A stretch of 64,000 bases of DNA from Halorarum halobium (lineage in GTDB: Archaea; Halobacteriota; Halobacteria; Halobacteriales; Haloferacaceae): contig NZ_CP134951.1 in NCBI RefSeq assembly GCF_032116555.1, positions 1 through 64,000 on the forward strand, written 5' to 3'. This document shows positions 1 through 64,000 of the stretch, in pieces (the stretch's first letter is position 1; each line of letters starts with the position of its first letter). Both the position numbers and the translations under genes were made by a program. The notes under the pieces were generated by a model. That model had not been told where the DNA came from. It worked only from the letters and a program-made list of their open reading frames with translations, and did no database searches.

Positions 1-436
1 GAAGTTTTGAGATCCGATTCAGGACGGCGAGAACAACTGTACCAACGAGTCGAACGGGGCGAGGCGGGCGAGCCGGAACGGAGGCCCAAACCAGCCGAGC
101 CGCATCGAAGCGACCGGTTCGTCCGGTTCGGCTAGCAAAACCGATAGACGCCGAGGAGAAATCTCGCTGTCAACGGACTTGGTGGCCATCGATTTTTTGA
201 CCGCCAGCGCTCGACGCGGGACGGGCGAACTGACCGGCCCGGGCGAACCGCGCAACGAGGCCGATCCGCCCCGGACCCGCGAGCCGGACGAGCGAGGCAA
301 ACGGGCCGAGGAAGGCGAACGAGACACGGGGACCCAACCGCCCAAACCAGTTTAGATAGTTTGGACGGATTTCCCGTATCGTCTGACGAGCGTCTCACAA
401 AGGGCTAATGCGGATGGGCCAGACGAACCAGTTTGT

Positions 437-1240
437 ATGACCGATTCGTCTCGGACGCCGACGGTGGCCGTCTCGAACCAGAAGGGGGGCGTCGGCAAGA
501 CGACCACGGCCATCAACGTGGGCGGGGCGCTGAACGAGCGGGGCAACGACGTGTTGTTCGTCGATCTCGACCCGCAGGGCAACGCCACCGAGAACCTGGG
601 GATGATGGAGGCGTACGACGCCGAGCCGCCGACGCTGTTCGACTGTCTCACCGACCCGGAGGAGCGCGAGGCGGTCCACGACATCGTCCACGAGCACCCG
701 GAGATGGACGTGCTGCCCTCGAACATCGACATGACCGCCGCGGAGCCGGAGCTCACGCTCTCGCGCCGGAGCGGGGAGCAGCTCGCGCTGCTGCTCGACC
801 GCATCGAGGACGACTACGACTTCATCGTCGTCGACTGCCCGCCGAACCTCGGGAACCTGATGGACAACGCGCTGTACGCGGCGCGCAATCTCCTCATCCC
901 TGCACTGGCCGAATCCACCAGCAAACGGGCGTTCGAACTGCTGTTCGACCACGTCGAGGCCCTGGAACTCGACTACGACATCACCATCCGCGAGCGGGGC
1001 GTCGTCGTGAACCGCATCGACGTCCGGAAGAACCAGGCGAGCGAGATGGTCGACTGGATCAACGAGGCGTTCGACGGGGTTCCCGTGTGGGAGGTCCGCG
1101 AGCGCGCGGCCGTCCAGAAGGCCCTGGAGGACGGCTCCTCGCTGCTGCAGTACGACCCCGAGTGTGACATGTGCGAGGTGTTCCTCGAGGTCGCCGCGAA
1201 CCTGGAGGAGCAGTTCGCCGTCACGGAGGTGGAAGCATGA
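437..1240 (+). CDS. parA: ParA/Soj family partition ATPase
   Basis: Deviant Walker A NQKGGVGKTT, VDLDPQGN, DFIVVDCPP; 267 aa, acidic. Confidence 0.95.
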   Translation: MTDSSRTPTVAVSNQKGGVGKTTTAINVGGALNERGNDVLFVDLDPQGNATENLGMMEAYDAEPPTLFDCLTDPEEREAVHDIVHEHPEMDVLPSNIDMTAAEPELTLSRRSGEQLALLLDRIEDDYDFIVVDCPPNLGNLMDNALYAARNLLIPALAESTSKRAFELLFDHVEALELDYDITIRERGVVVNRIDVRKNQASEMVDWINEAFDGVPVWEVRERAAVQKALEDGSSLLQYDPECDMCEVFLEVAANLEEQFAVTEVEA

Positions 1241-1292
1241 GTTACCTCACACGCACTGCGCGTGCGGAACCCACGAGCGGAGGCGTCCGCTC

Positions 1293-1733
1293 ATGAGCGA
1301 AGAGGACCGCGCCAGCAGGCTCCGGAACCGTCGCCAGCGGGCGAAGGACAAGGCGACGGGCGACGGCGAACCGGACGAGACGGCCGAGACCGACGAGTCG
1401 GCCGAAGCGGCCAACGTAGCCGAACCATCCAAACCGTCCGAACCGGACGAGCAGGGAGAGTCGGACGAACCGGGCGAGACGGCCGAGTCGGACGAGCCGG
1501 CGGCGGACAGCTCGGTAAAGGACGAACAGGTCGGGACGTACATGTACCTCCCGCGCGAGCAGAAGAAGGAACTCGAACGGACGTACAACCTGCTGAAGGC
1601 CGAGTACGAGTTCGAGTACGACGAGGAGTTCGAGAAGAACCGCCACTTCTTCCCGCTCGTCGTCCGCCACGGGCTGGCAACGCTGGCCGACGCCGACGCG
1701 GACGACGTTCCGTCCCTGCTCGAGGACGTGTAG
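1293..1733 (+). CDS. ParA-associated small acidic protein, candidate partition adaptor/DNA-binding partner
   Basis: ATG at 1293 after GGAGG; basic N-terminus (RASRLRNRRQRAK), E-x-x repeat linker, folded-looking C-terminus (GTYMYLP..EFEKNRHFFPLVV); directly follows parA. Confidence 0.75.
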   Translation: MSEEDRASRLRNRRQRAKDKATGDGEPDETAETDESAEAANVAEPSKPSEPDEQGESDEPGETAESDEPAADSSVKDEQVGTYMYLPREQKKELERTYNLLKAEYEFEYDEEFEKNRHFFPLVVRHGLATLADADADDVPSLLEDV

Positions 1734-2225
1734 GGCCGCTCCGTCGCGGGGATCCCGTCACCGACCCGCAATCGATAAATCCCATTTCGCGATACCTTCT
1801 CGTGGCCGGATGAGGCCGCAGTTCGACGTTCCCGAACACGCGGTGCGTTCCGGTTACTTCCCGTTCGGGCCGGTGCGGGCTATCGGTTCACGACCGAGTG
1901 ACGCGGGACCGCCAGACCTTTATCTAGCGTCACTCATCCGACGCGTGAACCGTCCTATGATCCGCCGGCTCGCGTGTCGTCCGGTGTTCGATCCGCTCGC
2001 GCCCCCCGCCGCGCGACGGGCCCGATAGCCGCAGCACCCGGGCTCGCTTCGCTACGTCCCGTAGCCGCAGTGTACCGACCGAACACACACGCATATGCCG
2101 ACAGCCGCCGAGCCGCCGGCAGGTAGCCGGGGCTCGCTCGATCACGGATCGCCGCTCGACCGACGGCCGCCTCGCTCGTATCGGCCGCTCGAACCATCGT
2201 CAACGCTCGCCGGAGGTGGCCGTCC

Positions 2226-3524
2226 ATGACCACGGCCGACACGTCCGAGGAGGACCCGTCGCTGTGGCGGAACCGCGACTTCCGGCGGTTCTTCGCCGGT
2301 CAGTTCGTGACGAACGCCGGGGACAGCCTCTACACCGTCGCCGTCCTGTGGCTCGTCTTCGAACTCAGCGGCTCGACGGTCCTCACGGGGATCGCCAACG
2401 CGCTGTTGTTGCTCCCGTGGCTCCTCCAGATGCTCGCCGGGCCGATCGTGGACCGGCTCCCGCTCAAGCCCGTCCTCGTCGGGTCGCAGGTCCTGCAGGG
2501 CGTCGTCGTGCTGGCGCTCCCGCTCGCCGCGGCGGCCGGGCGGCTGAGCGTCGGCGTCCTGTTCGCGGTCGTCCCGCTGTTGACGCTCGCGACGCTGGTG
2601 ATGACACCGGTGGGGACGACGCTCGTGCCGCGCATCGTCGCCGAGGAGCGGCTCTCGCGGGCCAACTCCGCGCTCGCGACCGTCACGCTCGGGCTCGACA
2701 TGGTGTTCGACGCGCTCGGCGGCGCGTTCATCTCCGCCTTCGGCGCGACGACGCTGTTCCTGTTCGACTCCGCGACGTTCGCCCTCGCTGGCCTCCTGTT
2801 CGCCGAGATCACGGTGCCGGCTGCCGACGCCACGGAGGAGCGCCCCGACCCGGCCGGCGAATCGGTGGTCGGCTCCTACGTCGCCGACCTGCGGAACGGG
2901 GTCGACGTCCTCCGCGGAACCGTCTTCGTCGAACTCGTGTTCACGACGGCGGTGCTCAACCTCGCGACCGGCGTGACGCTCGCGATCCTCCCGGCGTTCG
3001 GCGACGCGCTCGGCGGCCCCGCCGTCTACGGCCTGTTGCTCGGCGCGCTCGGCGGCGGCCGGCTCGTCGGGTCGCTCCTCGCGCCCCGCCTCGAGGCGGT
3101 CGCGTACGGCCGGCTGCTGCTCGCCGGCGACTGCCTGGCCGCGTGCTGCTGGCTTGCCGCGGTCAGTGCGCCCTCGACGGCGCTCACCGTCGCCCTGTTC
3201 GGGCTCGCGTGGGTGCCGGCGGGGGTCGCCGGCGTGCTCACGTCGACGCTGAACCAGACGGTGTTCCCGGACGACCTCCTCGGTCGCGTCTCGTCGATCA
3301 AGGGGACGGCGGCGGGGGCCACGCTGCCGCTCGGCTCGCTGATCGGCGGCGGCGTCGCCGAGGTGCTCGGCGCGACGACGACGATGGGGCTGGCCGCGCT
3401 CGGCTTCGGATTCAGCGGGCTGTACGTGCTCGTTCGCCCCCGGCTCCGCCGTCTTCCCGCGGTCGCGGACGCCGACCCGGGCGACTTCGACGTGACGGCG
3501 TCGCCGTCCCGCGACGGGGAGTGA
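2226..3524 (+). CDS. MFS transporter (efflux-like)
   Basis: LWRNRDFRRFFAGQ start, GPIVDRLP loop motif, about 12 hydrophobic segments, LLGRVSS motif. Confidence 0.9.
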   Translation: MTTADTSEEDPSLWRNRDFRRFFAGQFVTNAGDSLYTVAVLWLVFELSGSTVLTGIANALLLLPWLLQMLAGPIVDRLPLKPVLVGSQVLQGVVVLALPLAAAAGRLSVGVLFAVVPLLTLATLVMTPVGTTLVPRIVAEERLSRANSALATVTLGLDMVFDALGGAFISAFGATTLFLFDSATFALAGLLFAEITVPAADATEERPDPAGESVVGSYVADLRNGVDVLRGTVFVELVFTTAVLNLATGVTLAILPAFGDALGGPAVYGLLLGALGGGRLVGSLLAPRLEAVAYGRLLLAGDCLAACCWLAAVSAPSTALTVALFGLAWVPAGVAGVLTSTLNQTVFPDDLLGRVSSIKGTAAGATLPLGSLIGGGVAEVLGATTTMGLAALGFGFSGLYVLVRPRLRRLPAVADADPGDFDVTASPSRDGE

Positions 3525-3562
3525 CGCGGCGCGACTCCCCCACGGACCGGTTCGAAGCGGGC

Positions 3563-4564
3563 TCAGGAGGACTCGTTCGACGACCCGTTGCCCGCGTCGG
3601 TCCCGCAGGCCATCAGCGTCGACACCGTCGTCACGTCGAGCCCGCCCTCGGCGTCGAGTCGGGCCGTGGTCGACGAGTCGTTACAGTCGAAGTTCCCGGG
3701 CGAGAGCGCCGCGGTGGCGACCGCGTCCGATTCGACGACTCGCAGGTCGACCCCGTAGTCCCCGCTCTCGGTGACGGTGACGATCGCCCTCGTGTCCGCC
3801 TCGAGCGTGTAGACGCCGTCGAAGCGGGTGGTCGACGGGTCGTCCACGAGGAGCCGCACGGTCCACGAGTCGTCCGTCGGGTTCTCGATGACGACGTCGT
3901 GAATGCCCTTCCCCGTGTCCGCCGGGACCGGCTCGTCACCGACCACCTGCGGGGCGAGCCCGTCACCGTCGACCCGTTCGGTCACGACGCCCGGACAGGC
4001 CATGAGCGTCGAGATCGAGGTCGAATCCAGCGATCCGTCCGCCTGCACGCCGATCCCCGTCCGCGTGTGGTTACAGGTGAACTGCTCGGTTCCGATCGTC
4101 AGCGACTCGGTCGCGTCCGTCGCGGGCAGCGCCGCCTCGACGTCGTAGGGAGCGAGGTCCGTCAGCGACGCGGCGACGGTCGCGGCGGCGGCGAGGTCGA
4201 ACCGCTCGTCGAGCAGCGCGTCACCGGATCGGACGATCGAGAGCGTCGCCTCCCGCCGCTCGTCAGTCGGGTTGGTCAGCGCGACGCGGTGGGGTTTCCT
4301 GAGCCCGCGCGCTTCGAGCGCGCCCGACCCGAGCGTCCGCTCGTCCGTCTCGTCCGCCTTGACGACGGTGGGGTCCGGCATATCGGTCTCGGTGGGAGTT
4401 CCGTCCGGCGAGGTGGGAGACGTTCCGGCACCGTCCGCGTTCGTGCCGGCGTCAGCGTCGCCACCGTCTCCACCGCCGCCCGGAGTCGCTCGCGAGACAC
4501 AGCCCGTCACCGCGGTCGTCAGTCCGATCCCTGCCGCCGTGCCGATGAACGCTCGTCGGTTCAC
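3563..4564 (-). CDS. Tat-exported lipoprotein with two internal repeat domains
   Basis: GTG start, NRRAFIG twin-arginine motif, VTGC lipobox; two repeats each ending STLMAC. Confidence 0.8.
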   Translation of the reverse strand: MNRRAFIGTAAGIGLTTAVTGCVSRATPGGGGDGGDADAGTNADGAGTSPTSPDGTPTETDMPDPTVVKADETDERTLGSGALEARGLRKPHRVALTNPTDERREATLSIVRSGDALLDERFDLAAAATVAASLTDLAPYDVEAALPATDATESLTIGTEQFTCNHTRTGIGVQADGSLDSTSISTLMACPGVVTERVDGDGLAPQVVGDEPVPADTGKGIHDVVIENPTDDSWTVRLLVDDPSTTRFDGVYTLEADTRAIVTVTESGDYGVDLRVVESDAVATAALSPGNFDCNDSSTTARLDAEGGLDVTTVSTLMACGTDAGNGSSNESS

Positions 4565-4606
4565 ACTCGCACTGTATACGGGGGTAACCATCGCCCTACC
4601 CCAGGT

Positions 4607-4629
4607 TCAAAGAGGGCCTTTGAGTCCCG
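4607..4629 (-). promoter_or_regulatory. Putative operator TCAAAG-N5-CTTTGA(GTCCCG) upstream of the lipoprotein gene
   Basis: Inverted repeat; a near-identical element lies upstream of the adjacent regulator gene. Confidence 0.6.
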
Positions 4630-4637
4630 GACGCGAG

Positions 4638-5276
4638 CTAGGCCGACCCGTGACGACGCCGCCGGGGTCGGTACGTCCGCCAGTACCAGAGCCCGAACAG
4701 ACAGCAGGTCACGACGAGGCCGACCCAGAGGAGGACCCCGCCGGGACCGGTCGCAAAGCCGGCGAGCGCGTCCCAGAGCGTCGGCTCCGGCGGCTGCTGG
4801 AGCGGCGTCCGGACGGGCCGGACGGACGGGCGGCCGGTCCAGCGGGCGTGGACGAGCGCGCTCGCCAGGCCGAGGACGCCGAGCGCGCCGAGCGCGCGTC
4901 GGAGCGCCGTCGAGAGCGACGGGGTCGCGTGTTCGGCCCCCGCGTGGATGACGAGCGCGCTGTTGGTGGGCGCGTACACGTCCATCTCGCGGCCCTGCCC
5001 GGAGTACCACGTCTCGACGACCTCGACCAGGTCCGCGTCCACGAGGCGGTCGAGGTGGTAGCTGGCGTTCTGGACCGACGTGTCGAGGGCCGCGGCGACG
5101 TCGGAGGCCGTCCGCGGTTCCTCGTAGAGGCTCCCCAGGATCCGACGCGCCGTCGTCGAGGAGACGGCCGCGAGGACGTCGTCGGCGTCGGCGTCCGCGA
5201 AGTCGACGAGCCGCGGGTCGAGGTCGCGGCCGGCGAGGTTCTCGGTGGCTGGCTTGAGCGGGAGGAGCGACGTCAT
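4638..5276 (-). CDS. ArsR-family winged-HTH regulator with two C-terminal transmembrane segments
   Basis: TARRILGSL..TASDVAAALDTSVQNASYHLDRLVDADLV..GREMDVY, followed by two hydrophobic stretches. Confidence 0.85.
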   Translation of the reverse strand: MTSLLPLKPATENLAGRDLDPRLVDFADADADDVLAAVSSTTARRILGSLYEEPRTASDVAAALDTSVQNASYHLDRLVDADLVEVVETWYSGQGREMDVYAPTNSALVIHAGAEHATPSLSTALRRALGALGVLGLASALVHARWTGRPSVRPVRTPLQQPPEPTLWDALAGFATGPGGVLLWVGLVVTCCLFGLWYWRTYRPRRRRHGSA

Positions 5277-5319
5277 TACGGCCCGGTTCGACCCGGGGTA
5301 GTTTACACCTGCTGAACGC

Positions 5320-5341
5320 TCAAAGGGTTCTTTGAGTCCCG
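5320..5341 (-). promoter_or_regulatory. Putative operator TCAAAG-N4-CTTTGA(GTCCCG) upstream of the ArsR-like gene
   Basis: Inverted repeat matching the 4607-4629 element. Confidence 0.6.
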
Positions 5342-5474
5342 TGCCGGTGCCTTCGAGGCCGCGGACGCCGACGCGGAGACCGCCCCGACGGCCGGGGTGA
5401 ACCGGTCGCTGGCTTAAATCCCCCTCCGAGCGGCGGGAGGGTGTATACCGTCACCGTTTCACACATGGGACAGT

Positions 5475-6905
5475 ATGGCAACCGAAGGAGCGGACGGCAC
5501 GCACAGACTGGAGAGCGAGCCCGCGGCGCGGAGCATCGCCGACGTCGACCTGCACGAGTTCGACGGGCGGGCGGTGGCGAAGTTCGGCTTCGCGTTCGCC
5601 GTCGGCGCGTTCTTCTTCCTCCTGCCGGTTCCCTGGCAGGGCGAGGTGACGGTCCCGTTCGACATCGTCGTGAGCTGGATCACCGGGACGTTCCCGGACG
5701 CCGTGGGGGTGTACGCGCTGGCGATCATCGTCGCCGGCGGCGTCGCCACCACCCTCGCGGAGCTCGACGACCGCGGGCTCTGGACGACCGGGTACGACCT
5801 CTCGGCCTTCGAGAGCTCGACGGTGTTCTGGGCGCTTCGCGTGCTGGGGGCCGTCCTCGCGCCGATCATGTTCCTCAAGCTCGGCCCCGCGTGGCTCCAC
5901 ACGCCGAGCACTGGCGGGTTCATGTGGGGGACGCTCGTCTACAGCGTGGGCGTCATCATCCCGGTCGGTGCGGTGTTCATCACCGTGTTCGTCGAGCTCG
6001 GCGGGCTGGAGTTCGTCGGCACGCTCGCCCGGCCGGTGATGAAGCCGCTGTTCAAGCTGCCGGGACGGGCCGCCCTCGACAGCCTCGCCTCGTGGGTCGG
6101 CTCCTACAGCGTCGGCCTCTACGTGACGCGCAACGTCTTCGAGCGCGGCGACTACAGCAAGCGCGACGTGTTCACCATCGCGACGTGCTTCTCGACTGTG
6201 AGCATCGGCTTCGTCGGCGTCGTCGCGGCCACGCTGGAGATGCTGGCGCTGTTCCCCGTCATCTTCGCCGCCTACTTCGTCTGTGTCGTCGTCACCGCGG
6301 CCATCCTCGTGCGGCTGCCGCCGGTCAGCACGACCCCCGAGGCGTACATCACCGACCCGGACCCCGAGGTCCCGTTCACGGGCTCGCCCGGGGAGTACGT
6401 CCGCTTCGCGGCCAGCGAGGCCGTCGGCAAGGCCGCCGAGGGCGAGACGTTCCTCGGCGCCGCAAAGCGCGGGTTCGTCGACGGGGTGCGGCTCACGAGC
6501 CTCATCCTCGGCACCATCCTCGCGGTGGGGCTGGCCGCGACGCTGCTATCGGCCAACACCCCGACGTTCGACGTCCTGGGCGCGCCGCTCGTCCCCGTCA
6601 TCGCCGCGCTCGGGATCCCGAACCCCGAGGTCGTCGCGCCGGCGACCATCGTCGGCATCACCGAGATGTACGTCCCGGTCCTGCTCGTCGTGGAGGCCGA
6701 CCCGATGGCCCGCTTCTTCGTCGCCGTGCTGGCCGTCTCCCAGCTCATCTTCTTCTCAAGCGTCGGACCGATGACGATGGACATGTTCTCGGACGTGCCC
6801 GTCCGGTTCCGCGATCTCGTCCTCCTGTTCGTCATGCGGACGATCATCCTCGTCCCGTTGATCGCCGGCATCACCCACCTGGTCGCGGCGATGGGGCTGC
6901 TCTAG
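5475..6905 (+). CDS. YjiH-like/nucleoside-recognition (Gate) membrane transporter, possibly histidine uptake
   Basis: Polytopic; GGLEFVGTLARPVMKPLFKLPGRAALDSLASWVG motif; next to the hut operon (substrate inferred from context). Confidence 0.75.
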   Translation: MATEGADGTHRLESEPAARSIADVDLHEFDGRAVAKFGFAFAVGAFFFLLPVPWQGEVTVPFDIVVSWITGTFPDAVGVYALAIIVAGGVATTLAELDDRGLWTTGYDLSAFESSTVFWALRVLGAVLAPIMFLKLGPAWLHTPSTGGFMWGTLVYSVGVIIPVGAVFITVFVELGGLEFVGTLARPVMKPLFKLPGRAALDSLASWVGSYSVGLYVTRNVFERGDYSKRDVFTIATCFSTVSIGFVGVVAATLEMLALFPVIFAAYFVCVVVTAAILVRLPPVSTTPEAYITDPDPEVPFTGSPGEYVRFAASEAVGKAAEGETFLGAAKRGFVDGVRLTSLILGTILAVGLAATLLSANTPTFDVLGAPLVPVIAALGIPNPEVVAPATIVGITEMYVPVLLVVEADPMARFFVAVLAVSQLIFFSSVGPMTMDMFSDVPVRFRDLVLLFVMRTIILVPLIAGITHLVAAMGLL

Positions 6906-7552
6906 GCGACCACGTCGACGAGCGAATCCACCAGCTTGTTCTCGGCGCGGCGGAGGTGTTCCTCGGCCGTTCGGCGCGTCACCCCCACCGCGTCGGCGAT
7001 CTCGGCGGTCGTCACCGCCCGCGGGATCTCGTAGTAGCCGTTGTCGGCCGCGTACCGCAGGACCGCGGACTGCCGGTCGGTCAGGTCGGGCGCGACCCCG
7101 TGGGGCGCGAGCAGCGGGCTTCGGGGGCGGACGGAGTCGATCTTCCGCTTCGACTCGACGGTGACGGCGGCGTCGGCCGCCAGGAGGTCGTGGAAGCAGT
7201 CGGTGAGCGCTCCGGCCGACAGCGACAGCACGCGACAGATCTTGTCGCCGCCCTCGTACTCCAGCGGGTACAACAGGAGACAGCCGTGCCGGTCGAGGAC
7301 CGACTCGATCAGGTCGGCCTCGTGGTCGCGGAGGCAGTCGCCGGTGACCAGCACGGTCTCCCCGCGGTTCCGGAGCCGTTCCCGGACCCCGACCGTCTCG
7401 CTCACCCGGGCTTCCACCTCGTCTGCCGCCTCCGCGGAGACGTGGAGCAGGTCGCAGTGGCGGTTACACCAGAGTTCGATGCTCGCGGCCGTGCCCGCCG
7501 TCGCGTCGGCGTACGCCGACCGCCCGGTGATGCGCAGCGTCGCCTCGTACAT
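6902..7552 (-). CDS. Bat-like (HTH_10) transcriptional regulator, probable hut regulator
   Basis: C-terminal LTDRQ..A...GYYEIPRAVT..EIAD.VGV..T..EHLRRAE; divergent from hutU. Confidence 0.88.
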   Translation of the reverse strand: MYEATLRITGRSAYADATAGTAASIELWCNRHCDLLHVSAEAADEVEARVSETVGVRERLRNRGETVLVTGDCLRDHEADLIESVLDRHGCLLLYPLEYEGGDKICRVLSLSAGALTDCFHDLLAADAAVTVESKRKIDSVRPRSPLLAPHGVAPDLTDRQSAVLRYAADNGYYEIPRAVTTAEIADAVGVTRRTAEEHLRRAENKLVDSLVDVVA

Positions 7553-7638
7553 GCACGGGAGCGCGGCCCGACGGTACATAAATGACACTCCGAACGGAGG
7601 GCCGAACGGTATCCGCCCACGTGTGCAACTAGCACGAC

Positions 7639-9378
7639 ATGGCAGGCCAGCAGGAACGGACCGACGCCGCGGATCGCATCGGCGAGCCGAGCGAGCAGTG
7701 GCGCGGCTACCGGGGCGCGCCCACCGGCACCGACATCGAGTGCGAGGGCTGGCGACAGGAGGCGGCGCTCCGCATGCTGAACAACAACCTCGACCCCGAG
7801 GTCGGCGAGGACCCGGAGAACCTCGTCGTCTACGGCGGCACCGGCCGCGCCGCCCGGTCGTGGGACGCCTACGACGCCATCCTCGACCAGCTTCGGGGCC
7901 TGGCGGACGACGAGACGCTGCTCGTCCAGTCCGGCAAGCCGGTCGGGCGGTTCAAGACCCACGAGCGCGCGCCGCGGGTGCTCATCGCCAACTCCAACCT
8001 CGTCGGGAAGTGGGACGACTGGGAGCACTTCCACGAACTCGAGGCGCAGGGGAAGATCATGTACGGCCAGATGACCGCCGGCTCGTGGGCCTACATCGGC
8101 ACGCAGGGCATCATCCAGGGCACCTACGAGACGCTCGCGGAACTCGCCCGCCGGGAGTACGACGGCGACCTCGCGGGGCGGACGGTCGTCACCGGCGGGC
8201 TCGGCGGGATGAGCGGCGCACAGCCGCTCGCGGTGACGATGAACCGGGGCGTCTGCATCGCAGCCGAGGTGAAGGGCGACCGCATCGACCGCCGCCTGGA
8301 GACCGACTATCTGATGGAGCGCGTCGACGACCTCGACGAGGCGATGGCCCGCGCCGCGGACGCGGCCGAGGCCGGCGAGCCGTACAGCGTCGGCATCGAG
8401 ATGAACGTCGTGGACATGCTGGAGACGATGCGCGCGGAGGGGTTCGTCCCGGACGTCGTCACCGACCAGACGAGCGCGCACGACGAACTGGAGGGCTACT
8501 ACCCGGCCGGCTACTCGGTGGCGGAGGCCGACGACCTCCGGGAGTCCGACCCCGAGCGCTACGTCGCCGAAAGCCTGGACACGATGGAGCGACACCTCGA
8601 CGCCATCCTCGCGCTCCGGGACGAGGGCGCGGTCGCGTTCGAGTACGGCAACAACCTGCGCGGGCAGGTCCGCGAGCACCGCGGCCGCGAGGACGCGTTC
8701 GACTACCCGGGATTCGTCCCGGCGTACATCCGTCCGATGTTCTGTCGCGGCCGCGGCCCGTTCCGGTGGGCCGCCCTCTCGGGAGACCCCGCCGACATCC
8801 ACCGCACTGACGAGGCGGTGACGGAGCTGTTCCCCGACAAGGACGCGCTCCGCCGCTGGATCGACCTCGCGCAGGAACAGGTGTCGTTCCAGGGGCTCCC
8901 CTCCCGGGTGTGCTGGCTCGGCTACCAATCGAACGACGACGGCCTCACCGAGCGCGCGGAGTTCGCGCTCGAAATCAACGAGCTGGTCGCCGACGGCGAG
9001 ATCAGCGCGCCGATTGTCGTCACCCGCGACCACCTCGACGCGGGCTCGGTCGCCTCGCCGAACCGGGAGACCGAGGCGATGAAGGACGGCACCGACGCGG
9101 TCGCAGACTGGCCCATCTTGAATGCCTTGCTGAACTGTGCCGCGGGCGCGGACATCGTCTCGGTCCACGACGGCGGCGGCGTCGGCATCGGCAACGCGCT
9201 CCACGCGAACAACCACGTCGTCCTCGACGGCTCCGAGCTCGCGGCAGAGAAGGCGCGACGCGTGTTCACCACCGACCCCGGAATGGGCGTGATCCGCCAC
9301 GCTGACGCGGGCTACGAGGACGCCCTCGAGGAGGCCGAGCGGTCGGACGTCACGGTCCCGATGCGGGAGGAGCGATGA
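7639..9378 (+). CDS. hutU: Urocanate hydratase
   Basis: [67 protein letters not shown]. Confidence 0.97.
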
Positions 9379-10385
9379 CCCTCCGCGCGCCGCCCGACTG
9401 GCTCGGCCCGTCGGACGACCCGAACGACGCGCAGTTCGGCGACGTCGTCAAGCCGACGGCGCTCGCGGACGCCGACGAGTACGACGCGGTCCTCGTCGGC
9501 GAGCCGTACGACGGCGCCGTCATCGGCCGGCGCGGTGCCGCCGGAGCCCCGAGCGCGATCCGCGAGTCGCTGGCGGGCGCGAAGGCACACCACTACGAGG
9601 CCGGACCGGTGACGGGCGTCGGCGACCTGGGCGACGTCGAGATTCCGGGCAGCGCCGACGGACGGGGAGACGCAGGGACGGACGCGGGAGTGGGCGAACC
9701 GGACGTCGCCGCGGTCCAGGAGGCCGTCGCCGAGACGACCCGCGAGGTCCACGCGGCCGACGCGCTCCCCGTCTTTCTGGGCGGCGACAACTCGCTCACG
9801 GTTCCGAACGTGCTGCCGCTGCTGGACGGGGCGGGCGCCGTCGGGGACGGGGTGGCCGCCGGCGCGGCGGAGCCGAGCGTCGGCGTCGTCAGCCTCGACG
9901 CACACCTCGACTGCCGGGAGCCGACCGACGGCCCGACGAGCGGCACGCCGTACCGGCAGCTGTTCGACGCCGGGCTGGACGCGCTCTCGGTCGTCGGCGC
10001 GCGCCACTTCGAGACGTCGACCGCCTACGCCGAGTTCCTCGCCGGGCGCGACGGCACCGTGTTCACGCCGCGGGACGTCCGGGCCGACCCGGCGGGCATC
10101 GCCGACGCCGCCGTCGAGGCGCTCGGCGACGTCGATCAGGTGTACGTCAGCCTCGACGTCGACGTGCTCGACGGGGCCGCCGCGCCCGGCGTGAGCGCGC
10201 CGACTCCCGGCGGAGTTCGGACGGCAGAACTGTACGAACTGGTCGGGAGCCTCGTCCGCGACGGGCGCGTCGTCGGCGTCGAGGTCGTGGAGTGCGCGCC
10301 GCCGCTCGACCGCGACGGCCGGACGGTGACGGCGGCCTCGCGTGCGGTCGCCCACGCGCTCGCCGGGGTGACCGCCCGTGCGTGA
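9375..10385 (+). CDS. hutG: Formimidoylglutamase (arginase family)
   Basis: [34 protein letters not shown]; inside the hut operon. Confidence 0.9.
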
Positions 10386-11676
10386 GGAGTCGGGTTCCGG
10401 CGAGTCGGCGACGGCGGGGAGCGAACCGCCGGAACGCACGGTCGTCCACGGCGCCTCGGAACTCGTCGTCGGCCCGGACGACGGCGTCGAAGTCGAGACG
10501 ATCACGGACGGGGCGTTCGCCGCCGAGGACGGCCGCGTCGTCGCCATCGGCACGACCGACGAGGTGCTGCGCGAGTACCCCGCCGGGAGCGCCGACGTCG
10601 CCGTCGACGCCGACGGTCGCCTGGTGACGCCGGGGTTCGTCGACCCGCACTCCCACGCCGTCTTCGCCGGCGACCGGACCGACGAGTTCGCGGCGAAGTT
10701 GCGGGGCAAATCCTACGAGGACATCCTCGCCGAGGGCGGCGGCATCCTCCGCACGGTGAGAGCGGTCCGCGAGGCCGACGAGGCGACGCTGACCGCGAAC
10801 CTGCTCGAGCACCTCGACGTCATGCTCGCGCACGGCACCACCACGGTCGAGGTCAAGAGCGGCTACGGCCTCTCGACCGAGTCCGAACTGAAACTGCTCC
10901 GCGCCATCGACGCGGCCGCCGAAGCGCACCCGGTCTCGGTCGTGCCGACGTTCATGGGCGCGCACGCGGTCCCCGATGGCGACGACGCCGAGGCGTACAC
11001 CCGACGGGTCGTCGACGAACAGATACCGGCCGTCGCCGAGCAGGGCATCGCGGACTTTTGCGACGTGTTCTGCGAGCGCGGCGTGTTCTCGGCGGACCAG
11101 TCGCGCCGGATCCTGGAGGCGGGACGGGAGGCCGGCCTGACGCCGAAGATCCACGCCGACGAGTTCGCCGACGTGGGGGCGACGGGGGTCGCCGCCGACG
11201 TCGGCGCGGCGAGTGCGGACCACCTCCTCCGGACCGACGACGACGGTGCCGACCGACTCGTCGAGGCGGGCGTGACGCCCGTCCTGCTGCCCGGAACGGC
11301 GTTCGCGCTCGGCGAGGCGTACGCCGACGCCCGCCGGTTCCTCGACGCCGGAACGCCGGTCGCGCTCGCAACCGACTTCAACCCGAACTGCTTCGCCCGC
11401 AGCATGGGCTTCGTCGCCACGCTCGGCTGCGTCGGGATGGGGATGACGCCGGCCGAGTCGGTCCGGGGGGTCACGCACGCCGCAGCGGAAGCGCTCGACC
11501 GGGCGGACGGGGCGGGCGGCGTCGGGACGCTCCGCCCCGGCGCACCCGCTGACGCGGTCGTCCACGGCGTAGGGAAACTCGTGGACGTCCCGTACAGCCT
11601 GGACGTGAACACGGTCGAGACGGTGCTCTCGAAGGGGAGTCGCGTCGTCGCGGACGGGAGGGTCGCCCGTGAGTGA
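10378..11676 (+). CDS. hutI: Imidazolonepropionase
   Basis: [39 protein letters not shown]. Confidence 0.95.
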
Positions 11677-13306
11677 GACCGAGGTCGTCCTCGACGGCGA
11701 CTCGCTCACGCCCGAGGAGGTCCGCGCGGTCGCCCGCGACCGTGTGGCCGTCCGAATCGCGGACGCGGCACGGGAATCGGTCCGCGAGGCCCGCGAGCGT
11801 GTCGTCTCGGCCGTCGACTCGGGCGAGGCGGTGTACGGGCTCAACACCGGCTTCGGCCACCTCGTCGACACGCGGATCGACCCCGAGGACGTGGAGGCGC
11901 TCCAGACGAACCTCGTCCGCAGCCACGCGGCCGGCGTCGGCAGGCGGCTGACCGACGAGGAGGTCCGCGGCCTGATGCTCACGCGGGTCAACGCGCTCGT
12001 GAAGGGCTACTCGGGCGTCCGCGAGGTCGTGGTCAACCACCTCGTGGCGATGCTCAACGAGGGCATCCACCCGGTCGTCCCGGCCCAGGGGAGCCTCGGC
12101 GCGAGCGGCGACCTCGCGCCGCTCGCGCACGTCGCGATCGTCCTGCTCGGGGAGGGGACGGCGACGGTGGACGAGGAGGACGGTGCCGGCGGCGAGGGCG
12201 ACGACGTGGCGGGCGGCGCCGAAACGAGCGACCGGACGGAACTGTCGGGGGCGGACGCGCTCGCCAGCGCCGGCCTCGACCCGCTCCGACTCGCACCCAA
12301 GGAGGGGCTCGCGCTCATCAACGGGACGCAACTCACCGTCGCGCTCGCCGCGCTGCTCGTCGTCGACGCCGAGCGCGTCCTCGACGCGGCCGACGCCGCG
12401 GGGGCGCTCACGACCGAGGTGACGATGTCCACGACGGCCAACTGCGATCCCGCAGTGACCGACGTCCGGCCCCACGCGGGCCAGGCCCAGAGCGCGGCCA
12501 ACGTCCGCCGGTTCACCGCCGGCTCCGAGGTCATCGAGTCCCACCGCAACTGCGACCGGGTGCAAGATGCGTACTCCATCAGGTGTCTCCCGCAGGTCCA
12601 CGGCGCGGTCCGGGACGCGGTCGCCCACCTACGCGAGGCCGTCGAGGTCGAGTTGAACAGCGCGACCGACAACCCGCTCGTGTTCCCGCCCGAGGCGGTC
12701 GCGGGGCGGGCCAGCGGCGGCGACGACGCGGCGGTGCTCTCGGCGGGCAACTTCCACGGCGCGCCGCTGGCCCACCTGCTCGACTACGTCGCCGCCGCGC
12801 TGACCGACCTGACGGCCATCTGTGAGCGCCGGGTCGACCGCATGCTCAACCCGGAACTCCAGGAGGACCACCTCCCGCCGTTCCTCGCCGAGCGGAGCGG
12901 GCTCCAGTCGGGGTACATGATCGCACAGTACACCGCCGCGGCGCTGCTGAACGAGTGCCGCTCGCTCGGCCGGGCCGCCACGGACTCGACGCCCGTCAGC
13001 GGCGGCCAGGAGGACCACGTCAGCATGAGCGGACAGGCGGCGCTGCACGCCCGGACGGTCGCGGGGAACGCCGCGACGGTCGTCGGCGTCGAACTCGTCT
13101 GTGGCGCGCAGGCGGCCGAGTTCCTCGATTCGGACCTCACGCTCGGCGACGGCACCGCCGCTGCCTACCGGACCGTCCGCGAAGTCGTCCCGCCACTGGA
13201 GACCGACAGGCCGCTCGACGCGGACCTGCGGGCGGGCGAGCGGCTGGTGGCGAGCGGAGCGATCCGGGACGCGGTGACGGCTGCCGCGTCGGCCGACGCC
13301 GAGTGA
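11669..13306 (+). CDS. hutH: Histidine ammonia-lyase
   Basis: VYGLNTGFG, GASGDLAPL (MIO tripeptide ASG), KEGLALINGT, QDAYSIRC.PQV.G, QEDHVSM. Confidence 0.97.
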   Translation: MSETEVVLDGDSLTPEEVRAVARDRVAVRIADAARESVREARERVVSAVDSGEAVYGLNTGFGHLVDTRIDPEDVEALQTNLVRSHAAGVGRRLTDEEVRGLMLTRVNALVKGYSGVREVVVNHLVAMLNEGIHPVVPAQGSLGASGDLAPLAHVAIVLLGEGTATVDEEDGAGGEGDDVAGGAETSDRTELSGADALASAGLDPLRLAPKEGLALINGTQLTVALAALLVVDAERVLDAADAAGALTTEVTMSTTANCDPAVTDVRPHAGQAQSAANVRRFTAGSEVIESHRNCDRVQDAYSIRCLPQVHGAVRDAVAHLREAVEVELNSATDNPLVFPPEAVAGRASGGDDAAVLSAGNFHGAPLAHLLDYVAAALTDLTAICERRVDRMLNPELQEDHLPPFLAERSGLQSGYMIAQYTAAALLNECRSLGRAATDSTPVSGGQEDHVSMSGQAALHARTVAGNAATVVGVELVCGAQAAEFLDSDLTLGDGTAAAYRTVREVVPPLETDRPLDADLRAGERLVASGAIRDAVTAAASADAE

Positions 13307-13426
13307 CGGCGGCGATGGGAGCCGGGGCGGAGCCCGCGAGCCGCCGGATCGCCCCGCCGGGTCCGAACCCCCACGAACGCTGCCGGGTGCCAACGATTTA
13401 TGCGCCGCCGTCGTCGCCGAGTTCGT

Positions 13427-15619
13427 ATGCCACCGTCCCCGCCCGCGACCGAGCGCCGCCCCGTGACCGAGACCCTCCACGGCGAGGAGGTGACTGACCC
13501 GTACCGCTGGCTGGAGGAGGGGAGCGAGGCGATCGAAGCGTGGGTCGAGGCCCAGAACGAGTACGCCGACGGCTTCCTCGGCGGGGACACCGCCGAGGCG
13601 CTCGGCCCCCGGTTCGAGGAGCTGGCGCGCGTGACCGACCACGGCGCGGTCACCGCCCGCGGCGGGCGCTACTTCCAGACCGTCGAGGGCCCGGAGCAGG
13701 ACCACGGCGTGCTGTTCGTCCGCGAGTCGTTCGACGAGGAGCCGCGGGGGCTCGTCGACCCGAACGCCTTCGAGGCCGAGGCCGCCTCGATGAACTGGTA
13801 CGTCGTCGGCCCCGACGGCGACCGCGTCGCCTACGGCTACGACGAGGGCGGCGAGGAGCAGTACGACGTGCGCGTCGTCGACGTCGGCTCGGGGACGGTG
13901 ACCGAGGAGATACCGGGGCTCGGCCGCGTGAACCCCGGCGGGTTCGCGTGGACCGACGACGGCTTCTACTACGTCGCCACCGGCGACGTCGGCGGCGGCG
14001 GCCAACTGGAGAAGGCACTGTACTACCACGAACACGGTACCGACCCCGACGACGACCCGTTCGTCACGGACGCGTTCGGCGAGCACGACTGGCCGCAACT
14101 GGAGTTCGACGACGAGTCCGGCACCCTGCTCGCGGCGGTCCACGAGGGCACGGCGAACTCGGAGGTGTTCCTGGTCGACGTCGACGCCGCGGAGTCGGGT
14201 GACGGGTCCGATGGCTCGGACGAAAGTACGACGGGCGGAAGCACGATGGACGGGAGCGCGCTCGTACCCCTGATCACCGACGCGGACGGCACGTTCCGCC
14301 CGCACGTCCACGACGGGACGGTCCACTTCGTGACGAACTACGGGGCCGCGTTCTCGCGGGTGCTCTCGGTGCCGGCCGCGGAAATGGCGGCGCTCGCGGC
14401 CGACGGGGGCGACGCCGACGCTGCCGATGATCCCGAAACCGCGGGAGGCGGGCTGCTCGACCCGAGCGCGCTGACCGAGACGGTCCCCGAGACCGACGGC
14501 GTGCTCCAGGGGATCGCCTTCGCCGGCGACCGCCTGCTCGCCCACCACATGCACGACGTCAGTTCGGAGCTCACAGTGTGGGCCGACGGCGAAGCGGTGG
14601 AGCGGATTCCGACGCCCGAGTTCTGCAGCGTCGCCGGCGTCTCGGGCGACGAGTCGGGCGGGGACGGCGAGACGGCCGGGGACGGCACGACGACCGTGGA
14701 CGACGAGGTGTTCTACGTCGAATCGACGTTCGACGCGCCCTCGCGGGTCCGGCGCTACGACTTCGGGACCGGCGAGGCCGAGACGCTCGCGCGGGCCGAC
14801 GTCTCGTACGAGGTCGACGTGGCCGTCTCCCAGGAGTTCTTCGAGTCGACCGACGGGACGGCGGTGCCGGCGTTCGTCGTCCACCGCGAGGGGCTCGAGC
14901 CCGACGGCGACGCGCCGACGGTGCTGTACGGCTACGGCGGCTTCCGCATCCCGCAGACGCCCGGCTTCGATCGCTTCCGCGGGCCGTTCCTCGCGGCCGG
15001 CGGCGTGTTCGTCGTGGCGAACCTGCGCGGCGGGAGCGAGTACGGCGAGCCCTGGCACGAGGCGGGCATGCGCGGGCGCAAGCAGACCGTCTTCGACGAC
15101 TTCTACGCGGTCGCGGAGGGGCTGATCGATGCGGGCTACACGAACACCGACCGGCTCGCGGCCTACGGCGGGTCGAACGGCGGCCTGCTCACGGGCGCTG
15201 CCGTGACCCAGCGGCCCGGCCTCTGGGGCGCGGTGCTCTCGACGGTGCCGCTGCTCGACATGCTCCGATTCCACCGGTTCCTGCTCGGCGAGTACTGGAC
15301 CGTCGAGTACGGCAGCCCCGACGACCCGGACGACTTCGCGTACCTCCGCGAGTACTCGCCGTACCACAACGTCGCCGAGCGGGCGTACCCGCCGACGATG
15401 TTCAAGACCGCCGCGGGCGACACCCGAGTCCACCCCGGCCACGCGCGCAAGATGACCGCGCTGATGCAGGAGCGAAACACGGGCGACGCGCCAGTCGTCC
15501 TCCGGACCGAGACCGACACGGGTCACGGCGTCGGCAAGCCGACCGAGATGATCGTCCGCGAGCAGGTCGAGCAGTGGACGTGGCTGTGCGACCGGCTCGG
15601 CGTCGACGTCGGCCAGTAG
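13427..15619 (+). CDS. Prolyl oligopeptidase (S9A)
   Basis: DPYRWLE, YGYGGF, GGSNGG (catalytic Ser), DTRV, GHG; ATG at 13427 with TTTATG about 30 nt upstream. Confidence 0.93.
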   Translation: MPPSPPATERRPVTETLHGEEVTDPYRWLEEGSEAIEAWVEAQNEYADGFLGGDTAEALGPRFEELARVTDHGAVTARGGRYFQTVEGPEQDHGVLFVRESFDEEPRGLVDPNAFEAEAASMNWYVVGPDGDRVAYGYDEGGEEQYDVRVVDVGSGTVTEEIPGLGRVNPGGFAWTDDGFYYVATGDVGGGGQLEKALYYHEHGTDPDDDPFVTDAFGEHDWPQLEFDDESGTLLAAVHEGTANSEVFLVDVDAAESGDGSDGSDESTTGGSTMDGSALVPLITDADGTFRPHVHDGTVHFVTNYGAAFSRVLSVPAAEMAALAADGGDADAADDPETAGGGLLDPSALTETVPETDGVLQGIAFAGDRLLAHHMHDVSSELTVWADGEAVERIPTPEFCSVAGVSGDESGGDGETAGDGTTTVDDEVFYVESTFDAPSRVRRYDFGTGEAETLARADVSYEVDVAVSQEFFESTDGTAVPAFVVHREGLEPDGDAPTVLYGYGGFRIPQTPGFDRFRGPFLAAGGVFVVANLRGGSEYGEPWHEAGMRGRKQTVFDDFYAVAEGLIDAGYTNTDRLAAYGGSNGGLLTGAAVTQRPGLWGAVLSTVPLLDMLRFHRFLLGEYWTVEYGSPDDPDDFAYLREYSPYHNVAERAYPPTMFKTAAGDTRVHPGHARKMTALMQERNTGDAPVVLRTETDTGHGVGKPTEMIVREQVEQWTWLCDRLGVDVGQ

Positions 15620-15834
15620 CGGGCACCTGGCGTGGGGATTGGCGGGGGACGCACCCAGGTTGCGGTCGTGAGGTCGGCTGCCCCCCGACAGTCACCAGGG
15701 CGCGTCGGCCTCCCCCGAGTCGACGAACTCGAACAGGTCGTCGAACTCGGCCGGGAGCGACGCCGTCAGGTTCCCCGCCGGGCGCGTGTCCTATTTCACC
15801 CTTCGGACCGAATCGGTCCCGAGGACGAGCGCGC

Positions 15835-16461
15835 ATGTTCCGCGACCGGACCGACGCGGGCGAACGGCTCGCACGGCTGCTCCGCGACCGGGGGGTCCGT
15901 GCCGACCTCGTGCTGGCGATCCCGCGCGGCGGGCTCCCGGTCGCGCGGCCGGTCGCGGACGCGCTTGGCGCGCCGCTCGACGTCGTCGTCGCCAAGAAAC
16001 TCGGCGCGCCGGGCAACCCCGAGTTCGCCATCGGCGCGGCAGCCTCGGACGGGAGCGTCTGGCTGAACCGGGACGCGATCGCCCGGCTCGGCATCTCCGA
16101 GCGCCACGTCGAACGCGAGCGGCGGGTCGCCGCGAGGGCCGCCCGGACCAGAGAGGCGGCGTACCGCACCGGCGGCCCGCCGGACGTTCGGGGCGCGTCG
16201 GTCGTCCTGGTCGACGACGGCGTCGCGACGGGCGCGACCGTCACCGCCTGCCTCCGGCTGCTCGCGGCGCGGGGGGCCGGACGCGTCGTGCTCGCGGTCC
16301 CGGTCGGTCCCCCGGACACCCTCGATCGGCTGGCGGGCGAGGCCGACGAGGTGATCGTGGTCGAGTCGCCGCCCCATTTCGGTGCCGTCGGCCAGTTCTA
16401 CCGGCGGTTCGAGCAGGTCTCCGACGGGGAGGCGATGGCGATCCTCGGCGGTGCGTCCTGA
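15835..16461 (+). CDS. Phosphoribosyltransferase-like protein
   Basis: MFRDRTDAG, LAIPRGG, VVLVDDGVATGAT PRPP loop, AVGQFY..FEQVSD. Confidence 0.88.
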   Translation: MFRDRTDAGERLARLLRDRGVRADLVLAIPRGGLPVARPVADALGAPLDVVVAKKLGAPGNPEFAIGAAASDGSVWLNRDAIARLGISERHVERERRVAARAARTREAAYRTGGPPDVRGASVVLVDDGVATGATVTACLRLLAARGAGRVVLAVPVGPPDTLDRLAGEADEVIVVESPPHFGAVGQFYRRFEQVSDGEAMAILGGAS

Positions 16462-16955
16462 CGGGCGGCCGGTCGGAGATCCCGGAGGCGGCCACGAGCG
16501 ACGAGACGCGTCGGCACGTTGTGAGGAGACGCGTCGACACGAATCGTGAGACGGTGCTCACGCGCGACCGTTCATAAAACGCCCGGCGGGCGCGGACGCC
16601 TCGGACGAGTCCCGGACTGTGGGGTCCGTGACGCCGAGTACGCACGTCGCGCCGTCTCCGGGCGGGTCGGTTCGAAAAGGTGCCGGATGGGGTGGATGCC
16701 GGGTACGGCACCTGATGTGGGGTCGTCGACGGTACAGGGGGGAACGACCGTCGAATCTCGCTCCGCAGGTCGCCACCGACTCCTTCGGAAGGCGTTCGCG
16801 CTCCGGGCCAGGCACGCGAGGCCCTCCGACGGCCGGTAGCGTCTATCCGTACAGCCGATTCCCCCATTGTTATACGGGTTGTACCGCGCCGACATGTCTC
16901 CGGCGAGTCTCTGTCCGAACCTGCCAGCGTGCGAGGGGCCTCGGCGCCGGTCGGA

Positions 16956-17188
16956 CACACCTCTTTTCGAGTGCTCTCCCGCGGCCTCAGCCCTCGGGAG
17001 GAGCCCCGTTCGACGCTCTCGGCCGTCGTGGGGGCCTGCGAGCACTCGAAAACCGGTGTTCGGTCGCTCGCGGGAGGCTACCGAATGCGTTCGGTTCGGA
17101 TCGGAACACCGGTTTTCGAGTGCTTTGGACGGCGGTTTCGATGGATAGGGGAGTCCTAGCCGGAAGTAAGCATTTGAAAACTGGTGTG
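16956..17188. repeat. Four ORB-like 20-mers downstream of orc1/cdc6, alternating orientation (16956, 17041, 17105, 17169)
   Basis: Matches to CACACCGGTTTTCGAGTGCT or its reverse complement. Confidence 0.85.
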
Positions 17189-17250
17189 TTCTCGCGGGTG
17201 AGGGGTCTCCCCGTCCGTCGGCCGAGTCGGTCGAACGGCCCCGATCGGGG

Positions 17251-18540
17251 TCACTCCTCGGAGAGGCCCGCCCGCACGAGGATGCTGTCGAGTTCCAGTT
17301 CGACGCCGGCGGTCGGGAGCTCCGAGCTGTCGATGGCGTCCTCGACCTGTCGGACGGTGAGCGCTTCGGACAGTTCGTACGTGTTGTACTGGCCGCCGCG
17401 GAGCCCCTCGTTGTTCTGGAACGACTGGAGGAATCCGAGCATGTCGAGCCGCGTCAGGTGGTTGTACATCCCGCGCTGGCTCAGCGGGTCGTCGCCGGCG
17501 GCCGAGGCGAGCTGCTCGTAGATGGCGTGGATGGCCTTCGTCCGGACCGGCGTGCGACCGTCCGCCTCCAGGCGGGCGACGGCGTCGATGATGAGCTGCT
17601 TGTGCTGGTCCTGGTCGATGATCGACTCCACCATGTCGCCGTAGTCGAGCTCCTCCTTGGCGGCGTACACGTCGCTCGGCGCGATCGGCATGTTCCCGGC
17701 GTTCTCGGCGTGCTCGGCGGCCTGTTTCAGCAGGTCCATCGCGCGCCGCGCGCTCCCGGATGAGTTCCGCATGGCGAGGGCCGCACACAGCGAGAGCACC
17801 TCCTTGTCGTACGTCTCGTCGTGGAGCGCGTTGTTCGCGCGGGCGGCGATGATCTCCTCGAGCTCGTCCGCGCTGTAGGCCGGGAACTTGATCTCCGTCT
17901 CACAGAGCGTGTCGCGCACCTTCGGCGAGAGGTTCGAGCGGAACGTGTAGTCGTTGCTGATGCCGATGAGCCCGATTCGGGTGTCCTCGACGTAGCCGAT
18001 GTCGCGGGCCCGCGGCAGGTCGTACAGCAGCGTGTCGCTCTCGCCGACGCGGTCGACCTCGTCGAGCACGATGAGCACCGTGCCGCCGATGTCGTCCAGT
18101 TCCTCGTAGAGCATCGAGTACACCTCCCGGGAGGCGTACCCCGTCGAGGCGATCTGGTCGTCCCGGAACTCGTTGACGAGCGCGATGGCCACCTGATAGG
18201 AGGAGGCCGTGCCGTCCGAGGGCGCGATGTTCTGACAGTTGATGCGGACGTGCGTGAACGCCCGCTGCTCGTCGGGCGACCTGTCCGCGTTGCGCTCGCG
18301 GATGTCCGACTCCAGCTCCCGAAGCAGATACTTCGTCGCCGCCGTCTTCCCGACGCCCGTGTCCCCGTAGAGAAACGCGTTCCGCGGCGGTCGCCCCTTG
18401 TAGACGGGCTTCAGCGCGTTCACGTAGTTCTGCATGACTTCGTCGCGGCAGAGGATCTCCTCGGGGGTGTGCTCCTCCGTGAAGAGGTCGGCATCGCGGA
18501 TGATCTCCACGTCGTCCTCGAAGATGGAGTTCGACCCCAT
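17251..18540 (-). CDS. orc1: Orc1/Cdc6 replication initiator
   Basis: YGDTGVGKT Walker A, IVLDEVD Walker B, IGISND, FPAYSADEL, GSARRAMDLL, C-terminal winged helix. Confidence 0.95.
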   Translation of the reverse strand: MGSNSIFEDDVEIIRDADLFTEEHTPEEILCRDEVMQNYVNALKPVYKGRPPRNAFLYGDTGVGKTAATKYLLRELESDIRERNADRSPDEQRAFTHVRINCQNIAPSDGTASSYQVAIALVNEFRDDQIASTGYASREVYSMLYEELDDIGGTVLIVLDEVDRVGESDTLLYDLPRARDIGYVEDTRIGLIGISNDYTFRSNLSPKVRDTLCETEIKFPAYSADELEEIIAARANNALHDETYDKEVLSLCAALAMRNSSGSARRAMDLLKQAAEHAENAGNMPIAPSDVYAAKEELDYGDMVESIIDQDQHKQLIIDAVARLEADGRTPVRTKAIHAIYEQLASAAGDDPLSQRGMYNHLTRLDMLGFLQSFQNNEGLRGGQYNTYELSEALTVRQVEDAIDSSELPTAGVELELDSILVRAGLSEE

Positions 18541-18580
18541 TGACACGCGTGTCGGCCACCGGGGGGATAAAGCTAGGTGT

Positions 18581-18670
18581 TACGAGTGCTTTCGAGTGCT
18601 TTCAAGTGCTCACCGGTCGTTTCGAGTGCTCTGCGAGTGAGTGCAAGTGACTGCGAGTGACTGCGACTGC
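18581..18670. repeat. 10-bp periodic array of ORB half-sites at the orc1/cdc6 promoter
   Basis: TACGAGTGCT TTCGAGTGCT TTCAAGTGCT CACCGGTCGT TTCGAGTGCT CTGCGAGTGA GTGCAAGTGA CTGCGAGTGA CTGCGACTGC. Confidence 0.8.
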
Positions 18671-18712
18671 TCCCCGATTCGCCCCCGTTCGCCCCGGAAT
18701 CGGCGGGTGTCC

Positions 18713-19914
18713 CACACCGATTTTCGAGTGCTCGGCGGACGGCGACGGTGGCCGGCGGCATCGAGCAGCGTGTTCCCACCTCGCTTGACGATCGAACCGC
18801 CCGCGGTCAACGGTCGGTGTAGGGCCGGTACGGCCCGGTTATGCCGGCCGTGCGAAAAGTTCTCCAGGTGCGTTCGCGAACGTGACGGCGAGGGCGCCGG
18901 ACGCACACCGGTTTTCGAGTGCTCGGGAGTGTGAGCCGGCGTCTGCCGTGCGTCTTGCGCCGCCGGCGATCCCGTCACGGTCGGGTCAGTTTCGACCCAT
19001 AGGAGCCGGATCGAAGCCGTCGTGTCCGTTCGTTGGTAACTGAGGCGAGCAGAGTGCGTGGCGGCTTCCTCGAGGTCACACCGATTCGTCTCGCGGTGTC
19101 ACTCCCGGGAGTGTCACTCTGAGGAGTCACCGTGCCCGAGTCGTCGCGTCAGGAGAGCTTCGTCCGAGGAAAGTTCGTCAGGAGAACGTCGCAGGGAAAA
19201 CTCCGTCAGGGAACCATAGCGTTGTTGCTGTGTCGGGAGTGCCGCACCGTGATCGTCACGTCATGTCGGTCGGTCGGTGCGTGGATGGTGGTTTGTCGAC
19301 GACGGGACGGGAGTAGGCACGTCGTCGGTCGGTGATCGGACCGCCCGGGCGAGCAGGCTGGGGAAATCGGGAGGGGAGGGGAGGGAACCGTGATGCGACG
19401 GACGGACGCGTACCGTCCCACACCGGTTTTCGAGTGCTATCGGTCGGTCGGTTCGGCGGCCTCTCGTCGATCGCAGGCCGTCTCGGTTGTACGGTTATAA
19501 AGAGCGGCTCGGATGCACGTAACGTTAGTGACTCGAGTTCGAATAATCGCATGGAGGCATCCCGTCTCTAATCTGTTAACACTCCACTACTACTAGACTA
19601 GTAGAAAAGGATATAATATATTGGAATGGGGCCAGCGTTCCAGTCGATGGATTCGCGGTTGCCGCCCGGATTCGCCGGCCTCGTCAACCCGCCACCGCAC
19701 GATCGGTACCCTCGCTTCGACAGCAAAAGCACTCGCAAACTGGTGTGAGGGTGTCCCCGTCGACGCCATCGTGCTCCGGGCACGTCACTCTCGGAACGTC
19801 TCCCCGTGGGAGTCCGAGCGACGGGCCACGACGGACGGCGACGGACCTGGACCGGGTGAACGTCCCGTCGATGGACGGCCGGCGGCCGGGTCGACACACC
19901 GGTTTTCGAGTGCT
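18713..19914. other. Replication origin: ORB-like repeats at 18713, 18904, 19419, 19728 (inverted) and 19895, with an AT-rich DUE at about 19565-19625
   Basis: Gene-free region upstream of orc1; inverted ORB pair 19419/19728 flanks CTACTACTAGACTAGTAGAAAAGGATATAATATATTGG. Confidence 0.85.
19096..19215. repeat. Degenerate 14-15-bp tandem repeats inside the origin region
   Basis: GTGTCACTCnnnGGA x2, then CGTCAGGAGA-like units starting at 19147, 19161, 19176, 19190, 19204. Confidence 0.6.
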
Positions 19915-20076
19915 ATCGTGGCCGGACCGCGGCAGTCGTCGTCGCGACCGGACGGCTGGTGGCCCGACGAGACGGTTCGCTCGTGCTCGCCGCGGGACGC
20001 GAGCGACACCTCGACGGCCGACCGGGGACGGGGGCGCCCGGCGGACTCGGGACGACGTGGCGGACTCGAGACGACG

Positions 20077-20370
20077 TCACCCCACGCCGAGCCGATCCCG
20101 TTCCCAGCGCACCCGCTCTTCGGCGCGTTCGCGGCCGACGGGCGTGAGTTCGTAGGCGTTCGTCCGCCGGTCGATCTCCCCTTTCACGACCAGGTTCGCC
20201 TCGACGAGTTCGTTCAAATTCGGGTAGAGCAACCCGTGGCTCACCGATCGCTCGAACGTTCGCTCGACCTCCTCCGCGATCGTCCTGCCCGAGGGTCGGT
20301 CGAGCCCCGGAATCGTGTACAGGAGGTCCCGCTGGAACCCCGACAGCTCGCCCAGGAGCGGATCGCTCAC
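20077..20370 (-). CDS. PadR-family transcriptional regulator (haloarchaeal type)
   Basis: LSGFQRDLLY..PSG..I....E...VSHGLLYPNLNELV..LV.KGEIDRRTNAY.LT; start uncertain (an in-frame ATG lies further upstream). Confidence 0.85.
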   Translation of the reverse strand: MSDPLLGELSGFQRDLLYTIPGLDRPSGRTIAEEVERTFERSVSHGLLYPNLNELVEANLVVKGEIDRRTNAYELTPVGRERAEERVRWERDRLGVG

Positions 20371-20869
20371 GGACGCCCTCCGCCGCGGCTCGGCTGTTCG
20401 ACGTGACGCCGGACCGACGTCGGACCGTGCGCTGCTCGGTGAAACGGTCGGGTCATCGTGGAGCAACTTCGACGCAGCGGTACTTAGTTCGTGTGCCATC
20501 TCGTCACAATGGGGGTGGGCCCCGAGCACCCGAACCTCGTGCCCGGGGAGGGGGGAATGCGGCCGGTTCGGGAGAGCCGGTACCGAGTCACACCGATGAC
20601 GAGGAACGTGACGACCTCGGGCGGTCGACAGCGTCCCCGAACCGGGACCACGGCTCCGCATCGACCTCCGGCGGGCGGAGCGTGGCTGTTCCGCAGGCAG
20701 GCTTTGCACAACGGGACGGATAAACCTTGCTAGCGTACCACACGGGGGACAGTCACGTTCGCTGTGAGGAACGTCAACGGCACCGTTTCGAGCGAGGGGC
20801 GCTCGTTTCCGTACCGACCGGGCGCCGTCGCTTCGGGAGCGAACGACGCGGAGCCGCCCGCCCGTCGGA

Positions 20870-21076
20870 TCAGGTGCCGGGCGGCCGCCGCCCCGAGGAG
20901 ACGCTGTCGGTCGATTCGAGCGGCACCTCCTCGCCGGGCGACTGGGCGGCGATGCCGCTGTTGAGTTCGGTCTGGGTCATACAGCTGTCACACCCCCGCA
21001 CCTGATCGTCGTTGCCTCCGAAGACGCGGACGAACGACGGCGTGACGAAGCTCCCGCAGTTGGTACATTCTGGCAT
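20870..21076 (-). CDS. Small zinc-finger (CPxCG-like) protein
   Basis: MPECTNCGSFVT..FVRVFG......GCDSC, two CxxC pairs. Confidence 0.75.
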   Translation of the reverse strand: MPECTNCGSFVTPSFVRVFGGNDDQVRGCDSCMTQTELNSGIAAQSPGEEVPLESTDSVSSGRRPPGT

Positions 21077-21645
21077 GATGTTGTCCACCGGCCGGTCCGG
21101 CCGATGGGTTGGTGGATGGGTGTCGCCGGCGTCACTGTTGGCCTTGACATATCACGGTGTTCAACAGTCGGGGGCGTCCGTCCTCGCCGGCGGCGACCAC
21201 GACCGCCGTGCTCGACCGGGATCGAGCCGGTTTTCGTCCGGCGGAGCTCTCGCGTCGGACTCGACCGGTGAACGGCGCGGCGGCCCGACGGCGCAGCGAC
21301 CCGACGGTGGGCCCACGAATCGGGTGTTCGAACCACGGTAGGAACTTCATACCGACGAGTAGCCACGGCATACGGGAACGAACGTGCGTATCCCGACACT
21401 TTACGATGTTACTACTGTAATGCCTTCTCGCCGGTAGCTTTCCGTAACGGACGGTTAACGGCCGGATAAGTCGGGCGAATCCTCCGGAGACGGCGATCGA
21501 TCTCGATACCAGTATGTTGCTGGTGAAAGACCGACGTGGGGCCGTATCCCGGCCGGTCGTGAGTCGGTTGCGCTGCCGGGAACGCGGTTTCCTGACCCAA
21601 CACCGGAACTTCTATCACGAATCCTTTTTAACACGGGACTGAACG

Positions 21646-21948
21646 ATGGAGCAGTATCGGACCGACGGGGGAAACGGGGGGGCGACCGTCGAGCGAGCGA
21701 CCCACGACCCGACGAACGGCGAGTCGACCGCGACCGCGGTCGTGATGGCGGTGGGACGCGCCAAGGGAGTGGAACCGACCGGGCTGCCACGGCTCGAGTC
21801 GACGATCAACACCGACGCCCTGGACAGGCTCGTCCGTTCGATGGCCGAGAACGACGCCGACTCGGAGGCGAAGGTGTCGTTCAGGTACGCGGGGGTCGAC
21901 GTCTCGGTCGACGGGTCGGGCGACCTCGTGGTCTGGGTCGCCGAGTAG
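21646..21948 (+). CDS. HalOD1 output-domain protein
   Basis: AVV.AV....GVEPT.LP.L...IN.DALD.L ... VSFRYAGVDV.V...G. Confidence 0.8.
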   Translation: MEQYRTDGGNGGATVERATHDPTNGESTATAVVMAVGRAKGVEPTGLPRLESTINTDALDRLVRSMAENDADSEAKVSFRYAGVDVSVDGSGDLVVWVAE

Positions 21949-22220
21949 CCGCCCGGGCCGCGGACGGTCGTTCGACCCGGGGAACGTTTTCCGGACCGCC
22001 GAACGGTTCCGCGCCCCCACCGAGCTGCTGGCTCCCGCGTCGCGTGCTGGCTGATCGCTCCCCGCGTCGCGGGCGGGGCGACGGTGAACGGGCGTTCCTC
22101 CCGCTCCTGTACGGGACGATCCGCCCGGGTTCGGGACGATTCGATCGGAGTTGCATCGCCGTCGACGGCTCGGTTATATCGGCAAAAACAGGGGTACTGG
22201 CCGTTTAAACGCGGCTCACG

Positions 22221-22340
22221 TCACTCGTCACCGTCGCCGGTGACCTCCGGAATGAGCATCTCGGGGCCCCGCTCGTACTTGGGGGTGCTCGCGAACTCGT
22301 GCATCCGCCGCTTCTCGTCATCGGTGATTCGACCCGACAT
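22221..22340 (-). CDS. 39-aa small protein MSGRITDDEKRRMHEFASTPKYERGPEMLIPEVTGDGDE (below the ORF-track cutoff)
   Basis: Translated by hand; haloarchaeal codon usage, acidic; TTTTTA about 28-33 nt upstream of the ATG. Confidence 0.6.
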   Translation of the reverse strand: MSGRITDDEKRRMHEFASTPKYERGPEMLIPEVTGDGDE

Positions 22341-22472
22341 CTGTTACCCTGTGGGAACGAGTGGTAAAAAGTAATTTCGAGTATAACGGGCCGTATTTAT
22401 CGGCCCCGTCGGCGGTATGTTTCGGTTATCGGTCGGCTGGCGGCTCGATCACCTCGACGACGCCGCGGACGG

Positions 22473-22577
22473 TCAGTCGTCCATGGCCGTGAGCGGACGC
22501 GTGTAGCTATCGGCGACCCGGACGACGACGGCCAGGAGCACGACCAGGACGACGGTCGTGAGCAGTTTTCGTGACAT
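22473..22577 (-). CDS. 34-aa single-TM peptide MSRKLLTTVVLVVLLAVVVRVADSYTRPLTAMDD
   Basis: Basic N-terminus plus hydrophobic helix; TAACGAAA motif 35 nt upstream of the ATG. Confidence 0.5.
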   Translation of the reverse strand: MSRKLLTTVVLVVLLAVVVRVADSYTRPLTAMDD

Positions 22578-22850
22578 CGCGGCGGAGACGAGGACGCGAC
22601 TCCGTTTCGTTATCCCCCTCGTAATCGGCGCTGGCGCACCGTCGACCCGACCGGACCGTCGCCCGTCGCCGGGTAGCCTGACCGTTCGAGCGGTCACCGT
22701 CCGCATTACAAACCTCCAGACTGCACTGCTGAAAGGTGTGATTACAGTGAGTCCGTCCGACGAAACCGGGAGCTATCGACGCCCGGCCGCGGCGCGCTCG
22801 ACGCCGGAGCGACCGGTTCCCACGGGCCAGGACGGCTCCGCCGGGGCGGA

Positions 22851-23078
22851 ATGACCTCCCCGAAGACCGCCATTCTGGTGGCCGACGCCGCCGTCGGCCT
22901 GGCCATCGGTAACGTGCTCGCCATGCTGCTCGTGGTGACCCACCCGGTCCAGATGTCGACCATGCTGCTCGTCAGGAACGTCTTCATCGCCGGCTTCGTC
23001 GCCGGCGTCCTCATCACGCTGCTCATCACGGGTGCCCGCGACGCACACCGGCTCGGCCTGCTGACCAGACACTCGTAG
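22851..23078 (+). CDS. Small two-TM membrane protein
   Basis: 75 aa, two hydrophobic segments, GC3-rich codons. Confidence 0.6.
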   Translation: MTSPKTAILVADAAVGLAIGNVLAMLLVVTHPVQMSTMLLVRNVFIAGFVAGVLITLLITGARDAHRLGLLTRHS

Positions 23079-23245
23079 CCCGTCGGCGTCGCCGGTCCAC
23101 GTCGACGGGAGTCCTAGCAGCTCGAGAACGGCTCGACGGCCGACGGCGACGAGTCGCGGCCGGCGAACGCGATCCCGGAGTCGGCCCCCGACTAACGCCG
23201 GGAAGTGGCCGTCTTACGAACACGTGCGGGCGGCAGTAGTCCCGT

Positions 23246-23638
23246 GTGAGCACGGACCATCCGACCCCCGAGAAACGCGCCCGTCGCCTCGGAACGCCCT
23301 CGCCGGGGGTCGGCGTCTTCGCGCTCGTCCTCACCCAGGCCGGCGATCTCGTCACGACGCTCGTCGCCCTCCGGTCGGTGCCGGCGCTCGAGGAGGCAAA
23401 CGTCGTCGTCGCCCGGGCGATCGCGGCGTTCGGGCCGACCGTCGGCCTGACCGTGGCATCGGTCGTCGCGGTCGGCAGCCTCGTGGCCGCGACGGAGCTT
23501 GGCGCGGCGATCGTGCGCGACCACGCCGACGGCTCTCGACGGGTGGTGGGCGCGGTTCGACTGCTCGGTTACGGCCCGGCGACGGCGCTCAACGCGGGCG
23601 TCGTTGCCCACAACGTGCTGTTGCTTGCGACGGTCTGA
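23246..23638 (+). CDS. Membrane protein (DUF5658-like)
   Basis: GDLVTT...L.EAN.V....A.FG motif and 3 TM segments. Confidence 0.65.
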   Translation: MSTDHPTPEKRARRLGTPSPGVGVFALVLTQAGDLVTTLVALRSVPALEEANVVVARAIAAFGPTVGLTVASVVAVGSLVAATELGAAIVRDHADGSRRVVGAVRLLGYGPATALNAGVVAHNVLLLATV

Positions 23639-23753
23639 CGGCCGGGCACCCGTCCGGACGGCGTCGCTGCCGCTCGATCGGTTCGCGGGCGTCGGGACCG
23701 TTCGTGCGTCCGGGGGACGTCCGTTCAGCCATCCGGGACGTCCGGCGTCCCGG

Positions 23754-24032
23754 TCAGTCGAGCAGGTCCTGGGTCTGAATGAGGCTCCAGGTCTCCCGAC
23801 CCTCCTCCGTGATCCCGTACACGCGTCCCTTGCGTCGCTCCTCGGGAACGAGCAGTTCGACGAGTTCGCGCTCGCGCAGCCCGCGGAGCGCCCGCGAGAC
23901 GTGCGTGACCGCGAGGTCCTCGTCGTCGGCGATGCCCGAGGGCGTCGCCGGGCTGTCGGCCAGCCGACCGAGGACGGCGACCCGGTAGCGCGAGCTGATG
24001 ACGTAGCCGACCACGTCCCAGTCGTCGCTCAT
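23754..24032 (-). CDS. Small winged-HTH regulator (ArsR/MarR-like)
   Basis: SSRYR..VL..L...PATPS.IA....L.VTHVSRAL..L....LVELLVPEERRKGRVY.IT. Confidence 0.85.
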   Translation of the reverse strand: MSDDWDVVGYVISSRYRVAVLGRLADSPATPSGIADDEDLAVTHVSRALRGLRERELVELLVPEERRKGRVYGITEEGRETWSLIQTQDLLD

Positions 24033-24168
24033 GCGTCCGGTCCCCCGGTCGATCCTCCGGCGGCCTCGACCCGGTGTGGATGGGTTCCTGAGTTCATCGG
24101 TCCATGCTGTGTGCCCGCGAGGCGGGCCCGTTCGGTCTCCCCCGCGCAGGGGGTGGCTGTACGGCGGC

Positions 24169-24726
24169 TCATCGGCGGCGGCGCTCCACGAGCGTCATCT
24201 CGCGCCCGTTCGTCACGAACCGCGTGTACACGTACTGTGCGACGGTGACCGCCAGGAACGCCCCGACGACGACGACGCCCGCGACGGCGTCCGGGACGCC
24301 GGCGAACAGCGGCGCGTCGACGACGGTGAGCAGGTAGAACAGGCCGCCGACCGCGGCGGTGCCGATGTAGAGCGCCTGCCACGGCGGCTCCTCCCGTTCC
24401 TCCTCGGGCAGATACCGCTCCAGCTGCCCGACCGTCCCCGTGAGCTCGATCTCGCCGCTGTCGGGGTCGTAGTCGACGATGCCGGCGTTGCGTAGCTTCG
24501 GGATGTGTGTCTGGTACAGTGAGACGTACACCCGTTTCTCCTGCTGGTCGGTTAGCTCTTCGGCCGGCACCTGGTTCTCCCAGGCGGCGACTTCCCGTGC
24601 GAGCGCGGTCAGTTCGATCGGGCGGCCGTGCTCACGAAGGTACGAGATGACGAAACGACGCCTGGGGTTACTCAGGAGGTCGTACACCTCGTTCTGCGAC
24701 AGCCTACCGTGCTCTGACTCGGACAT
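24169..24726 (-). CDS. Membrane-anchored HTH protein (DUF7344-like)
   Basis: LLSNPRRR..I.YL, LAREVAAWE, KRVYVSLYQTHIPKL, then two TM helices. Confidence 0.85.
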   Translation of the reverse strand: MSESEHGRLSQNEVYDLLSNPRRRFVISYLREHGRPIELTALAREVAAWENQVPAEELTDQQEKRVYVSLYQTHIPKLRNAGIVDYDPDSGEIELTGTVGQLERYLPEEEREEPPWQALYIGTAAVGGLFYLLTVVDAPLFAGVPDAVAGVVVVGAFLAVTVAQYVYTRFVTNGREMTLVERRRR

Positions 24727-24876
24727 CAGTCGGGGCTCGTGTGTTCGGCGATCGCGGGCCGCCGTTGCACCTATAGCGGTCGTTCGGCCACTTTGTTACT
24801 CCCAGGTTACGCATTGGCGACGTGAGGACGCTGCTCGGGCCCGCGCTGATTGCATACCCCCCTCGGTCCCGCCGGT

Positions 24877-26694
24877 TCATTCCACCGTGACACTCTTTGC
24901 CAGGTTTCGGGGTTTGTCGATGGACCGCCCGAGGAGGTCGGCGACGTGATACGACACGAGCTGGAGCTGCACGTTCGCCAGCACGCCGAGCGCGTCCGGG
25001 TGCGTGTCGGGCACCGGGAGGAACTCGTCGGCCAGCTCGCGGACCTTCCGTGACCCCTCGCCGGCGATGGCGATGACCGGCGCGCCGCGCGCCCGCACCT
25101 CCTCGACGTTCGCCAGCGCCTTTTCCTCGTGTCGCCCGTCGAAGACGGCGACGACGGGCGTCTCCTCGGTGACGAGCGCCAGCGGTCCGTGCTTCAGCTC
25201 AGCCGAGCCGAACCCCTCAGCGTGCTCGTATGTTATCTCTTTGAACTTAAGTGCACCTTCCAGCGCAACCGGGTGGCCGACCCCCCGACCGATGAAGAAG
25301 TACGCGTCGCGGTCGCGGTACCGGTCGGCGAGGTCGGCCACCGTCGAGTCCTCGAGGACCCGCGTGAGGTCGCTCGGGAGCCGCCGGAACGCGGCGGCGC
25401 GTTCGGCCCGGTCCTCGCTGGGCGAGCCGGTCAGGTCCTCGACGAGCCGTTCGCCGAGCAGCGACAGCGCGGTCACCTGCGAGGAGAACGTCTTCGTCGC
25501 GGCGACGCCGATCTCCGGTCCGGCGCGGATGAACAGCGCGTCGTCGCACGTCCGGGCGGCGGTGGAGCCGACGACGTTCGTGACCGCGAGCGTCCGGGCG
25601 CCCTCGTCGCGCGCGTGGCGGATCGACTGGAGCGTGTCGGCCGTCTCCCCGCTCTGTGTGACCGCGACCACGAGCGTGTCCTCGGTGACGGGTGTGGGCG
25701 TCGTGGCGTACTCGCCGGCGCGGAACGCGTGTGCGCGGACGCCGCTCTCGACGAGGTGTTCTCTCGCGTACAGGGCCGCGTGGTAGGAGGTGCCACAGGC
25801 GACGAACTGGACGTCGCTCACCCCGTCGAACGACCCCGGCGGGAACGACGACAGCGAGACGCCGCCGTCGTCCTCGATGCGGCCGCGGACGGTCCGATCG
25901 AGCGCCTGGGGCTGCTCGTTGATCTCCTTGAGCATGTAGTGCTCGTAGCCGTCGCGCTCGGCGTCCTCCGGCTGCCAGTCGACGCTGGTCGGCTCGCGCG
26001 GTAGCCGGTCGCCGTCGGTGTCGGTGACGCGGTAGCCGGCCGGGCCGACCTCGACGACGTCGCCGTCCTCCAGGTGGACCACGCGGTCGGTGTACTCCAG
26101 GAACGACGGGACGTCGCTGGCGAGGAACTGCCGGTCGTCGTCGAGTCCGAGCACGAGCGGCGAGCCGCGCCGCGTCGCGTACAGCGATCCCTCGCCGCCA
26201 CACAGCGTCACGACGGCGAAGCTGCCCTCGAGGCGGTCGACGGCGCGCCGGAACGCCTCGTCGGTCGACCGACCGTCGTCGAGCCCCTCCTCGATGAGGT
26301 GGGGGATGACCTCGGTGTCCGTGTCGCTGGTGAACTCGTGGCCGCGCTGGCGCAGTTCCTCGCGGAGCGTCTCGTGGTTCTCGATGATCCCGTTGTGGAC
26401 GACCGAGACCGTGCCCGTGCAGTCGGTGTGCGGGTGGGCGTTCTCGTCGGTCGGCGGGCCGTGGGTGCTCCAGCGGGTGTGGCCGATGCCGATGGAGCCG
26501 GCCGGGACCGTCTCCGCGACCGCCTCACGGAGGGCGTCGATCTCGCCCGAGCGCTTCAGGACGCTGACGTCCGCTTCGCCGCGGGGGACCGCGATGCCGC
26601 TGGAGTCGTAGCCGCGGTACTCGAGGTTCGCCAGCCCGGTGAGTAACTCGTCGACGACGTCGCCCTCGGCGACGCAGGCGGTTATCCCACACAT
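24877..26694 (-). CDS. glmS: Glutamine-fructose-6-phosphate transaminase (isomerizing)
   Basis: MCGI N-terminus, LEYRGYDS, GHTRW.THG, QSGETADT, ELKHGPLAL, DKPRNLAKSVTVE. Confidence 0.97.
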   Translation of the reverse strand: MCGITACVAEGDVVDELLTGLANLEYRGYDSSGIAVPRGEADVSVLKRSGEIDALREAVAETVPAGSIGIGHTRWSTHGPPTDENAHPHTDCTGTVSVVHNGIIENHETLREELRQRGHEFTSDTDTEVIPHLIEEGLDDGRSTDEAFRRAVDRLEGSFAVVTLCGGEGSLYATRRGSPLVLGLDDDRQFLASDVPSFLEYTDRVVHLEDGDVVEVGPAGYRVTDTDGDRLPREPTSVDWQPEDAERDGYEHYMLKEINEQPQALDRTVRGRIEDDGGVSLSSFPPGSFDGVSDVQFVACGTSYHAALYAREHLVESGVRAHAFRAGEYATTPTPVTEDTLVVAVTQSGETADTLQSIRHARDEGARTLAVTNVVGSTAARTCDDALFIRAGPEIGVAATKTFSSQVTALSLLGERLVEDLTGSPSEDRAERAAAFRRLPSDLTRVLEDSTVADLADRYRDRDAYFFIGRGVGHPVALEGALKFKEITYEHAEGFGSAELKHGPLALVTEETPVVAVFDGRHEEKALANVEEVRARGAPVIAIAGEGSRKVRELADEFLPVPDTHPDALGVLANVQLQLVSYHVADLLGRSIDKPRNLAKSVTVE

Positions 26695-27438
26695 CGGGTG
26701 GCTCCCTCTCGAGACCGGTCGTGCGCCTGTACGAGTGATTGTGACGGTGGTGCCGCCGATAGGGGTCCTCTCATTGGTGGCTCCCGGATGGGCGCGCCAT
26801 CCGCGTTGACGATGGGGAATGACCCGTTCGCTCCATTGTTATTCGTGCGCTGTGGGCCGTCTCCGTCGGGTTAGTCACGTCCAGCCCGTCGCGCGTCGCG
26901 GCGGCCGTATCGTGGACTGATACCGGCAAAACGGCCGAAACCGAGCGGTAGCGAACTGATAACAAAGGGGTTAGCTAGCCCCGAGACGGACGTCACATGT
27001 TAGTCATCCGCTGGGCGGGAGACGGCGCGGACGAGCGGTTCGCGCCGTCGATTCCGCCCACCACGCACCCGATCGGGCCGGATCCGGCGGTCGGCGGCTC
27101 GGGCACCGTCGGCGCGCGCGGGTGCCGACGACCCGTCGCGTGTCGCCGCCGAGCCAGATCGGGTCGCCGAGTCGTTCGAGGAGTGGGACGCGGTCGCGGT
27201 CCGTCACCCGGCCCGTCTCGACGTGTGCCGCCGCCGGCGCCGTCGGGCCGGACGCCAATCCGGGGACCGGCACCGAGCCGGGCGAGACGCTGGCGCGCGA
27301 CCGGGGAAGCAATGACCTACCGTCCCTCCGAACGAGCGAATCGGTCGACCTGCGCGGGATCCAGCGGTTTCGTCCCCGAGGCGAGGCCGTCGACACGAAC
27401 CGATAAAGAACCGCTGCCAGTGAGTTGCATAAATACAG

Positions 27439-27456
27439 CATTACGTATAAGTAATG
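27439..27456. promoter_or_regulatory. Palindrome CATTAC-GTATAA-GTAATG next to a TATA-like ATAAATA
   Basis: Inverted repeat in an AT-rich patch upstream of the second DUF7344-like gene. Confidence 0.5.
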
Positions 27457-27582
27457 TGCGTACAGACATTGTAGCTGCCCGAAACACGACGGGTGGGAAA
27501 ACGGAGTGCCGGGGTGGACGTCTCGGACGCCCCATCGAATCGAGCGGACCGTGGACGCCGGAGCGGACTCGTGGAACGAACC

Positions 27583-28191
27583 ATGTCATCGAAAGCCGGA
27601 ACCCAGAGACAGATGAACAGTAGTGAGCCGACGACCCCCGAACGCGTCGGCTCAGCGGATAGTTCCTCCCCAGAGGAGGAGAGCGCGGAGGAAGCGACCG
27701 AACAGCGAGCACGGGACCTCCCCCTCGACATCATCTTCGAGGTGTTGAAAAACGAGCGCAGACGGCTGGTCCTGGCGTACCTCCGGGACGCGGAGGGGGC
27801 CGTCACGATCGGCGAACTCGCCGAGCACATCGCCGCACACGAGAACGACATCACGCCGGCCGAGCTGAACGCCCAGCAGCGCAAGCGCGTGTACATCGGC
27901 CTCTACCAGTGTCACCTCCCCAAGATGGACGACGCGGACGCGGTCGCGTTCAACCAGGACCGCGGCATCGTCGAACTCGGGCGGAGCGCGGACACGCTGT
28001 ATCAGTATCTCGACTCCGACTCGGGGGTCGAGGACAACGCGCGGTTGCGACAGTACACGATGTTCTCGGTCGTCGGCGGGCTTGCGTTCGTCTCGGCCCA
28101 GTTCGCGGGCACGCCGATGCTCCCCGAACTCATCGTGTTCGCGGTACTGGTCGGGGTGCCCGCAGTGACGTACTTCTCGGAAGGGACGTAG
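27583..28191 (+). CDS. Membrane-anchored HTH protein (DUF7344-like)
   Basis: FEVLKNERRR, LAEHIAAHE, RKRVYIGLYQCHLPKM, two C-terminal TMs; start could be 27613. Confidence 0.85.
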   Translation: MSSKAGTQRQMNSSEPTTPERVGSADSSSPEEESAEEATEQRARDLPLDIIFEVLKNERRRLVLAYLRDAEGAVTIGELAEHIAAHENDITPAELNAQQRKRVYIGLYQCHLPKMDDADAVAFNQDRGIVELGRSADTLYQYLDSDSGVEDNARLRQYTMFSVVGGLAFVSAQFAGTPMLPELIVFAVLVGVPAVTYFSEGT

Positions 28192-28262
28192 AGACCGGGT
28201 CGGCCACCACATCGTTCCGCTCCGATAGCCGATCAGGGGGGGAGAAACCGTCCGGGGCTCCG

Positions 28263-28574
28263 TTACTCCCGGACGACGACTTGACCGTCGCTGTGAACCG
28301 TGACGCCGCAGCCGTCGAGTTTGAAGAAGACGCCGCCGTCCAGGCCGCGGCTCCGTCCGTTCATGCGGTCGCCGAACAGCGCGTTCAGCGCGTCTGGGTC
28401 GACCGCGCTGTTCAGCGGTTCCACCGTCATCGGATCCTTGTCGAGCGTCGCCGCGACGGCGGTGACGACCGCCTCGGCGACCGACTCGTCCCCGAGGTCG
28501 ATCCGGCTCCGGTGTGCGACGTCCATCGCGTTTGGTCCCCGGTCCACGGCGAGGTCGGGATCGGTCACGGTCAT
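28263..28574 (-). CDS. HalOD1 output-domain protein
   Basis: AVV.AVA......P....PL...VDPDALNALF ... VFF...GC.VTV..DG.V.V. Confidence 0.85.
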   Translation of the reverse strand: MTVTDPDLAVDRGPNAMDVAHRSRIDLGDESVAEAVVTAVAATLDKDPMTVEPLNSAVDPDALNALFGDRMNGRSRGLDGGVFFKLDGCGVTVHSDGQVVVRE

Positions 28575-28745
28575 CGGAGATCCCTCCAAAATTGCAGGCT
28601 GGTAACAGGGAATAATTCTGCTAACATGCTGATGTACGACCCGTAGTGAGTATCTGCTGTACTTTAAACTAACGAGATATCGTGGGTGCCTCGGGCGGGT
28701 ATGGAGGCCGGCCGCCGACCGACGGACTGCGTCCGGTCGCCCGGC

Positions 28746-29813
28746 TCAGTACGGCAGGCCGCCGGCGGTGGGCGAGGCGGCGACCAGCGCCGCGGGCTCC
28801 GGGGAACTCGCCCCGCGGTCGCCCCCGACGTCGGTCCCCGGCGCGAGCCCGCAGCCCGGCGCGAGCACCGCGTCCCTGAGGTGGACGTCACGTTCGACGG
28901 TCGCGCCGGGGAGCAACACGGCGTTCCCGAGCTCCGCCCCGGACCCCACGGTCGCCCCCGCGCCGACGACGACCGGTCCGTGGAGCGCGGCGTCGCGCGC
29001 GACGGTCGCGTTCGCCCCGACCAGTACGGGCCCCGAGAGCGTCGCGCCGCCCGCCACCTCGGCTCCCTCGGCGAGCGTCACGGCCCCGGAGACCGACGCC
29101 TCCGGCGAGCACGTCCCGTCGAGTCCGCCGGACAGGTCCGCGAGCGCGAGTTCGTTCGCCGCGAGCAGGTCGGCGGGACGGGCCACGTCGAGCCAGCGGT
29201 CGGTCTCGACGACCGAGACGTCCGTCCGGTCGACGGCGCGCGCGAGCACGTCCGTGATCTCGTGTTCGCCGCGCTCGCTCTGGCCGACGTCGAGCCAGTC
29301 GCGGGCGGCCGCGGGGAACACGTACGCCCCGGCGTTCGCCAGGTTCGTGGGCGGGTCCGCGGGCTTCTCGACGACGTCGGTGACGCGGTCGCCGTCGGTC
29401 GAGAGCACGCCGTACTCGCTCGGGTTCTCGACCCGGTGGGCCGCGACCGCGGGACCACGGTCGAACAGCGCGGCGACGGACGCCGGATCGTAGAGGTTGT
29501 CGCCGTTCAGCACCGCGAACGGGCCCTCGAGGTACGGCCGCGCGGCGTCGACCGCGTCGGCGGTGCCCTCGGGGACGGGCTGGTTGGCGTAGTGGACCGG
29601 CACGCCCGCGTACGTGTCGCCGAAGTACGAGCGGACGTGTGAGGCCTTGTAGCCGACGACGAACACGAGGCCGTCGGCGCCGCCCGCCACGGCCGCCTCG
29701 GCGGCGTGGGCGGCCAGCGGGCGGTTGGCGACGGGGAGCATCGGCTTGGGCGTCACCGTCGAGAGGGGGCGCATCCGGGTCCCCATTCCCGCGGCGAGGA
29801 TGACAGCCTGCAT
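28746..29813 (-). CDS. Sugar-phosphate nucleotidyltransferase with hexapeptide C-terminus (GlmU-like)
   Basis: MQAVILAAGMGTRMRPL...PKPMLPV, GTADA, LNGDN, VEKP, RGEHEITD. Confidence 0.92.
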   Translation of the reverse strand: MQAVILAAGMGTRMRPLSTVTPKPMLPVANRPLAAHAAEAAVAGGADGLVFVVGYKASHVRSYFGDTYAGVPVHYANQPVPEGTADAVDAARPYLEGPFAVLNGDNLYDPASVAALFDRGPAVAAHRVENPSEYGVLSTDGDRVTDVVEKPADPPTNLANAGAYVFPAAARDWLDVGQSERGEHEITDVLARAVDRTDVSVVETDRWLDVARPADLLAANELALADLSGGLDGTCSPEASVSGAVTLAEGAEVAGGATLSGPVLVGANATVARDAALHGPVVVGAGATVGSGAELGNAVLLPGATVERDVHLRDAVLAPGCGLAPGTDVGGDRGASSPEPAALVAASPTAGGLPY

Positions 29814-29929
29814 ACGCCGACTGGCAACGGACGACGGGACCCTTGTAATGCGACGGCTATCCCGACGGAATCTCGGGAACGGCTCCTGCCGGGACGAAAA
29901 CCAGGGACTGAGTCCCGACGCCGGCCGGC

Positions 29930-31282
29930 TTACGCCTCGGGTCTGCCCGCCGGCCCCGCGTCGAGCTCCTCGATCGCGTCGCCGACGTGCTCGCGGGCCT
30001 GCTCGAACAGCTCGGTCGTCCGGTCGGCGTCCTCGGACTCGGCGGTGATGCGGACCAGCGGCTGGGTGCCGCTCGCGCGAACCAGGAACCAGCCGTCGGT
30101 CACGTCGACGCGAACGCCGTCGATGTCGGTGACGGCGTCGTAGCGGTCCCGGATCGTCTCGCTCACCGCGGCGACGACTTCGTCGTTTCGCTCGATGGAG
30201 ACGCTCTCGCGGCGGAGCGGCGTCGACTCCACGGTCGAGAGCTGCTCGGCCAGCGGGCCGCGCTCGGCGACCATCGAGGCGAGCCGCACGGCCGCCAGCG
30301 GTCCGTCGGGCGCGGGGACGGCGTCGGGCCAGATCCACGCGCCGCTCGGCTCGCCGCCGAACGCGACCGAGCGCTCGCGGGCGCGCTCCGCGACGTGCCC
30401 GTCGCCGACGGCCGTGAGCGTGAGCGACGCGCCGACGTCCTGGAGCGCCCGCCGGACGGCCATGCTGGTGTTGATCGGCGCGGCGATGCGCTCGCCCGGC
30501 TCGACCGCGTCGCGCGCGAACAGCGCGAGCAGCGCGTCGCCCGCCACGAACTCGCCCGTTTCCGTGACCGCGAGCATCCGGTCGGCGTCGCCGTCGTGAG
30601 CGATGCCCAGGTCGGCGTCGATGGCCCCGACGAACTGGCGGAGCGACCGGCAGTGCTCCGCGGTCGGCTCGCTCGGCCGGGCCGGGAACGAGCCGTCCGG
30701 TTGGGCGTTGAGCGTCTCCACGTCCGCGCCGAGCCGGTCGAGCGCGGCCGCGGTCAGCCGTCCGCTGCCGTTGCCGGGGTCGACGACGACCGAGAGCCCC
30801 TCGAGCGGCGCGCCCGCCTCCACGAGCGCGTCGACGTGGCGCTCGACCGCGTCCTCGGCGGTCTCGACGGCGCCGACGCCGTCCCAGTCGGCGCGGTCGA
30901 ACTCGCCGGACCGGATCCGTTCCGCGATCGCGTCCTGCTGGGGACCCACGTACGCCGAGCCCTGCTCGTCCCAGAGTTTGAGCCCGTTGTCGGCCGGCGG
31001 GTTGTGCGAGGCCGTGACGGTCACGCCCGCGTCGGCGTCGTACCAGCCGACGCCGCGGACGACCGTCGGCGTCGACACCTCGCCGAGGCGGACGACGTCG
31101 GCCCCGCACTCGGTGAGCCCCGCGACGAGCGCGTCCGCGAGCATCCGACCGCTGTCCCGCGGATCGCGCCCGACCACGACCCGGTCCCTGCCGGCCGAGG
31201 CCACCGCGCGCCCCACGTCGAGCGCCGTGGACGCGGTGACCTCGGACCCGACCTCGCCCCTGATTCCGCTGGTGCCGAACAT
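29930..31282 (-). CDS. glmM: Phosphohexomutase (phosphoglucosamine/phosphomannomutase)
   Basis: MFGTSGIRG, TASHNP, DGDADR, GGEPSG, RASGTQP; specificity inferred from neighbouring glmS and glmU-like genes. Confidence 0.85.
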   Translation of the reverse strand: MFGTSGIRGEVGSEVTASTALDVGRAVASAGRDRVVVGRDPRDSGRMLADALVAGLTECGADVVRLGEVSTPTVVRGVGWYDADAGVTVTASHNPPADNGLKLWDEQGSAYVGPQQDAIAERIRSGEFDRADWDGVGAVETAEDAVERHVDALVEAGAPLEGLSVVVDPGNGSGRLTAAALDRLGADVETLNAQPDGSFPARPSEPTAEHCRSLRQFVGAIDADLGIAHDGDADRMLAVTETGEFVAGDALLALFARDAVEPGERIAAPINTSMAVRRALQDVGASLTLTAVGDGHVAERARERSVAFGGEPSGAWIWPDAVPAPDGPLAAVRLASMVAERGPLAEQLSTVESTPLRRESVSIERNDEVVAAVSETIRDRYDAVTDIDGVRVDVTDGWFLVRASGTQPLVRITAESEDADRTTELFEQAREHVGDAIEELDAGPAGRPEA

Positions 31283-31397
31283 GGGTGGTGCTGTCCCAGC
31301 CGGACAATAGTTATACTGCTTATACTCCGACGCCCTCGTCGTCGGTCGCGACGTCGCGTTTCGGGCCGGAACCGCACCCGTTCCGCTCGTGTGGTGG

Positions 31398-32879
31398 CTA
31401 CGTGTCTGTCTCGGCGTCGTCGCCACCGGCGGAACTGTTGGCGGCACCCGAACCGGTCCCGCCGAGGTCCGCAGCTCCGGCGCCGTTGGCGTCACTTGCA
31501 CCGGGCTCGCCGACCTCGCCGATGCCGACGTCGGCGGGATCGACCTCGCCGGTGCCGGCGTCCCGAGCGGCGGCGTCCGCATCGGCGCCGCGGGGCTCCT
31601 CGACCGCTCGGCCGTGGTCCGCCGCTCGCCCGTGACCGTTGACCGCGGGGTCGCCGGCGAGTCGACCGTCCGCCCCGTCCTCGTCGTTCGACGGGCTGCG
31701 GAGGCCGGGCGGCCCCGAGCGCACGGGAGAGACGTCGGCGCCTCCGGCGGCCTCGTCTCGCGCCCCGCGACGACTGACGACCGCCGCGTCGGCGTCGACG
31801 GGCCCGACCGCGTCCCGGCCCGTCCGGTCGGCCCGGCGACCGCGGCGCGTGCCGCCGGTTCGCCGGTCCGCGCCGTTCAACGCCGCGTTCGCGTCCATGT
31901 CGAGCGTCATCGCCCACAGGGTCGAGAGCACGCCCAGCAACCCGACCAGAAGCGACGAGCCGAGCGCGGCCGCCGCCCCGCCGCCGGCGAGCCCCGGAAC
32001 CGTCGCGCCCGCGAGCGCGGCCGCCCCGGCGACCACGCCGAGGCCCCCGGCGAGCGTCGCCAGCGCGCCGACCGCGTAGGCGAACACGAGCGGGTGGAAG
32101 TCGAACAGGAGGTACTTCGTCCGCATGCGCCAGAGGAAGTTTCGGAGGAGCATCCCCGACACCTTCGGGATGTACGTCGAGTAGTCGATGTGGCTCTCCT
32201 CCTCGCCGTACGTCACGGGCCGCGGGACGTCGAGTACCCGGAGCCCGGCGACGTTGAGTTTGACGAGCAGGTCGTTGCAGTAGCCGTAGAACTCGTACAT
32301 CCCGTCGATGTCGGCCCGTTCGAGCGCCTCCAGCGAGATGGCGGTGTAGCCGCTCTGGGGGTCGCCGGTCGTCCAGTAGCCGCTGGCCATCTTCGTCAGC
32401 CCCGAGAGGACGGCGTTGCCGACGAAGCGGAACGCCGGCATCTCGTCCCGGTCGGTCCGGTTCAGGAACCGGTTCCCCTTGGTGTAGTCGGCCCGCCCCT
32501 CGACGATGGGGTCGAGCAGCGCGTCGAGCATCTCCGGCTCCATCTGGTCGTCCCCGCCCATCACGGTCGTCACCGCCATGCCGTCCTCGCGGGCGTGCCG
32601 GTAGCCGGTCTTTATCGCCCCGCCGACGCCGCGGTTCTCCTCGTGCTCGATGGGCACGACGCGCCGCGTGAACCGGCGCGGCCCGTCCGGCGCCGGCTCG
32701 AACGCCTCGTTGAGACGGCTCGCCGTCTCGCGGATCTCGGCCAGGGTGCCGTCAGTGGAGCCGTCGTCGACGACGTACACCCGGTCGACGAACGACGGCA
32801 CGCCCTCGAGGGTTCGGCCGACGAGTCCCTCCTCGTTGTATGCCGGGATGACGACCCCGACGGTGTGTCCTCGGTACAT
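31398..32879 (-). CDS. GT2 glycosyltransferase with C-terminal TMs and acidic tail
   Basis: VVIPAYNEE, VVDDGSTD, NRGVGGA, GDDQM, KGNRF, DPQSGY. Confidence 0.92.
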   Translation of the reverse strand: MYRGHTVGVVIPAYNEEGLVGRTLEGVPSFVDRVYVVDDGSTDGTLAEIRETASRLNEAFEPAPDGPRRFTRRVVPIEHEENRGVGGAIKTGYRHAREDGMAVTTVMGGDDQMEPEMLDALLDPIVEGRADYTKGNRFLNRTDRDEMPAFRFVGNAVLSGLTKMASGYWTTGDPQSGYTAISLEALERADIDGMYEFYGYCNDLLVKLNVAGLRVLDVPRPVTYGEEESHIDYSTYIPKVSGMLLRNFLWRMRTKYLLFDFHPLVFAYAVGALATLAGGLGVVAGAAALAGATVPGLAGGGAAAALGSSLLVGLLGVLSTLWAMTLDMDANAALNGADRRTGGTRRGRRADRTGRDAVGPVDADAAVVSRRGARDEAAGGADVSPVRSGPPGLRSPSNDEDGADGRLAGDPAVNGHGRAADHGRAVEEPRGADADAAARDAGTGEVDPADVGIGEVGEPGASDANGAGAADLGGTGSGAANSSAGGDDAETDT

Positions 32880-33127
32880 GATCTCGCCGGGGCTGTGCCC
32901 GGCAGGTCGTGCCAGCGTACGCCCACGAACGGTTTTGTTACCCGTCTCCTGTCGCGTCGCCTCGGCCGCTGGCGGACGTCAGCCGCAGGGTAAACAGGCC
33001 GAGATTACCTGACCGAAGGCCGATACGACTCGACCCGTCCGCGACGGGGACCGATCGCGGCGAAACTGGCCGCCTGCGGGCCACAGCCGCTCCATAACAA
33101 AGCCTCGCGTCCGGGACCGGAAACGCA

Positions 33128-35575
33128 ATGACCGGGAACCGCGCCGCCGAGCGGACCGCCGCGTTCACGCTCGCGGTCGTCGTCGTGACCAGCGCAGTGA
33201 CCGCCGTGCCGGGCCTCGTGCTGTTCGTCGGGACCGCCGCGGCGAACTACGACGGCAGCGTCGCGGTCGCACAGGGCACGAACTGCTACGACGTCACGCC
33301 GGTGAGCGGCAACCAGGACGTGATCGACTTCTACGACTACCGGAACCCGGAAACCGAGCCGTCGTCGAGCACCTACAGCTCCTTCGGGACCACGGAGTAC
33401 CAGGAGACGAGCGTCTCCTCGATGTTCGTGTACGAGGGCTCCGAGGGGACGAGCCTCGTCGTCGTCCACGACCGCACGGGCGACGAGGACGGCGGGACCA
33501 CCATCACGTGGGAGCTCTCCGGGCTCCCCGCGGACGCGGAACTGGCCGTGCAGGACGACCAGTACACGAAGCCGAACGGTGAGCCCCAGGACGACGACTT
33601 CGAGTACGCTGACGGCGATCCGACCGCGGACATCGACTGGAAGTACGCCGAGAACCGAACCGATGGGGCGGCCTTCCGGGGGCTGGAGAGCGAGGGGTTC
33701 GACACCATCACCATCGACCCGGCGTACAACGAGGAGGCAGATCACTGGGGCGATTGGGGAAGATCCGGCTCCCCCGAGTTCCGGGTGGACGCCTGGAAAC
33801 TGAAGGAGGAGGGCGGCAGCACGGTCGCGGAACTTGCGCTCGACCGGTCCGTCTACGTCCACGGTAGCCCCTGCTGGTCCGGGTCCGCCCCCGACGCGAC
33901 GATCGAGAACCCCGACTCCCCCGCAGTGAACGAGTCGGTCACGTTCGACGCGGCCGGCACCGTCGACGCCGACGGCAACGTCGCCGGCTACGAGTGGGAC
34001 TTCGACGGCGACGGCGAGACCGACGAGACCACCACGGACGCGACCGCCGCGCACGCGTTCAACGAGTCCGGACCCCGCTCGGTCTCGGTCACGGCGTTCG
34101 ACACGTACGGGAACAACGACACGGCGACGACGCAGGTGCTCGTCGGAAACACGCCGCCGACCGCCGATCTGACCGCGTCCCCCGCCGCGGCCGCGCTGAA
34201 CGAGACCGTCACCCTGAACGCCTCGGCGTCCGCCGCCGCCGACGGCGACATCGGGACGTACGAGTGGGACGTCGACGGCGACGGGGTGGTGGACAGAACC
34301 ACCACGAACGCGACGATCGAGCACGCGTACGCGGAGAACGGGACCTACGACGCGACCGTCACCGTCGTCGGCGGCGACGGCGAGAACGCCTCCGCATCCG
34401 TCGAGGTCGCCGTGACCGACGAGCCGCCGACAGCCGCGTTCTCGGCCCCCGACTCGGTGACGGTGAACGAGACCGCGACGTTCGACGCCGCGAACGCCAC
34501 CGACGACGGCGGCATCGAGACGTACGAGTGGGCGTTCGGCGACGACGCGACCGCGACCGGCGAGACGGTCGCGCACGCGTACGAACGACCCGGTAACTAC
34601 ACGGTGACGCTCACGGTCGCGGACGGGCGGTCGAACGACACCGCCTCGAGGGAGGTCACCGTCACCGACCCCGACGAGGGCACCGGCAACGAGAGCGAGG
34701 ACGGTGACGACGGAAACGGTACCGATGGCGACGACGGTGACGGGAGCGGTGACGGCGACGGCGGCGGCGGTGGAGCGCCGCCGAGCGGCGGCGGCAGCCC
34801 CCCGAGCAGCGGCGGCGGCGCGCCGCCCGCCGGCGGAGGTGGCGGTGGTGGAGGCGGTGGCGGCGGCGGGGCGAGCGAGGCCGAGGAGCCCGACCCACAG
34901 CCCGCCTTCGAGGTCGGCGCGCTGAACGCCACCGCGACCGAACTGGTCGCGGGCGGGACGGCGACGTTCTCGCTCCCGGTGGCCAACGCCGGCAACGCCT
35001 CGGGCAACACGACCGTCGCGTTCGCGGTGAACGGGACGACGCTGGCCAACCAGACGGTCGAGGTCGGCCCCGGCGAGAACACGACCGTCAGCTTCTCCCA
35101 CCGCTTCGACGAGGCCGGCACGGCGACCGTCGCGGTCGGCGACGTCGCGCCGGTCGCGGTCGAGGTGCGCCCGGCCGAACCGGACCTCCGGGTGATGGCG
35201 CTCACGACCGACACGGACTCGGTCACCGAGGGCGAGCGGGTCCGCCTCGACGCCACCGTCCGCAACGCCGGCCACGCCGCCGGCTCGATGGAGGTCGAAC
35301 TGGAGCTGTTCGACGAGGTCGTGGCCGTGGAGACCGTCTCGGTCGAACCGGGCGAGACGCGCACCGTCTCGTTCACGAGACGGATCAGCGCGCCCGGCAC
35401 CTACACCGCGAGCGTCGCGGGGCGGAACGTGACCCTCACCGTGGTCGACACCGCCGACCCGACGCCCCCGTCCACCGACTCGACCGCGACCACGACGCCC
35501 GGGTTCACGGCGCTCGAGGGGCTGCTCGCGCTGCTCGTGGCGCTCGCGCTCGCCGTCGGCCGCCGGGAACGCTGA
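33128..35575 (+). CDS. Secreted PKD/CARDB-repeat surface glycoprotein with PGF-CTERM anchor
   Basis: Hydrophobic signal; three PKD-like repeats (YEWDFDGDG, YEWDVDGDG, YEWAFGD); poly-Gly linker; TTTPGF+TM+RRER; many N-x-S/T sequons. Confidence 0.88.
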   Translation: MTGNRAAERTAAFTLAVVVVTSAVTAVPGLVLFVGTAAANYDGSVAVAQGTNCYDVTPVSGNQDVIDFYDYRNPETEPSSSTYSSFGTTEYQETSVSSMFVYEGSEGTSLVVVHDRTGDEDGGTTITWELSGLPADAELAVQDDQYTKPNGEPQDDDFEYADGDPTADIDWKYAENRTDGAAFRGLESEGFDTITIDPAYNEEADHWGDWGRSGSPEFRVDAWKLKEEGGSTVAELALDRSVYVHGSPCWSGSAPDATIENPDSPAVNESVTFDAAGTVDADGNVAGYEWDFDGDGETDETTTDATAAHAFNESGPRSVSVTAFDTYGNNDTATTQVLVGNTPPTADLTASPAAAALNETVTLNASASAAADGDIGTYEWDVDGDGVVDRTTTNATIEHAYAENGTYDATVTVVGGDGENASASVEVAVTDEPPTAAFSAPDSVTVNETATFDAANATDDGGIETYEWAFGDDATATGETVAHAYERPGNYTVTLTVADGRSNDTASREVTVTDPDEGTGNESEDGDDGNGTDGDDGDGSGDGDGGGGGAPPSGGGSPPSSGGGAPPAGGGGGGGGGGGGGASEAEEPDPQPAFEVGALNATATELVAGGTATFSLPVANAGNASGNTTVAFAVNGTTLANQTVEVGPGENTTVSFSHRFDEAGTATVAVGDVAPVAVEVRPAEPDLRVMALTTDTDSVTEGERVRLDATVRNAGHAAGSMEVELELFDEVVAVETVSVEPGETRTVSFTRRISAPGTYTASVAGRNVTLTVVDTADPTPPSTDSTATTTPGFTALEGLLALLVALALAVGRRER

Positions 35576-35696
35576 TCCGATCCGGCCGATTCGCCCCCGG
35601 GTAACCCGCGTTCCCGTTCGGAAGGGTGTGCCAAACGGCGGGACTGCGACGTGTTGACGCACATTAACAAAGGTCGTCTCCCCACCACCGTCGCTC

Positions 35697-37058
35697 ATGC
35701 GAGTTCGACACGTGAAGTCGTCGACCGTGATCGTCGAGGACGGGGACACGTCCGTCCTGTGTGACCCGTGGCTGCTCGACGGAGCGTTCTACGGCTCCTG
35801 GGTCCACTACCCGCCGCCGGCGATCGAACCCGAGGACGTCGACGTCGACTACATCTACGTCTCCCACATCCACCCGGACCACTTCCACCGGGAGACGATG
35901 GAGCGGCTCGACACCGACACGCCGGTGCTCATCCACGACTACGCGACCGACTTCCTCAAGCAGAACATCGAGCGCCTCGGCTTCGAGACGGTCGAACTCC
36001 CGCACGCCGAGCGCACCCACCTGAAGGGCGACCTCCACATCAACGTCCTCGGGGCCGACAACTGCGACCCTGAGGTCTGTGGCAGCTACTTCGGCTGCGG
36101 CTGGTGGATGGAGGGCGCGTCCGACCGGACCACCGACGGCTCGACCCAGATCGACTCGATGGGCGTCTTCGACGACGGCGAGTCGGTGCTGGTCAACGCC
36201 AACGACTGCCGCTGGCCGCTCTCCGAGCAGGCCTGCATGACGGTGAACGAGCAGTACGGCGAGATCGACATGCTGCTCATGCAGTACTCGGCGGCGAACT
36301 TCTACCCGCAGTGCATGGACGACTACACGCCCGAGGAGAAGCGCGAGGCCCGCGAGGAGGTCATCGAGGAGATGTACCGGGACGCCGAGGGGTTCATCAA
36401 CGTCCTCGAACCGAAACACGTCATGCCGTTCGCGGGGAGCTACACGCTCTCGGGGTCGCTCACGCACCTCAACCAGTACGTCGCCTCGCCCAGCCGACAG
36501 GAGGCGTACGAGCACTTCTCGACGAGCGACACCGTCGAGCCGGACCACACCGAACCGGTGCTGGTCAACAGCGACGAGTGGGTCGACGTGAAGACCGGCG
36601 AGCAGTCCGCCCCGTACACGCCGGTCGATCCGACGGAGAAGATCCAGTACATCCAGGACGAGCTCTCGACGGTCTCGTTCCCGCACGAGAGCGACGAGAT
36701 GCCCACCGTCTCCGAGTTCGAGGAGGTGCTCGACCAGGCCTACGAGCACTTCGACGCGAAGCGGCGCGACATCAACTGGGAGAGCGACACGACCGTCCTC
36801 CTCGAACTCGTCGACGACCGGGTCGCCTCGCTCTCGATGGCTGGCGAGGGCTGGGAGATCGTTTCCGAGCGCGAGGCCAGGCAGGTCGAGGACTACGTCC
36901 GGATGAACGTGGATCCCCGCCTGCTCTACCGCATCCTCAGGGGGCCCCAGTACGCCCACTTCAACAACGCCCAGATCGGCTCGCACATCGGCTTCGAGAA
37001 GGAGCCCGACGTCTACGAGCGGCCGCTCTACTACTCGATGAGCTTCCTGCACGCCTGA
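35697..37058 (+). CDS. Metallo-beta-lactamase-fold protein (UlaG/CMAH-like)
   Basis: DPWLLDGAF.GSW, YVSHIHPDH, IDS, NANDC, MPFAG. Confidence 0.8.
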   Translation: MRVRHVKSSTVIVEDGDTSVLCDPWLLDGAFYGSWVHYPPPAIEPEDVDVDYIYVSHIHPDHFHRETMERLDTDTPVLIHDYATDFLKQNIERLGFETVELPHAERTHLKGDLHINVLGADNCDPEVCGSYFGCGWWMEGASDRTTDGSTQIDSMGVFDDGESVLVNANDCRWPLSEQACMTVNEQYGEIDMLLMQYSAANFYPQCMDDYTPEEKREAREEVIEEMYRDAEGFINVLEPKHVMPFAGSYTLSGSLTHLNQYVASPSRQEAYEHFSTSDTVEPDHTEPVLVNSDEWVDVKTGEQSAPYTPVDPTEKIQYIQDELSTVSFPHESDEMPTVSEFEEVLDQAYEHFDAKRRDINWESDTTVLLELVDDRVASLSMAGEGWEIVSEREARQVEDYVRMNVDPRLLYRILRGPQYAHFNNAQIGSHIGFEKEPDVYERPLYYSMSFLHA

Positions 37059-37358
37059 CCGGCACCGTCGACCCCGTTCGGCCGGCGGGACGACACGCCA
37101 CCGTCCCGCCGCGACCCCCCACGCTCCCCCGTGTATCCTGCCTATAACAATGTCCGCGTCACTACTCCACCAACCCGACTCGATGATGTGTTCGACGGGA
37201 CCCGAGGGTTCGTGTGGCCGACAGGGAGGCTCCCGACGCGGGGGGGCGACACCCCCAGCGACGGTCGCGTGTCGGCGACTCGCCGACCGCGGACCGGGCG
37301 CGGGGCGCGTCCGGCGGAGCGACGGCCCGCGTCGGCGCGGACGCGGGGGCCGGGACCG

Positions 37359-38429
37359 ATGACCACCCACAGCGCCACCGAGGCGGCGACCCGGCGGTTC
37401 CCGGCCGACGTGCCCCTCGTCGTGCTCTACGCCGCGGCCGTGACGGGGCTCGTGATCTCCGGGCCGTCGCTGTTCGCCGGCCCGCTCCGCGTCGTCGTCT
37501 CGCTCCCGCTGCTCGTGTTCCTGCCGGGCTACGCGATCCTCGCGGTGCTGTACCCCGGACGGCCGACCGACGCCTCGACGGGCGGGGCGGTGAACGACCG
37601 GTCGGCCCTGCTCGACCGGGAGGGGCTCCCCTGGGGAGAGCGCGCGGCCGTCTCCTTCGCCGCGAGCCTCGCACTGTTGCCGCTGCTCGCCGTGCTGCTC
37701 GCGGTCGCGCGGGTTCCAATGGAGCCGGTTCCCATCACCGTCAGCCTGGCGACGGTCACGGTGCTCGGCTCCGTGGTCGGCGCGCTACGCAGGCTCCAGC
37801 TTCCGGTCGAGGGACGGCTCAGGCTCCCCGTCCACCGGTGGGCGTCGGAACTGGGACGCGGCACCGTCGGCGCCCCCTCGCGGCGGGACGCGCTCGTGAA
37901 CACCGTCCTGCTCGTGGCGGTCGTGGCGGCGCTGTCGGGGCTGGCGTACGGGCTCGCCGCGCCCCCGACCGACGGCGGCGGTTACACCGACTACGCGCTC
38001 GTGACCGACCAGGGCGACCGGCTCGTGGCCAGCAACTTCACCACCGAGTTCGACGGCGGCGAGTCGGCCTCGATGGTGTTGACCGTGGAGAACCAGGAGG
38101 GCGTCCCGCAGCGATACACGGCGGTCGTCACGCTGGAGCGCGTTCGCGGCTCCGGCGGGAACTTCAGCGTCGTCGAGCGCCAGGAGCTCACCCGGCTCTC
38201 GACGACCGTCGGCGATAACGAGACCGCCCGCGAACCGCACACGATCCAGCCGACGATGCTCGGCGAGGATCTCCGGCTCAGCTACTACCTCTACGCCGGC
38301 GACGCGCCGGACGTGGTCTCTGACGCCCCCGCGGACGAACACCTCTACCTCTGGGTCGACGTCGGCCGGGGCGCGGCCGGGAACGAATCGGCCGCCGTTC
38401 AGGAGCCGCGGGTCGCCGGGGCTGCCTGA
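37359..38429 (+). CDS. DUF1616-like membrane protein
   Basis: LLVFLPGYA....LYP, ERAAVSF..SLA, C-terminal extracellular domain (VENQEG..RYT, LYLWVDV). Confidence 0.82.
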   Translation: MTTHSATEAATRRFPADVPLVVLYAAAVTGLVISGPSLFAGPLRVVVSLPLLVFLPGYAILAVLYPGRPTDASTGGAVNDRSALLDREGLPWGERAAVSFAASLALLPLLAVLLAVARVPMEPVPITVSLATVTVLGSVVGALRRLQLPVEGRLRLPVHRWASELGRGTVGAPSRRDALVNTVLLVAVVAALSGLAYGLAAPPTDGGGYTDYALVTDQGDRLVASNFTTEFDGGESASMVLTVENQEGVPQRYTAVVTLERVRGSGGNFSVVERQELTRLSTTVGDNETAREPHTIQPTMLGEDLRLSYYLYAGDAPDVVSDAPADEHLYLWVDVGRGAAGNESAAVQEPRVAGAA

Positions 38430-38430
38430 G

Positions 38431-39018
38431 ATGTGGCCGTGGGAACACCTCGCCGTGGGCTACTTGCTCTACTCGGGCTACACGCGGCTCCGCGGGCAGG
38501 GCGCCCCGGCGACGCTCCCGGTGATCGCGCTCGTGCTCGCCACCCAGATGCCCGACATCATCGACAAGCCGCTGGCGTGGATGTGGGGCGTGCTCCCGGC
38601 GGGACGGTCGCTCGGCCACTCGCTGCTGTTCGCGACGCCCGCGACCGTGTTCGTGGGCATCACCGGCCTGCTCGCGCGCGTCCCCCGGATCACGCCGGCG
38701 TTCGCGCTCGGCTACTTCTCGCATCTCGCGGGCGACGTCGCCTACCCGCTCGTCGTCGCCGAGGACCTCAGGATCGGCTTCCTGTTCTGGCCGCTCGTGC
38801 CGGCCGGGGACGCGGAGGCACCCGAGGCGCTCCCGCACCTCCAGGAGCTCGTGATGGACTTTCTCGCCTTCCTGCTCACCCCCCGCGGGACGCTGTATCT
38901 CCTGTTCGAGGGGACGCTCGTCCTCGTGACGGTGCTGGTCTGGATCTGGGACGGCTTCCCCGGGGTGCGGCCGGTGATCGACGCCGTGACCCGGACTCCG
39001 AACCCGGACCGGCGGTGA
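38431..39018 (+). CDS. Membrane metal-dependent hydrolase (YdjM-like)
   Basis: MWPWEHLAVGY, PDIIDKPL, GRSLGHS, GYFSHLAGD. Confidence 0.85.
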   Translation: MWPWEHLAVGYLLYSGYTRLRGQGAPATLPVIALVLATQMPDIIDKPLAWMWGVLPAGRSLGHSLLFATPATVFVGITGLLARVPRITPAFALGYFSHLAGDVAYPLVVAEDLRIGFLFWPLVPAGDAEAPEALPHLQELVMDFLAFLLTPRGTLYLLFEGTLVLVTVLVWIWDGFPGVRPVIDAVTRTPNPDRR

Positions 39019-39139
39019 GCCGCGGCCGGGAGCGCCCCGGCCGGCTCCGACCCGCGGGCCGCGGCACGCCGGCTCGTTCCCGGCCCTTCGGGCCAAAGGC
39101 TCTCCATAACAATGTAGCGACGGGGGCCACGACACGTCG

Positions 39140-40261
39140 ATGACACTGCGAACGGCAGTCGTCGGCGGCGGGAACGTCTCCCGGATTCACCTCTCCGGGC
39201 TCTCGCAGAACCCACGAACCGAACTCGTCGGCATCTGTGACATCGACCGGGAGCGCGCACGGACGCTCGCGGAGGAGTACGACACGGACGCGTACTTCGA
39301 CGTGGAGGAACTGGTCGCCACGGCGGATCTCGACTGGATGCACGTCTGCACGCCGGTCCAGACCCACCTCGACGTGGCCAAGACGGCAATCGAGGCGGGC
39401 GTCCCCGTCCAGATCGAGAAGCCGACCACTGAGACGTACGAGGAGTTCGAGGAACTCGCGGCGACCGCGGACCGGCACGGCGTCACGGTGTCGGCCAAAC
39501 ACAACCGCGATTTCGACCCGGCGGTCAGGGCCGCCCAGGCGAAAGTCGAGGCGGGCGAACTCGGGGAGCTGAAGGGGGTCGACGTGGTGTACATGGGGTC
39601 GAGCCTCGCGGACGACCCAAACCGGGGCGACTGGAACTTCGACCTCTCGGGCGGCGAGTTCGAGGAGGGGATCCCGCACCCGCTGTACCTGGGGCTCCGG
39701 GTCGGCGGCTACCCGGAGAGCGAGGCCGCCGTCCAGGCCTCGACGAGCCTGTTCGGGACGTACGACAAGCCGTTCGACTACGACGCCATGCAGGTGCAGT
39801 ACCGGAGCGAGGACGGCGTGCTCTGCTCGACGCGGGTGATCGGCGGGACCGTGCCGAACCGGCTCATCCTGCTCCACGGCGACGAGTGCTCGCTCACGGT
39901 CGATCTGATCTCCCAGACGCTCGTCAAGCACGACCGGAAGTACAAGTCCTCGGTGGTCAACCGGGCGCTCAACAACGTCGACCGCATCGTCGACCGGACG
40001 CTCGGCACCGTCCGCAACGTCCGGGGGGTCATCCAGCGATCCCGGGACGATAGCTGGGACGCCGAACGCCGGGCCAACGGCCACTACTACCAGAACGACG
40101 CCGAGTCGAGGGCGCTCGAGAGCGGCGGCGAGATGCCGGTCCCGCTGGCGGAGGCCCGGTGGACCATCTTCCTCATGGAGGAGATTCGGAACGCGGCACG
40201 GAGCGACGGCTCCCCCGACGTCGAGTCCGTGGAGCCCGCGGTCGCCACCGACGGCGAGTGA
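39140..40261 (+). CDS. Gfo/Idh/MocA oxidoreductase
   Basis: AVVGGG, CTP..TH, IEKP, HNRDFDP, GGEFEEGIPH. Confidence 0.88.
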   Translation: MTLRTAVVGGGNVSRIHLSGLSQNPRTELVGICDIDRERARTLAEEYDTDAYFDVEELVATADLDWMHVCTPVQTHLDVAKTAIEAGVPVQIEKPTTETYEEFEELAATADRHGVTVSAKHNRDFDPAVRAAQAKVEAGELGELKGVDVVYMGSSLADDPNRGDWNFDLSGGEFEEGIPHPLYLGLRVGGYPESEAAVQASTSLFGTYDKPFDYDAMQVQYRSEDGVLCSTRVIGGTVPNRLILLHGDECSLTVDLISQTLVKHDRKYKSSVVNRALNNVDRIVDRTLGTVRNVRGVIQRSRDDSWDAERRANGHYYQNDAESRALESGGEMPVPLAEARWTIFLMEEIRNAARSDGSPDVESVEPAVATDGE

Positions 40262-40265
40262 ACCG

Positions 40266-40335
40266 CGGCGCTCACGCCTGAGACGACCTGCCTCCACGGC
40301 GCTCACGCCTGAGACGACCTGCCTCCACGGCGCTC
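40266..40335 (+). repeat. 31-bp perfect tandem duplication (about 2.3 copies)
   Basis: CGGCGCTCACGCCTGAGACGACCTGCCTCCA x2 + CGGCGCTC. Confidence 0.9.
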
Positions 40336-40591
40336 GGCCCGCCCGTCACGGCCGAGACCGTCGTCGCTCGCCCTGCTCCTGCCCGTCCGCTGACGCTGCC
40401 GGCTCTCCCACCCGTCCGCGTTTCCCCGCCGATCGCTGGCGCGGCCCGCCCTCGCGCCGTTCACGGTTCGCCGCCGCACTTCGCCGCTCACGACCTGCCG
40501 CCTGCACCCCGTCGCGCGCACCCCATCGCCCTGACATTCTCCGACGACTGCGGCACACCGTTTTTACGACACACCCGCCAAGTGGAACCCG

Positions 40592-41287
40592 ATGCCATCC
40601 GCACTGTTCGTCGTCAGCGAGGAGGGGTACTGGGGAGAGGAGTGCGTCGAGCCGCTCACGACGCTCGACGATGCGGGCGTCGACGTGACGGTCACGACGC
40701 CGTCGGGCGGATCGGCCGTCGTCGACGAGCGCTCGGTCGACCCCGACAACGTCGGCGAGGAGACCGCCGCGTTCGTGCGCGAGGTCGCCGAGTCCGACGA
40801 CCGGCTTCAGGACCCCGAACCGATCGCCACTGAGTCGGCCGACGGCTACGACGCCGTCGTGTTCCCGGGCGGCCACGGCACCGAGTGGGACGTGAATCAG
40901 GACCGGCACGCCCGCGAACTCCTCAGGGAGGCGGTCGAATCGGGCGACTCGACGGCGCTCGTCGTCTGTCACGCCGTGGGCATCCTCGCGTTCACGCGCG
41001 ACTCGTCGGGCGGGCTCCTCGTCGAGGGCCGGGACGTGACTGGCTTCCCGAACGAGTGGGAGGAGGGCATCGTCGACGACCTCGACCGGATGCCAGACGG
41101 GCGAAAGCTGCCGTACTGGGTCGAGGACGAGGTGAGCGCCGCCGGTGCGAACTGGGACGCCGAACTCGACGCCGACGTCTCCGTCACGATCGACGGCGAT
41201 CTGGTGACGGCGCGCGGGCCGGGCTCCTCGGCTGCCGCGGCCGACGCGCTGCTGGGCGAACTCGGCGTCGAACGGCCCGCGGACTGA
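40592..41287 (+). CDS. DJ-1/PfpI (class I glutamine amidotransferase-like) protein
   Basis: GYWGEE, YDAVVFPGGHG, VCH nucleophile elbow, LVTARGP.S. Confidence 0.88.
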   Translation: MPSALFVVSEEGYWGEECVEPLTTLDDAGVDVTVTTPSGGSAVVDERSVDPDNVGEETAAFVREVAESDDRLQDPEPIATESADGYDAVVFPGGHGTEWDVNQDRHARELLREAVESGDSTALVVCHAVGILAFTRDSSGGLLVEGRDVTGFPNEWEEGIVDDLDRMPDGRKLPYWVEDEVSAAGANWDAELDADVSVTIDGDLVTARGPGSSAAAADALLGELGVERPAD

Positions 41288-41447
41288 CGGGGCTGCGACG
41301 CCGTCACGTGAGCCGGAATCCTGTCATCCGGATTTGACACTCCGCGTCAAGTTACTGGCCGATGCGTTAGCTTACTCCTAACCGTACACCGACTAACAAA
41401 GGTCCTCTTACCGAACCTAGTCACGTCGGAACCGCCGACGTGAAACA

Positions 41448-42557
41448 ATGACTACGGGTCCAGAGAGCGACGAGCACGGCAGTATCGACTCCGACACGAC
41501 CGACCGGCCGACGATGCGGGAGATGGGGCGACAGACACCCTCCCGGCGCGGCCTCCTGCTGGGAACCGGGGTGGCCGTCGGTGCGGGGCTCCTCGGCGTG
41601 GGCGGCTCGGCGCTCGCACAGCAGGAGGGCGGGGACGGCGACGGGACGGACGCCGTCCCGGACGAGTACTCCCGGCAGTACACCGACGTCGACGTCCTCT
41701 CGTACGCGCTCATGCTCGAACGGCTGGAGGACGCCTTCTACGCGGAGGGGCTCGACACGTTCTCCGAGGAGGACGTCGCCGACTCCGACGCGCTCGAGCA
41801 GTTCGGCGACGGGATGACGACCGCCGTCTGGGAGTATCTGACGACGGTCGGCGACCACGAGTCGACACACGTCGACCAGCTCGCCCGCGTCATCGAGGCG
41901 CTGGGCGGCGACCCGGGCGAGGCCCCGGAGTTCACCTTCGGGTTCGAGACGTTCGACGAGTTCCTCGCCACCGCGCAGGTGCTCGAGAACACGGGCGTCG
42001 CGGCGTACGCGGGGGCGGCCCCGGCCATCGAGAGCCCGGACGTCCTCTCGGCCGCGCTGTCGATCCACAGCGTCGAGGCGCGCCACGCCGCGTTCCTGAA
42101 CCTGCTCACCGGGGCTTCTCCGTTCCCGAACGCGTTCGACGAGGCCATGTCGATTCCGGAGGTGCTGGAGGCGATCCAGCCGTTCCTCCCCGGCGACGAG
42201 GAGACTGACACGCCTGAGGAGGAAACCGACACGCCCGAGGAGGAGACGGACACGCCGGAAGAGGAGACGGACACCCCCGAGGACGCGACCGAAACGCCGG
42301 AGGAGGAAACCGACACGCCCGGGGAACCGACCGAAACGCCGGAGGGCACTGACGTTCCCGAGGGGACGGACACGCCGTCGGGAACGGAGACGCCGACGGA
42401 CGGGACTGACGCGCCCGGCACCGCCACCGACACGCCGACGAGCGGCACCGGAACGCCCGGCGAGGGGACCGGGACGCCGGTCGACGGGACCGACTCGCCG
42501 CCCGGCACGCCGGGGACCCCCCCGAGCACGACCGACACGCCGGGTGGGGGGACCTAG
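41448..42557 (+). CDS. Tat-exported ferritin-like domain protein with Thr/Pro/Glu repeat tail
   Basis: SRRGLL signal; LE.LE..FY, HE..H, LENTGVAAY.GA, VEARH; TDTPEEE repeats. Confidence 0.85.
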   Translation: MTTGPESDEHGSIDSDTTDRPTMREMGRQTPSRRGLLLGTGVAVGAGLLGVGGSALAQQEGGDGDGTDAVPDEYSRQYTDVDVLSYALMLERLEDAFYAEGLDTFSEEDVADSDALEQFGDGMTTAVWEYLTTVGDHESTHVDQLARVIEALGGDPGEAPEFTFGFETFDEFLATAQVLENTGVAAYAGAAPAIESPDVLSAALSIHSVEARHAAFLNLLTGASPFPNAFDEAMSIPEVLEAIQPFLPGDEETDTPEEETDTPEEETDTPEEETDTPEDATETPEEETDTPGEPTETPEGTDVPEGTDTPSGTETPTDGTDAPGTATDTPTSGTGTPGEGTGTPVDGTDSPPGTPGTPPSTTDTPGGGT

Positions 42558-42599
42558 GCGCGACCGCCGGTCGTTCGCCCCGCCAGTCCTCCCGGCGGG

Positions 42600-43655
42600 T
42601 CAGAGTCCCCGCCGCTGATACCGCCTCCGGCCGAACTTGTAGAGCGGCCAGGCCACCGGCGAGAGCCCCTTCTCCATGCTGAACAGCGGGACGGCGCGCG
42701 CGCCGTACTTCTGCTTGAACCCGAACACCGAGTTGCGGAAGTGAGCGCCGGTCTTCCCGAACCCGTACTCGTCGAAGCCGTGCTCCATGCCGAACTTAAT
42801 CGCGTGCTCGTGGAGCAGTTCCGACGGGTGGTACTGGTAGTTCGACGCGTCCGGGACGGCCGAGAGCCAGTGGTGGAGCACCGACGCCTCCTCGTCGAGC
42901 AGGTGGACGTAGCGGCCGACCTCGCGCCCGTCGACGACGGCCGTGAACACCCGGACCCGGTCGCCGAACTCCTCGGCCAGCGACTCGAGGAAGGCGCGCG
43001 GGAGCACCGTCCCGTCCACCCGCTCCATGTTCGCCACGTACGGCTCGTAGGTCGCGTCGAGGTCGTCGCCGAGCCGGGAGACCTCGACCCGGTACTCCTG
43101 CTCGTGGGCCTCGCGGAGGTCCTTGCGTCGCTCCTTGTCCATCCGCGAGCGGACCGACTCCCAGTCGCCGTCGATGTCGAGTACGAACAGGCAGGTGTGG
43201 AACGTCGGCTCGTAGCCGCGCCCCTGGAGTTGCTGGCCGTAGCGGACGTTCGTCAGGTCGTGGGACTCCAGCCGGTGGAACACGACCCCTCGGCCGACCG
43301 ACGATTCGAGGCCGTCGAACAGCAGGTCCAGCGACTCGCGCTCGTCGGTCAACAGCAGCGGGCCGCCGAAGCCGGGCGAGGAGGAGGTCACCATCCGCAG
43401 CGGCGGGTCCGAGGGCAGGGGGTCGGTGACCGTGTCGGGCAGCGGGAGCTCGCGGAGCACGTTCGGCAGCACGGCCACGGGGTTGCCCTTCTTCTCGACG
43501 ACGACGTGGCGACCCTCCTCCTCGAACCCGTCCTCGAGCGCGCGGATCCACTCGTGTCTGTGGAACAGCGTCCCCCGTTCCGACTGGGAGACGACGTGGT
43601 TCCACTGGTTCTCGTTCACGTCGGCGACGGTGCGGTGGGCGCGGAACGCTGTCAT
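42600..43655 (-). CDS. FemAB-like GNAT family protein
   Basis: W..VV......LFH..EW, FGGP, MDKERRKDLREA, LLH..AI..G.....FG....SV..FK.KYGA. Confidence 0.82.
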   Translation of the reverse strand: MTAFRAHRTVADVNENQWNHVVSQSERGTLFHRHEWIRALEDGFEEEGRHVVVEKKGNPVAVLPNVLRELPLPDTVTDPLPSDPPLRMVTSSSPGFGGPLLLTDERESLDLLFDGLESSVGRGVVFHRLESHDLTNVRYGQQLQGRGYEPTFHTCLFVLDIDGDWESVRSRMDKERRKDLREAHEQEYRVEVSRLGDDLDATYEPYVANMERVDGTVLPRAFLESLAEEFGDRVRVFTAVVDGREVGRYVHLLDEEASVLHHWLSAVPDASNYQYHPSELLHEHAIKFGMEHGFDEYGFGKTGAHFRNSVFGFKQKYGARAVPLFSMEKGLSPVAWPLYKFGRRRYQRRGL

Positions 43656-43907
43656 GGATGCTGGTAGGGGTGGCCGGCGTCCGTTCCCGGACTGGCGGGA
43701 CGGCCCGTCGGGCCGTGCGTCGTTCCTCCCGGCGCTCGGGTCCGGGGATGATTCACTGGTCTGTCACGTCGCCGTCCGCGGATTTCGGCCGCGTACGTGG
43801 CGATTTCCGGGCGTTCGGACATTGTAATGGGACGGGTATCGGGCGGGTGGCTCGGGTAAGCCGGCGTTGTGGCGTCGTGACTTCCGCGACCGGCGGGCTC
43901 GGGTACG

Positions 43908-44930
43908 CTACTCACCGGCGCTCGGCCGGTTGACCCGAGTCGTCGCGTCCACGAGGTCGGCCAGCCCCTCGCGGAGCGACGTCGTCGGCTCGTATCCCAG
44001 CAGCTCCTCCGCCCGCGAGACGTCGGCCCGACTGCGCCGGAGGTCGCCGGGGCGGGGGTCGACGTGGACGATGTCGACGTCGGGGTCGGTCAGTTCCCGG
44101 ACCAGCTCGGCGAGCTCCCGGATCGTGACGCTCTCGCCGGTGCCGACGTTGACGGCCGTGCCGACGCGGTCGGTGACGGCGGCCGCCAGGTTCGCGTCCA
44201 CCACGTCCGAGACGTGGACGAAGTCGCGCGTCTGCTCGCCGTCGCCCTCGACCGTGAGCGGGCCGCCCGAGCGCGCCTGATCCAGGAAGGCGCTGATGAC
44301 GCCGCTGTACGGGCCGCTCGCCTGCCGCGGGCCGTACACGTTGAAGTAGCGGAGCGCCACCGTCTCCAGGTCGTACAGCTCGTCGTACAGCCGGGCGTAG
44401 TGGTCGAGCGCGAGCTTGTCGAGCGCGTACGGGGAGGACGGCCGCTTCGGCTGGTCCTCGGTGACCGGGACCGATTCTGGCTGCCCGTAGATGGCGACGC
44501 TCGAAGCCAGCACGACGCGGGCGTCGACGCGCCGGGCAGCCTCCAGCACCTGTACCGTGGCCGTCGCGTTCCGGTCGTGGCTCTCGGTCGGCCGGTCGAC
44601 CGACTTGGGAACCGAGACGAGACCCGCCTGGTGGAACACCATGTCGATCCCCTCCATCGCCGCGCCGAGCGTGTCCGGGTCGCGCACGTCGCCCTCGAGG
44701 AGCCTCGCGCCGTCCGGGACGTTCTCGCGTCGCCCCGTCGAGAGGTCGTCGAGCACCCGGACGTCGTTGTCGGCCACGAGCGCGTCGGCGAGGTGGCCCC
44801 CGACGAACCCCGCGCCGCCGGTCACGAGCACCGACTGCCCCGTCGGCCGGTCGGTCGCGGGCGCCCGGCCCGCGCCGGCTCGCCGCCCGGAGTTCCCGGC
44901 GTCCCCGGCACGTTCCCCGTCGTCGGTCAT
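43908..44930 (-). CDS. NAD-dependent sugar epimerase/dehydratase (GalE-like)
   Basis: TGGAGFVG, YALDK (YxxxK), LRYFNVYGPRQ, GDGEQTRDFVHV. Confidence 0.93.
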   Translation of the reverse strand: MTDDGERAGDAGNSGRRAGAGRAPATDRPTGQSVLVTGGAGFVGGHLADALVADNDVRVLDDLSTGRRENVPDGARLLEGDVRDPDTLGAAMEGIDMVFHQAGLVSVPKSVDRPTESHDRNATATVQVLEAARRVDARVVLASSVAIYGQPESVPVTEDQPKRPSSPYALDKLALDHYARLYDELYDLETVALRYFNVYGPRQASGPYSGVISAFLDQARSGGPLTVEGDGEQTRDFVHVSDVVDANLAAAVTDRVGTAVNVGTGESVTIRELAELVRELTDPDVDIVHVDPRPGDLRRSRADVSRAEELLGYEPTTSLREGLADLVDATTRVNRPSAGE

Positions 44931-45038
44931 CGCCGCCCACCGCGCGAACGCTGTCGCCCGTTCATACGACCGAGCAGGGTCGGTCGCGGGATTGTTAGCC
45001 GTCCGCTTCCGGCCGGGAGCGCCCGTTCGGGCCGGGCC

Positions 45039-46508
45039 TCAGCCGATGAACTCGGCGACCTCGCGGACGTCGAGGACGCCGCCGGCGACCGAGAGCACGC
45101 TCCAGACGAGCAGCCCGACGACCACGGCCCCCACGAGCGTGAGGATGCCCGACACCATCGGCAGCACCGAGACGACGACCGCGCCCATCCCGGCCGTGAC
45201 GAGACAGACGATCCCGGCGTGCCGGGCGACCCGTCGGAGGCTGAACTCCAGCTCGCTGTGGATGACCCAGACGTTCGCGCCGGTGTAGACGGTGTAGGTG
45301 ATCACCGTGGCGATCGCCGCGCCGACGACGCCCATCGTGGGGATGAGCACCAGGTTCAACAGGAAGTTCGCGACCGCAGTGGCCGTCTTGACGACCGCCC
45401 GCGAGCGGGCGCGTCCCAGGTAGTCCAGCCCGTCGCTGGTCACCTTGTTGATCGCGTTGACGAAGATGAAGCCGCTGAACACCTGGACGACCGGGACCGC
45501 CTCGAGGTACGGCGTGCCGAACACGTACCGGACCATCGGCTCGGCGACGAGGATCAGCCCGACGGTCGCGGGCACGTACGCCAGCAGGACGTACTGGAGC
45601 GACCGCTCGTACAGGCTGGCGGCCCGGTCGAGCCGGTCGCCGGACTTCTGCTCGCCGAGCGCGGGCGAGATGGTGAAGCCGAACGACGCGGCCGGCATCG
45701 AGACGAAGTCGGAGACCTGCTTTGCGACCGTGTAGTAGCCGACCGCGGTCATGTTCATGAGCAGGCCGACCAGCACGGTGTCGACGCGCTTGTCGAGGAC
45801 GTTCGCGCCACGGGTCGCCGTCAGGGGCACCGCGTACTCCAGCATGCGTCTGGTGAGCCCCTCCTCCATCTCGGGGGCGGGCTCGTACCGCCGGTAGAAG
45901 TCGACGTACAGCGCGCCGAACCCGACCACGCTGGCGAGGACGAAGCTGGCGACGTAGCCCGCGAGCGCCCCGACCGCGCCGAAGCCGAGGAGCACGAAGG
46001 CGGCGACGAAGACGAGCCGGGAGACGCTGCTGATGACCTTGACGACGGCCGTCCACGTCACCTGGTTGAACCCCTGGAAGATCGAGCCGAGGTACTTCGT
46101 CCCCGACCGGCTGCCGATGTAGACCGCGCCGACGAGCAGGAAGGGGACGATCCGCGGCTCGTCCAGCAGCCGTGCGGCGGGCCGCCCGACGACGACGACC
46201 GCGACGCTGAGGACGACCGTGATGACGCCGAGATACAGGACCGACCGGCGGATGATGTGGGGGATCTGTCCCGGGTCGGTCTCGGCGAAGTCGGTGATGT
46301 ACCGCGCGGCCGACTTCGGGAGCCCCAGCGTGGCGAAGATGCTGACGATGGTGAGCACCGAGAGCGCGAAGTTGAGCCGGCCGTACCCCTCCGTCGTGAG
46401 GAGAAACCGGGTCAGGAGGACGACCAGCAGCGCGTTCGACACCATCCGCACCACGCCCGCGCCGAAGATGGCCTTCACGCCCCGGGAGAGCCGGTCCGTC
46501 GAGACCAT
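45039..46508 (-). CDS. Wzx-like oligosaccharide flippase
   Basis: About 12-14 TMs; YG.L, D.VLVG......VGYY, NLVLIP.MG..GAAIAT. Confidence 0.88.
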   Translation of the reverse strand: MVSTDRLSRGVKAIFGAGVVRMVSNALLVVLLTRFLLTTEGYGRLNFALSVLTIVSIFATLGLPKSAARYITDFAETDPGQIPHIIRRSVLYLGVITVVLSVAVVVVGRPAARLLDEPRIVPFLLVGAVYIGSRSGTKYLGSIFQGFNQVTWTAVVKVISSVSRLVFVAAFVLLGFGAVGALAGYVASFVLASVVGFGALYVDFYRRYEPAPEMEEGLTRRMLEYAVPLTATRGANVLDKRVDTVLVGLLMNMTAVGYYTVAKQVSDFVSMPAASFGFTISPALGEQKSGDRLDRAASLYERSLQYVLLAYVPATVGLILVAEPMVRYVFGTPYLEAVPVVQVFSGFIFVNAINKVTSDGLDYLGRARSRAVVKTATAVANFLLNLVLIPTMGVVGAAIATVITYTVYTGANVWVIHSELEFSLRRVARHAGIVCLVTAGMGAVVVSVLPMVSGILTLVGAVVVGLLVWSVLSVAGGVLDVREVAEFIG

Positions 46509-48350
46509 CTAGGCCCCGTCCCCGTCGATGAGATACTGCCGGAGGCCGTCGTTCGCCCGGATCCTGTTCACGCCGGGCGTCGTCTCGAGCGCCCTGAAGC
46601 TCGCGGCGTCGTACCGGAAGCCGTCGTAGAGGCGCACCTCACGCTCGTAGTCCGCGTCGTTGACGATCAGATACCCCTGGTCCTCGAACCGGTCGAGGTA
46701 GCCCTGCCCCCTGAAGCTCGTGCCGTTGATCCCCTCCCGGTAGCCGGGGAAATCGAGGGTCGTCGTGGCCCGCTGGGTGCCGTACTCGGCGTCGACGTAG
46801 CGGCGCGGCCCGCCGCGGATCCCGACGAACGGCGTGCCCTCCTCCCGGTGCTCGAACGCCTCGGCGAAGCCGTCGATGCGGGTCTCGGTCACCTGGTCGT
46901 TCGGCTGGTACGTGTACGGCGAGCTGTGGTAGGCAGCAGCCCCCACCGGCACCATGACCAGGAACAGCACCACGAGCACCACGCGCGTGTCGGTCCCGAC
47001 CCGACCACCGCCGTACGCGCGGACGGCCCTGGCCAGCCCGACCGCGGCGAGGATCGTCACCGGCACCATGATGAACCCCTGATACCTGAAGTACTGGTCG
47101 CCCGCGGAGGCGACGAGGAACAGGAGGAACAGCCCGAACAGCGGCACGAGCGCCGCGGCGACGTAGACGAGCAGCGAGGTGACATCAGTCCGCTCCTCGC
47201 GGAGCCGGCCGGCGATCAGCGCGACGATCAGCCCGCCGGCCAGCAGCGAGAGCACCACCCCCGGCAGGAACAGTTTAACGAACAGCGAGGGGAGGCTCCC
47301 GCCGACGGCGACCAGCGACGTCCCCTTCGACGCGACGACGGTCCCGGCCGAGGAGCCCTCGAACACGATGCTCGTGATGGTGGCGACGATGGCCCCCTGG
47401 ACGCGCTCGAAGCGCGGCGCCCAGAGCAGGAACGCGACCGCGAGGACCCCGGTCTGTGCGTACAGCGGCCGATGGGCGGTGATGGGATGGTCCGTCGTTC
47501 GTGCGCGGTACAGCACCTGCACGAGCGCGATGGCGCCGAAGAACAGCACGACGTTCAGCGCCTGCTGGGGGTGGACCAGCACCACCGCGCTGGAGGCCAG
47601 CGCGAGCAGGATGCCGACGGCGGTCACGCGGTCGCCGGCCGCCCCGCGCCGGACCGCGGCGTCGGCCGACGCGCGGAGCGGCCTGGTGCTGTATCGGAGC
47701 ACGAGGTACAGCACGAACGGGAAAAAGAGGATCGCCTGGCTCGTGGGGTGTGCGAACGGGTGGACCGAGACGCCGTTGACCGGCGCGAGCAACAGCGCCG
47801 AGAGGACGCCCAGCGTGACCGCGAGCCGCGAGTCGTCGAGCAGCCTGACACACAGCGGGACGAACAGGAGGAACACGAGCGTGTAACAGACGATGGTGAC
47901 GAGCATCAGCGCGACGCGGACGGACAGCCCCGTGACGGCGGCGACGAAGACGGCCGTGCTGTGGACGCCCGGGTAGAGCAGGTTCACCGGCGTGAGCGTC
48001 CCCGACGCCAGCTCGCGCGCCCACCCGAGGTGGCTCAACGCGTCGCCGGAGCCGTAGAAGTAGTAGCCCCGGAGCAACGGCATCGTGACCAGCGCGAGGA
48101 CGGTCGCGCCGGCCAGCAGGACGCCGGCGTTCCCGAGCCGATCCGGAACCTCCCCGAGCAGCGCGACCGTGACCCCGGCCGCGAGCGCGACGCAGAGACA
48201 CGCCCAGACGGCGGGCGGCGTCGCCGCGTACAGCGACAGTTCGTATCCCGTCGGCGGCGCGCGGCGCGCGAGCAGCACCGCTGCCAGCAGCGCGAGAAAT
48301 CCGACCGTCAGCCCGACTTTCGAGCGGCGATGTGAGTTCCTTCCTGACAT
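46509..48350 (-). CDS. Polytopic membrane protein, candidate glycan polymerase/transferase (GT-C-like)
   Basis: GDALSHLG, LYPGVH, LVHP motifs, many TMs, soluble C-terminal domain; coupled to the flippase; function inferred. Confidence 0.6.
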   Translation of the reverse strand: MSGRNSHRRSKVGLTVGFLALLAAVLLARRAPPTGYELSLYAATPPAVWACLCVALAAGVTVALLGEVPDRLGNAGVLLAGATVLALVTMPLLRGYYFYGSGDALSHLGWARELASGTLTPVNLLYPGVHSTAVFVAAVTGLSVRVALMLVTIVCYTLVFLLFVPLCVRLLDDSRLAVTLGVLSALLLAPVNGVSVHPFAHPTSQAILFFPFVLYLVLRYSTRPLRASADAAVRRGAAGDRVTAVGILLALASSAVVLVHPQQALNVVLFFGAIALVQVLYRARTTDHPITAHRPLYAQTGVLAVAFLLWAPRFERVQGAIVATITSIVFEGSSAGTVVASKGTSLVAVGGSLPSLFVKLFLPGVVLSLLAGGLIVALIAGRLREERTDVTSLLVYVAAALVPLFGLFLLFLVASAGDQYFRYQGFIMVPVTILAAVGLARAVRAYGGGRVGTDTRVVLVVLFLVMVPVGAAAYHSSPYTYQPNDQVTETRIDGFAEAFEHREEGTPFVGIRGGPRRYVDAEYGTQRATTTLDFPGYREGINGTSFRGQGYLDRFEDQGYLIVNDADYEREVRLYDGFRYDAASFRALETTPGVNRIRANDGLRQYLIDGDGA

Positions 48351-48636
48351 GTTCGGCTCCCCATCCGGACGTGGGTTCTCGTCATACACCGACCACGTCA
48401 CGGGCTTAGTTATGGAGAACCAACGCCGTCTCGTCGCGGTTTAGCCGCGGAATACCCCGGCGAGACGGGGAGCCACGATTCTCGCGGCCGGCGGTCGGCT
48501 GCGGCCCGCCCGTCGCCGTCACGGTCGAACCGCGACGAGAAGGAGCGGGTTTCCGGGCCGGTCGGCGTCGTCGGCGACCCGAACTCGCCGGCGTGGGCAC
48601 GGCGACCCGACCCGTTTCCGGACGACGCGAGCGGGT

Positions 48637-49572
48637 TCAGTTCGAGAGGACGGAGCGGTACACGTCGCGGAGGCGCTCGTTCGACCGCTGGACGCTCACC
48701 TCGCGGGCCGCCTCCCGGCCGTCCGAGCGCTCGCCCGCCGCGAGCACGTCGGCGAGCGAGCTCGCCAGCCCCTCGTCGGAGACCTCGACGGACGAGGGGG
48801 AGACGTCCCGGAGACGGGCGCGCACGTCGCCGACGTCCGTGGAGACGACCGGGAGGTTACACGCCATCGCCTCCTTCACCGAGTTGGGCGACCCCTCCCG
48901 CCGGGACGTGATCAACAGCGCGTCGGCCGCGTTCATGTAGACGGACATCCGCTCGTGGGGGACGCCCGTGACCGTGTGGAGTTCGACGCGCCCGTCCACG
49001 CGCTCGCGCGTCGCCTCGACGACGCGCTCGGCGCGCGGGAAGTCCTTCACGCCGCGCTCGGGCGGGTACGGGAAGAGGACGTGCCTGGCGTCGGGGTCCC
49101 AGCCCAGGTCCGCGCGCGCCTCGCCGACGTCGGCCGGCGCGAAGCGGTCGAGGTCGACGCCGTGGGGGATGACGTGACAGTCGCGGTCGAGCCGCTCTGC
49201 CATCTCGGGGGACATGACGACCACGGCGTCGGCCAGCCGCGCGCAGAGCGCGCTGACCGGGCCGTACCGACCCATGAGGTCGCTCCCCCAGAGCGAGACG
49301 ACGACCGGGAGCGACGGCTGTGCCACGGCGGCCGGGGCGGTCAGGCCGTAGTTGGCGTGGACCAGGTCGTAGTCGCCGAACGACCGGCGGAGCACCGACG
49401 GGTAGAGCCGGAGGTAGTTCAGCGGGCTCCGGCCGTCGACCGTGCCGTCGCCGAAGCGGCGGGCCCCCGGGACCGGCAGCGTCTCGGTCTCGACGCCGGC
49501 CGCCTCCAGGTAGCGCACCTGCTGGTTGAAGAAGCGCGACTGCGCGTTGGTGACGAGCTGGAGCGCCCGCAT
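48637..49572 (-). CDS. GT4 glycosyltransferase
   Basis: VHANYG, IPHGVD..RF, EGSPNSVKEAMACNLPVVSTDVG. Confidence 0.92.
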   Translation of the reverse strand: MRALQLVTNAQSRFFNQQVRYLEAAGVETETLPVPGARRFGDGTVDGRSPLNYLRLYPSVLRRSFGDYDLVHANYGLTAPAAVAQPSLPVVVSLWGSDLMGRYGPVSALCARLADAVVVMSPEMAERLDRDCHVIPHGVDLDRFAPADVGEARADLGWDPDARHVLFPYPPERGVKDFPRAERVVEATRERVDGRVELHTVTGVPHERMSVYMNAADALLITSRREGSPNSVKEAMACNLPVVSTDVGDVRARLRDVSPSSVEVSDEGLASSLADVLAAGERSDGREAAREVSVQRSNERLRDVYRSVLSN

Positions 49573-50580
49573 CTATCGGGCCACCAGCCTGTAGGCTCGC
49601 TTGGCGACGTCCATGCCAGGGCCGCCGGACTCGAGGACGTAGTAGGGCGCGAGCTCGGCCCCGAACTTGCTCTTGTACCGGCAGAGACGCTCGGTGTTCG
49701 CGCCCATCAGGTCGTACGAATGGACCGACTCCCGCGGCTCGCCAGCGGCGACGTCCTCGACCATCGTCCAGTGGACGAGGCTGTTGACGCTCACGCCCTC
49801 GTGGGTCGTCCGCGCGCCGCCGAGCCAGTAGTAGGCGGCGTCGTTCGAGTACAGCGCGACGACGCCGGTGAGGAACTCGTCGTCGGGCCCGCGGGCGACG
49901 TACGTGCGACAGCGGTCCTCGGCGGCCAGCGCCTCCGTCAGGTCGCGGACGTACGGCCAGGTGAGGCTAAAGCCCCGGTCCTGCTCGTCGTAGCGGTCGG
50001 CGGTGTGCTCGAACACCTCGCGGGTGCCCTCCCGTCCCTCGACCCTGACCGTGACGTCGAGGTCGCGGGCGTCGCCGATCTCGCGTCGGAGGCTCTTGCT
50101 GGCGGCCGTGAGCAGGTCGTCCGGGTCCTCGTCGACGGCGAGCCGGTAGGTGAACTGGACGTCCAGATCGAGGTCGTTCCAGACGTACGGCCGCGGGTCC
50201 GGGTAGGCTGTGTTGCAGACGGTCCGGAACAGCGTCAGCGAGCCGTCGACGTCGAACTCGTCGACGAGCTTCCCGGCGAAGGCGGCGTTCACCTTCTCGC
50301 GCTTGCGCCGCTTCGGGCTCGCGGGCATCACGATGGGGCCAAGCTGTGGGACCGCGAACCCGGGCGGCGGCGACGTCACCGCGGTGCCGACGGACCGCTC
50401 CCGGACGAACGCGGGAAACAGGCCGACCGGCCGGTCCCCCTTGAACCCCCCGTACAGTCTGAGTTCGCCCTCCGCGTGGTCGCCGAGCACGTCGAGGGCG
50501 GCAGGCGCGTGGAACGCCTCGAACCCCGACGCGGGCAGGGCGTCGCCCCACTCGTCGAGGCTGAGCGTCTCGAGTCTCAT
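49573..50580 (-). CDS. FemAB-like GNAT family protein
   Basis: W......FH...L, LGP, SKSLRREI, YYWLGG, SLVHW, YDLMGAN...L..YKSKFG. Confidence 0.82.
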   Translation of the reverse strand: MRLETLSLDEWGDALPASGFEAFHAPAALDVLGDHAEGELRLYGGFKGDRPVGLFPAFVRERSVGTAVTSPPPGFAVPQLGPIVMPASPKRRKREKVNAAFAGKLVDEFDVDGSLTLFRTVCNTAYPDPRPYVWNDLDLDVQFTYRLAVDEDPDDLLTAASKSLRREIGDARDLDVTVRVEGREGTREVFEHTADRYDEQDRGFSLTWPYVRDLTEALAAEDRCRTYVARGPDDEFLTGVVALYSNDAAYYWLGGARTTHEGVSVNSLVHWTMVEDVAAGEPRESVHSYDLMGANTERLCRYKSKFGAELAPYYVLESGGPGMDVAKRAYRLVAR

Positions 50581-50664
50581 TCGGTCGCGTCGGGGGGCCG
50601 AGCCCCGTTTGTTACAACCCGCCTACCGTCCTCGGGCGGCCCGTAGCGGGCCGAACCGGCATCG

Positions 50665-50754
50665 GCGATCGTTGTCGGACTGGTCGCTGTCGGACTGGTT
50701 CCTGTCGGAGCGATCGCTGCCGGAGTACTCCCTGCCGGACTGGGCCTTGCCGGA
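50665..50754. repeat. Six degenerate 15-bp tandem repeats (..TGYCGGA)
   Basis: GCGATCGTTGTCGGA CTGGTCGCTGTCGGA CTGGTTCCTGTCGGA GCGATCGCTGCCGGA GTACTCCCTGCCGGA CTGGGCCTTGCCGGA. Confidence 0.85.
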
Positions 50755-50794
50755 TCGCTCCCGAAAACTGACCTCCCACGGTCGGCCGCCCGGC

Positions 50795-51826
50795 TCACGT
50801 GGCGGCCGCGTCCGTGACCAGGTCGACGATGTGGGCCGTCACGTCGACCTTCTCGTCCAGCAGTTTCCGCCGCCGCCGCTCCCAGCGCTCGCCCGCCTCG
50901 GGGTCGTCGGCGAGTTCGAGGACCGTTTCGACGAACGCGGCGCTCTCCCGGCAGGTCGTGATGAGCCCGTGCTCGTGGAGTTCGCGGAAGTTGCCGAACT
51001 CCTCGTCGTAGGGGTTCAGCCGGACGCTCGGCGTGGCGAGCAGCGCAGCTTCGGTCGCCATCGTCCCGGAGTCTCCCGCGTACAGGTCCGCGTGGGCCAG
51101 TAGCTGGTGGAGGTCCTCGGGCGGCACGGGAAGCTCGCGGTCCGCCAGGTCCGGCGGGAGCGCTCCCTCGCTCGACACGTACACCGGCATGCGGTCCTCG
51201 ACGCGCTCGATCAGGGACCGCTTCTCGTCGGTCGAGAGGCTCCGGTGGCCGGCGTCGTGGTGGGCGTCCATGGCGACGAACCGAAAGACCGCGTACGGCT
51301 GGTCGGGGTCGACGCCCGCCTCGCGGAGCACGTCGGGGTCGCGCTCGAACCGGTCCGGGTGGAGGTACGCGAGTTCGTGGAACCCGTCGTACCGGCGCTG
51401 GGTCGCGCCCAGGTCGCGCTCGAACCGGGCCGGCGTGCAGACGACGCTGGCGAAGGGGATCGTGACACGGTCGACCAGCCGGGTCTGTTCGGTGTCGTTG
51501 AAGACGACGTTGGGGACGCCGAGCAGCCACGAGACGTGCGCGGCCGCCGGGTTGAGCATGCTGACGACCACGTCGGGGTCGAACCGACGGGCGAGCCGCA
51601 GGAGTCGAACCTCCCGTGCCATCCACTCGCCGACCAGCCCCGGGCCGCCCCCGCCGCGCTCGGACAGCGGCGTGTGCTCGAACCCCTCCGCGTCGAGCAG
51701 ATCCGTCGTGACGTCCTTGACGCGCGAGGCGATGTGGATCTCGTGGCCCGCCGCCGAGAGCTCCTCGGCCGCGTGTTTGAACAGGTGGACGTGCGCCGGG
51801 TGGTTCACGTCGAACAGCGCGCGCAT
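50795..51826 (-). CDS. DUF354 family protein (GT-B/UDP-GlcNAc 2-epimerase-like fold)
   Basis: HPAHVHLFK, FNDTE, HELAYLHP, A.HD.G, GDSGTMATEAALL.TP. Confidence 0.85.
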   Translation of the reverse strand: MRALFDVNHPAHVHLFKHAAEELSAAGHEIHIASRVKDVTTDLLDAEGFEHTPLSERGGGGPGLVGEWMAREVRLLRLARRFDPDVVVSMLNPAAAHVSWLLGVPNVVFNDTEQTRLVDRVTIPFASVVCTPARFERDLGATQRRYDGFHELAYLHPDRFERDPDVLREAGVDPDQPYAVFRFVAMDAHHDAGHRSLSTDEKRSLIERVEDRMPVYVSSEGALPPDLADRELPVPPEDLHQLLAHADLYAGDSGTMATEAALLATPSVRLNPYDEEFGNFRELHEHGLITTCRESAAFVETVLELADDPEAGERWERRRRKLLDEKVDVTAHIVDLVTDAAAT

Positions 51827-51914
51827 CAGTCCACCCGCGGGTGGACGGGACGCGGCTGATCGCCCGGCGTCAGGCCGGCAGCGCGCGCCCGGCGGCCGCC
51901 GCGCGTCCGCGCCG

Positions 51915-53351
51915 TCACCGCCAGCCCCTCCCCACCGTGTAGTGGGGGTGGTCGGCGCCGCCGAGGTCGACGCTGTCCCGGCCGTCGACGACCACCGTGG
52001 GCTCGTCGAACGCCGTCCAGTCGACCGCGTCGAACTCGTCGTGGGCGGTGACGACGACCACGGCGTCGACGTCACGGTCGTACATCTCCTCCAGCGGCAC
52101 CGTCTCGGCGTCGAACCCGTCGGCGTCGACGAGCGGGTCCGCGCCGAACACGGTCGCGCCGTGCTCGGAGAGCGTCGAGCAGACGCCCAGCGCCGGGCTG
52201 GCGCGCGTCTCCTTCACGCCCGCCCGGTAGGTGAGTCCGAGGACGAGCACGCGCGCGTCCGCCAGCGGACCACCGGCCGCGTGCGGGCCGTCGTCCGGGT
52301 GCGAGTCCCCGTTCGCGCGCGGCTCCCCGTCGGCGGGGACGACCCCGCCCGCCCGGAGTCCCTCCGCGACCTTCGCGGCGACGAAGCCGGGCATCGCGTC
52401 GTTCACCTCGCGCGCGGTCTCCAGGAACGGCGCTGGCGACTCCAGCCAGTTGATGAGGAAGTACGGGTAGTACGGGATGCAGTGGCCGCCCACGCCCGGG
52501 CCGGGCGTGTGGATGTCACAGAACGGCTGGGTGTTCGCGGTGTCGATGGCCTCCCGGACGTCGATCCCAAGCTCGTCGGTGAGCCGGCCGAGCTCGTTCG
52601 CCAGGGCGATGTTCGCGTCGCGGTACAGCCCCTCGAACACCTTCACCGCCTCGGCGGTGGTCGCGTCCGACACCGGCAGCACGTCGTTGTCCACGAGCGC
52701 CTCGTAGACGACGCGCGCGCTCCGGGTGCTCTCGTCGTCGACGCCGCCGACGACCTTCGGGTGCGCGCCGCGGACGTCCCGGAGCGCGCGCCCGCTGGAG
52801 GTCCGTTCGGGACAGAACGCCAGGCCGAACTCCCCGCGCCGGAGGCCGCTTTGCTCCTCCAGCAGCGGGAGCACGACGTCGCGGCAGGTCCCCGGCGGGA
52901 CGGTGGATTCGACGACCACGAGGTCGCCCGGGTACAGCCCCTCGGCGACGCCCTCGACGGCCGCCTCAAGCGTCGAGAGGTCCGGCTCCTTCGTCTCGGT
53001 GACGAGCGTCGGCACGATGAGGACGTGGACGCTCGCGTCGCGGGCGGCCGTGGCCGGGTCGCTCGTCGCCGTCAGCGAGCCGTCGGCCGAGACGTCGGCG
53101 ACCGCCTCGGGCAGTCCGGGCTCGCGTTCGACGTGGCTCTCGCCGGCGTTGATCGACGCCACCACGTCCGGGTCGACGTCGACGCCGGTGACGTTGCCGC
53201 ACGTCTCGGCGTAGACGGTCGCCAGCGGGAGCCCCATCTTGCCGAGGCCGTAGACGGCCACCGGCACCTCGCCGTTCACGAACGCCGCCCGCCTGGCCTC
53301 GTCGTCGAGGTCGGAGCCGTACAGCGACCGGATCCCGGATCGGGTCGTCAC
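51915..53351 (-). CDS. UDP-sugar (UDP-GlcNAc-type) 6-dehydrogenase, WbpA-like
   Basis: GLGKMG, VPT, ESTVPPGT, CPER..G, AE.VK..E..YRD.NIA.ANE, PGPGVGGHCIP; GTG overlaps the upstream stop. Confidence 0.9.
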   Translation of the reverse strand: MTTRSGIRSLYGSDLDDEARRAAFVNGEVPVAVYGLGKMGLPLATVYAETCGNVTGVDVDPDVVASINAGESHVEREPGLPEAVADVSADGSLTATSDPATAARDASVHVLIVPTLVTETKEPDLSTLEAAVEGVAEGLYPGDLVVVESTVPPGTCRDVVLPLLEEQSGLRRGEFGLAFCPERTSSGRALRDVRGAHPKVVGGVDDESTRSARVVYEALVDNDVLPVSDATTAEAVKVFEGLYRDANIALANELGRLTDELGIDVREAIDTANTQPFCDIHTPGPGVGGHCIPYYPYFLINWLESPAPFLETAREVNDAMPGFVAAKVAEGLRAGGVVPADGEPRANGDSHPDDGPHAAGGPLADARVLVLGLTYRAGVKETRASPALGVCSTLSEHGATVFGADPLVDADGFDAETVPLEEMYDRDVDAVVVVTAHDEFDAVDWTAFDEPTVVVDGRDSVDLGGADHPHYTVGRGWR

Positions 53352-54331
53352 GTCGGCACCTCCGTCTCCGCCCCCGGCCGCTCCCGACCGGCGGCGATGT
53401 CGTCGATGGTCCGGGCCACCTCCACGGCGCGGAGGCCGTCCTCGGCGGTGACCACCGGCTCCGCCCCGTCGCGCGCGGCGGCGACGAACGACTCCAGTTC
53501 GGCCTTCAGCGGTTCGCCGTTCTCGACGATGGGCCGCTCGACGACGCTCTCGACGCGCTCGCGCACCGCGCCGTCGTTCTCGATGTACGCCGGGGCGGTG
53601 TGTCGGTGGATCTCGACGGACTGGTTCATGTAGTCCACGCGGACCCGGCACTCGCGGGCGGTGATCCCCAGCTTCCGCACCTTCCGCTGGGTGACGCGGC
53701 TCGCCGTGAGGTCGGCGACGACGCCGTCGTCGAACCGGCAGGTCGCGGTGGCGTAGCGGTTGCCGGCCGCGCCCGCCGCGTCCACCGCGACGGGTGCCTT
53801 CCCGAGCAGCGAGCAGACCACGTCGATGTCGTGGATCATCAGGTCGAAGACGGCCGAGTCCGCGACCTCCCGCTCGCGCGGCGGGCCGAGCCGCTGGGCG
53901 TCGAGCGCGAGCACCTCGACGTTCGGGACGATGTCCGCGAGCGCCCGCACCGCGGGGTTGAACCGCTCGATGTGGCCGACTTGGAGGACCAGGTCCTCGG
54001 CCCGCGCCCGCTCGGCGAGTTCTCGCCCCCGCGGGAGGTCCTCGACGTACGGCTTCTCGACGAGCGCGTGGGTGCCAGCGTCGAGACACCGCTCTAGCAT
54101 CGAGGGGTGTGCCGCAGTCGGGACCGCGACCGAGACGAGGTCCGCCCGCGAGAGCAGGTCCCCCGCCTCCCGCGCGACCGTGCCGTAGTCGCGGGCGACC
54201 GTCCGGGCGGCCTCGGCGTCGAGGTCGGCGACGCCGACGAGTTCCGCGTTCGGGAGCTCGCTGTACACCCGGGCGTGGTTGCGCCCCATGCTGCCGACGC
54301 CGACGACGCCGGCCGAAAGCGTCTCGCTCAT
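53348..54331 (-). CDS. Gfo/Idh/MocA oxidoreductase, WbpB-like
   Basis: GVGSMG..H, VEKP, VGHIERFNP, DLMIHDID. Confidence 0.9.
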   Translation of the reverse strand: MSETLSAGVVGVGSMGRNHARVYSELPNAELVGVADLDAEAARTVARDYGTVAREAGDLLSRADLVSVAVPTAAHPSMLERCLDAGTHALVEKPYVEDLPRGRELAERARAEDLVLQVGHIERFNPAVRALADIVPNVEVLALDAQRLGPPREREVADSAVFDLMIHDIDVVCSLLGKAPVAVDAAGAAGNRYATATCRFDDGVVADLTASRVTQRKVRKLGITARECRVRVDYMNQSVEIHRHTAPAYIENDGAVRERVESVVERPIVENGEPLKAELESFVAAARDGAEPVVTAEDGLRAVEVARTIDDIAAGRERPGAETEVPT

Positions 54332-55449
54332 GCGCTCCGGCGGCCTCGATCGGCCGCCAGTTCCGGGGAGTCTCCGGTCGTGTACGATTCGACGGCCGCA
54401 CAGATCCGTCGGAGGTCGTCGGTCGAGAGCGACGGATGGACCGGCAGCGAGAGCACCTGTTCGGCGGCGCGCTCGGCGACCGGGCAGTCGGCGTCGAAGC
54501 CCTCGTAGGCCGGCTGCTCGTGGATGGGAACCGGGTAGTAGATGCCCGATCCGACGCCCGCGTCGGCCAGGTGCTCGCGGAGCCCGTCGCGGTCGTCGTG
54601 TCTGACCGTGTACTGGTGGTAGACGTGGCGCGACCCCGGCGGCTCGTTCGGCGTGATGACGCCCGCGTCCGAGAGCCGCTTCGTGAGGTAGGCGGCGTGT
54701 CCGCGCCGGGCGATGGTGTGGTCCGTGAGCTTCGGGAGCTGTGCCCGCCCGATGGCCGCACAGAGGCTCGTCATCCGGAAGTTGTGGCCGACCTCGCCGT
54801 GTTCGTACCCGGAGATCCGGCCGTGGTCCGCGAAGCGGGCGACCCGCTCTGCCAGCTCCGCGCGGTCGGTCGTCACCATCCCGCCCTCCCCCGTCGTCAT
54901 GTTCTTCGTCGGGTAGAAGGAAAAGCAGGCGGCGTCGCCGAACGAGCCGACGCGCCGGCGGTCGAACTCCGCGCCGTGGGCCTGCGCGGCGTCCTCGACG
55001 AGCGCCAGGTCGTGCTCGTCGGCGATCTCGCGCAGGTGGTCCATCGCGGCCGGCAGGCCGTAGAGGTGGACCGCGAGGATCGCTTCCACGTCGTCGCGCT
55101 CGCGGACGACCGCCTCCACCTCGCGCGGGTCGAGCGTGAACGTCGAGGGGTGGACGTCCGCGAAGACGGGTTCGGCGCCCGCGAGGCGGACGGCGTTCGC
55201 GCTGGCGACGAACGAGAACGGCGTCGTGACGACCGCGTCGCCCTCGCCGATCCCGAGCGCCTCGAACGTGGCGTGGAGCGCGGTCGTCCCGTTCGTCGTG
55301 GCGACGCCGTGGGCCGCCCCACAGAACTCGGAGAACTCGTCCTCGAAGCGCCGGACCTCCTCGCCGTCGGCGAGCTGGCCGCTCTCGAGGACGCGCTGGA
55401 CGCCCTCGCTCTCGGCGTCGCCGATCCGGGGGTTCGCGATGGGGATCAT
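54328..55449 (-). CDS. DegT/DnrJ/EryC1 aminotransferase, WbpE-like
   Basis: NGTTAL, VHLYG, EDAAQAHG, SFYPTKN..TGEGG, G.NFR. Confidence 0.93.
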   Translation of the reverse strand: MIPIANPRIGDAESEGVQRVLESGQLADGEEVRRFEDEFSEFCGAAHGVATTNGTTALHATFEALGIGEGDAVVTTPFSFVASANAVRLAGAEPVFADVHPSTFTLDPREVEAVVRERDDVEAILAVHLYGLPAAMDHLREIADEHDLALVEDAAQAHGAEFDRRRVGSFGDAACFSFYPTKNMTTGEGGMVTTDRAELAERVARFADHGRISGYEHGEVGHNFRMTSLCAAIGRAQLPKLTDHTIARRGHAAYLTKRLSDAGVITPNEPPGSRHVYHQYTVRHDDRDGLREHLADAGVGSGIYYPVPIHEQPAYEGFDADCPVAERAAEQVLSLPVHPSLSTDDLRRICAAVESYTTGDSPELAADRGRRSA

Positions 55450-56021
55450 CGCTCCGTGTTCCCCCCCTGGAGCCGCTCGGGCAGCGGCTGGTGTTCGGCG
55501 GGCGAGCCGACCGCGAGGGTGTCCGCGGGCACGTCCTCGGTGACGACCGCGCCCGCGGCGACGAACGCGCGCTCCCCGACGGTGACGCCCGGGAGCACGG
55601 TCGCGTTCGCGCCGACGGTCGCGTCGTCCTCGAGGGTCGGCCCCTCCAGTTCGACCTCCTGGCGCAGCGGGTAGTCGTCGTTCGTGAGGATCGCGCCCGG
55701 GCCGACGAACACCCGGTCGCCGACGGTGGTGTTCGTCGGGAGGTACGCGGCGGTCTGGATGCTCACCTCGTCGCCGACGGTCGAGCCCCCGTCGATGACC
55801 GCGCGGGTGCCGACGAGCACGTCGTCGCCGACGACGGTGTCCTCGCGCACCAGCGCGTCGTGGCCGGTCGTGAACCCCTCGCCGATCTCGACGTCGCCGT
55901 ACACGACGGTGCCGCGCCGGATCGTCGCGCCCGGCCCGATGGTAGGCGTCGAGCCGTCCGGGTCGCCGAGCGTGACGTTCGGGTGGACCTCGGCCCCGTC
56001 GCCGAGCGTCGCGTTCGTCAC
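55446..56021 (-). CDS. Hexapeptide-repeat N-acetyltransferase, WbpD-like
   Basis: TTGH, FVGP...TND.YP, GANATVLPGV.VG..A.V.AGAVVT.DVP; GTG start after GGAGG. Confidence 0.9.
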   Translation of the reverse strand: MTNATLGDGAEVHPNVTLGDPDGSTPTIGPGATIRRGTVVYGDVEIGEGFTTGHDALVREDTVVGDDVLVGTRAVIDGGSTVGDEVSIQTAAYLPTNTTVGDRVFVGPGAILTNDDYPLRQEVELEGPTLEDDATVGANATVLPGVTVGERAFVAAGAVVTEDVPADTLAVGSPAEHQPLPERLQGGNTER

Positions 56022-56399
56022 TGGCGGCCTCCGTCCGGCCCGGGCGTCCGGGCCGGCTGGCCGCTCCTCCGTCCGGTTCGTCGGGTCTGTGTGTGTGTCC
56101 GAGACATGGATGCGGACTGCACGGTCGCTCCCGGCAGTATCGGGTCTTGACCGGCATCGGACCATTGTTATGTGCGCCTTTTGTCGGGTTAACAGCCGGC
56201 TGTCGCGTCGCTCTCACGCGATTCGGCCGCCTACCCGCGAGGCGAAACCCGCATTGACGGCCGCGAGCGACGCCGGAACGGGCGATGCTGGCTGCTCGCC
56301 CGCGACGGTAGACCCTGTCTCACGGTCCGCTGACGGTCCCATGCGCGCCCCGCCGTTTTCACCGGCCATCCGACACGTTCGCCACCCGGCTCGACGCCG

Positions 56400-57752
56400 T
56401 CACTTGCAGCCGGCGTTCGGGAGCCGGTCGCCGCCGGCCGTGAGCCGGTCGACCGACACGTCGCTGATGTCGATGTTCGAGTTCCGGAACTGGTAGGGCG
56501 CGTTCGTCACCGCCAGATACGTGTCGCTGATCGAGCCGTTCACCCTGATCGCCTGGACGCCGCCGCGCTCGGTGCCGGGCTGGTGGACACAGAGCCCGCT
56601 GAACCGGCAGTCGTCCCGGTGGCTCGCGTAGATCGCCGACCCCGTCGCCGCCTCCCCGGTGATGACGACGTCCTCGATGTGGAACGAGCCGCGCCGGGCG
56701 AAGACGACGTCGGTCGGGCTCTTGATCCGGATCGCGTTGACGCCGTCCGCGTCGACGCGGATCCGGGTGTCCCGCATCGTCGCCGACTCCTGTTCGGACG
56801 CGAACGTCACCGCCCCGTCGCTGGAGGTCACGTCCAGCATCTCGACGAGACACTTGTCGATCAGGACGTCGCGGCCGCCGCGCAGCCGGATGCCGCGCAT
56901 GTTCTCGAAGCCGTCGGGCGAGTCGTCACAGCGGACGTGGACGCCGCGGACGACGCTCCCCGGCCCGGCGTTCACGCGGACGCTCGCCACGCCGTTGTTC
57001 GCGTAGTAGCCGCCGAGCACGCGAACTCGTCCCTCCGGGGGGTTCGCGTAGAGGCCGTTGTCCGGGAACCCCTCGATACGGCAGTCGACGAACGAGACGT
57101 CCCCGCGCGTGTCGTCGCCGACCTCACACCCGGTGTTCGACCACTCGCCCACGGACCCGTCGGGCATCCGGAGCCGCTCGACGAGCCCCGTCCCGTCCGG
57201 GCTGGCGACGTCGACGCGGACCCCGTCGCTCTCCACGTCCTGCCTCCCGGTGACCGTGACGTCCCGCAGGACCAGTTTGTCGTCCACGCGCGCGGCGATC
57301 GGCCGTCCGCCCGTGTCCGGCTCCCGGAAGTCGAACTCCAGCCCCGAGACCAGCAGCTGGGACGCGCTCCCGGGGTCGCCGAGCCTGAACAGCGGCTTCC
57401 GGAACCCCTTCGGCGGGACGACGGTCGCGTTGTCGGCGACGAGCCCGAACTTGGAGAACGAGGAGAACGCCCAACTGTCGGCCAGCCGGTAGCGCCCCGG
57501 CGGGAGGTACAGCATCCGGCCGTCGCCGGCCACCGCCTCGAGAACGCCGCCGAGTTCGCGGTCGGCGAGCGGCCCCTCGACCTCGGCTTCGAGGTCGACG
57601 AACTCGTCGAACCCCCAGGCGTCGGCGATCGCGTCTAGCTGCGGGTTTCCGCCGGGCGTCGCCGCGGGCCACTCCCCGGGAACCGCCTCCCCACACCCCG
57701 CGAGTCCGGCGGTCACGCCCGCGGCCGCGGTCAGTAGCGTCCGCCGTTTCAT
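56400..57752 (-). CDS. Tat lipoprotein with right-handed beta-helix (pectin-lyase-like) domain
   Basis: MKRRTLL, LAGC lipobox, LYLPPGRY, GFPDNGLY, YANNGVA.VR. Confidence 0.8.
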   Translation of the reverse strand: MKRRTLLTAAAGVTAGLAGCGEAVPGEWPAATPGGNPQLDAIADAWGFDEFVDLEAEVEGPLADRELGGVLEAVAGDGRMLYLPPGRYRLADSWAFSSFSKFGLVADNATVVPPKGFRKPLFRLGDPGSASQLLVSGLEFDFREPDTGGRPIAARVDDKLVLRDVTVTGRQDVESDGVRVDVASPDGTGLVERLRMPDGSVGEWSNTGCEVGDDTRGDVSFVDCRIEGFPDNGLYANPPEGRVRVLGGYYANNGVASVRVNAGPGSVVRGVHVRCDDSPDGFENMRGIRLRGGRDVLIDKCLVEMLDVTSSDGAVTFASEQESATMRDTRIRVDADGVNAIRIKSPTDVVFARRGSFHIEDVVITGEAATGSAIYASHRDDCRFSGLCVHQPGTERGGVQAIRVNGSISDTYLAVTNAPYQFRNSNIDISDVSVDRLTAGGDRLPNAGCK

Positions 57753-57813
57753 ACGGGTGTCACGACGCTCACGTCGGTTTGTTATGACGGTCGTGTGAGC
57801 CGGTAGACCGCCC

Positions 57814-58752
57814 TTACGCGGACTGGACGGCGTCCGTGTCGGCCAGCGCCTCGTAGCGCTCTCCGGGCGGGCCGATCCACGCGCCGAGCTCCCTCGCGTA
57901 CTCGATCAGCCGCCGGTAGAGCAGCCGCTGGTTCGGGTACTCGCGGTCGTTGAACTTGTTCGGGTGCCACAGCACGGTCATCACCGCGCCGTTCTCGGCG
58001 GCCTCCTCGAGCACCCGCTCACAGCCCGCCCACGCCGCCGCGAGCTCGTGTTCCGGGTCCGGCAGCGCGTTCTCCATGATCGTCAGCGGGAACACCACGA
58101 ACTCGTCGTCGAACGGCCGTCGAACGCCGTAGCCGTTCTCGAACCCGTACGTCGTACTCGACCCGAGCGAGGCGTCGTACGCCAGGCCGACGTCGGCCTG
58201 TCGCTCCCACGTCTCGGGCACCTCCAGGTTGAGGTAGTGCTGTCTCCCGCCGCGGACCTCGTGGCCGAGGACGCGTTCGAGCGCCGCCTTCTCGCGTCCG
58301 AGGCGGTCGCGGTCCGTGTAGGACTCGTAGGAGCCGTGGAGCCCGACCTCCCACCCGCGGTCGTCCAGTTTCCGGATCACGTCCACGATGTCGGGGTCCT
58401 CGAGCGAGTAGCGGCCGGCGTAGAGCTGCCAGCTCTTCGGGCTGAGCCACTCGCGGGGCGGCCTGTCGCGCAGGAGGTCCTGCTCGTTCAGGAAGTAGAA
58501 CGCCGACCTGACGCCCAGTTCCTCCTCCAGGGCCATCACCTCCTCGAACTGCCAGTACGGGTTGACGTCCGGGAGCAGCGTCCGAAGGTGGTAGGGGTCG
58601 CGTTCGGTCACCGCGTAGTACAGCGACTGGTACGTCTTGTACGGCCGGTCGACGTCGTGGGTCAGACACAGCGAGAACGAGTGCCCCTCGGGCACGCCGG
58701 CCCGTTCACCCATCCCGTCCGAACCGGCTCGTGTCGCTGGCCGGTCGTTCAC
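57814..58752 (-). CDS. Polysaccharide deacetylase family protein
   Basis: LTHDVD, WEVGLHGS, GGRQHYL, YDASLG, PLTIME, LWHP; start may be ATG 58713. Confidence 0.88.
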   Translation of the reverse strand: MNDRPATRAGSDGMGERAGVPEGHSFSLCLTHDVDRPYKTYQSLYYAVTERDPYHLRTLLPDVNPYWQFEEVMALEEELGVRSAFYFLNEQDLLRDRPPREWLSPKSWQLYAGRYSLEDPDIVDVIRKLDDRGWEVGLHGSYESYTDRDRLGREKAALERVLGHEVRGGRQHYLNLEVPETWERQADVGLAYDASLGSSTTYGFENGYGVRRPFDDEFVVFPLTIMENALPDPEHELAAAWAGCERVLEEAAENGAVMTVLWHPNKFNDREYPNQRLLYRRLIEYARELGAWIGPPGERYEALADTDAVQSA

Positions 58753-59015
58753 CTCGCGTCCTCCGTCGCCCGATTCCGCGTCCTCGGGTCATGTCGTCCA
58801 CCGTGGACGTTCGACCCGTCGCCTCCATAGTTATGGACCGCCTGCGGGTCGGGACGGACGAGGACGCGCCTCCCGACGCGGTTCCGGTCGTGAACCGAAC
58901 GGGTCGAGCGCCTGGCGGACTCGGGCGAGTTCCGGGACCGGACCGCTCCGGGCGTCCGGCGGCCGGGGGTATGGAACCCATAACAAATAAACGAGGTTCG
59001 GTACTCCGGGTCGAA

Positions 59016-59636
59016 ATGGACGTTGCTGTCCTCAGTCCGCACACGGACGACAGCGAGCTGTCCGCGGGCGGGACGATCAACCGGCTGCAACGGGACGGCC
59101 ACGACATCCACTACGTCGCCTTCTCCACCTGTGACGAGTCGCTCCCCGCGGGGAAACAGGGGGTGCTCCGCCGCGAGTTCGAGAGCGTCATGGAGTTCGT
59201 CGACCCGACCGAGTACTACGTCTTCGACTACGTGGTCCGGCGGTTCAACGAGCGCCGGCAGGACATCCTCGAGGACCTGGTCGCGCTCCGCGAGGAGCTC
59301 GATCCGGACCTCATCATCGGCCCCTCGACGAGCGACCACCACCAGGACCACACGGTCGTCGCAAAGGAGATGATCCGGGCGTTCAAGAGCGGGCCCAGCA
59401 TCATCGCGTACGAGCAGCCCTGGAACACGACGTCGTTCGACACCGACCTGTTCTCCCCGCTCACGGCGGCGGATCTGGACTCGAAGCTGACACAGCTCTC
59501 CCAGTACGACAGCCAGATCGAGAAGGGCCGGCCGTACTTCGAGGAGGAGTTCATCAGGGGGCTGGCCCGGGTCCGCGGGCTCCAGGGGAACGCGCGCTAC
59601 GCCGAGGCGTTCGAAGTGGTCAGGTGGTTGCTGTGA
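59016..59636 (+). CDS. PIG-L/LmbE family deacetylase
   Basis: SPHTDD.EL..GG, HHQDH, Y.SQ, AEAFE. Confidence 0.88.
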   Translation: MDVAVLSPHTDDSELSAGGTINRLQRDGHDIHYVAFSTCDESLPAGKQGVLRREFESVMEFVDPTEYYVFDYVVRRFNERRQDILEDLVALREELDPDLIIGPSTSDHHQDHTVVAKEMIRAFKSGPSIIAYEQPWNTTSFDTDLFSPLTAADLDSKLTQLSQYDSQIEKGRPYFEEEFIRGLARVRGLQGNARYAEAFEVVRWLL

Positions 59637-60712
59637 GCGAGCTGACGGTGCTCGTCACCGGCTGTGGCGCGCCGGGGTTCCCGGGGACCCGCTGGTCGCT
59701 CCACGAAAACGGGGTCGACCGCGACGTGCGCGTCGTCGGCACGGACGTCCGGACCGAGCAGGCCGGCCGCCATCTCGCCGACGGGTTCCACCAGGTCCCC
59801 CCGGCCGACGACGAGGGGTTCGTCGACGAACTCGTCGACGTCTGCACGACCGAATCCGTCGACGTCGTCCTCCCGCAGGTGACACGGGAGCTCCCGGTGC
59901 TGTCGGCCCGGACGGCGGCGTTCGAGCGCGTCGACGCCGCGGTCGCCGTCTCCGGGGCGGACGCCATCGCGCGCGCGAACGACAAGAAAAAACTCATCGA
60001 GGTCTGCGAGGAGGTCGGCGTCCCCGCGCCCGAGACGTACGCCGCGGAAACGATCGGCGAACTGGAAGCCGCGTGCGACCGTCTCGGCTACCCCGAGACG
60101 CCGGTCGTCGTCAAGCCGCCGGCCTCGAACGGGAGCCGGGGGGTGCGAATCTTCGACGAGGACAGGGACCGGAAGCGGGCGTTCTACGAGGAGAAGCCGA
60201 CCGGGCTCTACAGCACGCTCGGCACGTTCCGGGAGACGATGGGCGAGTCGTTCCCCCGCCTGCTCGTCATGGAGCACCTACCGGGCGCGGAGTTCACCGT
60301 CGACGCGTTCCACCCGCCCGACGGCGGCGAGCCGACGGTGGCGATCCCCCGCCGGCGCGACGAGGTCCGCGGGGGCATCAGCTTCCGGAACACCGTCACC
60401 GAGCACGGGGCGATCATCTCCCACGCCGAGCGGCTCGCGCGCGAACTCGACCTGTCGTACGCGTTCGGGTTCCAGTTCAAGCTCGACGGGGACGGGACGC
60501 CGAAGATCCTGGAGTGTAACCCCCGGATCCAGGGGACGATGGTGACGAGCACGCTCGCGGACGCGAACGTCACCTACGCGGCGGCCGCGAGCGCGGCCGG
60601 CGAGCCGGTGCCGTCGTTCGACCCCGCCTGGGACCGCTCGTTCTACCGGTACTGGGGCGGCATCGGTACGGCGGACGACGAGGTCGTCGGGAACATCGGC
60701 GAGCAACCATGA
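59633..60712 (+). CDS. ATP-grasp ligase
   Basis: VLVTG.G.PG, ANDK, VVKP..SNGSRG, EHLPG.EFTVD, QFK...G.PKILECNPR. Confidence 0.87.
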   Translation: MSELTVLVTGCGAPGFPGTRWSLHENGVDRDVRVVGTDVRTEQAGRHLADGFHQVPPADDEGFVDELVDVCTTESVDVVLPQVTRELPVLSARTAAFERVDAAVAVSGADAIARANDKKKLIEVCEEVGVPAPETYAAETIGELEAACDRLGYPETPVVVKPPASNGSRGVRIFDEDRDRKRAFYEEKPTGLYSTLGTFRETMGESFPRLLVMEHLPGAEFTVDAFHPPDGGEPTVAIPRRRDEVRGGISFRNTVTEHGAIISHAERLARELDLSYAFGFQFKLDGDGTPKILECNPRIQGTMVTSTLADANVTYAAAASAAGEPVPSFDPAWDRSFYRYWGGIGTADDEVVGNIGEQP

Positions 60713-61365
60713 AGCGGTGGCGGCGCTACGACGGGCGGCTCGCCAGCGGCCTCTGGCACGTCCACACCGAGCGGACCGACGGCGAGAACTCCGTCACCGA
60801 ACTCGTCGCGTTCGCGGACGACCGCGGGTTCCCGCTGCTGGGCATCACCGAACACGTCCGGCGCGAGCCCACGTACGACTTCGACGCGCTCTACGAGGAG
60901 GGAAAGCGGGCGGCCGCGGCCGCGGACCTGGAGTGTGCGGTCGGCTGTGAGGCCAAGGTGCTCGACGCCGACGGGACGCTCGACGCATCGGAGGGGACGC
61001 TCGACCGCGCCGACGTCGTGTACGCCGCCTACCACGGGACGCCGTTCTCCAGGGACGAGTACCTCGAATCGGTGCACGCGATGCTGGAGAACCCCGCGGT
61101 CGACGTCTGGGCCCACCCGTGGTCCTACGCCGACGGGCAGGGGTACGAAATCGACGCGGACGAGCGGGCGGCGGTCCTCGAAGCGGTGCGCGAGAACGAC
61201 GTGCTGTTCGAACTGAACGTGCAGCGTCCGCCGGACGGGTTCGACCCGCGCACGGAACTGCGCGACGTCCGGACGGTCGTCGGCTACGACCTGCACGACC
61301 TCGACCGGTGGCAGGGAAAAAACGAGCGCGTGGGCCGGAGTGAACCGGAAGACATCGAGAAGTAG
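60709..61365 (+). CDS. PHP-domain phosphoesterase-like protein
   Basis: HVHT..TDG, ITEH, GCE, YH, AHP, FELN, D.H. Confidence 0.82.
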   Translation: MKRWRRYDGRLASGLWHVHTERTDGENSVTELVAFADDRGFPLLGITEHVRREPTYDFDALYEEGKRAAAAADLECAVGCEAKVLDADGTLDASEGTLDRADVVYAAYHGTPFSRDEYLESVHAMLENPAVDVWAHPWSYADGQGYEIDADERAAVLEAVRENDVLFELNVQRPPDGFDPRTELRDVRTVVGYDLHDLDRWQGKNERVGRSEPEDIEK

Positions 61366-61504
61366 CGTCCCGTCAGCGGGGTGAATGGAACCACGACGGG
61401 CGGGTCGCTCCCGCGCCGTCGGGGCGCGTCGCGCTCGTGTCACGGCGGGTCCGTCCCGCGTCGTTTCGGAGGGCCGGGCGGTCCGGACTGGCGTCGTCGC
61501 CGGC

Positions 61505-61723
61505 CTACACCATCGTTTCGAGCTCGCAGACCGAGTCGGGGTCCGCGACGATGAACGCGTTCTCCCGGAGCAGGTCCTCGTCCGAGGGGAGCACCAGCAT
61601 GTGCTCCTTCTCACCGTCCGAGGAGCGTAGCACGTCGAGCTCCAGGAATCGGTAGCCGAGGTCGCCCTCGAGGTCCGGGTCCCGCGGGAGCTGCTCCCAG
61701 TCGCGGTGGGTCACGCTGCTCAT
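61505..61723 (-). CDS. Small acidic hypothetical protein
   Basis: 72 aa, DLGY, LPSDEDLLRENAFIVAD; starts 1 nt after the upstream stop. Confidence 0.7.
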   Translation of the reverse strand: MSSVTHRDWEQLPRDPDLEGDLGYRFLELDVLRSSDGEKEHMLVLPSDEDLLRENAFIVADPDSVCELETMV

Positions 61724-61724
61724 C

Positions 61725-63665
61725 TCAGGCGTTCCGGTTGACGTTCACTTCCGCGTCGCCGTCGACGGTCATTGCCGTCAGGCTGCCCGAGAAGTTGTAC
61801 GCGTCGACGCCGTTGCCGACCACGCCGATGACCTTCCCGTCGCGGGCGATGTCGTTCATCTCGTCCCACGGCATCGAGTCGTCCGTGACGACGCTCTGCT
61901 CCTGGTTCCGGTTGACCTGGCCCGACACGGTGAACGTGTACTGGGTGCCCTGGCCGGCGCCTTCGACGAGGAGGACGTGCGGCGTTTCCCCGCCGTCGCC
62001 GCCGTCGGAACCGTCGCTGCCGTCCGAGCCATCGGACCCGTCGGATCCGTCACTGCCGTCGCTCCCGTCGGATCCGTCACTGCCGTCCGACCCGTCCGAC
62101 CCGTCGCCGCCGGAGTCGTCCGAGCCATCGGAACCGTCGCTTCCGTCTCCGCCGCTGCCGTTGTTGCCGTCGCCGCCGGCACCGACGACCTCGTCGATGG
62201 GCATCGTCGTCCCGTCGACCGACACGTCGACCGCGTAGCCGTCGTCCTTGGCGTAGCCCAGCACCTCGCCGTTGAACTCGAACGAGTCCAGCTCGTCGGG
62301 GCCGAGGTCGTTGACCTTGATCACCGTGTTCCCGTCGGCGTTCGTGCCGATCGAGTCGGGCGAGTCGCTGCCGGACTCAGCATGCTCGCCGAGCTTCGCC
62401 TCGCCGGAGACGACGAAGTCGAGGTCGAAGTCGCCCGGGATCGCCGAGTCCGAGATCGGGTTGTCGGGCCCGCCGTGCAGGACGAGCGTGTGGTCGTACT
62501 CGGTCGGCTGCTGGTCCTCGTCGTCGCCGACGTCGCCCGAGGACGTGCCGTCCCACGGGCCGATGTCGGGGCCGACCCCCTCGATCTCGTCGGCGACCGC
62601 GTAGCCAGTGACCGCCGAGGGCAGCGGGAAGGAGACCTCGCCGTCGGCCGCGAGGTCGGACTCGCTGACGCCGCCGGCCTGGAACTCGTAGCTGCCGGGG
62701 CCGGTGGCGACGCAGTTCTCGACGGTGACGTCCATGCCGCCGCCGGACTTGTCGCGGACCAGCACCTGGTCCGTCTCGTTGTAGAACGTGCAGTTGCGGA
62801 TCGTGACCGACGAGCCCGCCGCCTCGTCGTGGAGCTCGATCGGGTTGCTCGCGCCGTCGACGTCGAGGTTGATGAAGTAACAGTTCTCGATGAGGAGGTT
62901 GCCGGGTTCGCGCAGCCGCACGCCGCGGGCGTTCGGAACGCCCTCCGCGTCCGACCGCACGTCCCGCGTCACCGCGATGAGGCTGTTGCGGACCACGGTC
63001 GTCTCGCTCATCGGGTCGCTCGTCCGGTGGCCGACGCGGATGTTGGCGATGTTGTTGTTGACCGCGGCGCAGTTCTCGTACAGCATCGGGATCTTGTCGG
63101 TGTACGCGCCGTTGTTGGCCATCCACGCCCACGCGGAGTTACGGACGACGGCGGGCTCGCTGCCGTTCGATCCGTCGGGGTTGAACAGCGCTCGATCCTC
63201 CAGCTGGCCGCCGCCCTCGGGCCAGATGAACCCGTTCAGCTCGCTGCCGCGAACGAGGTCGAGTCCGGCCTTCGGTTCGGGGTTCTCCCCGCGGACGACG
63301 ATGTTCTCGACGCGCCCGGCGACGGTGCCGTCCATCGTGTCGGACTCGAGGTTCAACACGACGTCGCCGGGTTCGCCCCCGCCGACGAGCGCGTCGCCCG
63401 AGCCGATCGAGAGCGACTCCCAGGTGTACTCGCCCGGTTCGACGACGACCTCGCCGTCGGGGCTGGCCGTGAACGACGACTGGGCCGCCGCCCCGCCGGT
63501 GAGCGTTCCCACGGATCCCAGCGTCACCGCCGCGGCCGCCGCGCCCTTGAGGACCGAGCGCCGGGAACTGCTCCCCGGCTCCCCCGCGGTCGACCCTTCG
63601 GTATCGCGCTGTTCGTCGGTAACGTCTCCCTTCTCGGCTGCCTCGTCGTTGTGGCGTTTCGCCAT
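61725..63665 (-). CDS. Tat-secreted acidic beta-helix protein with (DGS)n linker and C-terminal beta domains
   Basis: SRRSVLK signal; NNGAY, NNNIANIR, IENC/IRNC repeats; DGSDGS tract; Y.FTVSG..G.VG.G.DAY.FSG tail. Confidence 0.82.
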   Translation of the reverse strand: MAKRHNDEAAEKGDVTDEQRDTEGSTAGEPGSSSRRSVLKGAAAAAVTLGSVGTLTGGAAAQSSFTASPDGEVVVEPGEYTWESLSIGSGDALVGGGEPGDVVLNLESDTMDGTVAGRVENIVVRGENPEPKAGLDLVRGSELNGFIWPEGGGQLEDRALFNPDGSNGSEPAVVRNSAWAWMANNGAYTDKIPMLYENCAAVNNNIANIRVGHRTSDPMSETTVVRNSLIAVTRDVRSDAEGVPNARGVRLREPGNLLIENCYFINLDVDGASNPIELHDEAAGSSVTIRNCTFYNETDQVLVRDKSGGGMDVTVENCVATGPGSYEFQAGGVSESDLAADGEVSFPLPSAVTGYAVADEIEGVGPDIGPWDGTSSGDVGDDEDQQPTEYDHTLVLHGGPDNPISDSAIPGDFDLDFVVSGEAKLGEHAESGSDSPDSIGTNADGNTVIKVNDLGPDELDSFEFNGEVLGYAKDDGYAVDVSVDGTTMPIDEVVGAGGDGNNGSGGDGSDGSDGSDDSGGDGSDGSDGSDGSDGSDGSDGSDGSDGSDGSDGSDGGDGGETPHVLLVEGAGQGTQYTFTVSGQVNRNQEQSVVTDDSMPWDEMNDIARDGKVIGVVGNGVDAYNFSGSLTAMTVDGDAEVNVNRNA

Positions 63666-64000
63666 ACCCGGTAGGAAGTGGTTTCCTGAAAAGCCGTTTC
63701 GACCAGCTCCGGCCTACTATCGGGTAATACCGCCCTACTTGTGGACGGATGCCGACCGACTGGTTACCAGTTCTCGACCGGCTCTCGTTGGTCGTAGGTA
63801 CGAGTCAGTTAATCCCGGCCGGGACGCGGTGAGCGGAACTAGGAGCGTGTTACTCGTGGTAGGGACCATCAACCCGCGACGGGCCGAACTCGCCCCCGTC
63901 CTACACGCGCCTTACTACGGGAGTAAAAGCCGCTTACCGGGGACGAGAGATGCTAACCCGGCGATCGCCACGGCTGGAGACGCCCCACAGCTCACGCTTC

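Follow-up and report, generated by a model that had tools for sequence, protein, structure and literature searches.

What switches on the envelope-glycan genes of Halorarum halobium, and through which promoters? The window, the first 64,000 nucleotides of contig C3 (NZ_CP134951.1), carries a glycan locus in which the original prediction saw a short non-canonical motif, TWAC(A/T/G)AW, marking the whole locus as one regulon. All 22 listed sites and their 8-mers were recovered where they had been placed, as were the ten motif-to-start-codon distances (31-35 nt), the five quoted upstream half-sites, and the TTTAT boxes at 13397 and before orc1. The sites, with their matrix scores, and the associated genes are as follows.

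16865..16872, minus strand: extra motif copy TAACAATG (20.5 bits), 3' of orc1 and not followed by any called gene; absent from the earlier list.
22605..22612, minus: motif TAACGAAA (15.8 bits), 35 nt 5' of a 34-aa membrane peptide gene (22473-22577).
22706..22713, plus: motif TTACAAAC (13 bits), ahead of a 75-aa membrane protein gene (ATG 22851); its uORF (GTG at +32, 38 codons, 22738-22854) overlaps that ATG by 4 nt.
23214..23221, plus: weak copy TTACGAAC (3.9 bits), with GTG 23246 (130-aa membrane protein) 32 nt downstream; doubtful as a regulon member.
23754..24032, minus: gene for a 92-aa winged-helix protein that co-occurs with the cluster.
24169..24726, minus: DUF7344a (copy a), a winged-helix protein with a C-terminal membrane segment; regulon member.
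24791..24798, minus: motif TAACAAAG (17.5 bits), 72 nt 5' of DUF7344a; its uORF (GTG start, 14 codons) overlaps the DUF7344a ATG by 1 nt.
26834..26841, minus: motif TAACAATG (16.1 bits), 147 nt 5' of glmS (24877-26694).
26960..26967, plus: motif TAACAAAG (20 bits), ATG at +37; the frame that follows (208 codons, 26997-27623, without Pfam match) overlaps the DUF7344b start by 11 nt.
27613..28191, plus: DUF7344b, with a predicted ArsR-like winged-helix domain (27718-27987) and a hydrophobic C-terminus.
29841..29848, minus: motif TTACAAGG (10.2 bits), 35 nt 5' of archaeal glmU (28746-29813).
31306..31313, minus: motif TAACTATT (11.9 bits), 31 nt 5' of glmM (29930-31282); an ordinary AACTATT-type box is another possible reading.
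32933..32940, minus: motif TAACAAAA (21 bits), 61 nt 5' of a GT2 glycosyltransferase gene (31398-32879).
33095..33102, plus: motif TAACAAAG (25.8 bits), 33 nt 5' of a PKD/CARDB surface protein gene (33128-35575).
35665..35672, plus: motif TAACAAAG (11.6 bits, lacking the upstream YA), 32 nt 5' of a metallo-beta-lactamase-fold gene (35697-37058).
37145..37152, plus: motif TAACAATG (23.3 bits), 5' of a DUF1616 gene; the start is either an in-frame GTG at +43 or follows a 59-codon uORF (37183-37362) overlapping ATG 37359 by 4 nt.
39107..39114, plus: motif TAACAATG (21.1 bits), 33 nt 5' of a Gfo/Idh/MocA oxidoreductase gene (39140-40261).
41394..41401, plus: core TAACAAAG with poor flanks (2 bits), 5' of a ferritin-like gene; membership doubtful.
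43820..43827, minus: motif TTACAATG (15.9 bits), 172 nt 5' of a FemAB-like GNAT gene (42600-43655).
44990..44997, minus: motif TAACAATC (13.6 bits), 5' of an epimerase gene (43908-44930), to which its uORF (ATG at +32, 12 codons, 44965-44927) is joined by an ATGA overlap.
48405..48412, minus: motif TAACTAAG (13.3 bits), 5' of genes for a large membrane protein and a flippase (45039-46508).
50607..50614, minus: motif TAACAAAC (19 bits), 34 nt 5' of a GNAT gene followed by a GT4 gene (48637-50580).
56163..56170, minus: motif TAACAATG (20.7 bits), 149 nt 5' of a five-gene run (50795-56021: acetyltransferase, aminotransferase, dehydrogenase, nucleotide-sugar dehydrogenase, DUF354).
57777..57784, minus: motif TAACAAAC (20.1 bits), 32 nt 5' of a Tat-lipoprotein-like gene (56400-57752).
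58826..58833, minus: motif TAACTATG (19.8 bits), 5' of a deacetylase-like gene (start 58713), which its uORF (GTG at +32, 31 codons, 58801-58706) overlaps by 8 nt.
58981..58988, plus: motif TAACAAAT (21.6 bits), 35 nt 5' of a PIG-L, ATP-grasp and PHP run (59016-61365).

Intergenic TWACAAW occurs 17 times in the 6,423 intergenic nt of C3:22,000-64,500, against 0.41 copies expected from 424,238 GC-matched intergenic nt outside the locus (P ~5e-22). TTTAT is not enriched in the same intergenic DNA (4 observed, 4.8 expected), and each of five look-alike control words is absent from it; the clustering is therefore not a product of chance. The motif lies 30-38 nt before the called start in 8 of 27 locus genes and in 11 of 2,370 others, the calls being those of an in-house hexamer caller (3,243 genes, 76% coding) that misses AT-rich genes. 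When scored with a matrix built from 34 sites, all from other genomes, 17 of the 22 listed sites reach about 13 bits or more, three lie at 10-12 (29848, 31313, 35665) and two fall below 5 (23214, 41394). Matches of at least 13 bits number 20 in C3 and none in reversed C3; genome-wide they number 43 and 40 (reversed), so that isolated chromosomal matches are individually non-significant. Ordinary T-rich boxes at four genes in or beside the locus (21646, 22340, 40592, 63665) make "whole" an overstatement, and the putative regulon has further members outside.

A consensus from 163 sites in several haloarchaeal families, selected by the TAACAAW core alone, reads R(-44)Y(-43)A(-42)-N8-A(-33)T(-32)W(-31)A(-30)C(-29)N(-28)A(-27)W(-26)G(-25). 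T-32, A-30, C-29 and A-27 are near-invariant, and of 33 sites selected without reference to position -29, 27 have C there. Also conserved are A at -42 (134 of 163), A at -33 (116), W at -11 (117) and a purine at +1 (129). The canonical haloarchaeal promoter is described as BRE CGAAA, TATA TTWT and WW at -10 (PMC4983044). With the promoter so described, the motif shares A at -33, W at -27/-26, WW at -11/-10, a YR start with its purine and a mostly leaderless ATG. It differs in having A-C-N for T-30/-29/-28, with A-C-N-A-W at -30 to -26 in place of TTWT, an invariant T-32, RYA at -44 to -42 and no CGAAA: positions -37 to -34 carry less than 0.1 bit each, and A at -33 is the sole conserved base. 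Among 123 sites from loci retrieved without use of the motif, ATG stands at +32, +33 and +34 in 18, 11 and 14 cases and in at most 7 at any other offset. Ordinary starts of the source genome, with A at -34/-33, T at -30 to -26 and an A-rich -11/-10, share this register. Because the motif keeps register with the -11/-10 WW and the +1 purine, it is placed over BRE and TATA, and by position it looks like a core promoter. The predicted YANC-like half-site proved to be an element exactly 11 nt away, with YA at -43/-42 in 111 of 163 sites and in 4-17 at other offsets, but its C is unconserved (YANC 33, YANG 59), and three bases, RYA, are repeated rather than four.

About 40 of 121 Halobacteria genomes hold at least eight bipartite matches and threefold their control, and the element occurs in most families of the class, in up to about 30 promoters per genome. 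It precedes glycan-cluster genes, small stress-type genes (DUF378, DUF1328, PRC-barrel, ferritin-like), CetZ and DUF7344 regulators, and many distant copies appear to be followed by short leaderless uORFs, each coupled to its main gene. The motif is also present in the orthologous cluster of Haloferax volcanii, HVO_A0190-A0200, which is jointly near silent in three growth phases (expression 1-10, compared with 20-4,000 for A0180-A0183 and A0187-A0189, neighbouring genes with canonical promoters). Most of the cluster does not respond to stationary phase, and low salt raises HVO_A0194 alone, 2.4-fold. The H. volcanii TSS table has no row at the positions predicted by the motif in the cluster; among its 25 rows with TAACAAW, TTACAAAG or TTACAATG, inspected by eye, one (HVO_1838n2) has the motif at -32, which chance allows. 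Register, conservation across families, co-occurrence with the cluster and silence of the H. volcanii orthologues all support a promoter class of its own that occupies the BRE/TATA position and marks envelope-glycan genes as one regulon. No account of the element was found in the literature searched, and we consider it probably an undescribed alternative core promoter class of Halobacteria, normally silent.

As judged from sequence, the best reading of this class, and the one we favour, is a promoter that depends on an activator and has a C within its TBP site. The bop TATA box of Halobacterium salinarum, GTTACA, is reported together with an upstream activating sequence (PMC2121645, PMC1447603). 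As described there, bop/Bat resembles our motif in its C-containing box without recognisable BRE and in an upstream activating sequence common to a co-regulated gene set; the motif likewise pairs a deviant TATA box with an upstream element at fixed distance (the YA above). The bop regulon is, however, small and lineage-restricted in these accounts and shares its UAS, whereas here the core itself is shared, by about 30 promoters per genome at most and across most Halobacteria families, with a three-base upstream part.

A core TFB paralogue with a changed BRE-reading helix could instead read ATAAC together with the single TBP and no dedicated activator, for instance a short TfbA-type TFB in which TPVTLR replaces SEVTIRNR, by factor switching as at the hsp5 promoter. 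That promoter, with TFB2/TFBb, is presented as general-factor-directed regulation in which core elements alone give heat induction via specific TFBs (PMC2396416); specificity would lie in core elements in both cases, but the motif core is not TATA-like and no motif-specific TFB or TBP was found. The invariant -33 to -29 does span the BRE/TATA junction, and the short clade with the altered helix is present in motif-rich genomes. Yet a tree of 60 of 78 matched TFBs from five plus five genomes, with the source genome's own, mixes motif-rich and motif-poor genomes in every clade seen and yields no clade confined to the former; a TFB common to all of them may still read the motif. The conserved A at -42, placed by TFB geometry, would moreover lie one turn beyond BRE, and we regard this explanation as unlikely.

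Quite unlikely, too, is a sigma-like factor that takes the place of TBP, contacts the element at both of its parts and brings TFB and RNA polymerase to a TATA-free promoter. The swap of T-30, T-29 and T-28 for near-invariant A, C and A/N, an invariance of T-32, A-30, C-29 and A-27 beyond the need of a merely weak TATA box, and the two-part layout with fixed spacing would suit it. Against it, W-27, W-26, G-25, A-33, WW and YR keep the normal register, and no additional TBP- or TFB-like gene was found in the window. C-containing boxes also serve ordinary genes: TTCAA/TACAA boxes at 28-30 nt indicate that TBP tolerates C, and at H. volcanii gapII a canonical CGAAA precedes TAACTATG at -32 (by eye). 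It is improbable that the element is a repressor operator or a non-promoter signal (T-rich terminator, opposite-strand TATA box), with promoters elsewhere. Its reverse complement, CWTTGTTA, is T-rich and at C3:102214 lies 24-31 nt before an opposite-strand gene, and the mapped start of HVO_A0198 uses an ordinary TATA box 2 nt 5' of the motif; another TATA box at -30 was, however, matched by regex in just 2 of 27 locus genes, and on the sense strand WW, YR and ATG stand in phase with the motif. The H. volcanii CsmR and TbsP operators, given as TATCA-N4-TGATA or WGAAATWAASTC (PMC13286277, PMC11023807), differ from the motif consensus. An altered-specificity TBP paralogue recognising TAACAAAG deserves next to no credence: the motif sits at the TATA position and divergent extra TBPs occur in some genomes (G029, G067), but both TBPs of the source genome are canonical and share their DNA-facing strands (contact roles presumably as in yeast TBP), and motif-rich G209 (30 sites, 2 in the control) and G179 (21, 1) have a single TBP each, 81-82% identical to that of the source genome, which argues against the predicted alternative TBP.

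Which protein might activate the promoter? The 92-aa winged-helix protein is absent from several motif-rich genomes and was rejected as general reader. We tentatively propose, at somewhat less than even confidence, a membrane-anchored DUF7344 winged-helix protein, either DUF7344b or its sister paralogues. The DUF7344b domain (E<=1e-24) occurs in 24 of 28 motif-rich and 4 of 32 motif-poor genomes of a first set and in 29 of 30 and 4 of 26 of a second; pooled, this gives 53 of 58 against 8 of 58, related genomes not being independent, so that co-occurrence P values are overstated. Four of the motif-poor carriers examined have motif copies adjoining the gene, and in genus g42, where the cluster occurs without DUF7344b, sites are few. 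Motif-rich genomes without a close DUF7344b are G032, G270 and G002 (best E 6e-21, 2e-19, 2e-16), and G083, which lacks it, retains three strong sites. DUF354 has a similar distribution (24 of 28 against 3 of 32), and DUF7344b may, like it, be a cluster passenger; other DUF7344-TM paralogues are nearly universal (57 of 60 genomes). The DUF7344b model (pLDDT 95.6) predicts a winged-helix fold, possibly of ArsR topology, with a best structural match of Z 9.0 (2p4w; rmsd 2.2, 70 aligned) tied with CadC, CzrA and SrnR, and a best Foldseek E of 0.014. ArsR-like folds usually bind inverted repeats; the motif is not palindromic and repeats three bases only.

On the activator reading, the single ordinary TBP would occupy AACAAWG, a weak box with a C in it, and an ordinary TFB would form the bridge to RNA polymerase. 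Since the site offers no good BRE or TATA, it would fire only with a sequence-specific activator, which would bind at two RYA/ATA points separated by one helical turn and recruit the basal factors. We postulate that this activator is most likely a membrane-anchored DUF7344 protein activated by membrane release, whose signal would be amplified because many DUF7344 genes are themselves preceded by the motif. If promoter and main gene are far apart, the ribosome would often load on a short leaderless uORF and be handed over at the overlapping stop and start. Translational coupling by termination-reinitiation has been described (PMC6728339); as reported there it resembles our case in the ATGA and TGATG overlaps between upstream frame and main gene, the upstream frame here differing in being a leaderless uORF, short and of low coding score, with which the transcript begins.

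Bacterial alternative sigma regulons (SigB, RpoS, sporulation sigmas) similarly combine their own bipartite promoter with envelope and small stress-type genes and with downstream regulators as members; the system described here uses archaeal basal machinery without a sigma factor, and the analogy is functional only. Among archaeal activators, GvpE, Ptr2, TFB-RF1 and EarA bind beside BRE and recruit TFB or TBP, so that a winged-helix or HTH protein rescues weak basal elements, as proposed here; their promoters keep a recognisable TATA box, whereas our motif overlaps and replaces it. EarA is presented as such an activator in PMC13286277. The output would be a polysaccharide coat of amino sugars and uronic acids, small stress-type proteins and the CetZ tubulin, in a protective or resting cell state outside routine culture. 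A motif before a cell-coat sugar cluster and stress genes, near-silent in laboratory culture, suggests an undescribed switch into an otherwise hidden cell state.

C3, whose first 64 kb form the window, is a 196-kb replicon of a 3.68-Mb haloarchaeal genome, and its nearest named plasmid relatives belong to Halobaculum. Between 24.9 and 65 kb it encodes glmS, glmU and glmM, all above NCBIfam cut-offs, together with a nucleotide-sugar dehydrogenase, GT2, GT4, DUF354, DUF1616, a flippase, two GNAT proteins (one FemAB-like), deacetylases, a PKD surface protein and two DUF7344 genes. A run of dehydrogenase, aminotransferase and acetyltransferase genes resembles the diacetamido-uronic-acid pathway, a putative name based on matches below cut-offs. 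Genes were called with our own hexamer model (3,243 genes, 76% coding), which misses AT-rich genes.

The original prediction was that a motif, TWAC(A/T/G)AW, at the BRE/TATA position marks this glycan locus as one regulon. Its 22 motif sites, ten start distances and five half-sites are all correct in the sequence. The word TWACAAW occurs 17 times in the 6,423 intergenic nucleotides of the locus, where GC-matched intergenic DNA predicts 0.41; TTTAT and five control words show no enrichment in the same intergenic DNA. The motif precedes the start by 30-38 nt in 8 of 27 locus genes, compared with 11 of 2,370 other genes. With a scoring matrix built from 34 sites, all of them in other genomes, 17 of the 22 sites reach about 13 bits or more, three lie at 10-12 and two fall below 5. 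At a threshold of at least 13 bits, C3 contains 20 hits and reversed C3 none; the whole genome gives 43 hits versus 40 when reversed, so that a chromosomal hit carries weight only when its position and gene context support it. The motif very probably represents a real promoter class. The genes at 21646, 22340, 40592 and 63665 have ordinary boxes. The window further contains one strong motif copy and several small frames:

16865-16872, minus strand: strong motif copy, lying downstream of orc1 and not followed by a called gene; possible start of a small RNA or a small ORF
20983-21087, minus strand: small ORF, CxxC...CxxC peptide frame without a clear ATG
22221-22340, minus strand: 39-aa peptide with homologues in two compared loci, L023 and L134, motif-led in L023
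22473-22577, minus strand: small ORF, 34-aa membrane peptide
61505-61723, minus strand: 72-aa protein with homologues in loci L025, L136 and L145

Rfam gave no match anywhere in the window, including the region of the copy at 16865-16872. Upstream of orc1, at 18580-19920, a TTTCGAGTGCT-type word (in some copies CACACCGGTTTTCGAGTGCT) is repeated; these repeats are probably the origin recognition boxes of the C3 replicon.

To define the element, 163 intergenic sites from the fetched loci and the window were chosen on TAACAAW alone. Counted from the first T, A stands at -10 in 134 sites and at -1 in 116; 117 sites have W at +21, and 129 have a purine at +32. As this set includes loci fetched by a motif-plus-ATG pattern, the count was repeated on the 123 sites from loci fetched otherwise; here, ATG falls at +32, +33 and +34 in 18, 11 and 14 sites, with at most 7 at any other offset, and YA, W and the purine recur in 88, 91 and 98. 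In the same genome, ordinary starts (1,924 genes) are marked by A at -34/-33, T at -30 to -26 and an A-rich -11/-10. The phase of ATG, WW and purine, read together with this profile, places the first T of the motif at -32. The consensus read from these sequences is R-44 Y-43 A-42, N8, A-33 T-32 W-31 A-30 C-29 N-28 A-27 W-26 G-25. Compared with the canonical haloarchaeal promoter, the element retains the normal register and exchanges TTT for ACN, and falls outside that class. C-29 is regained in 27 of 33 sites chosen without requiring C, and the predicted variable base at -28 is likewise borne out in sites so chosen. A one-turn YANC direct repeat had also been proposed; its YA does stand at exactly -11/-10 from the first T in 111 of 163 sites, but YANC itself occurs in only 33 sites versus 59 with YANG.

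Genome-wide, ACAA, GCAA and CCAA peak 35-37 nt before starts as BRE variants, and TTCAA/TACAA boxes lie 28-30 nt before ordinary starts as C-containing TATA variants. We rejected the reading of the motif as a shifted BRE, with ACAA as a common BRE word, because no T-rich box follows it and the WW/YR phase places it 6 nt further down. At position 102214 (+) of C3, the motif reverse complement CTTTGTAA lies 24-31 nt ahead of an RdfA-like gene on the opposite strand and resembles an ordinary TATA box.

Many of the predicted copies distant from a main gene are accounted for by coupled uORFs, that is, short leaderless upstream frames. Among 164 sites of at least 13 bits, 61 lead directly into a gene and 44 open a uORF; the other 59 lack an ATG at 30-38. 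Of these 44, 35 end -11 to +20 nt from an in-frame main-gene start (control frames 81/218), and 22 overlap that start by 1 or 4 nt (48/218). This coupling is not special to the motif: uORFs are scarcer at ordinary TATA promoters (52 versus 529 direct), and there 31 of 52 end near the start and 20 of 52 overlap it. Coupled leaderless uORFs are possibly a general haloarchaeal route to translating leadered mRNAs. A long frame precedes DUF7344b, a winged-helix gene at 27613-28191 (+):

26997-27623, plus strand: 208-codon frame without a Pfam match, filling the 650-nt leader of DUF7344b and overlapping its start by 11 nt

The distance from the DUF7344b domain to the closest strong site is about 200-290 nt in some other genomes.

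The conservation of the motif across Halobacteria is real. One scan for DUF354 relatives yielded 22 loci, in which the motif precedes the same gene types in Natronomonas, Halorubrum, Haladaptatus, Salinibaculum, Halogeometricum and Natrialbaceae; it is absent from the DUF354 locus of Halobacterium yunchengense in this comparison, where AT-rich loci cannot discriminate. In about 40 of 121 Halobacteria genomes, the bipartite pattern matches at least eight times and three times as often as in the reversed control (G029, for example, 34 versus 4). Across 62 genomes from other classes of the phylum, counts mostly equal controls, with a modest excess in three (G302, G358, G360). When 28 motif-rich and 32 motif-poor genomes were picked by eye from 301, DUF354 was found in 24 and 3 of them, respectively, kin among these not being independent. 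H. mediterranei pHM500 carries 11 sites versus 3 in the reversed control, and the H. hispanica pHH400 region 6, fewer than the 9 of its control. One genus, g42, keeps the cluster with a decayed motif: no site remains in 40 kb of G187 (L131, L132) and three in 60 kb of G083 (L128-L130), and ordinary T-rich boxes precede some cluster orthologues, which suggests a shift of this cluster to constitutive expression.

Outside the glycan set, the motif is found ahead of genes for DUF378, DUF1328, DUF7511 and DUF7563, for sulfatases, a pilin and CetZ tubulins, for a Bat-type HTH_10 regulator and a conserved 119-aa membrane protein, and ahead of several DUF7344 genes. DUF378 and DUF1328, like PRC-barrel and ferritin-like proteins, have a putative link to bacterial general stress. 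Further likely members in the same genome lie outside the window:

G000:C1:2793513, 2844798, 2846017, 179154, 1519755 and C3:64152, 66976, 141282: GNAT genes, a phosphodiesterase-like gene, a CetZ-like tubulin, a Tat lipoprotein and the conserved 119-aa membrane protein

H. volcanii pHV4 carries the cluster as HVO_A0190-A0200, with sites before A0198 (17 bits, 33 nt), A0200 (22 bits), A0192 (11) and A0194 (9); the A0200 promoter lies at pHV4 202881 (plus strand) and that of A0198 at 202702 (minus strand). The accessible part of the dRNA-seq table for exponential growth (PMC4983044) has no start row at the motif-predicted positions of this cluster; it maps leaderless starts for neighbours, and the A0198 start from an ordinary box just upstream of the motif. 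In the available portion of S9 of PMC13286277, the cluster genes stand at 1-10 over three growth phases and four strains and their canonical-promoter neighbours A0180-A0183 and A0187-A0189 at about 16-4,000, with stationary phase raising A0185, A0186 and A0200. Low salt raises A0194 alone in the cluster, 2.4-fold, in the accessible data of PMC12852389. Among 25 H. volcanii TSS rows with the core, in the part of the table available, HVO_1838n2 is by eye the only one with the core at -32, accompanied by A-33, A-42, W-11 and ATG at +1; among the 30 of 78 variant TSS rows covered, also read by eye, gapII has TAACTATG at -32, behind CGAAA. Both give weak support to the -32 register, and they show that the ordinary machinery can use such a C-containing box. 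On pHV4 (L208, 186-205 kb), the silent glycan cluster has an rdfA/SMC-like pair on one side and the CRISPR-Cas locus on the other, both immediately adjacent; C3 likewise bears an RdfA/SMC-like pair, at about 99.5-102 kb.

On balance, we favor an activator-dependent model of the motif promoter. TBP-DNA structures tolerate a C. TBP would bind AACAAWG as a weak box, a step drawn from the TTCAA/TACAA boxes at ordinary genes and from bop, whose TATA box is given as GTTACA in the accessible text of PMC2121645 and PMC1447603. The missing BRE and TATA would hold the promoter off until an activator touches RYA and ATA, one turn apart, and then recruits the basal factors; the promoter would work like the bop/Bat promoter.

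A DUF7344 protein is a tentative candidate for the motif reader. The own genome has 21 DUF7344 matches. With the DUF7344b domain (27718-27987) profiled at 1e-24, a threshold fixed before the run, the domain was found in 24 of 28 motif-rich and 4 of 32 motif-poor genomes, kin not being independent, and in a second set chosen by bipartite counts from the 121 genomes, in 29 of 30 versus 4 of 26. Three g42 genomes lack DUF7344b; motif-rich G080, a member of the same family, has it. In four carriers counted as motif-poor (G038, G011, G251, G004), 1-4 sites lie next to the gene; the 4 kb read in G079 and G080 contain no site. Counter to this assignment, G032, G270 and G002 are motif-rich without DUF7344b, G235 has only a partial copy, and G083 keeps its three sites without it. 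The protein has a hydrophobic tail and a predicted winged-helix fold, closest to ArsR-type and Pyrococcus heat-shock regulators (Z 8.8-9.0). Its sister copy DUF7344a was rejected, with homologues in 57 of 60 genomes and no clean split by motif; the ESM Atlas returned DUF7344 clusters only. Also rejected was a 92-aa winged-helix gene (23754-24032, minus strand), found at E<1e-25 in 16 of 28 motif-rich versus 3 of 32 motif-poor genomes; G209, G179 and G029 have no close homologue, which speaks against a reader role, and the best E in a PDB sequence search is 0.0027.

A more far-reaching version, which we consider improbable, is a sigma-factor-like switch, in which a membrane-tethered DUF7344 factor, freed by an envelope or starvation cue, would read a TATA-free core promoter with TBP as passenger or absent, and start a class-wide dormancy or encystment programme. 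Such a programme would comprise a polysaccharide wall, CetZ tubulin and stress proteins, and permanent-wall lineages would have moved the same genes onto ordinary promoters. Less probable still is reading by a core TFB. The predicted alternative TBP was rejected: both own TBPs are canonical, and a single TBP is encoded in motif-rich G209 (30 sites vs 2) and likewise in G179 (21 vs 1). For the TFBs, five motif-rich and five motif-poor genomes gave 78 matches, and a tree of 60 of these contains no clade private to the motif-rich. One single-cyclin mini-TFB, whose recognition helix differs, is encoded at G000:C1:1442320-1442628 (minus strand). A TBP-free factor, to which the element would be a TATA-free promoter, is slightly less likely again; the C-containing boxes at ordinary genes speak against it.

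Whether archaea possess distinct promoter classes, akin to alternative sigma use, has been debated ever since the Halobacterium genome appeared, mainly on the basis of how many TBP/TFB paralogues there are. The literature searched, with most subscription journals outside its scope, yielded no description of the motif; two TAACAA matches are a primer and a mutated operator, and the element is apparently undescribed so far. It provides a specific promoter consensus, found class-wide in place of the TATA box, with named test sites in H. volcanii and H. mediterranei; a promoter that is tightly shut off and answers to its own activator would be useful as an expression tool. As a whole, the motif brings out a large conserved gene programme of polysaccharide coat, stress proteins and tubulin that is barely expressed under laboratory conditions and is a candidate for a haloarchaeal resting or desiccation state.
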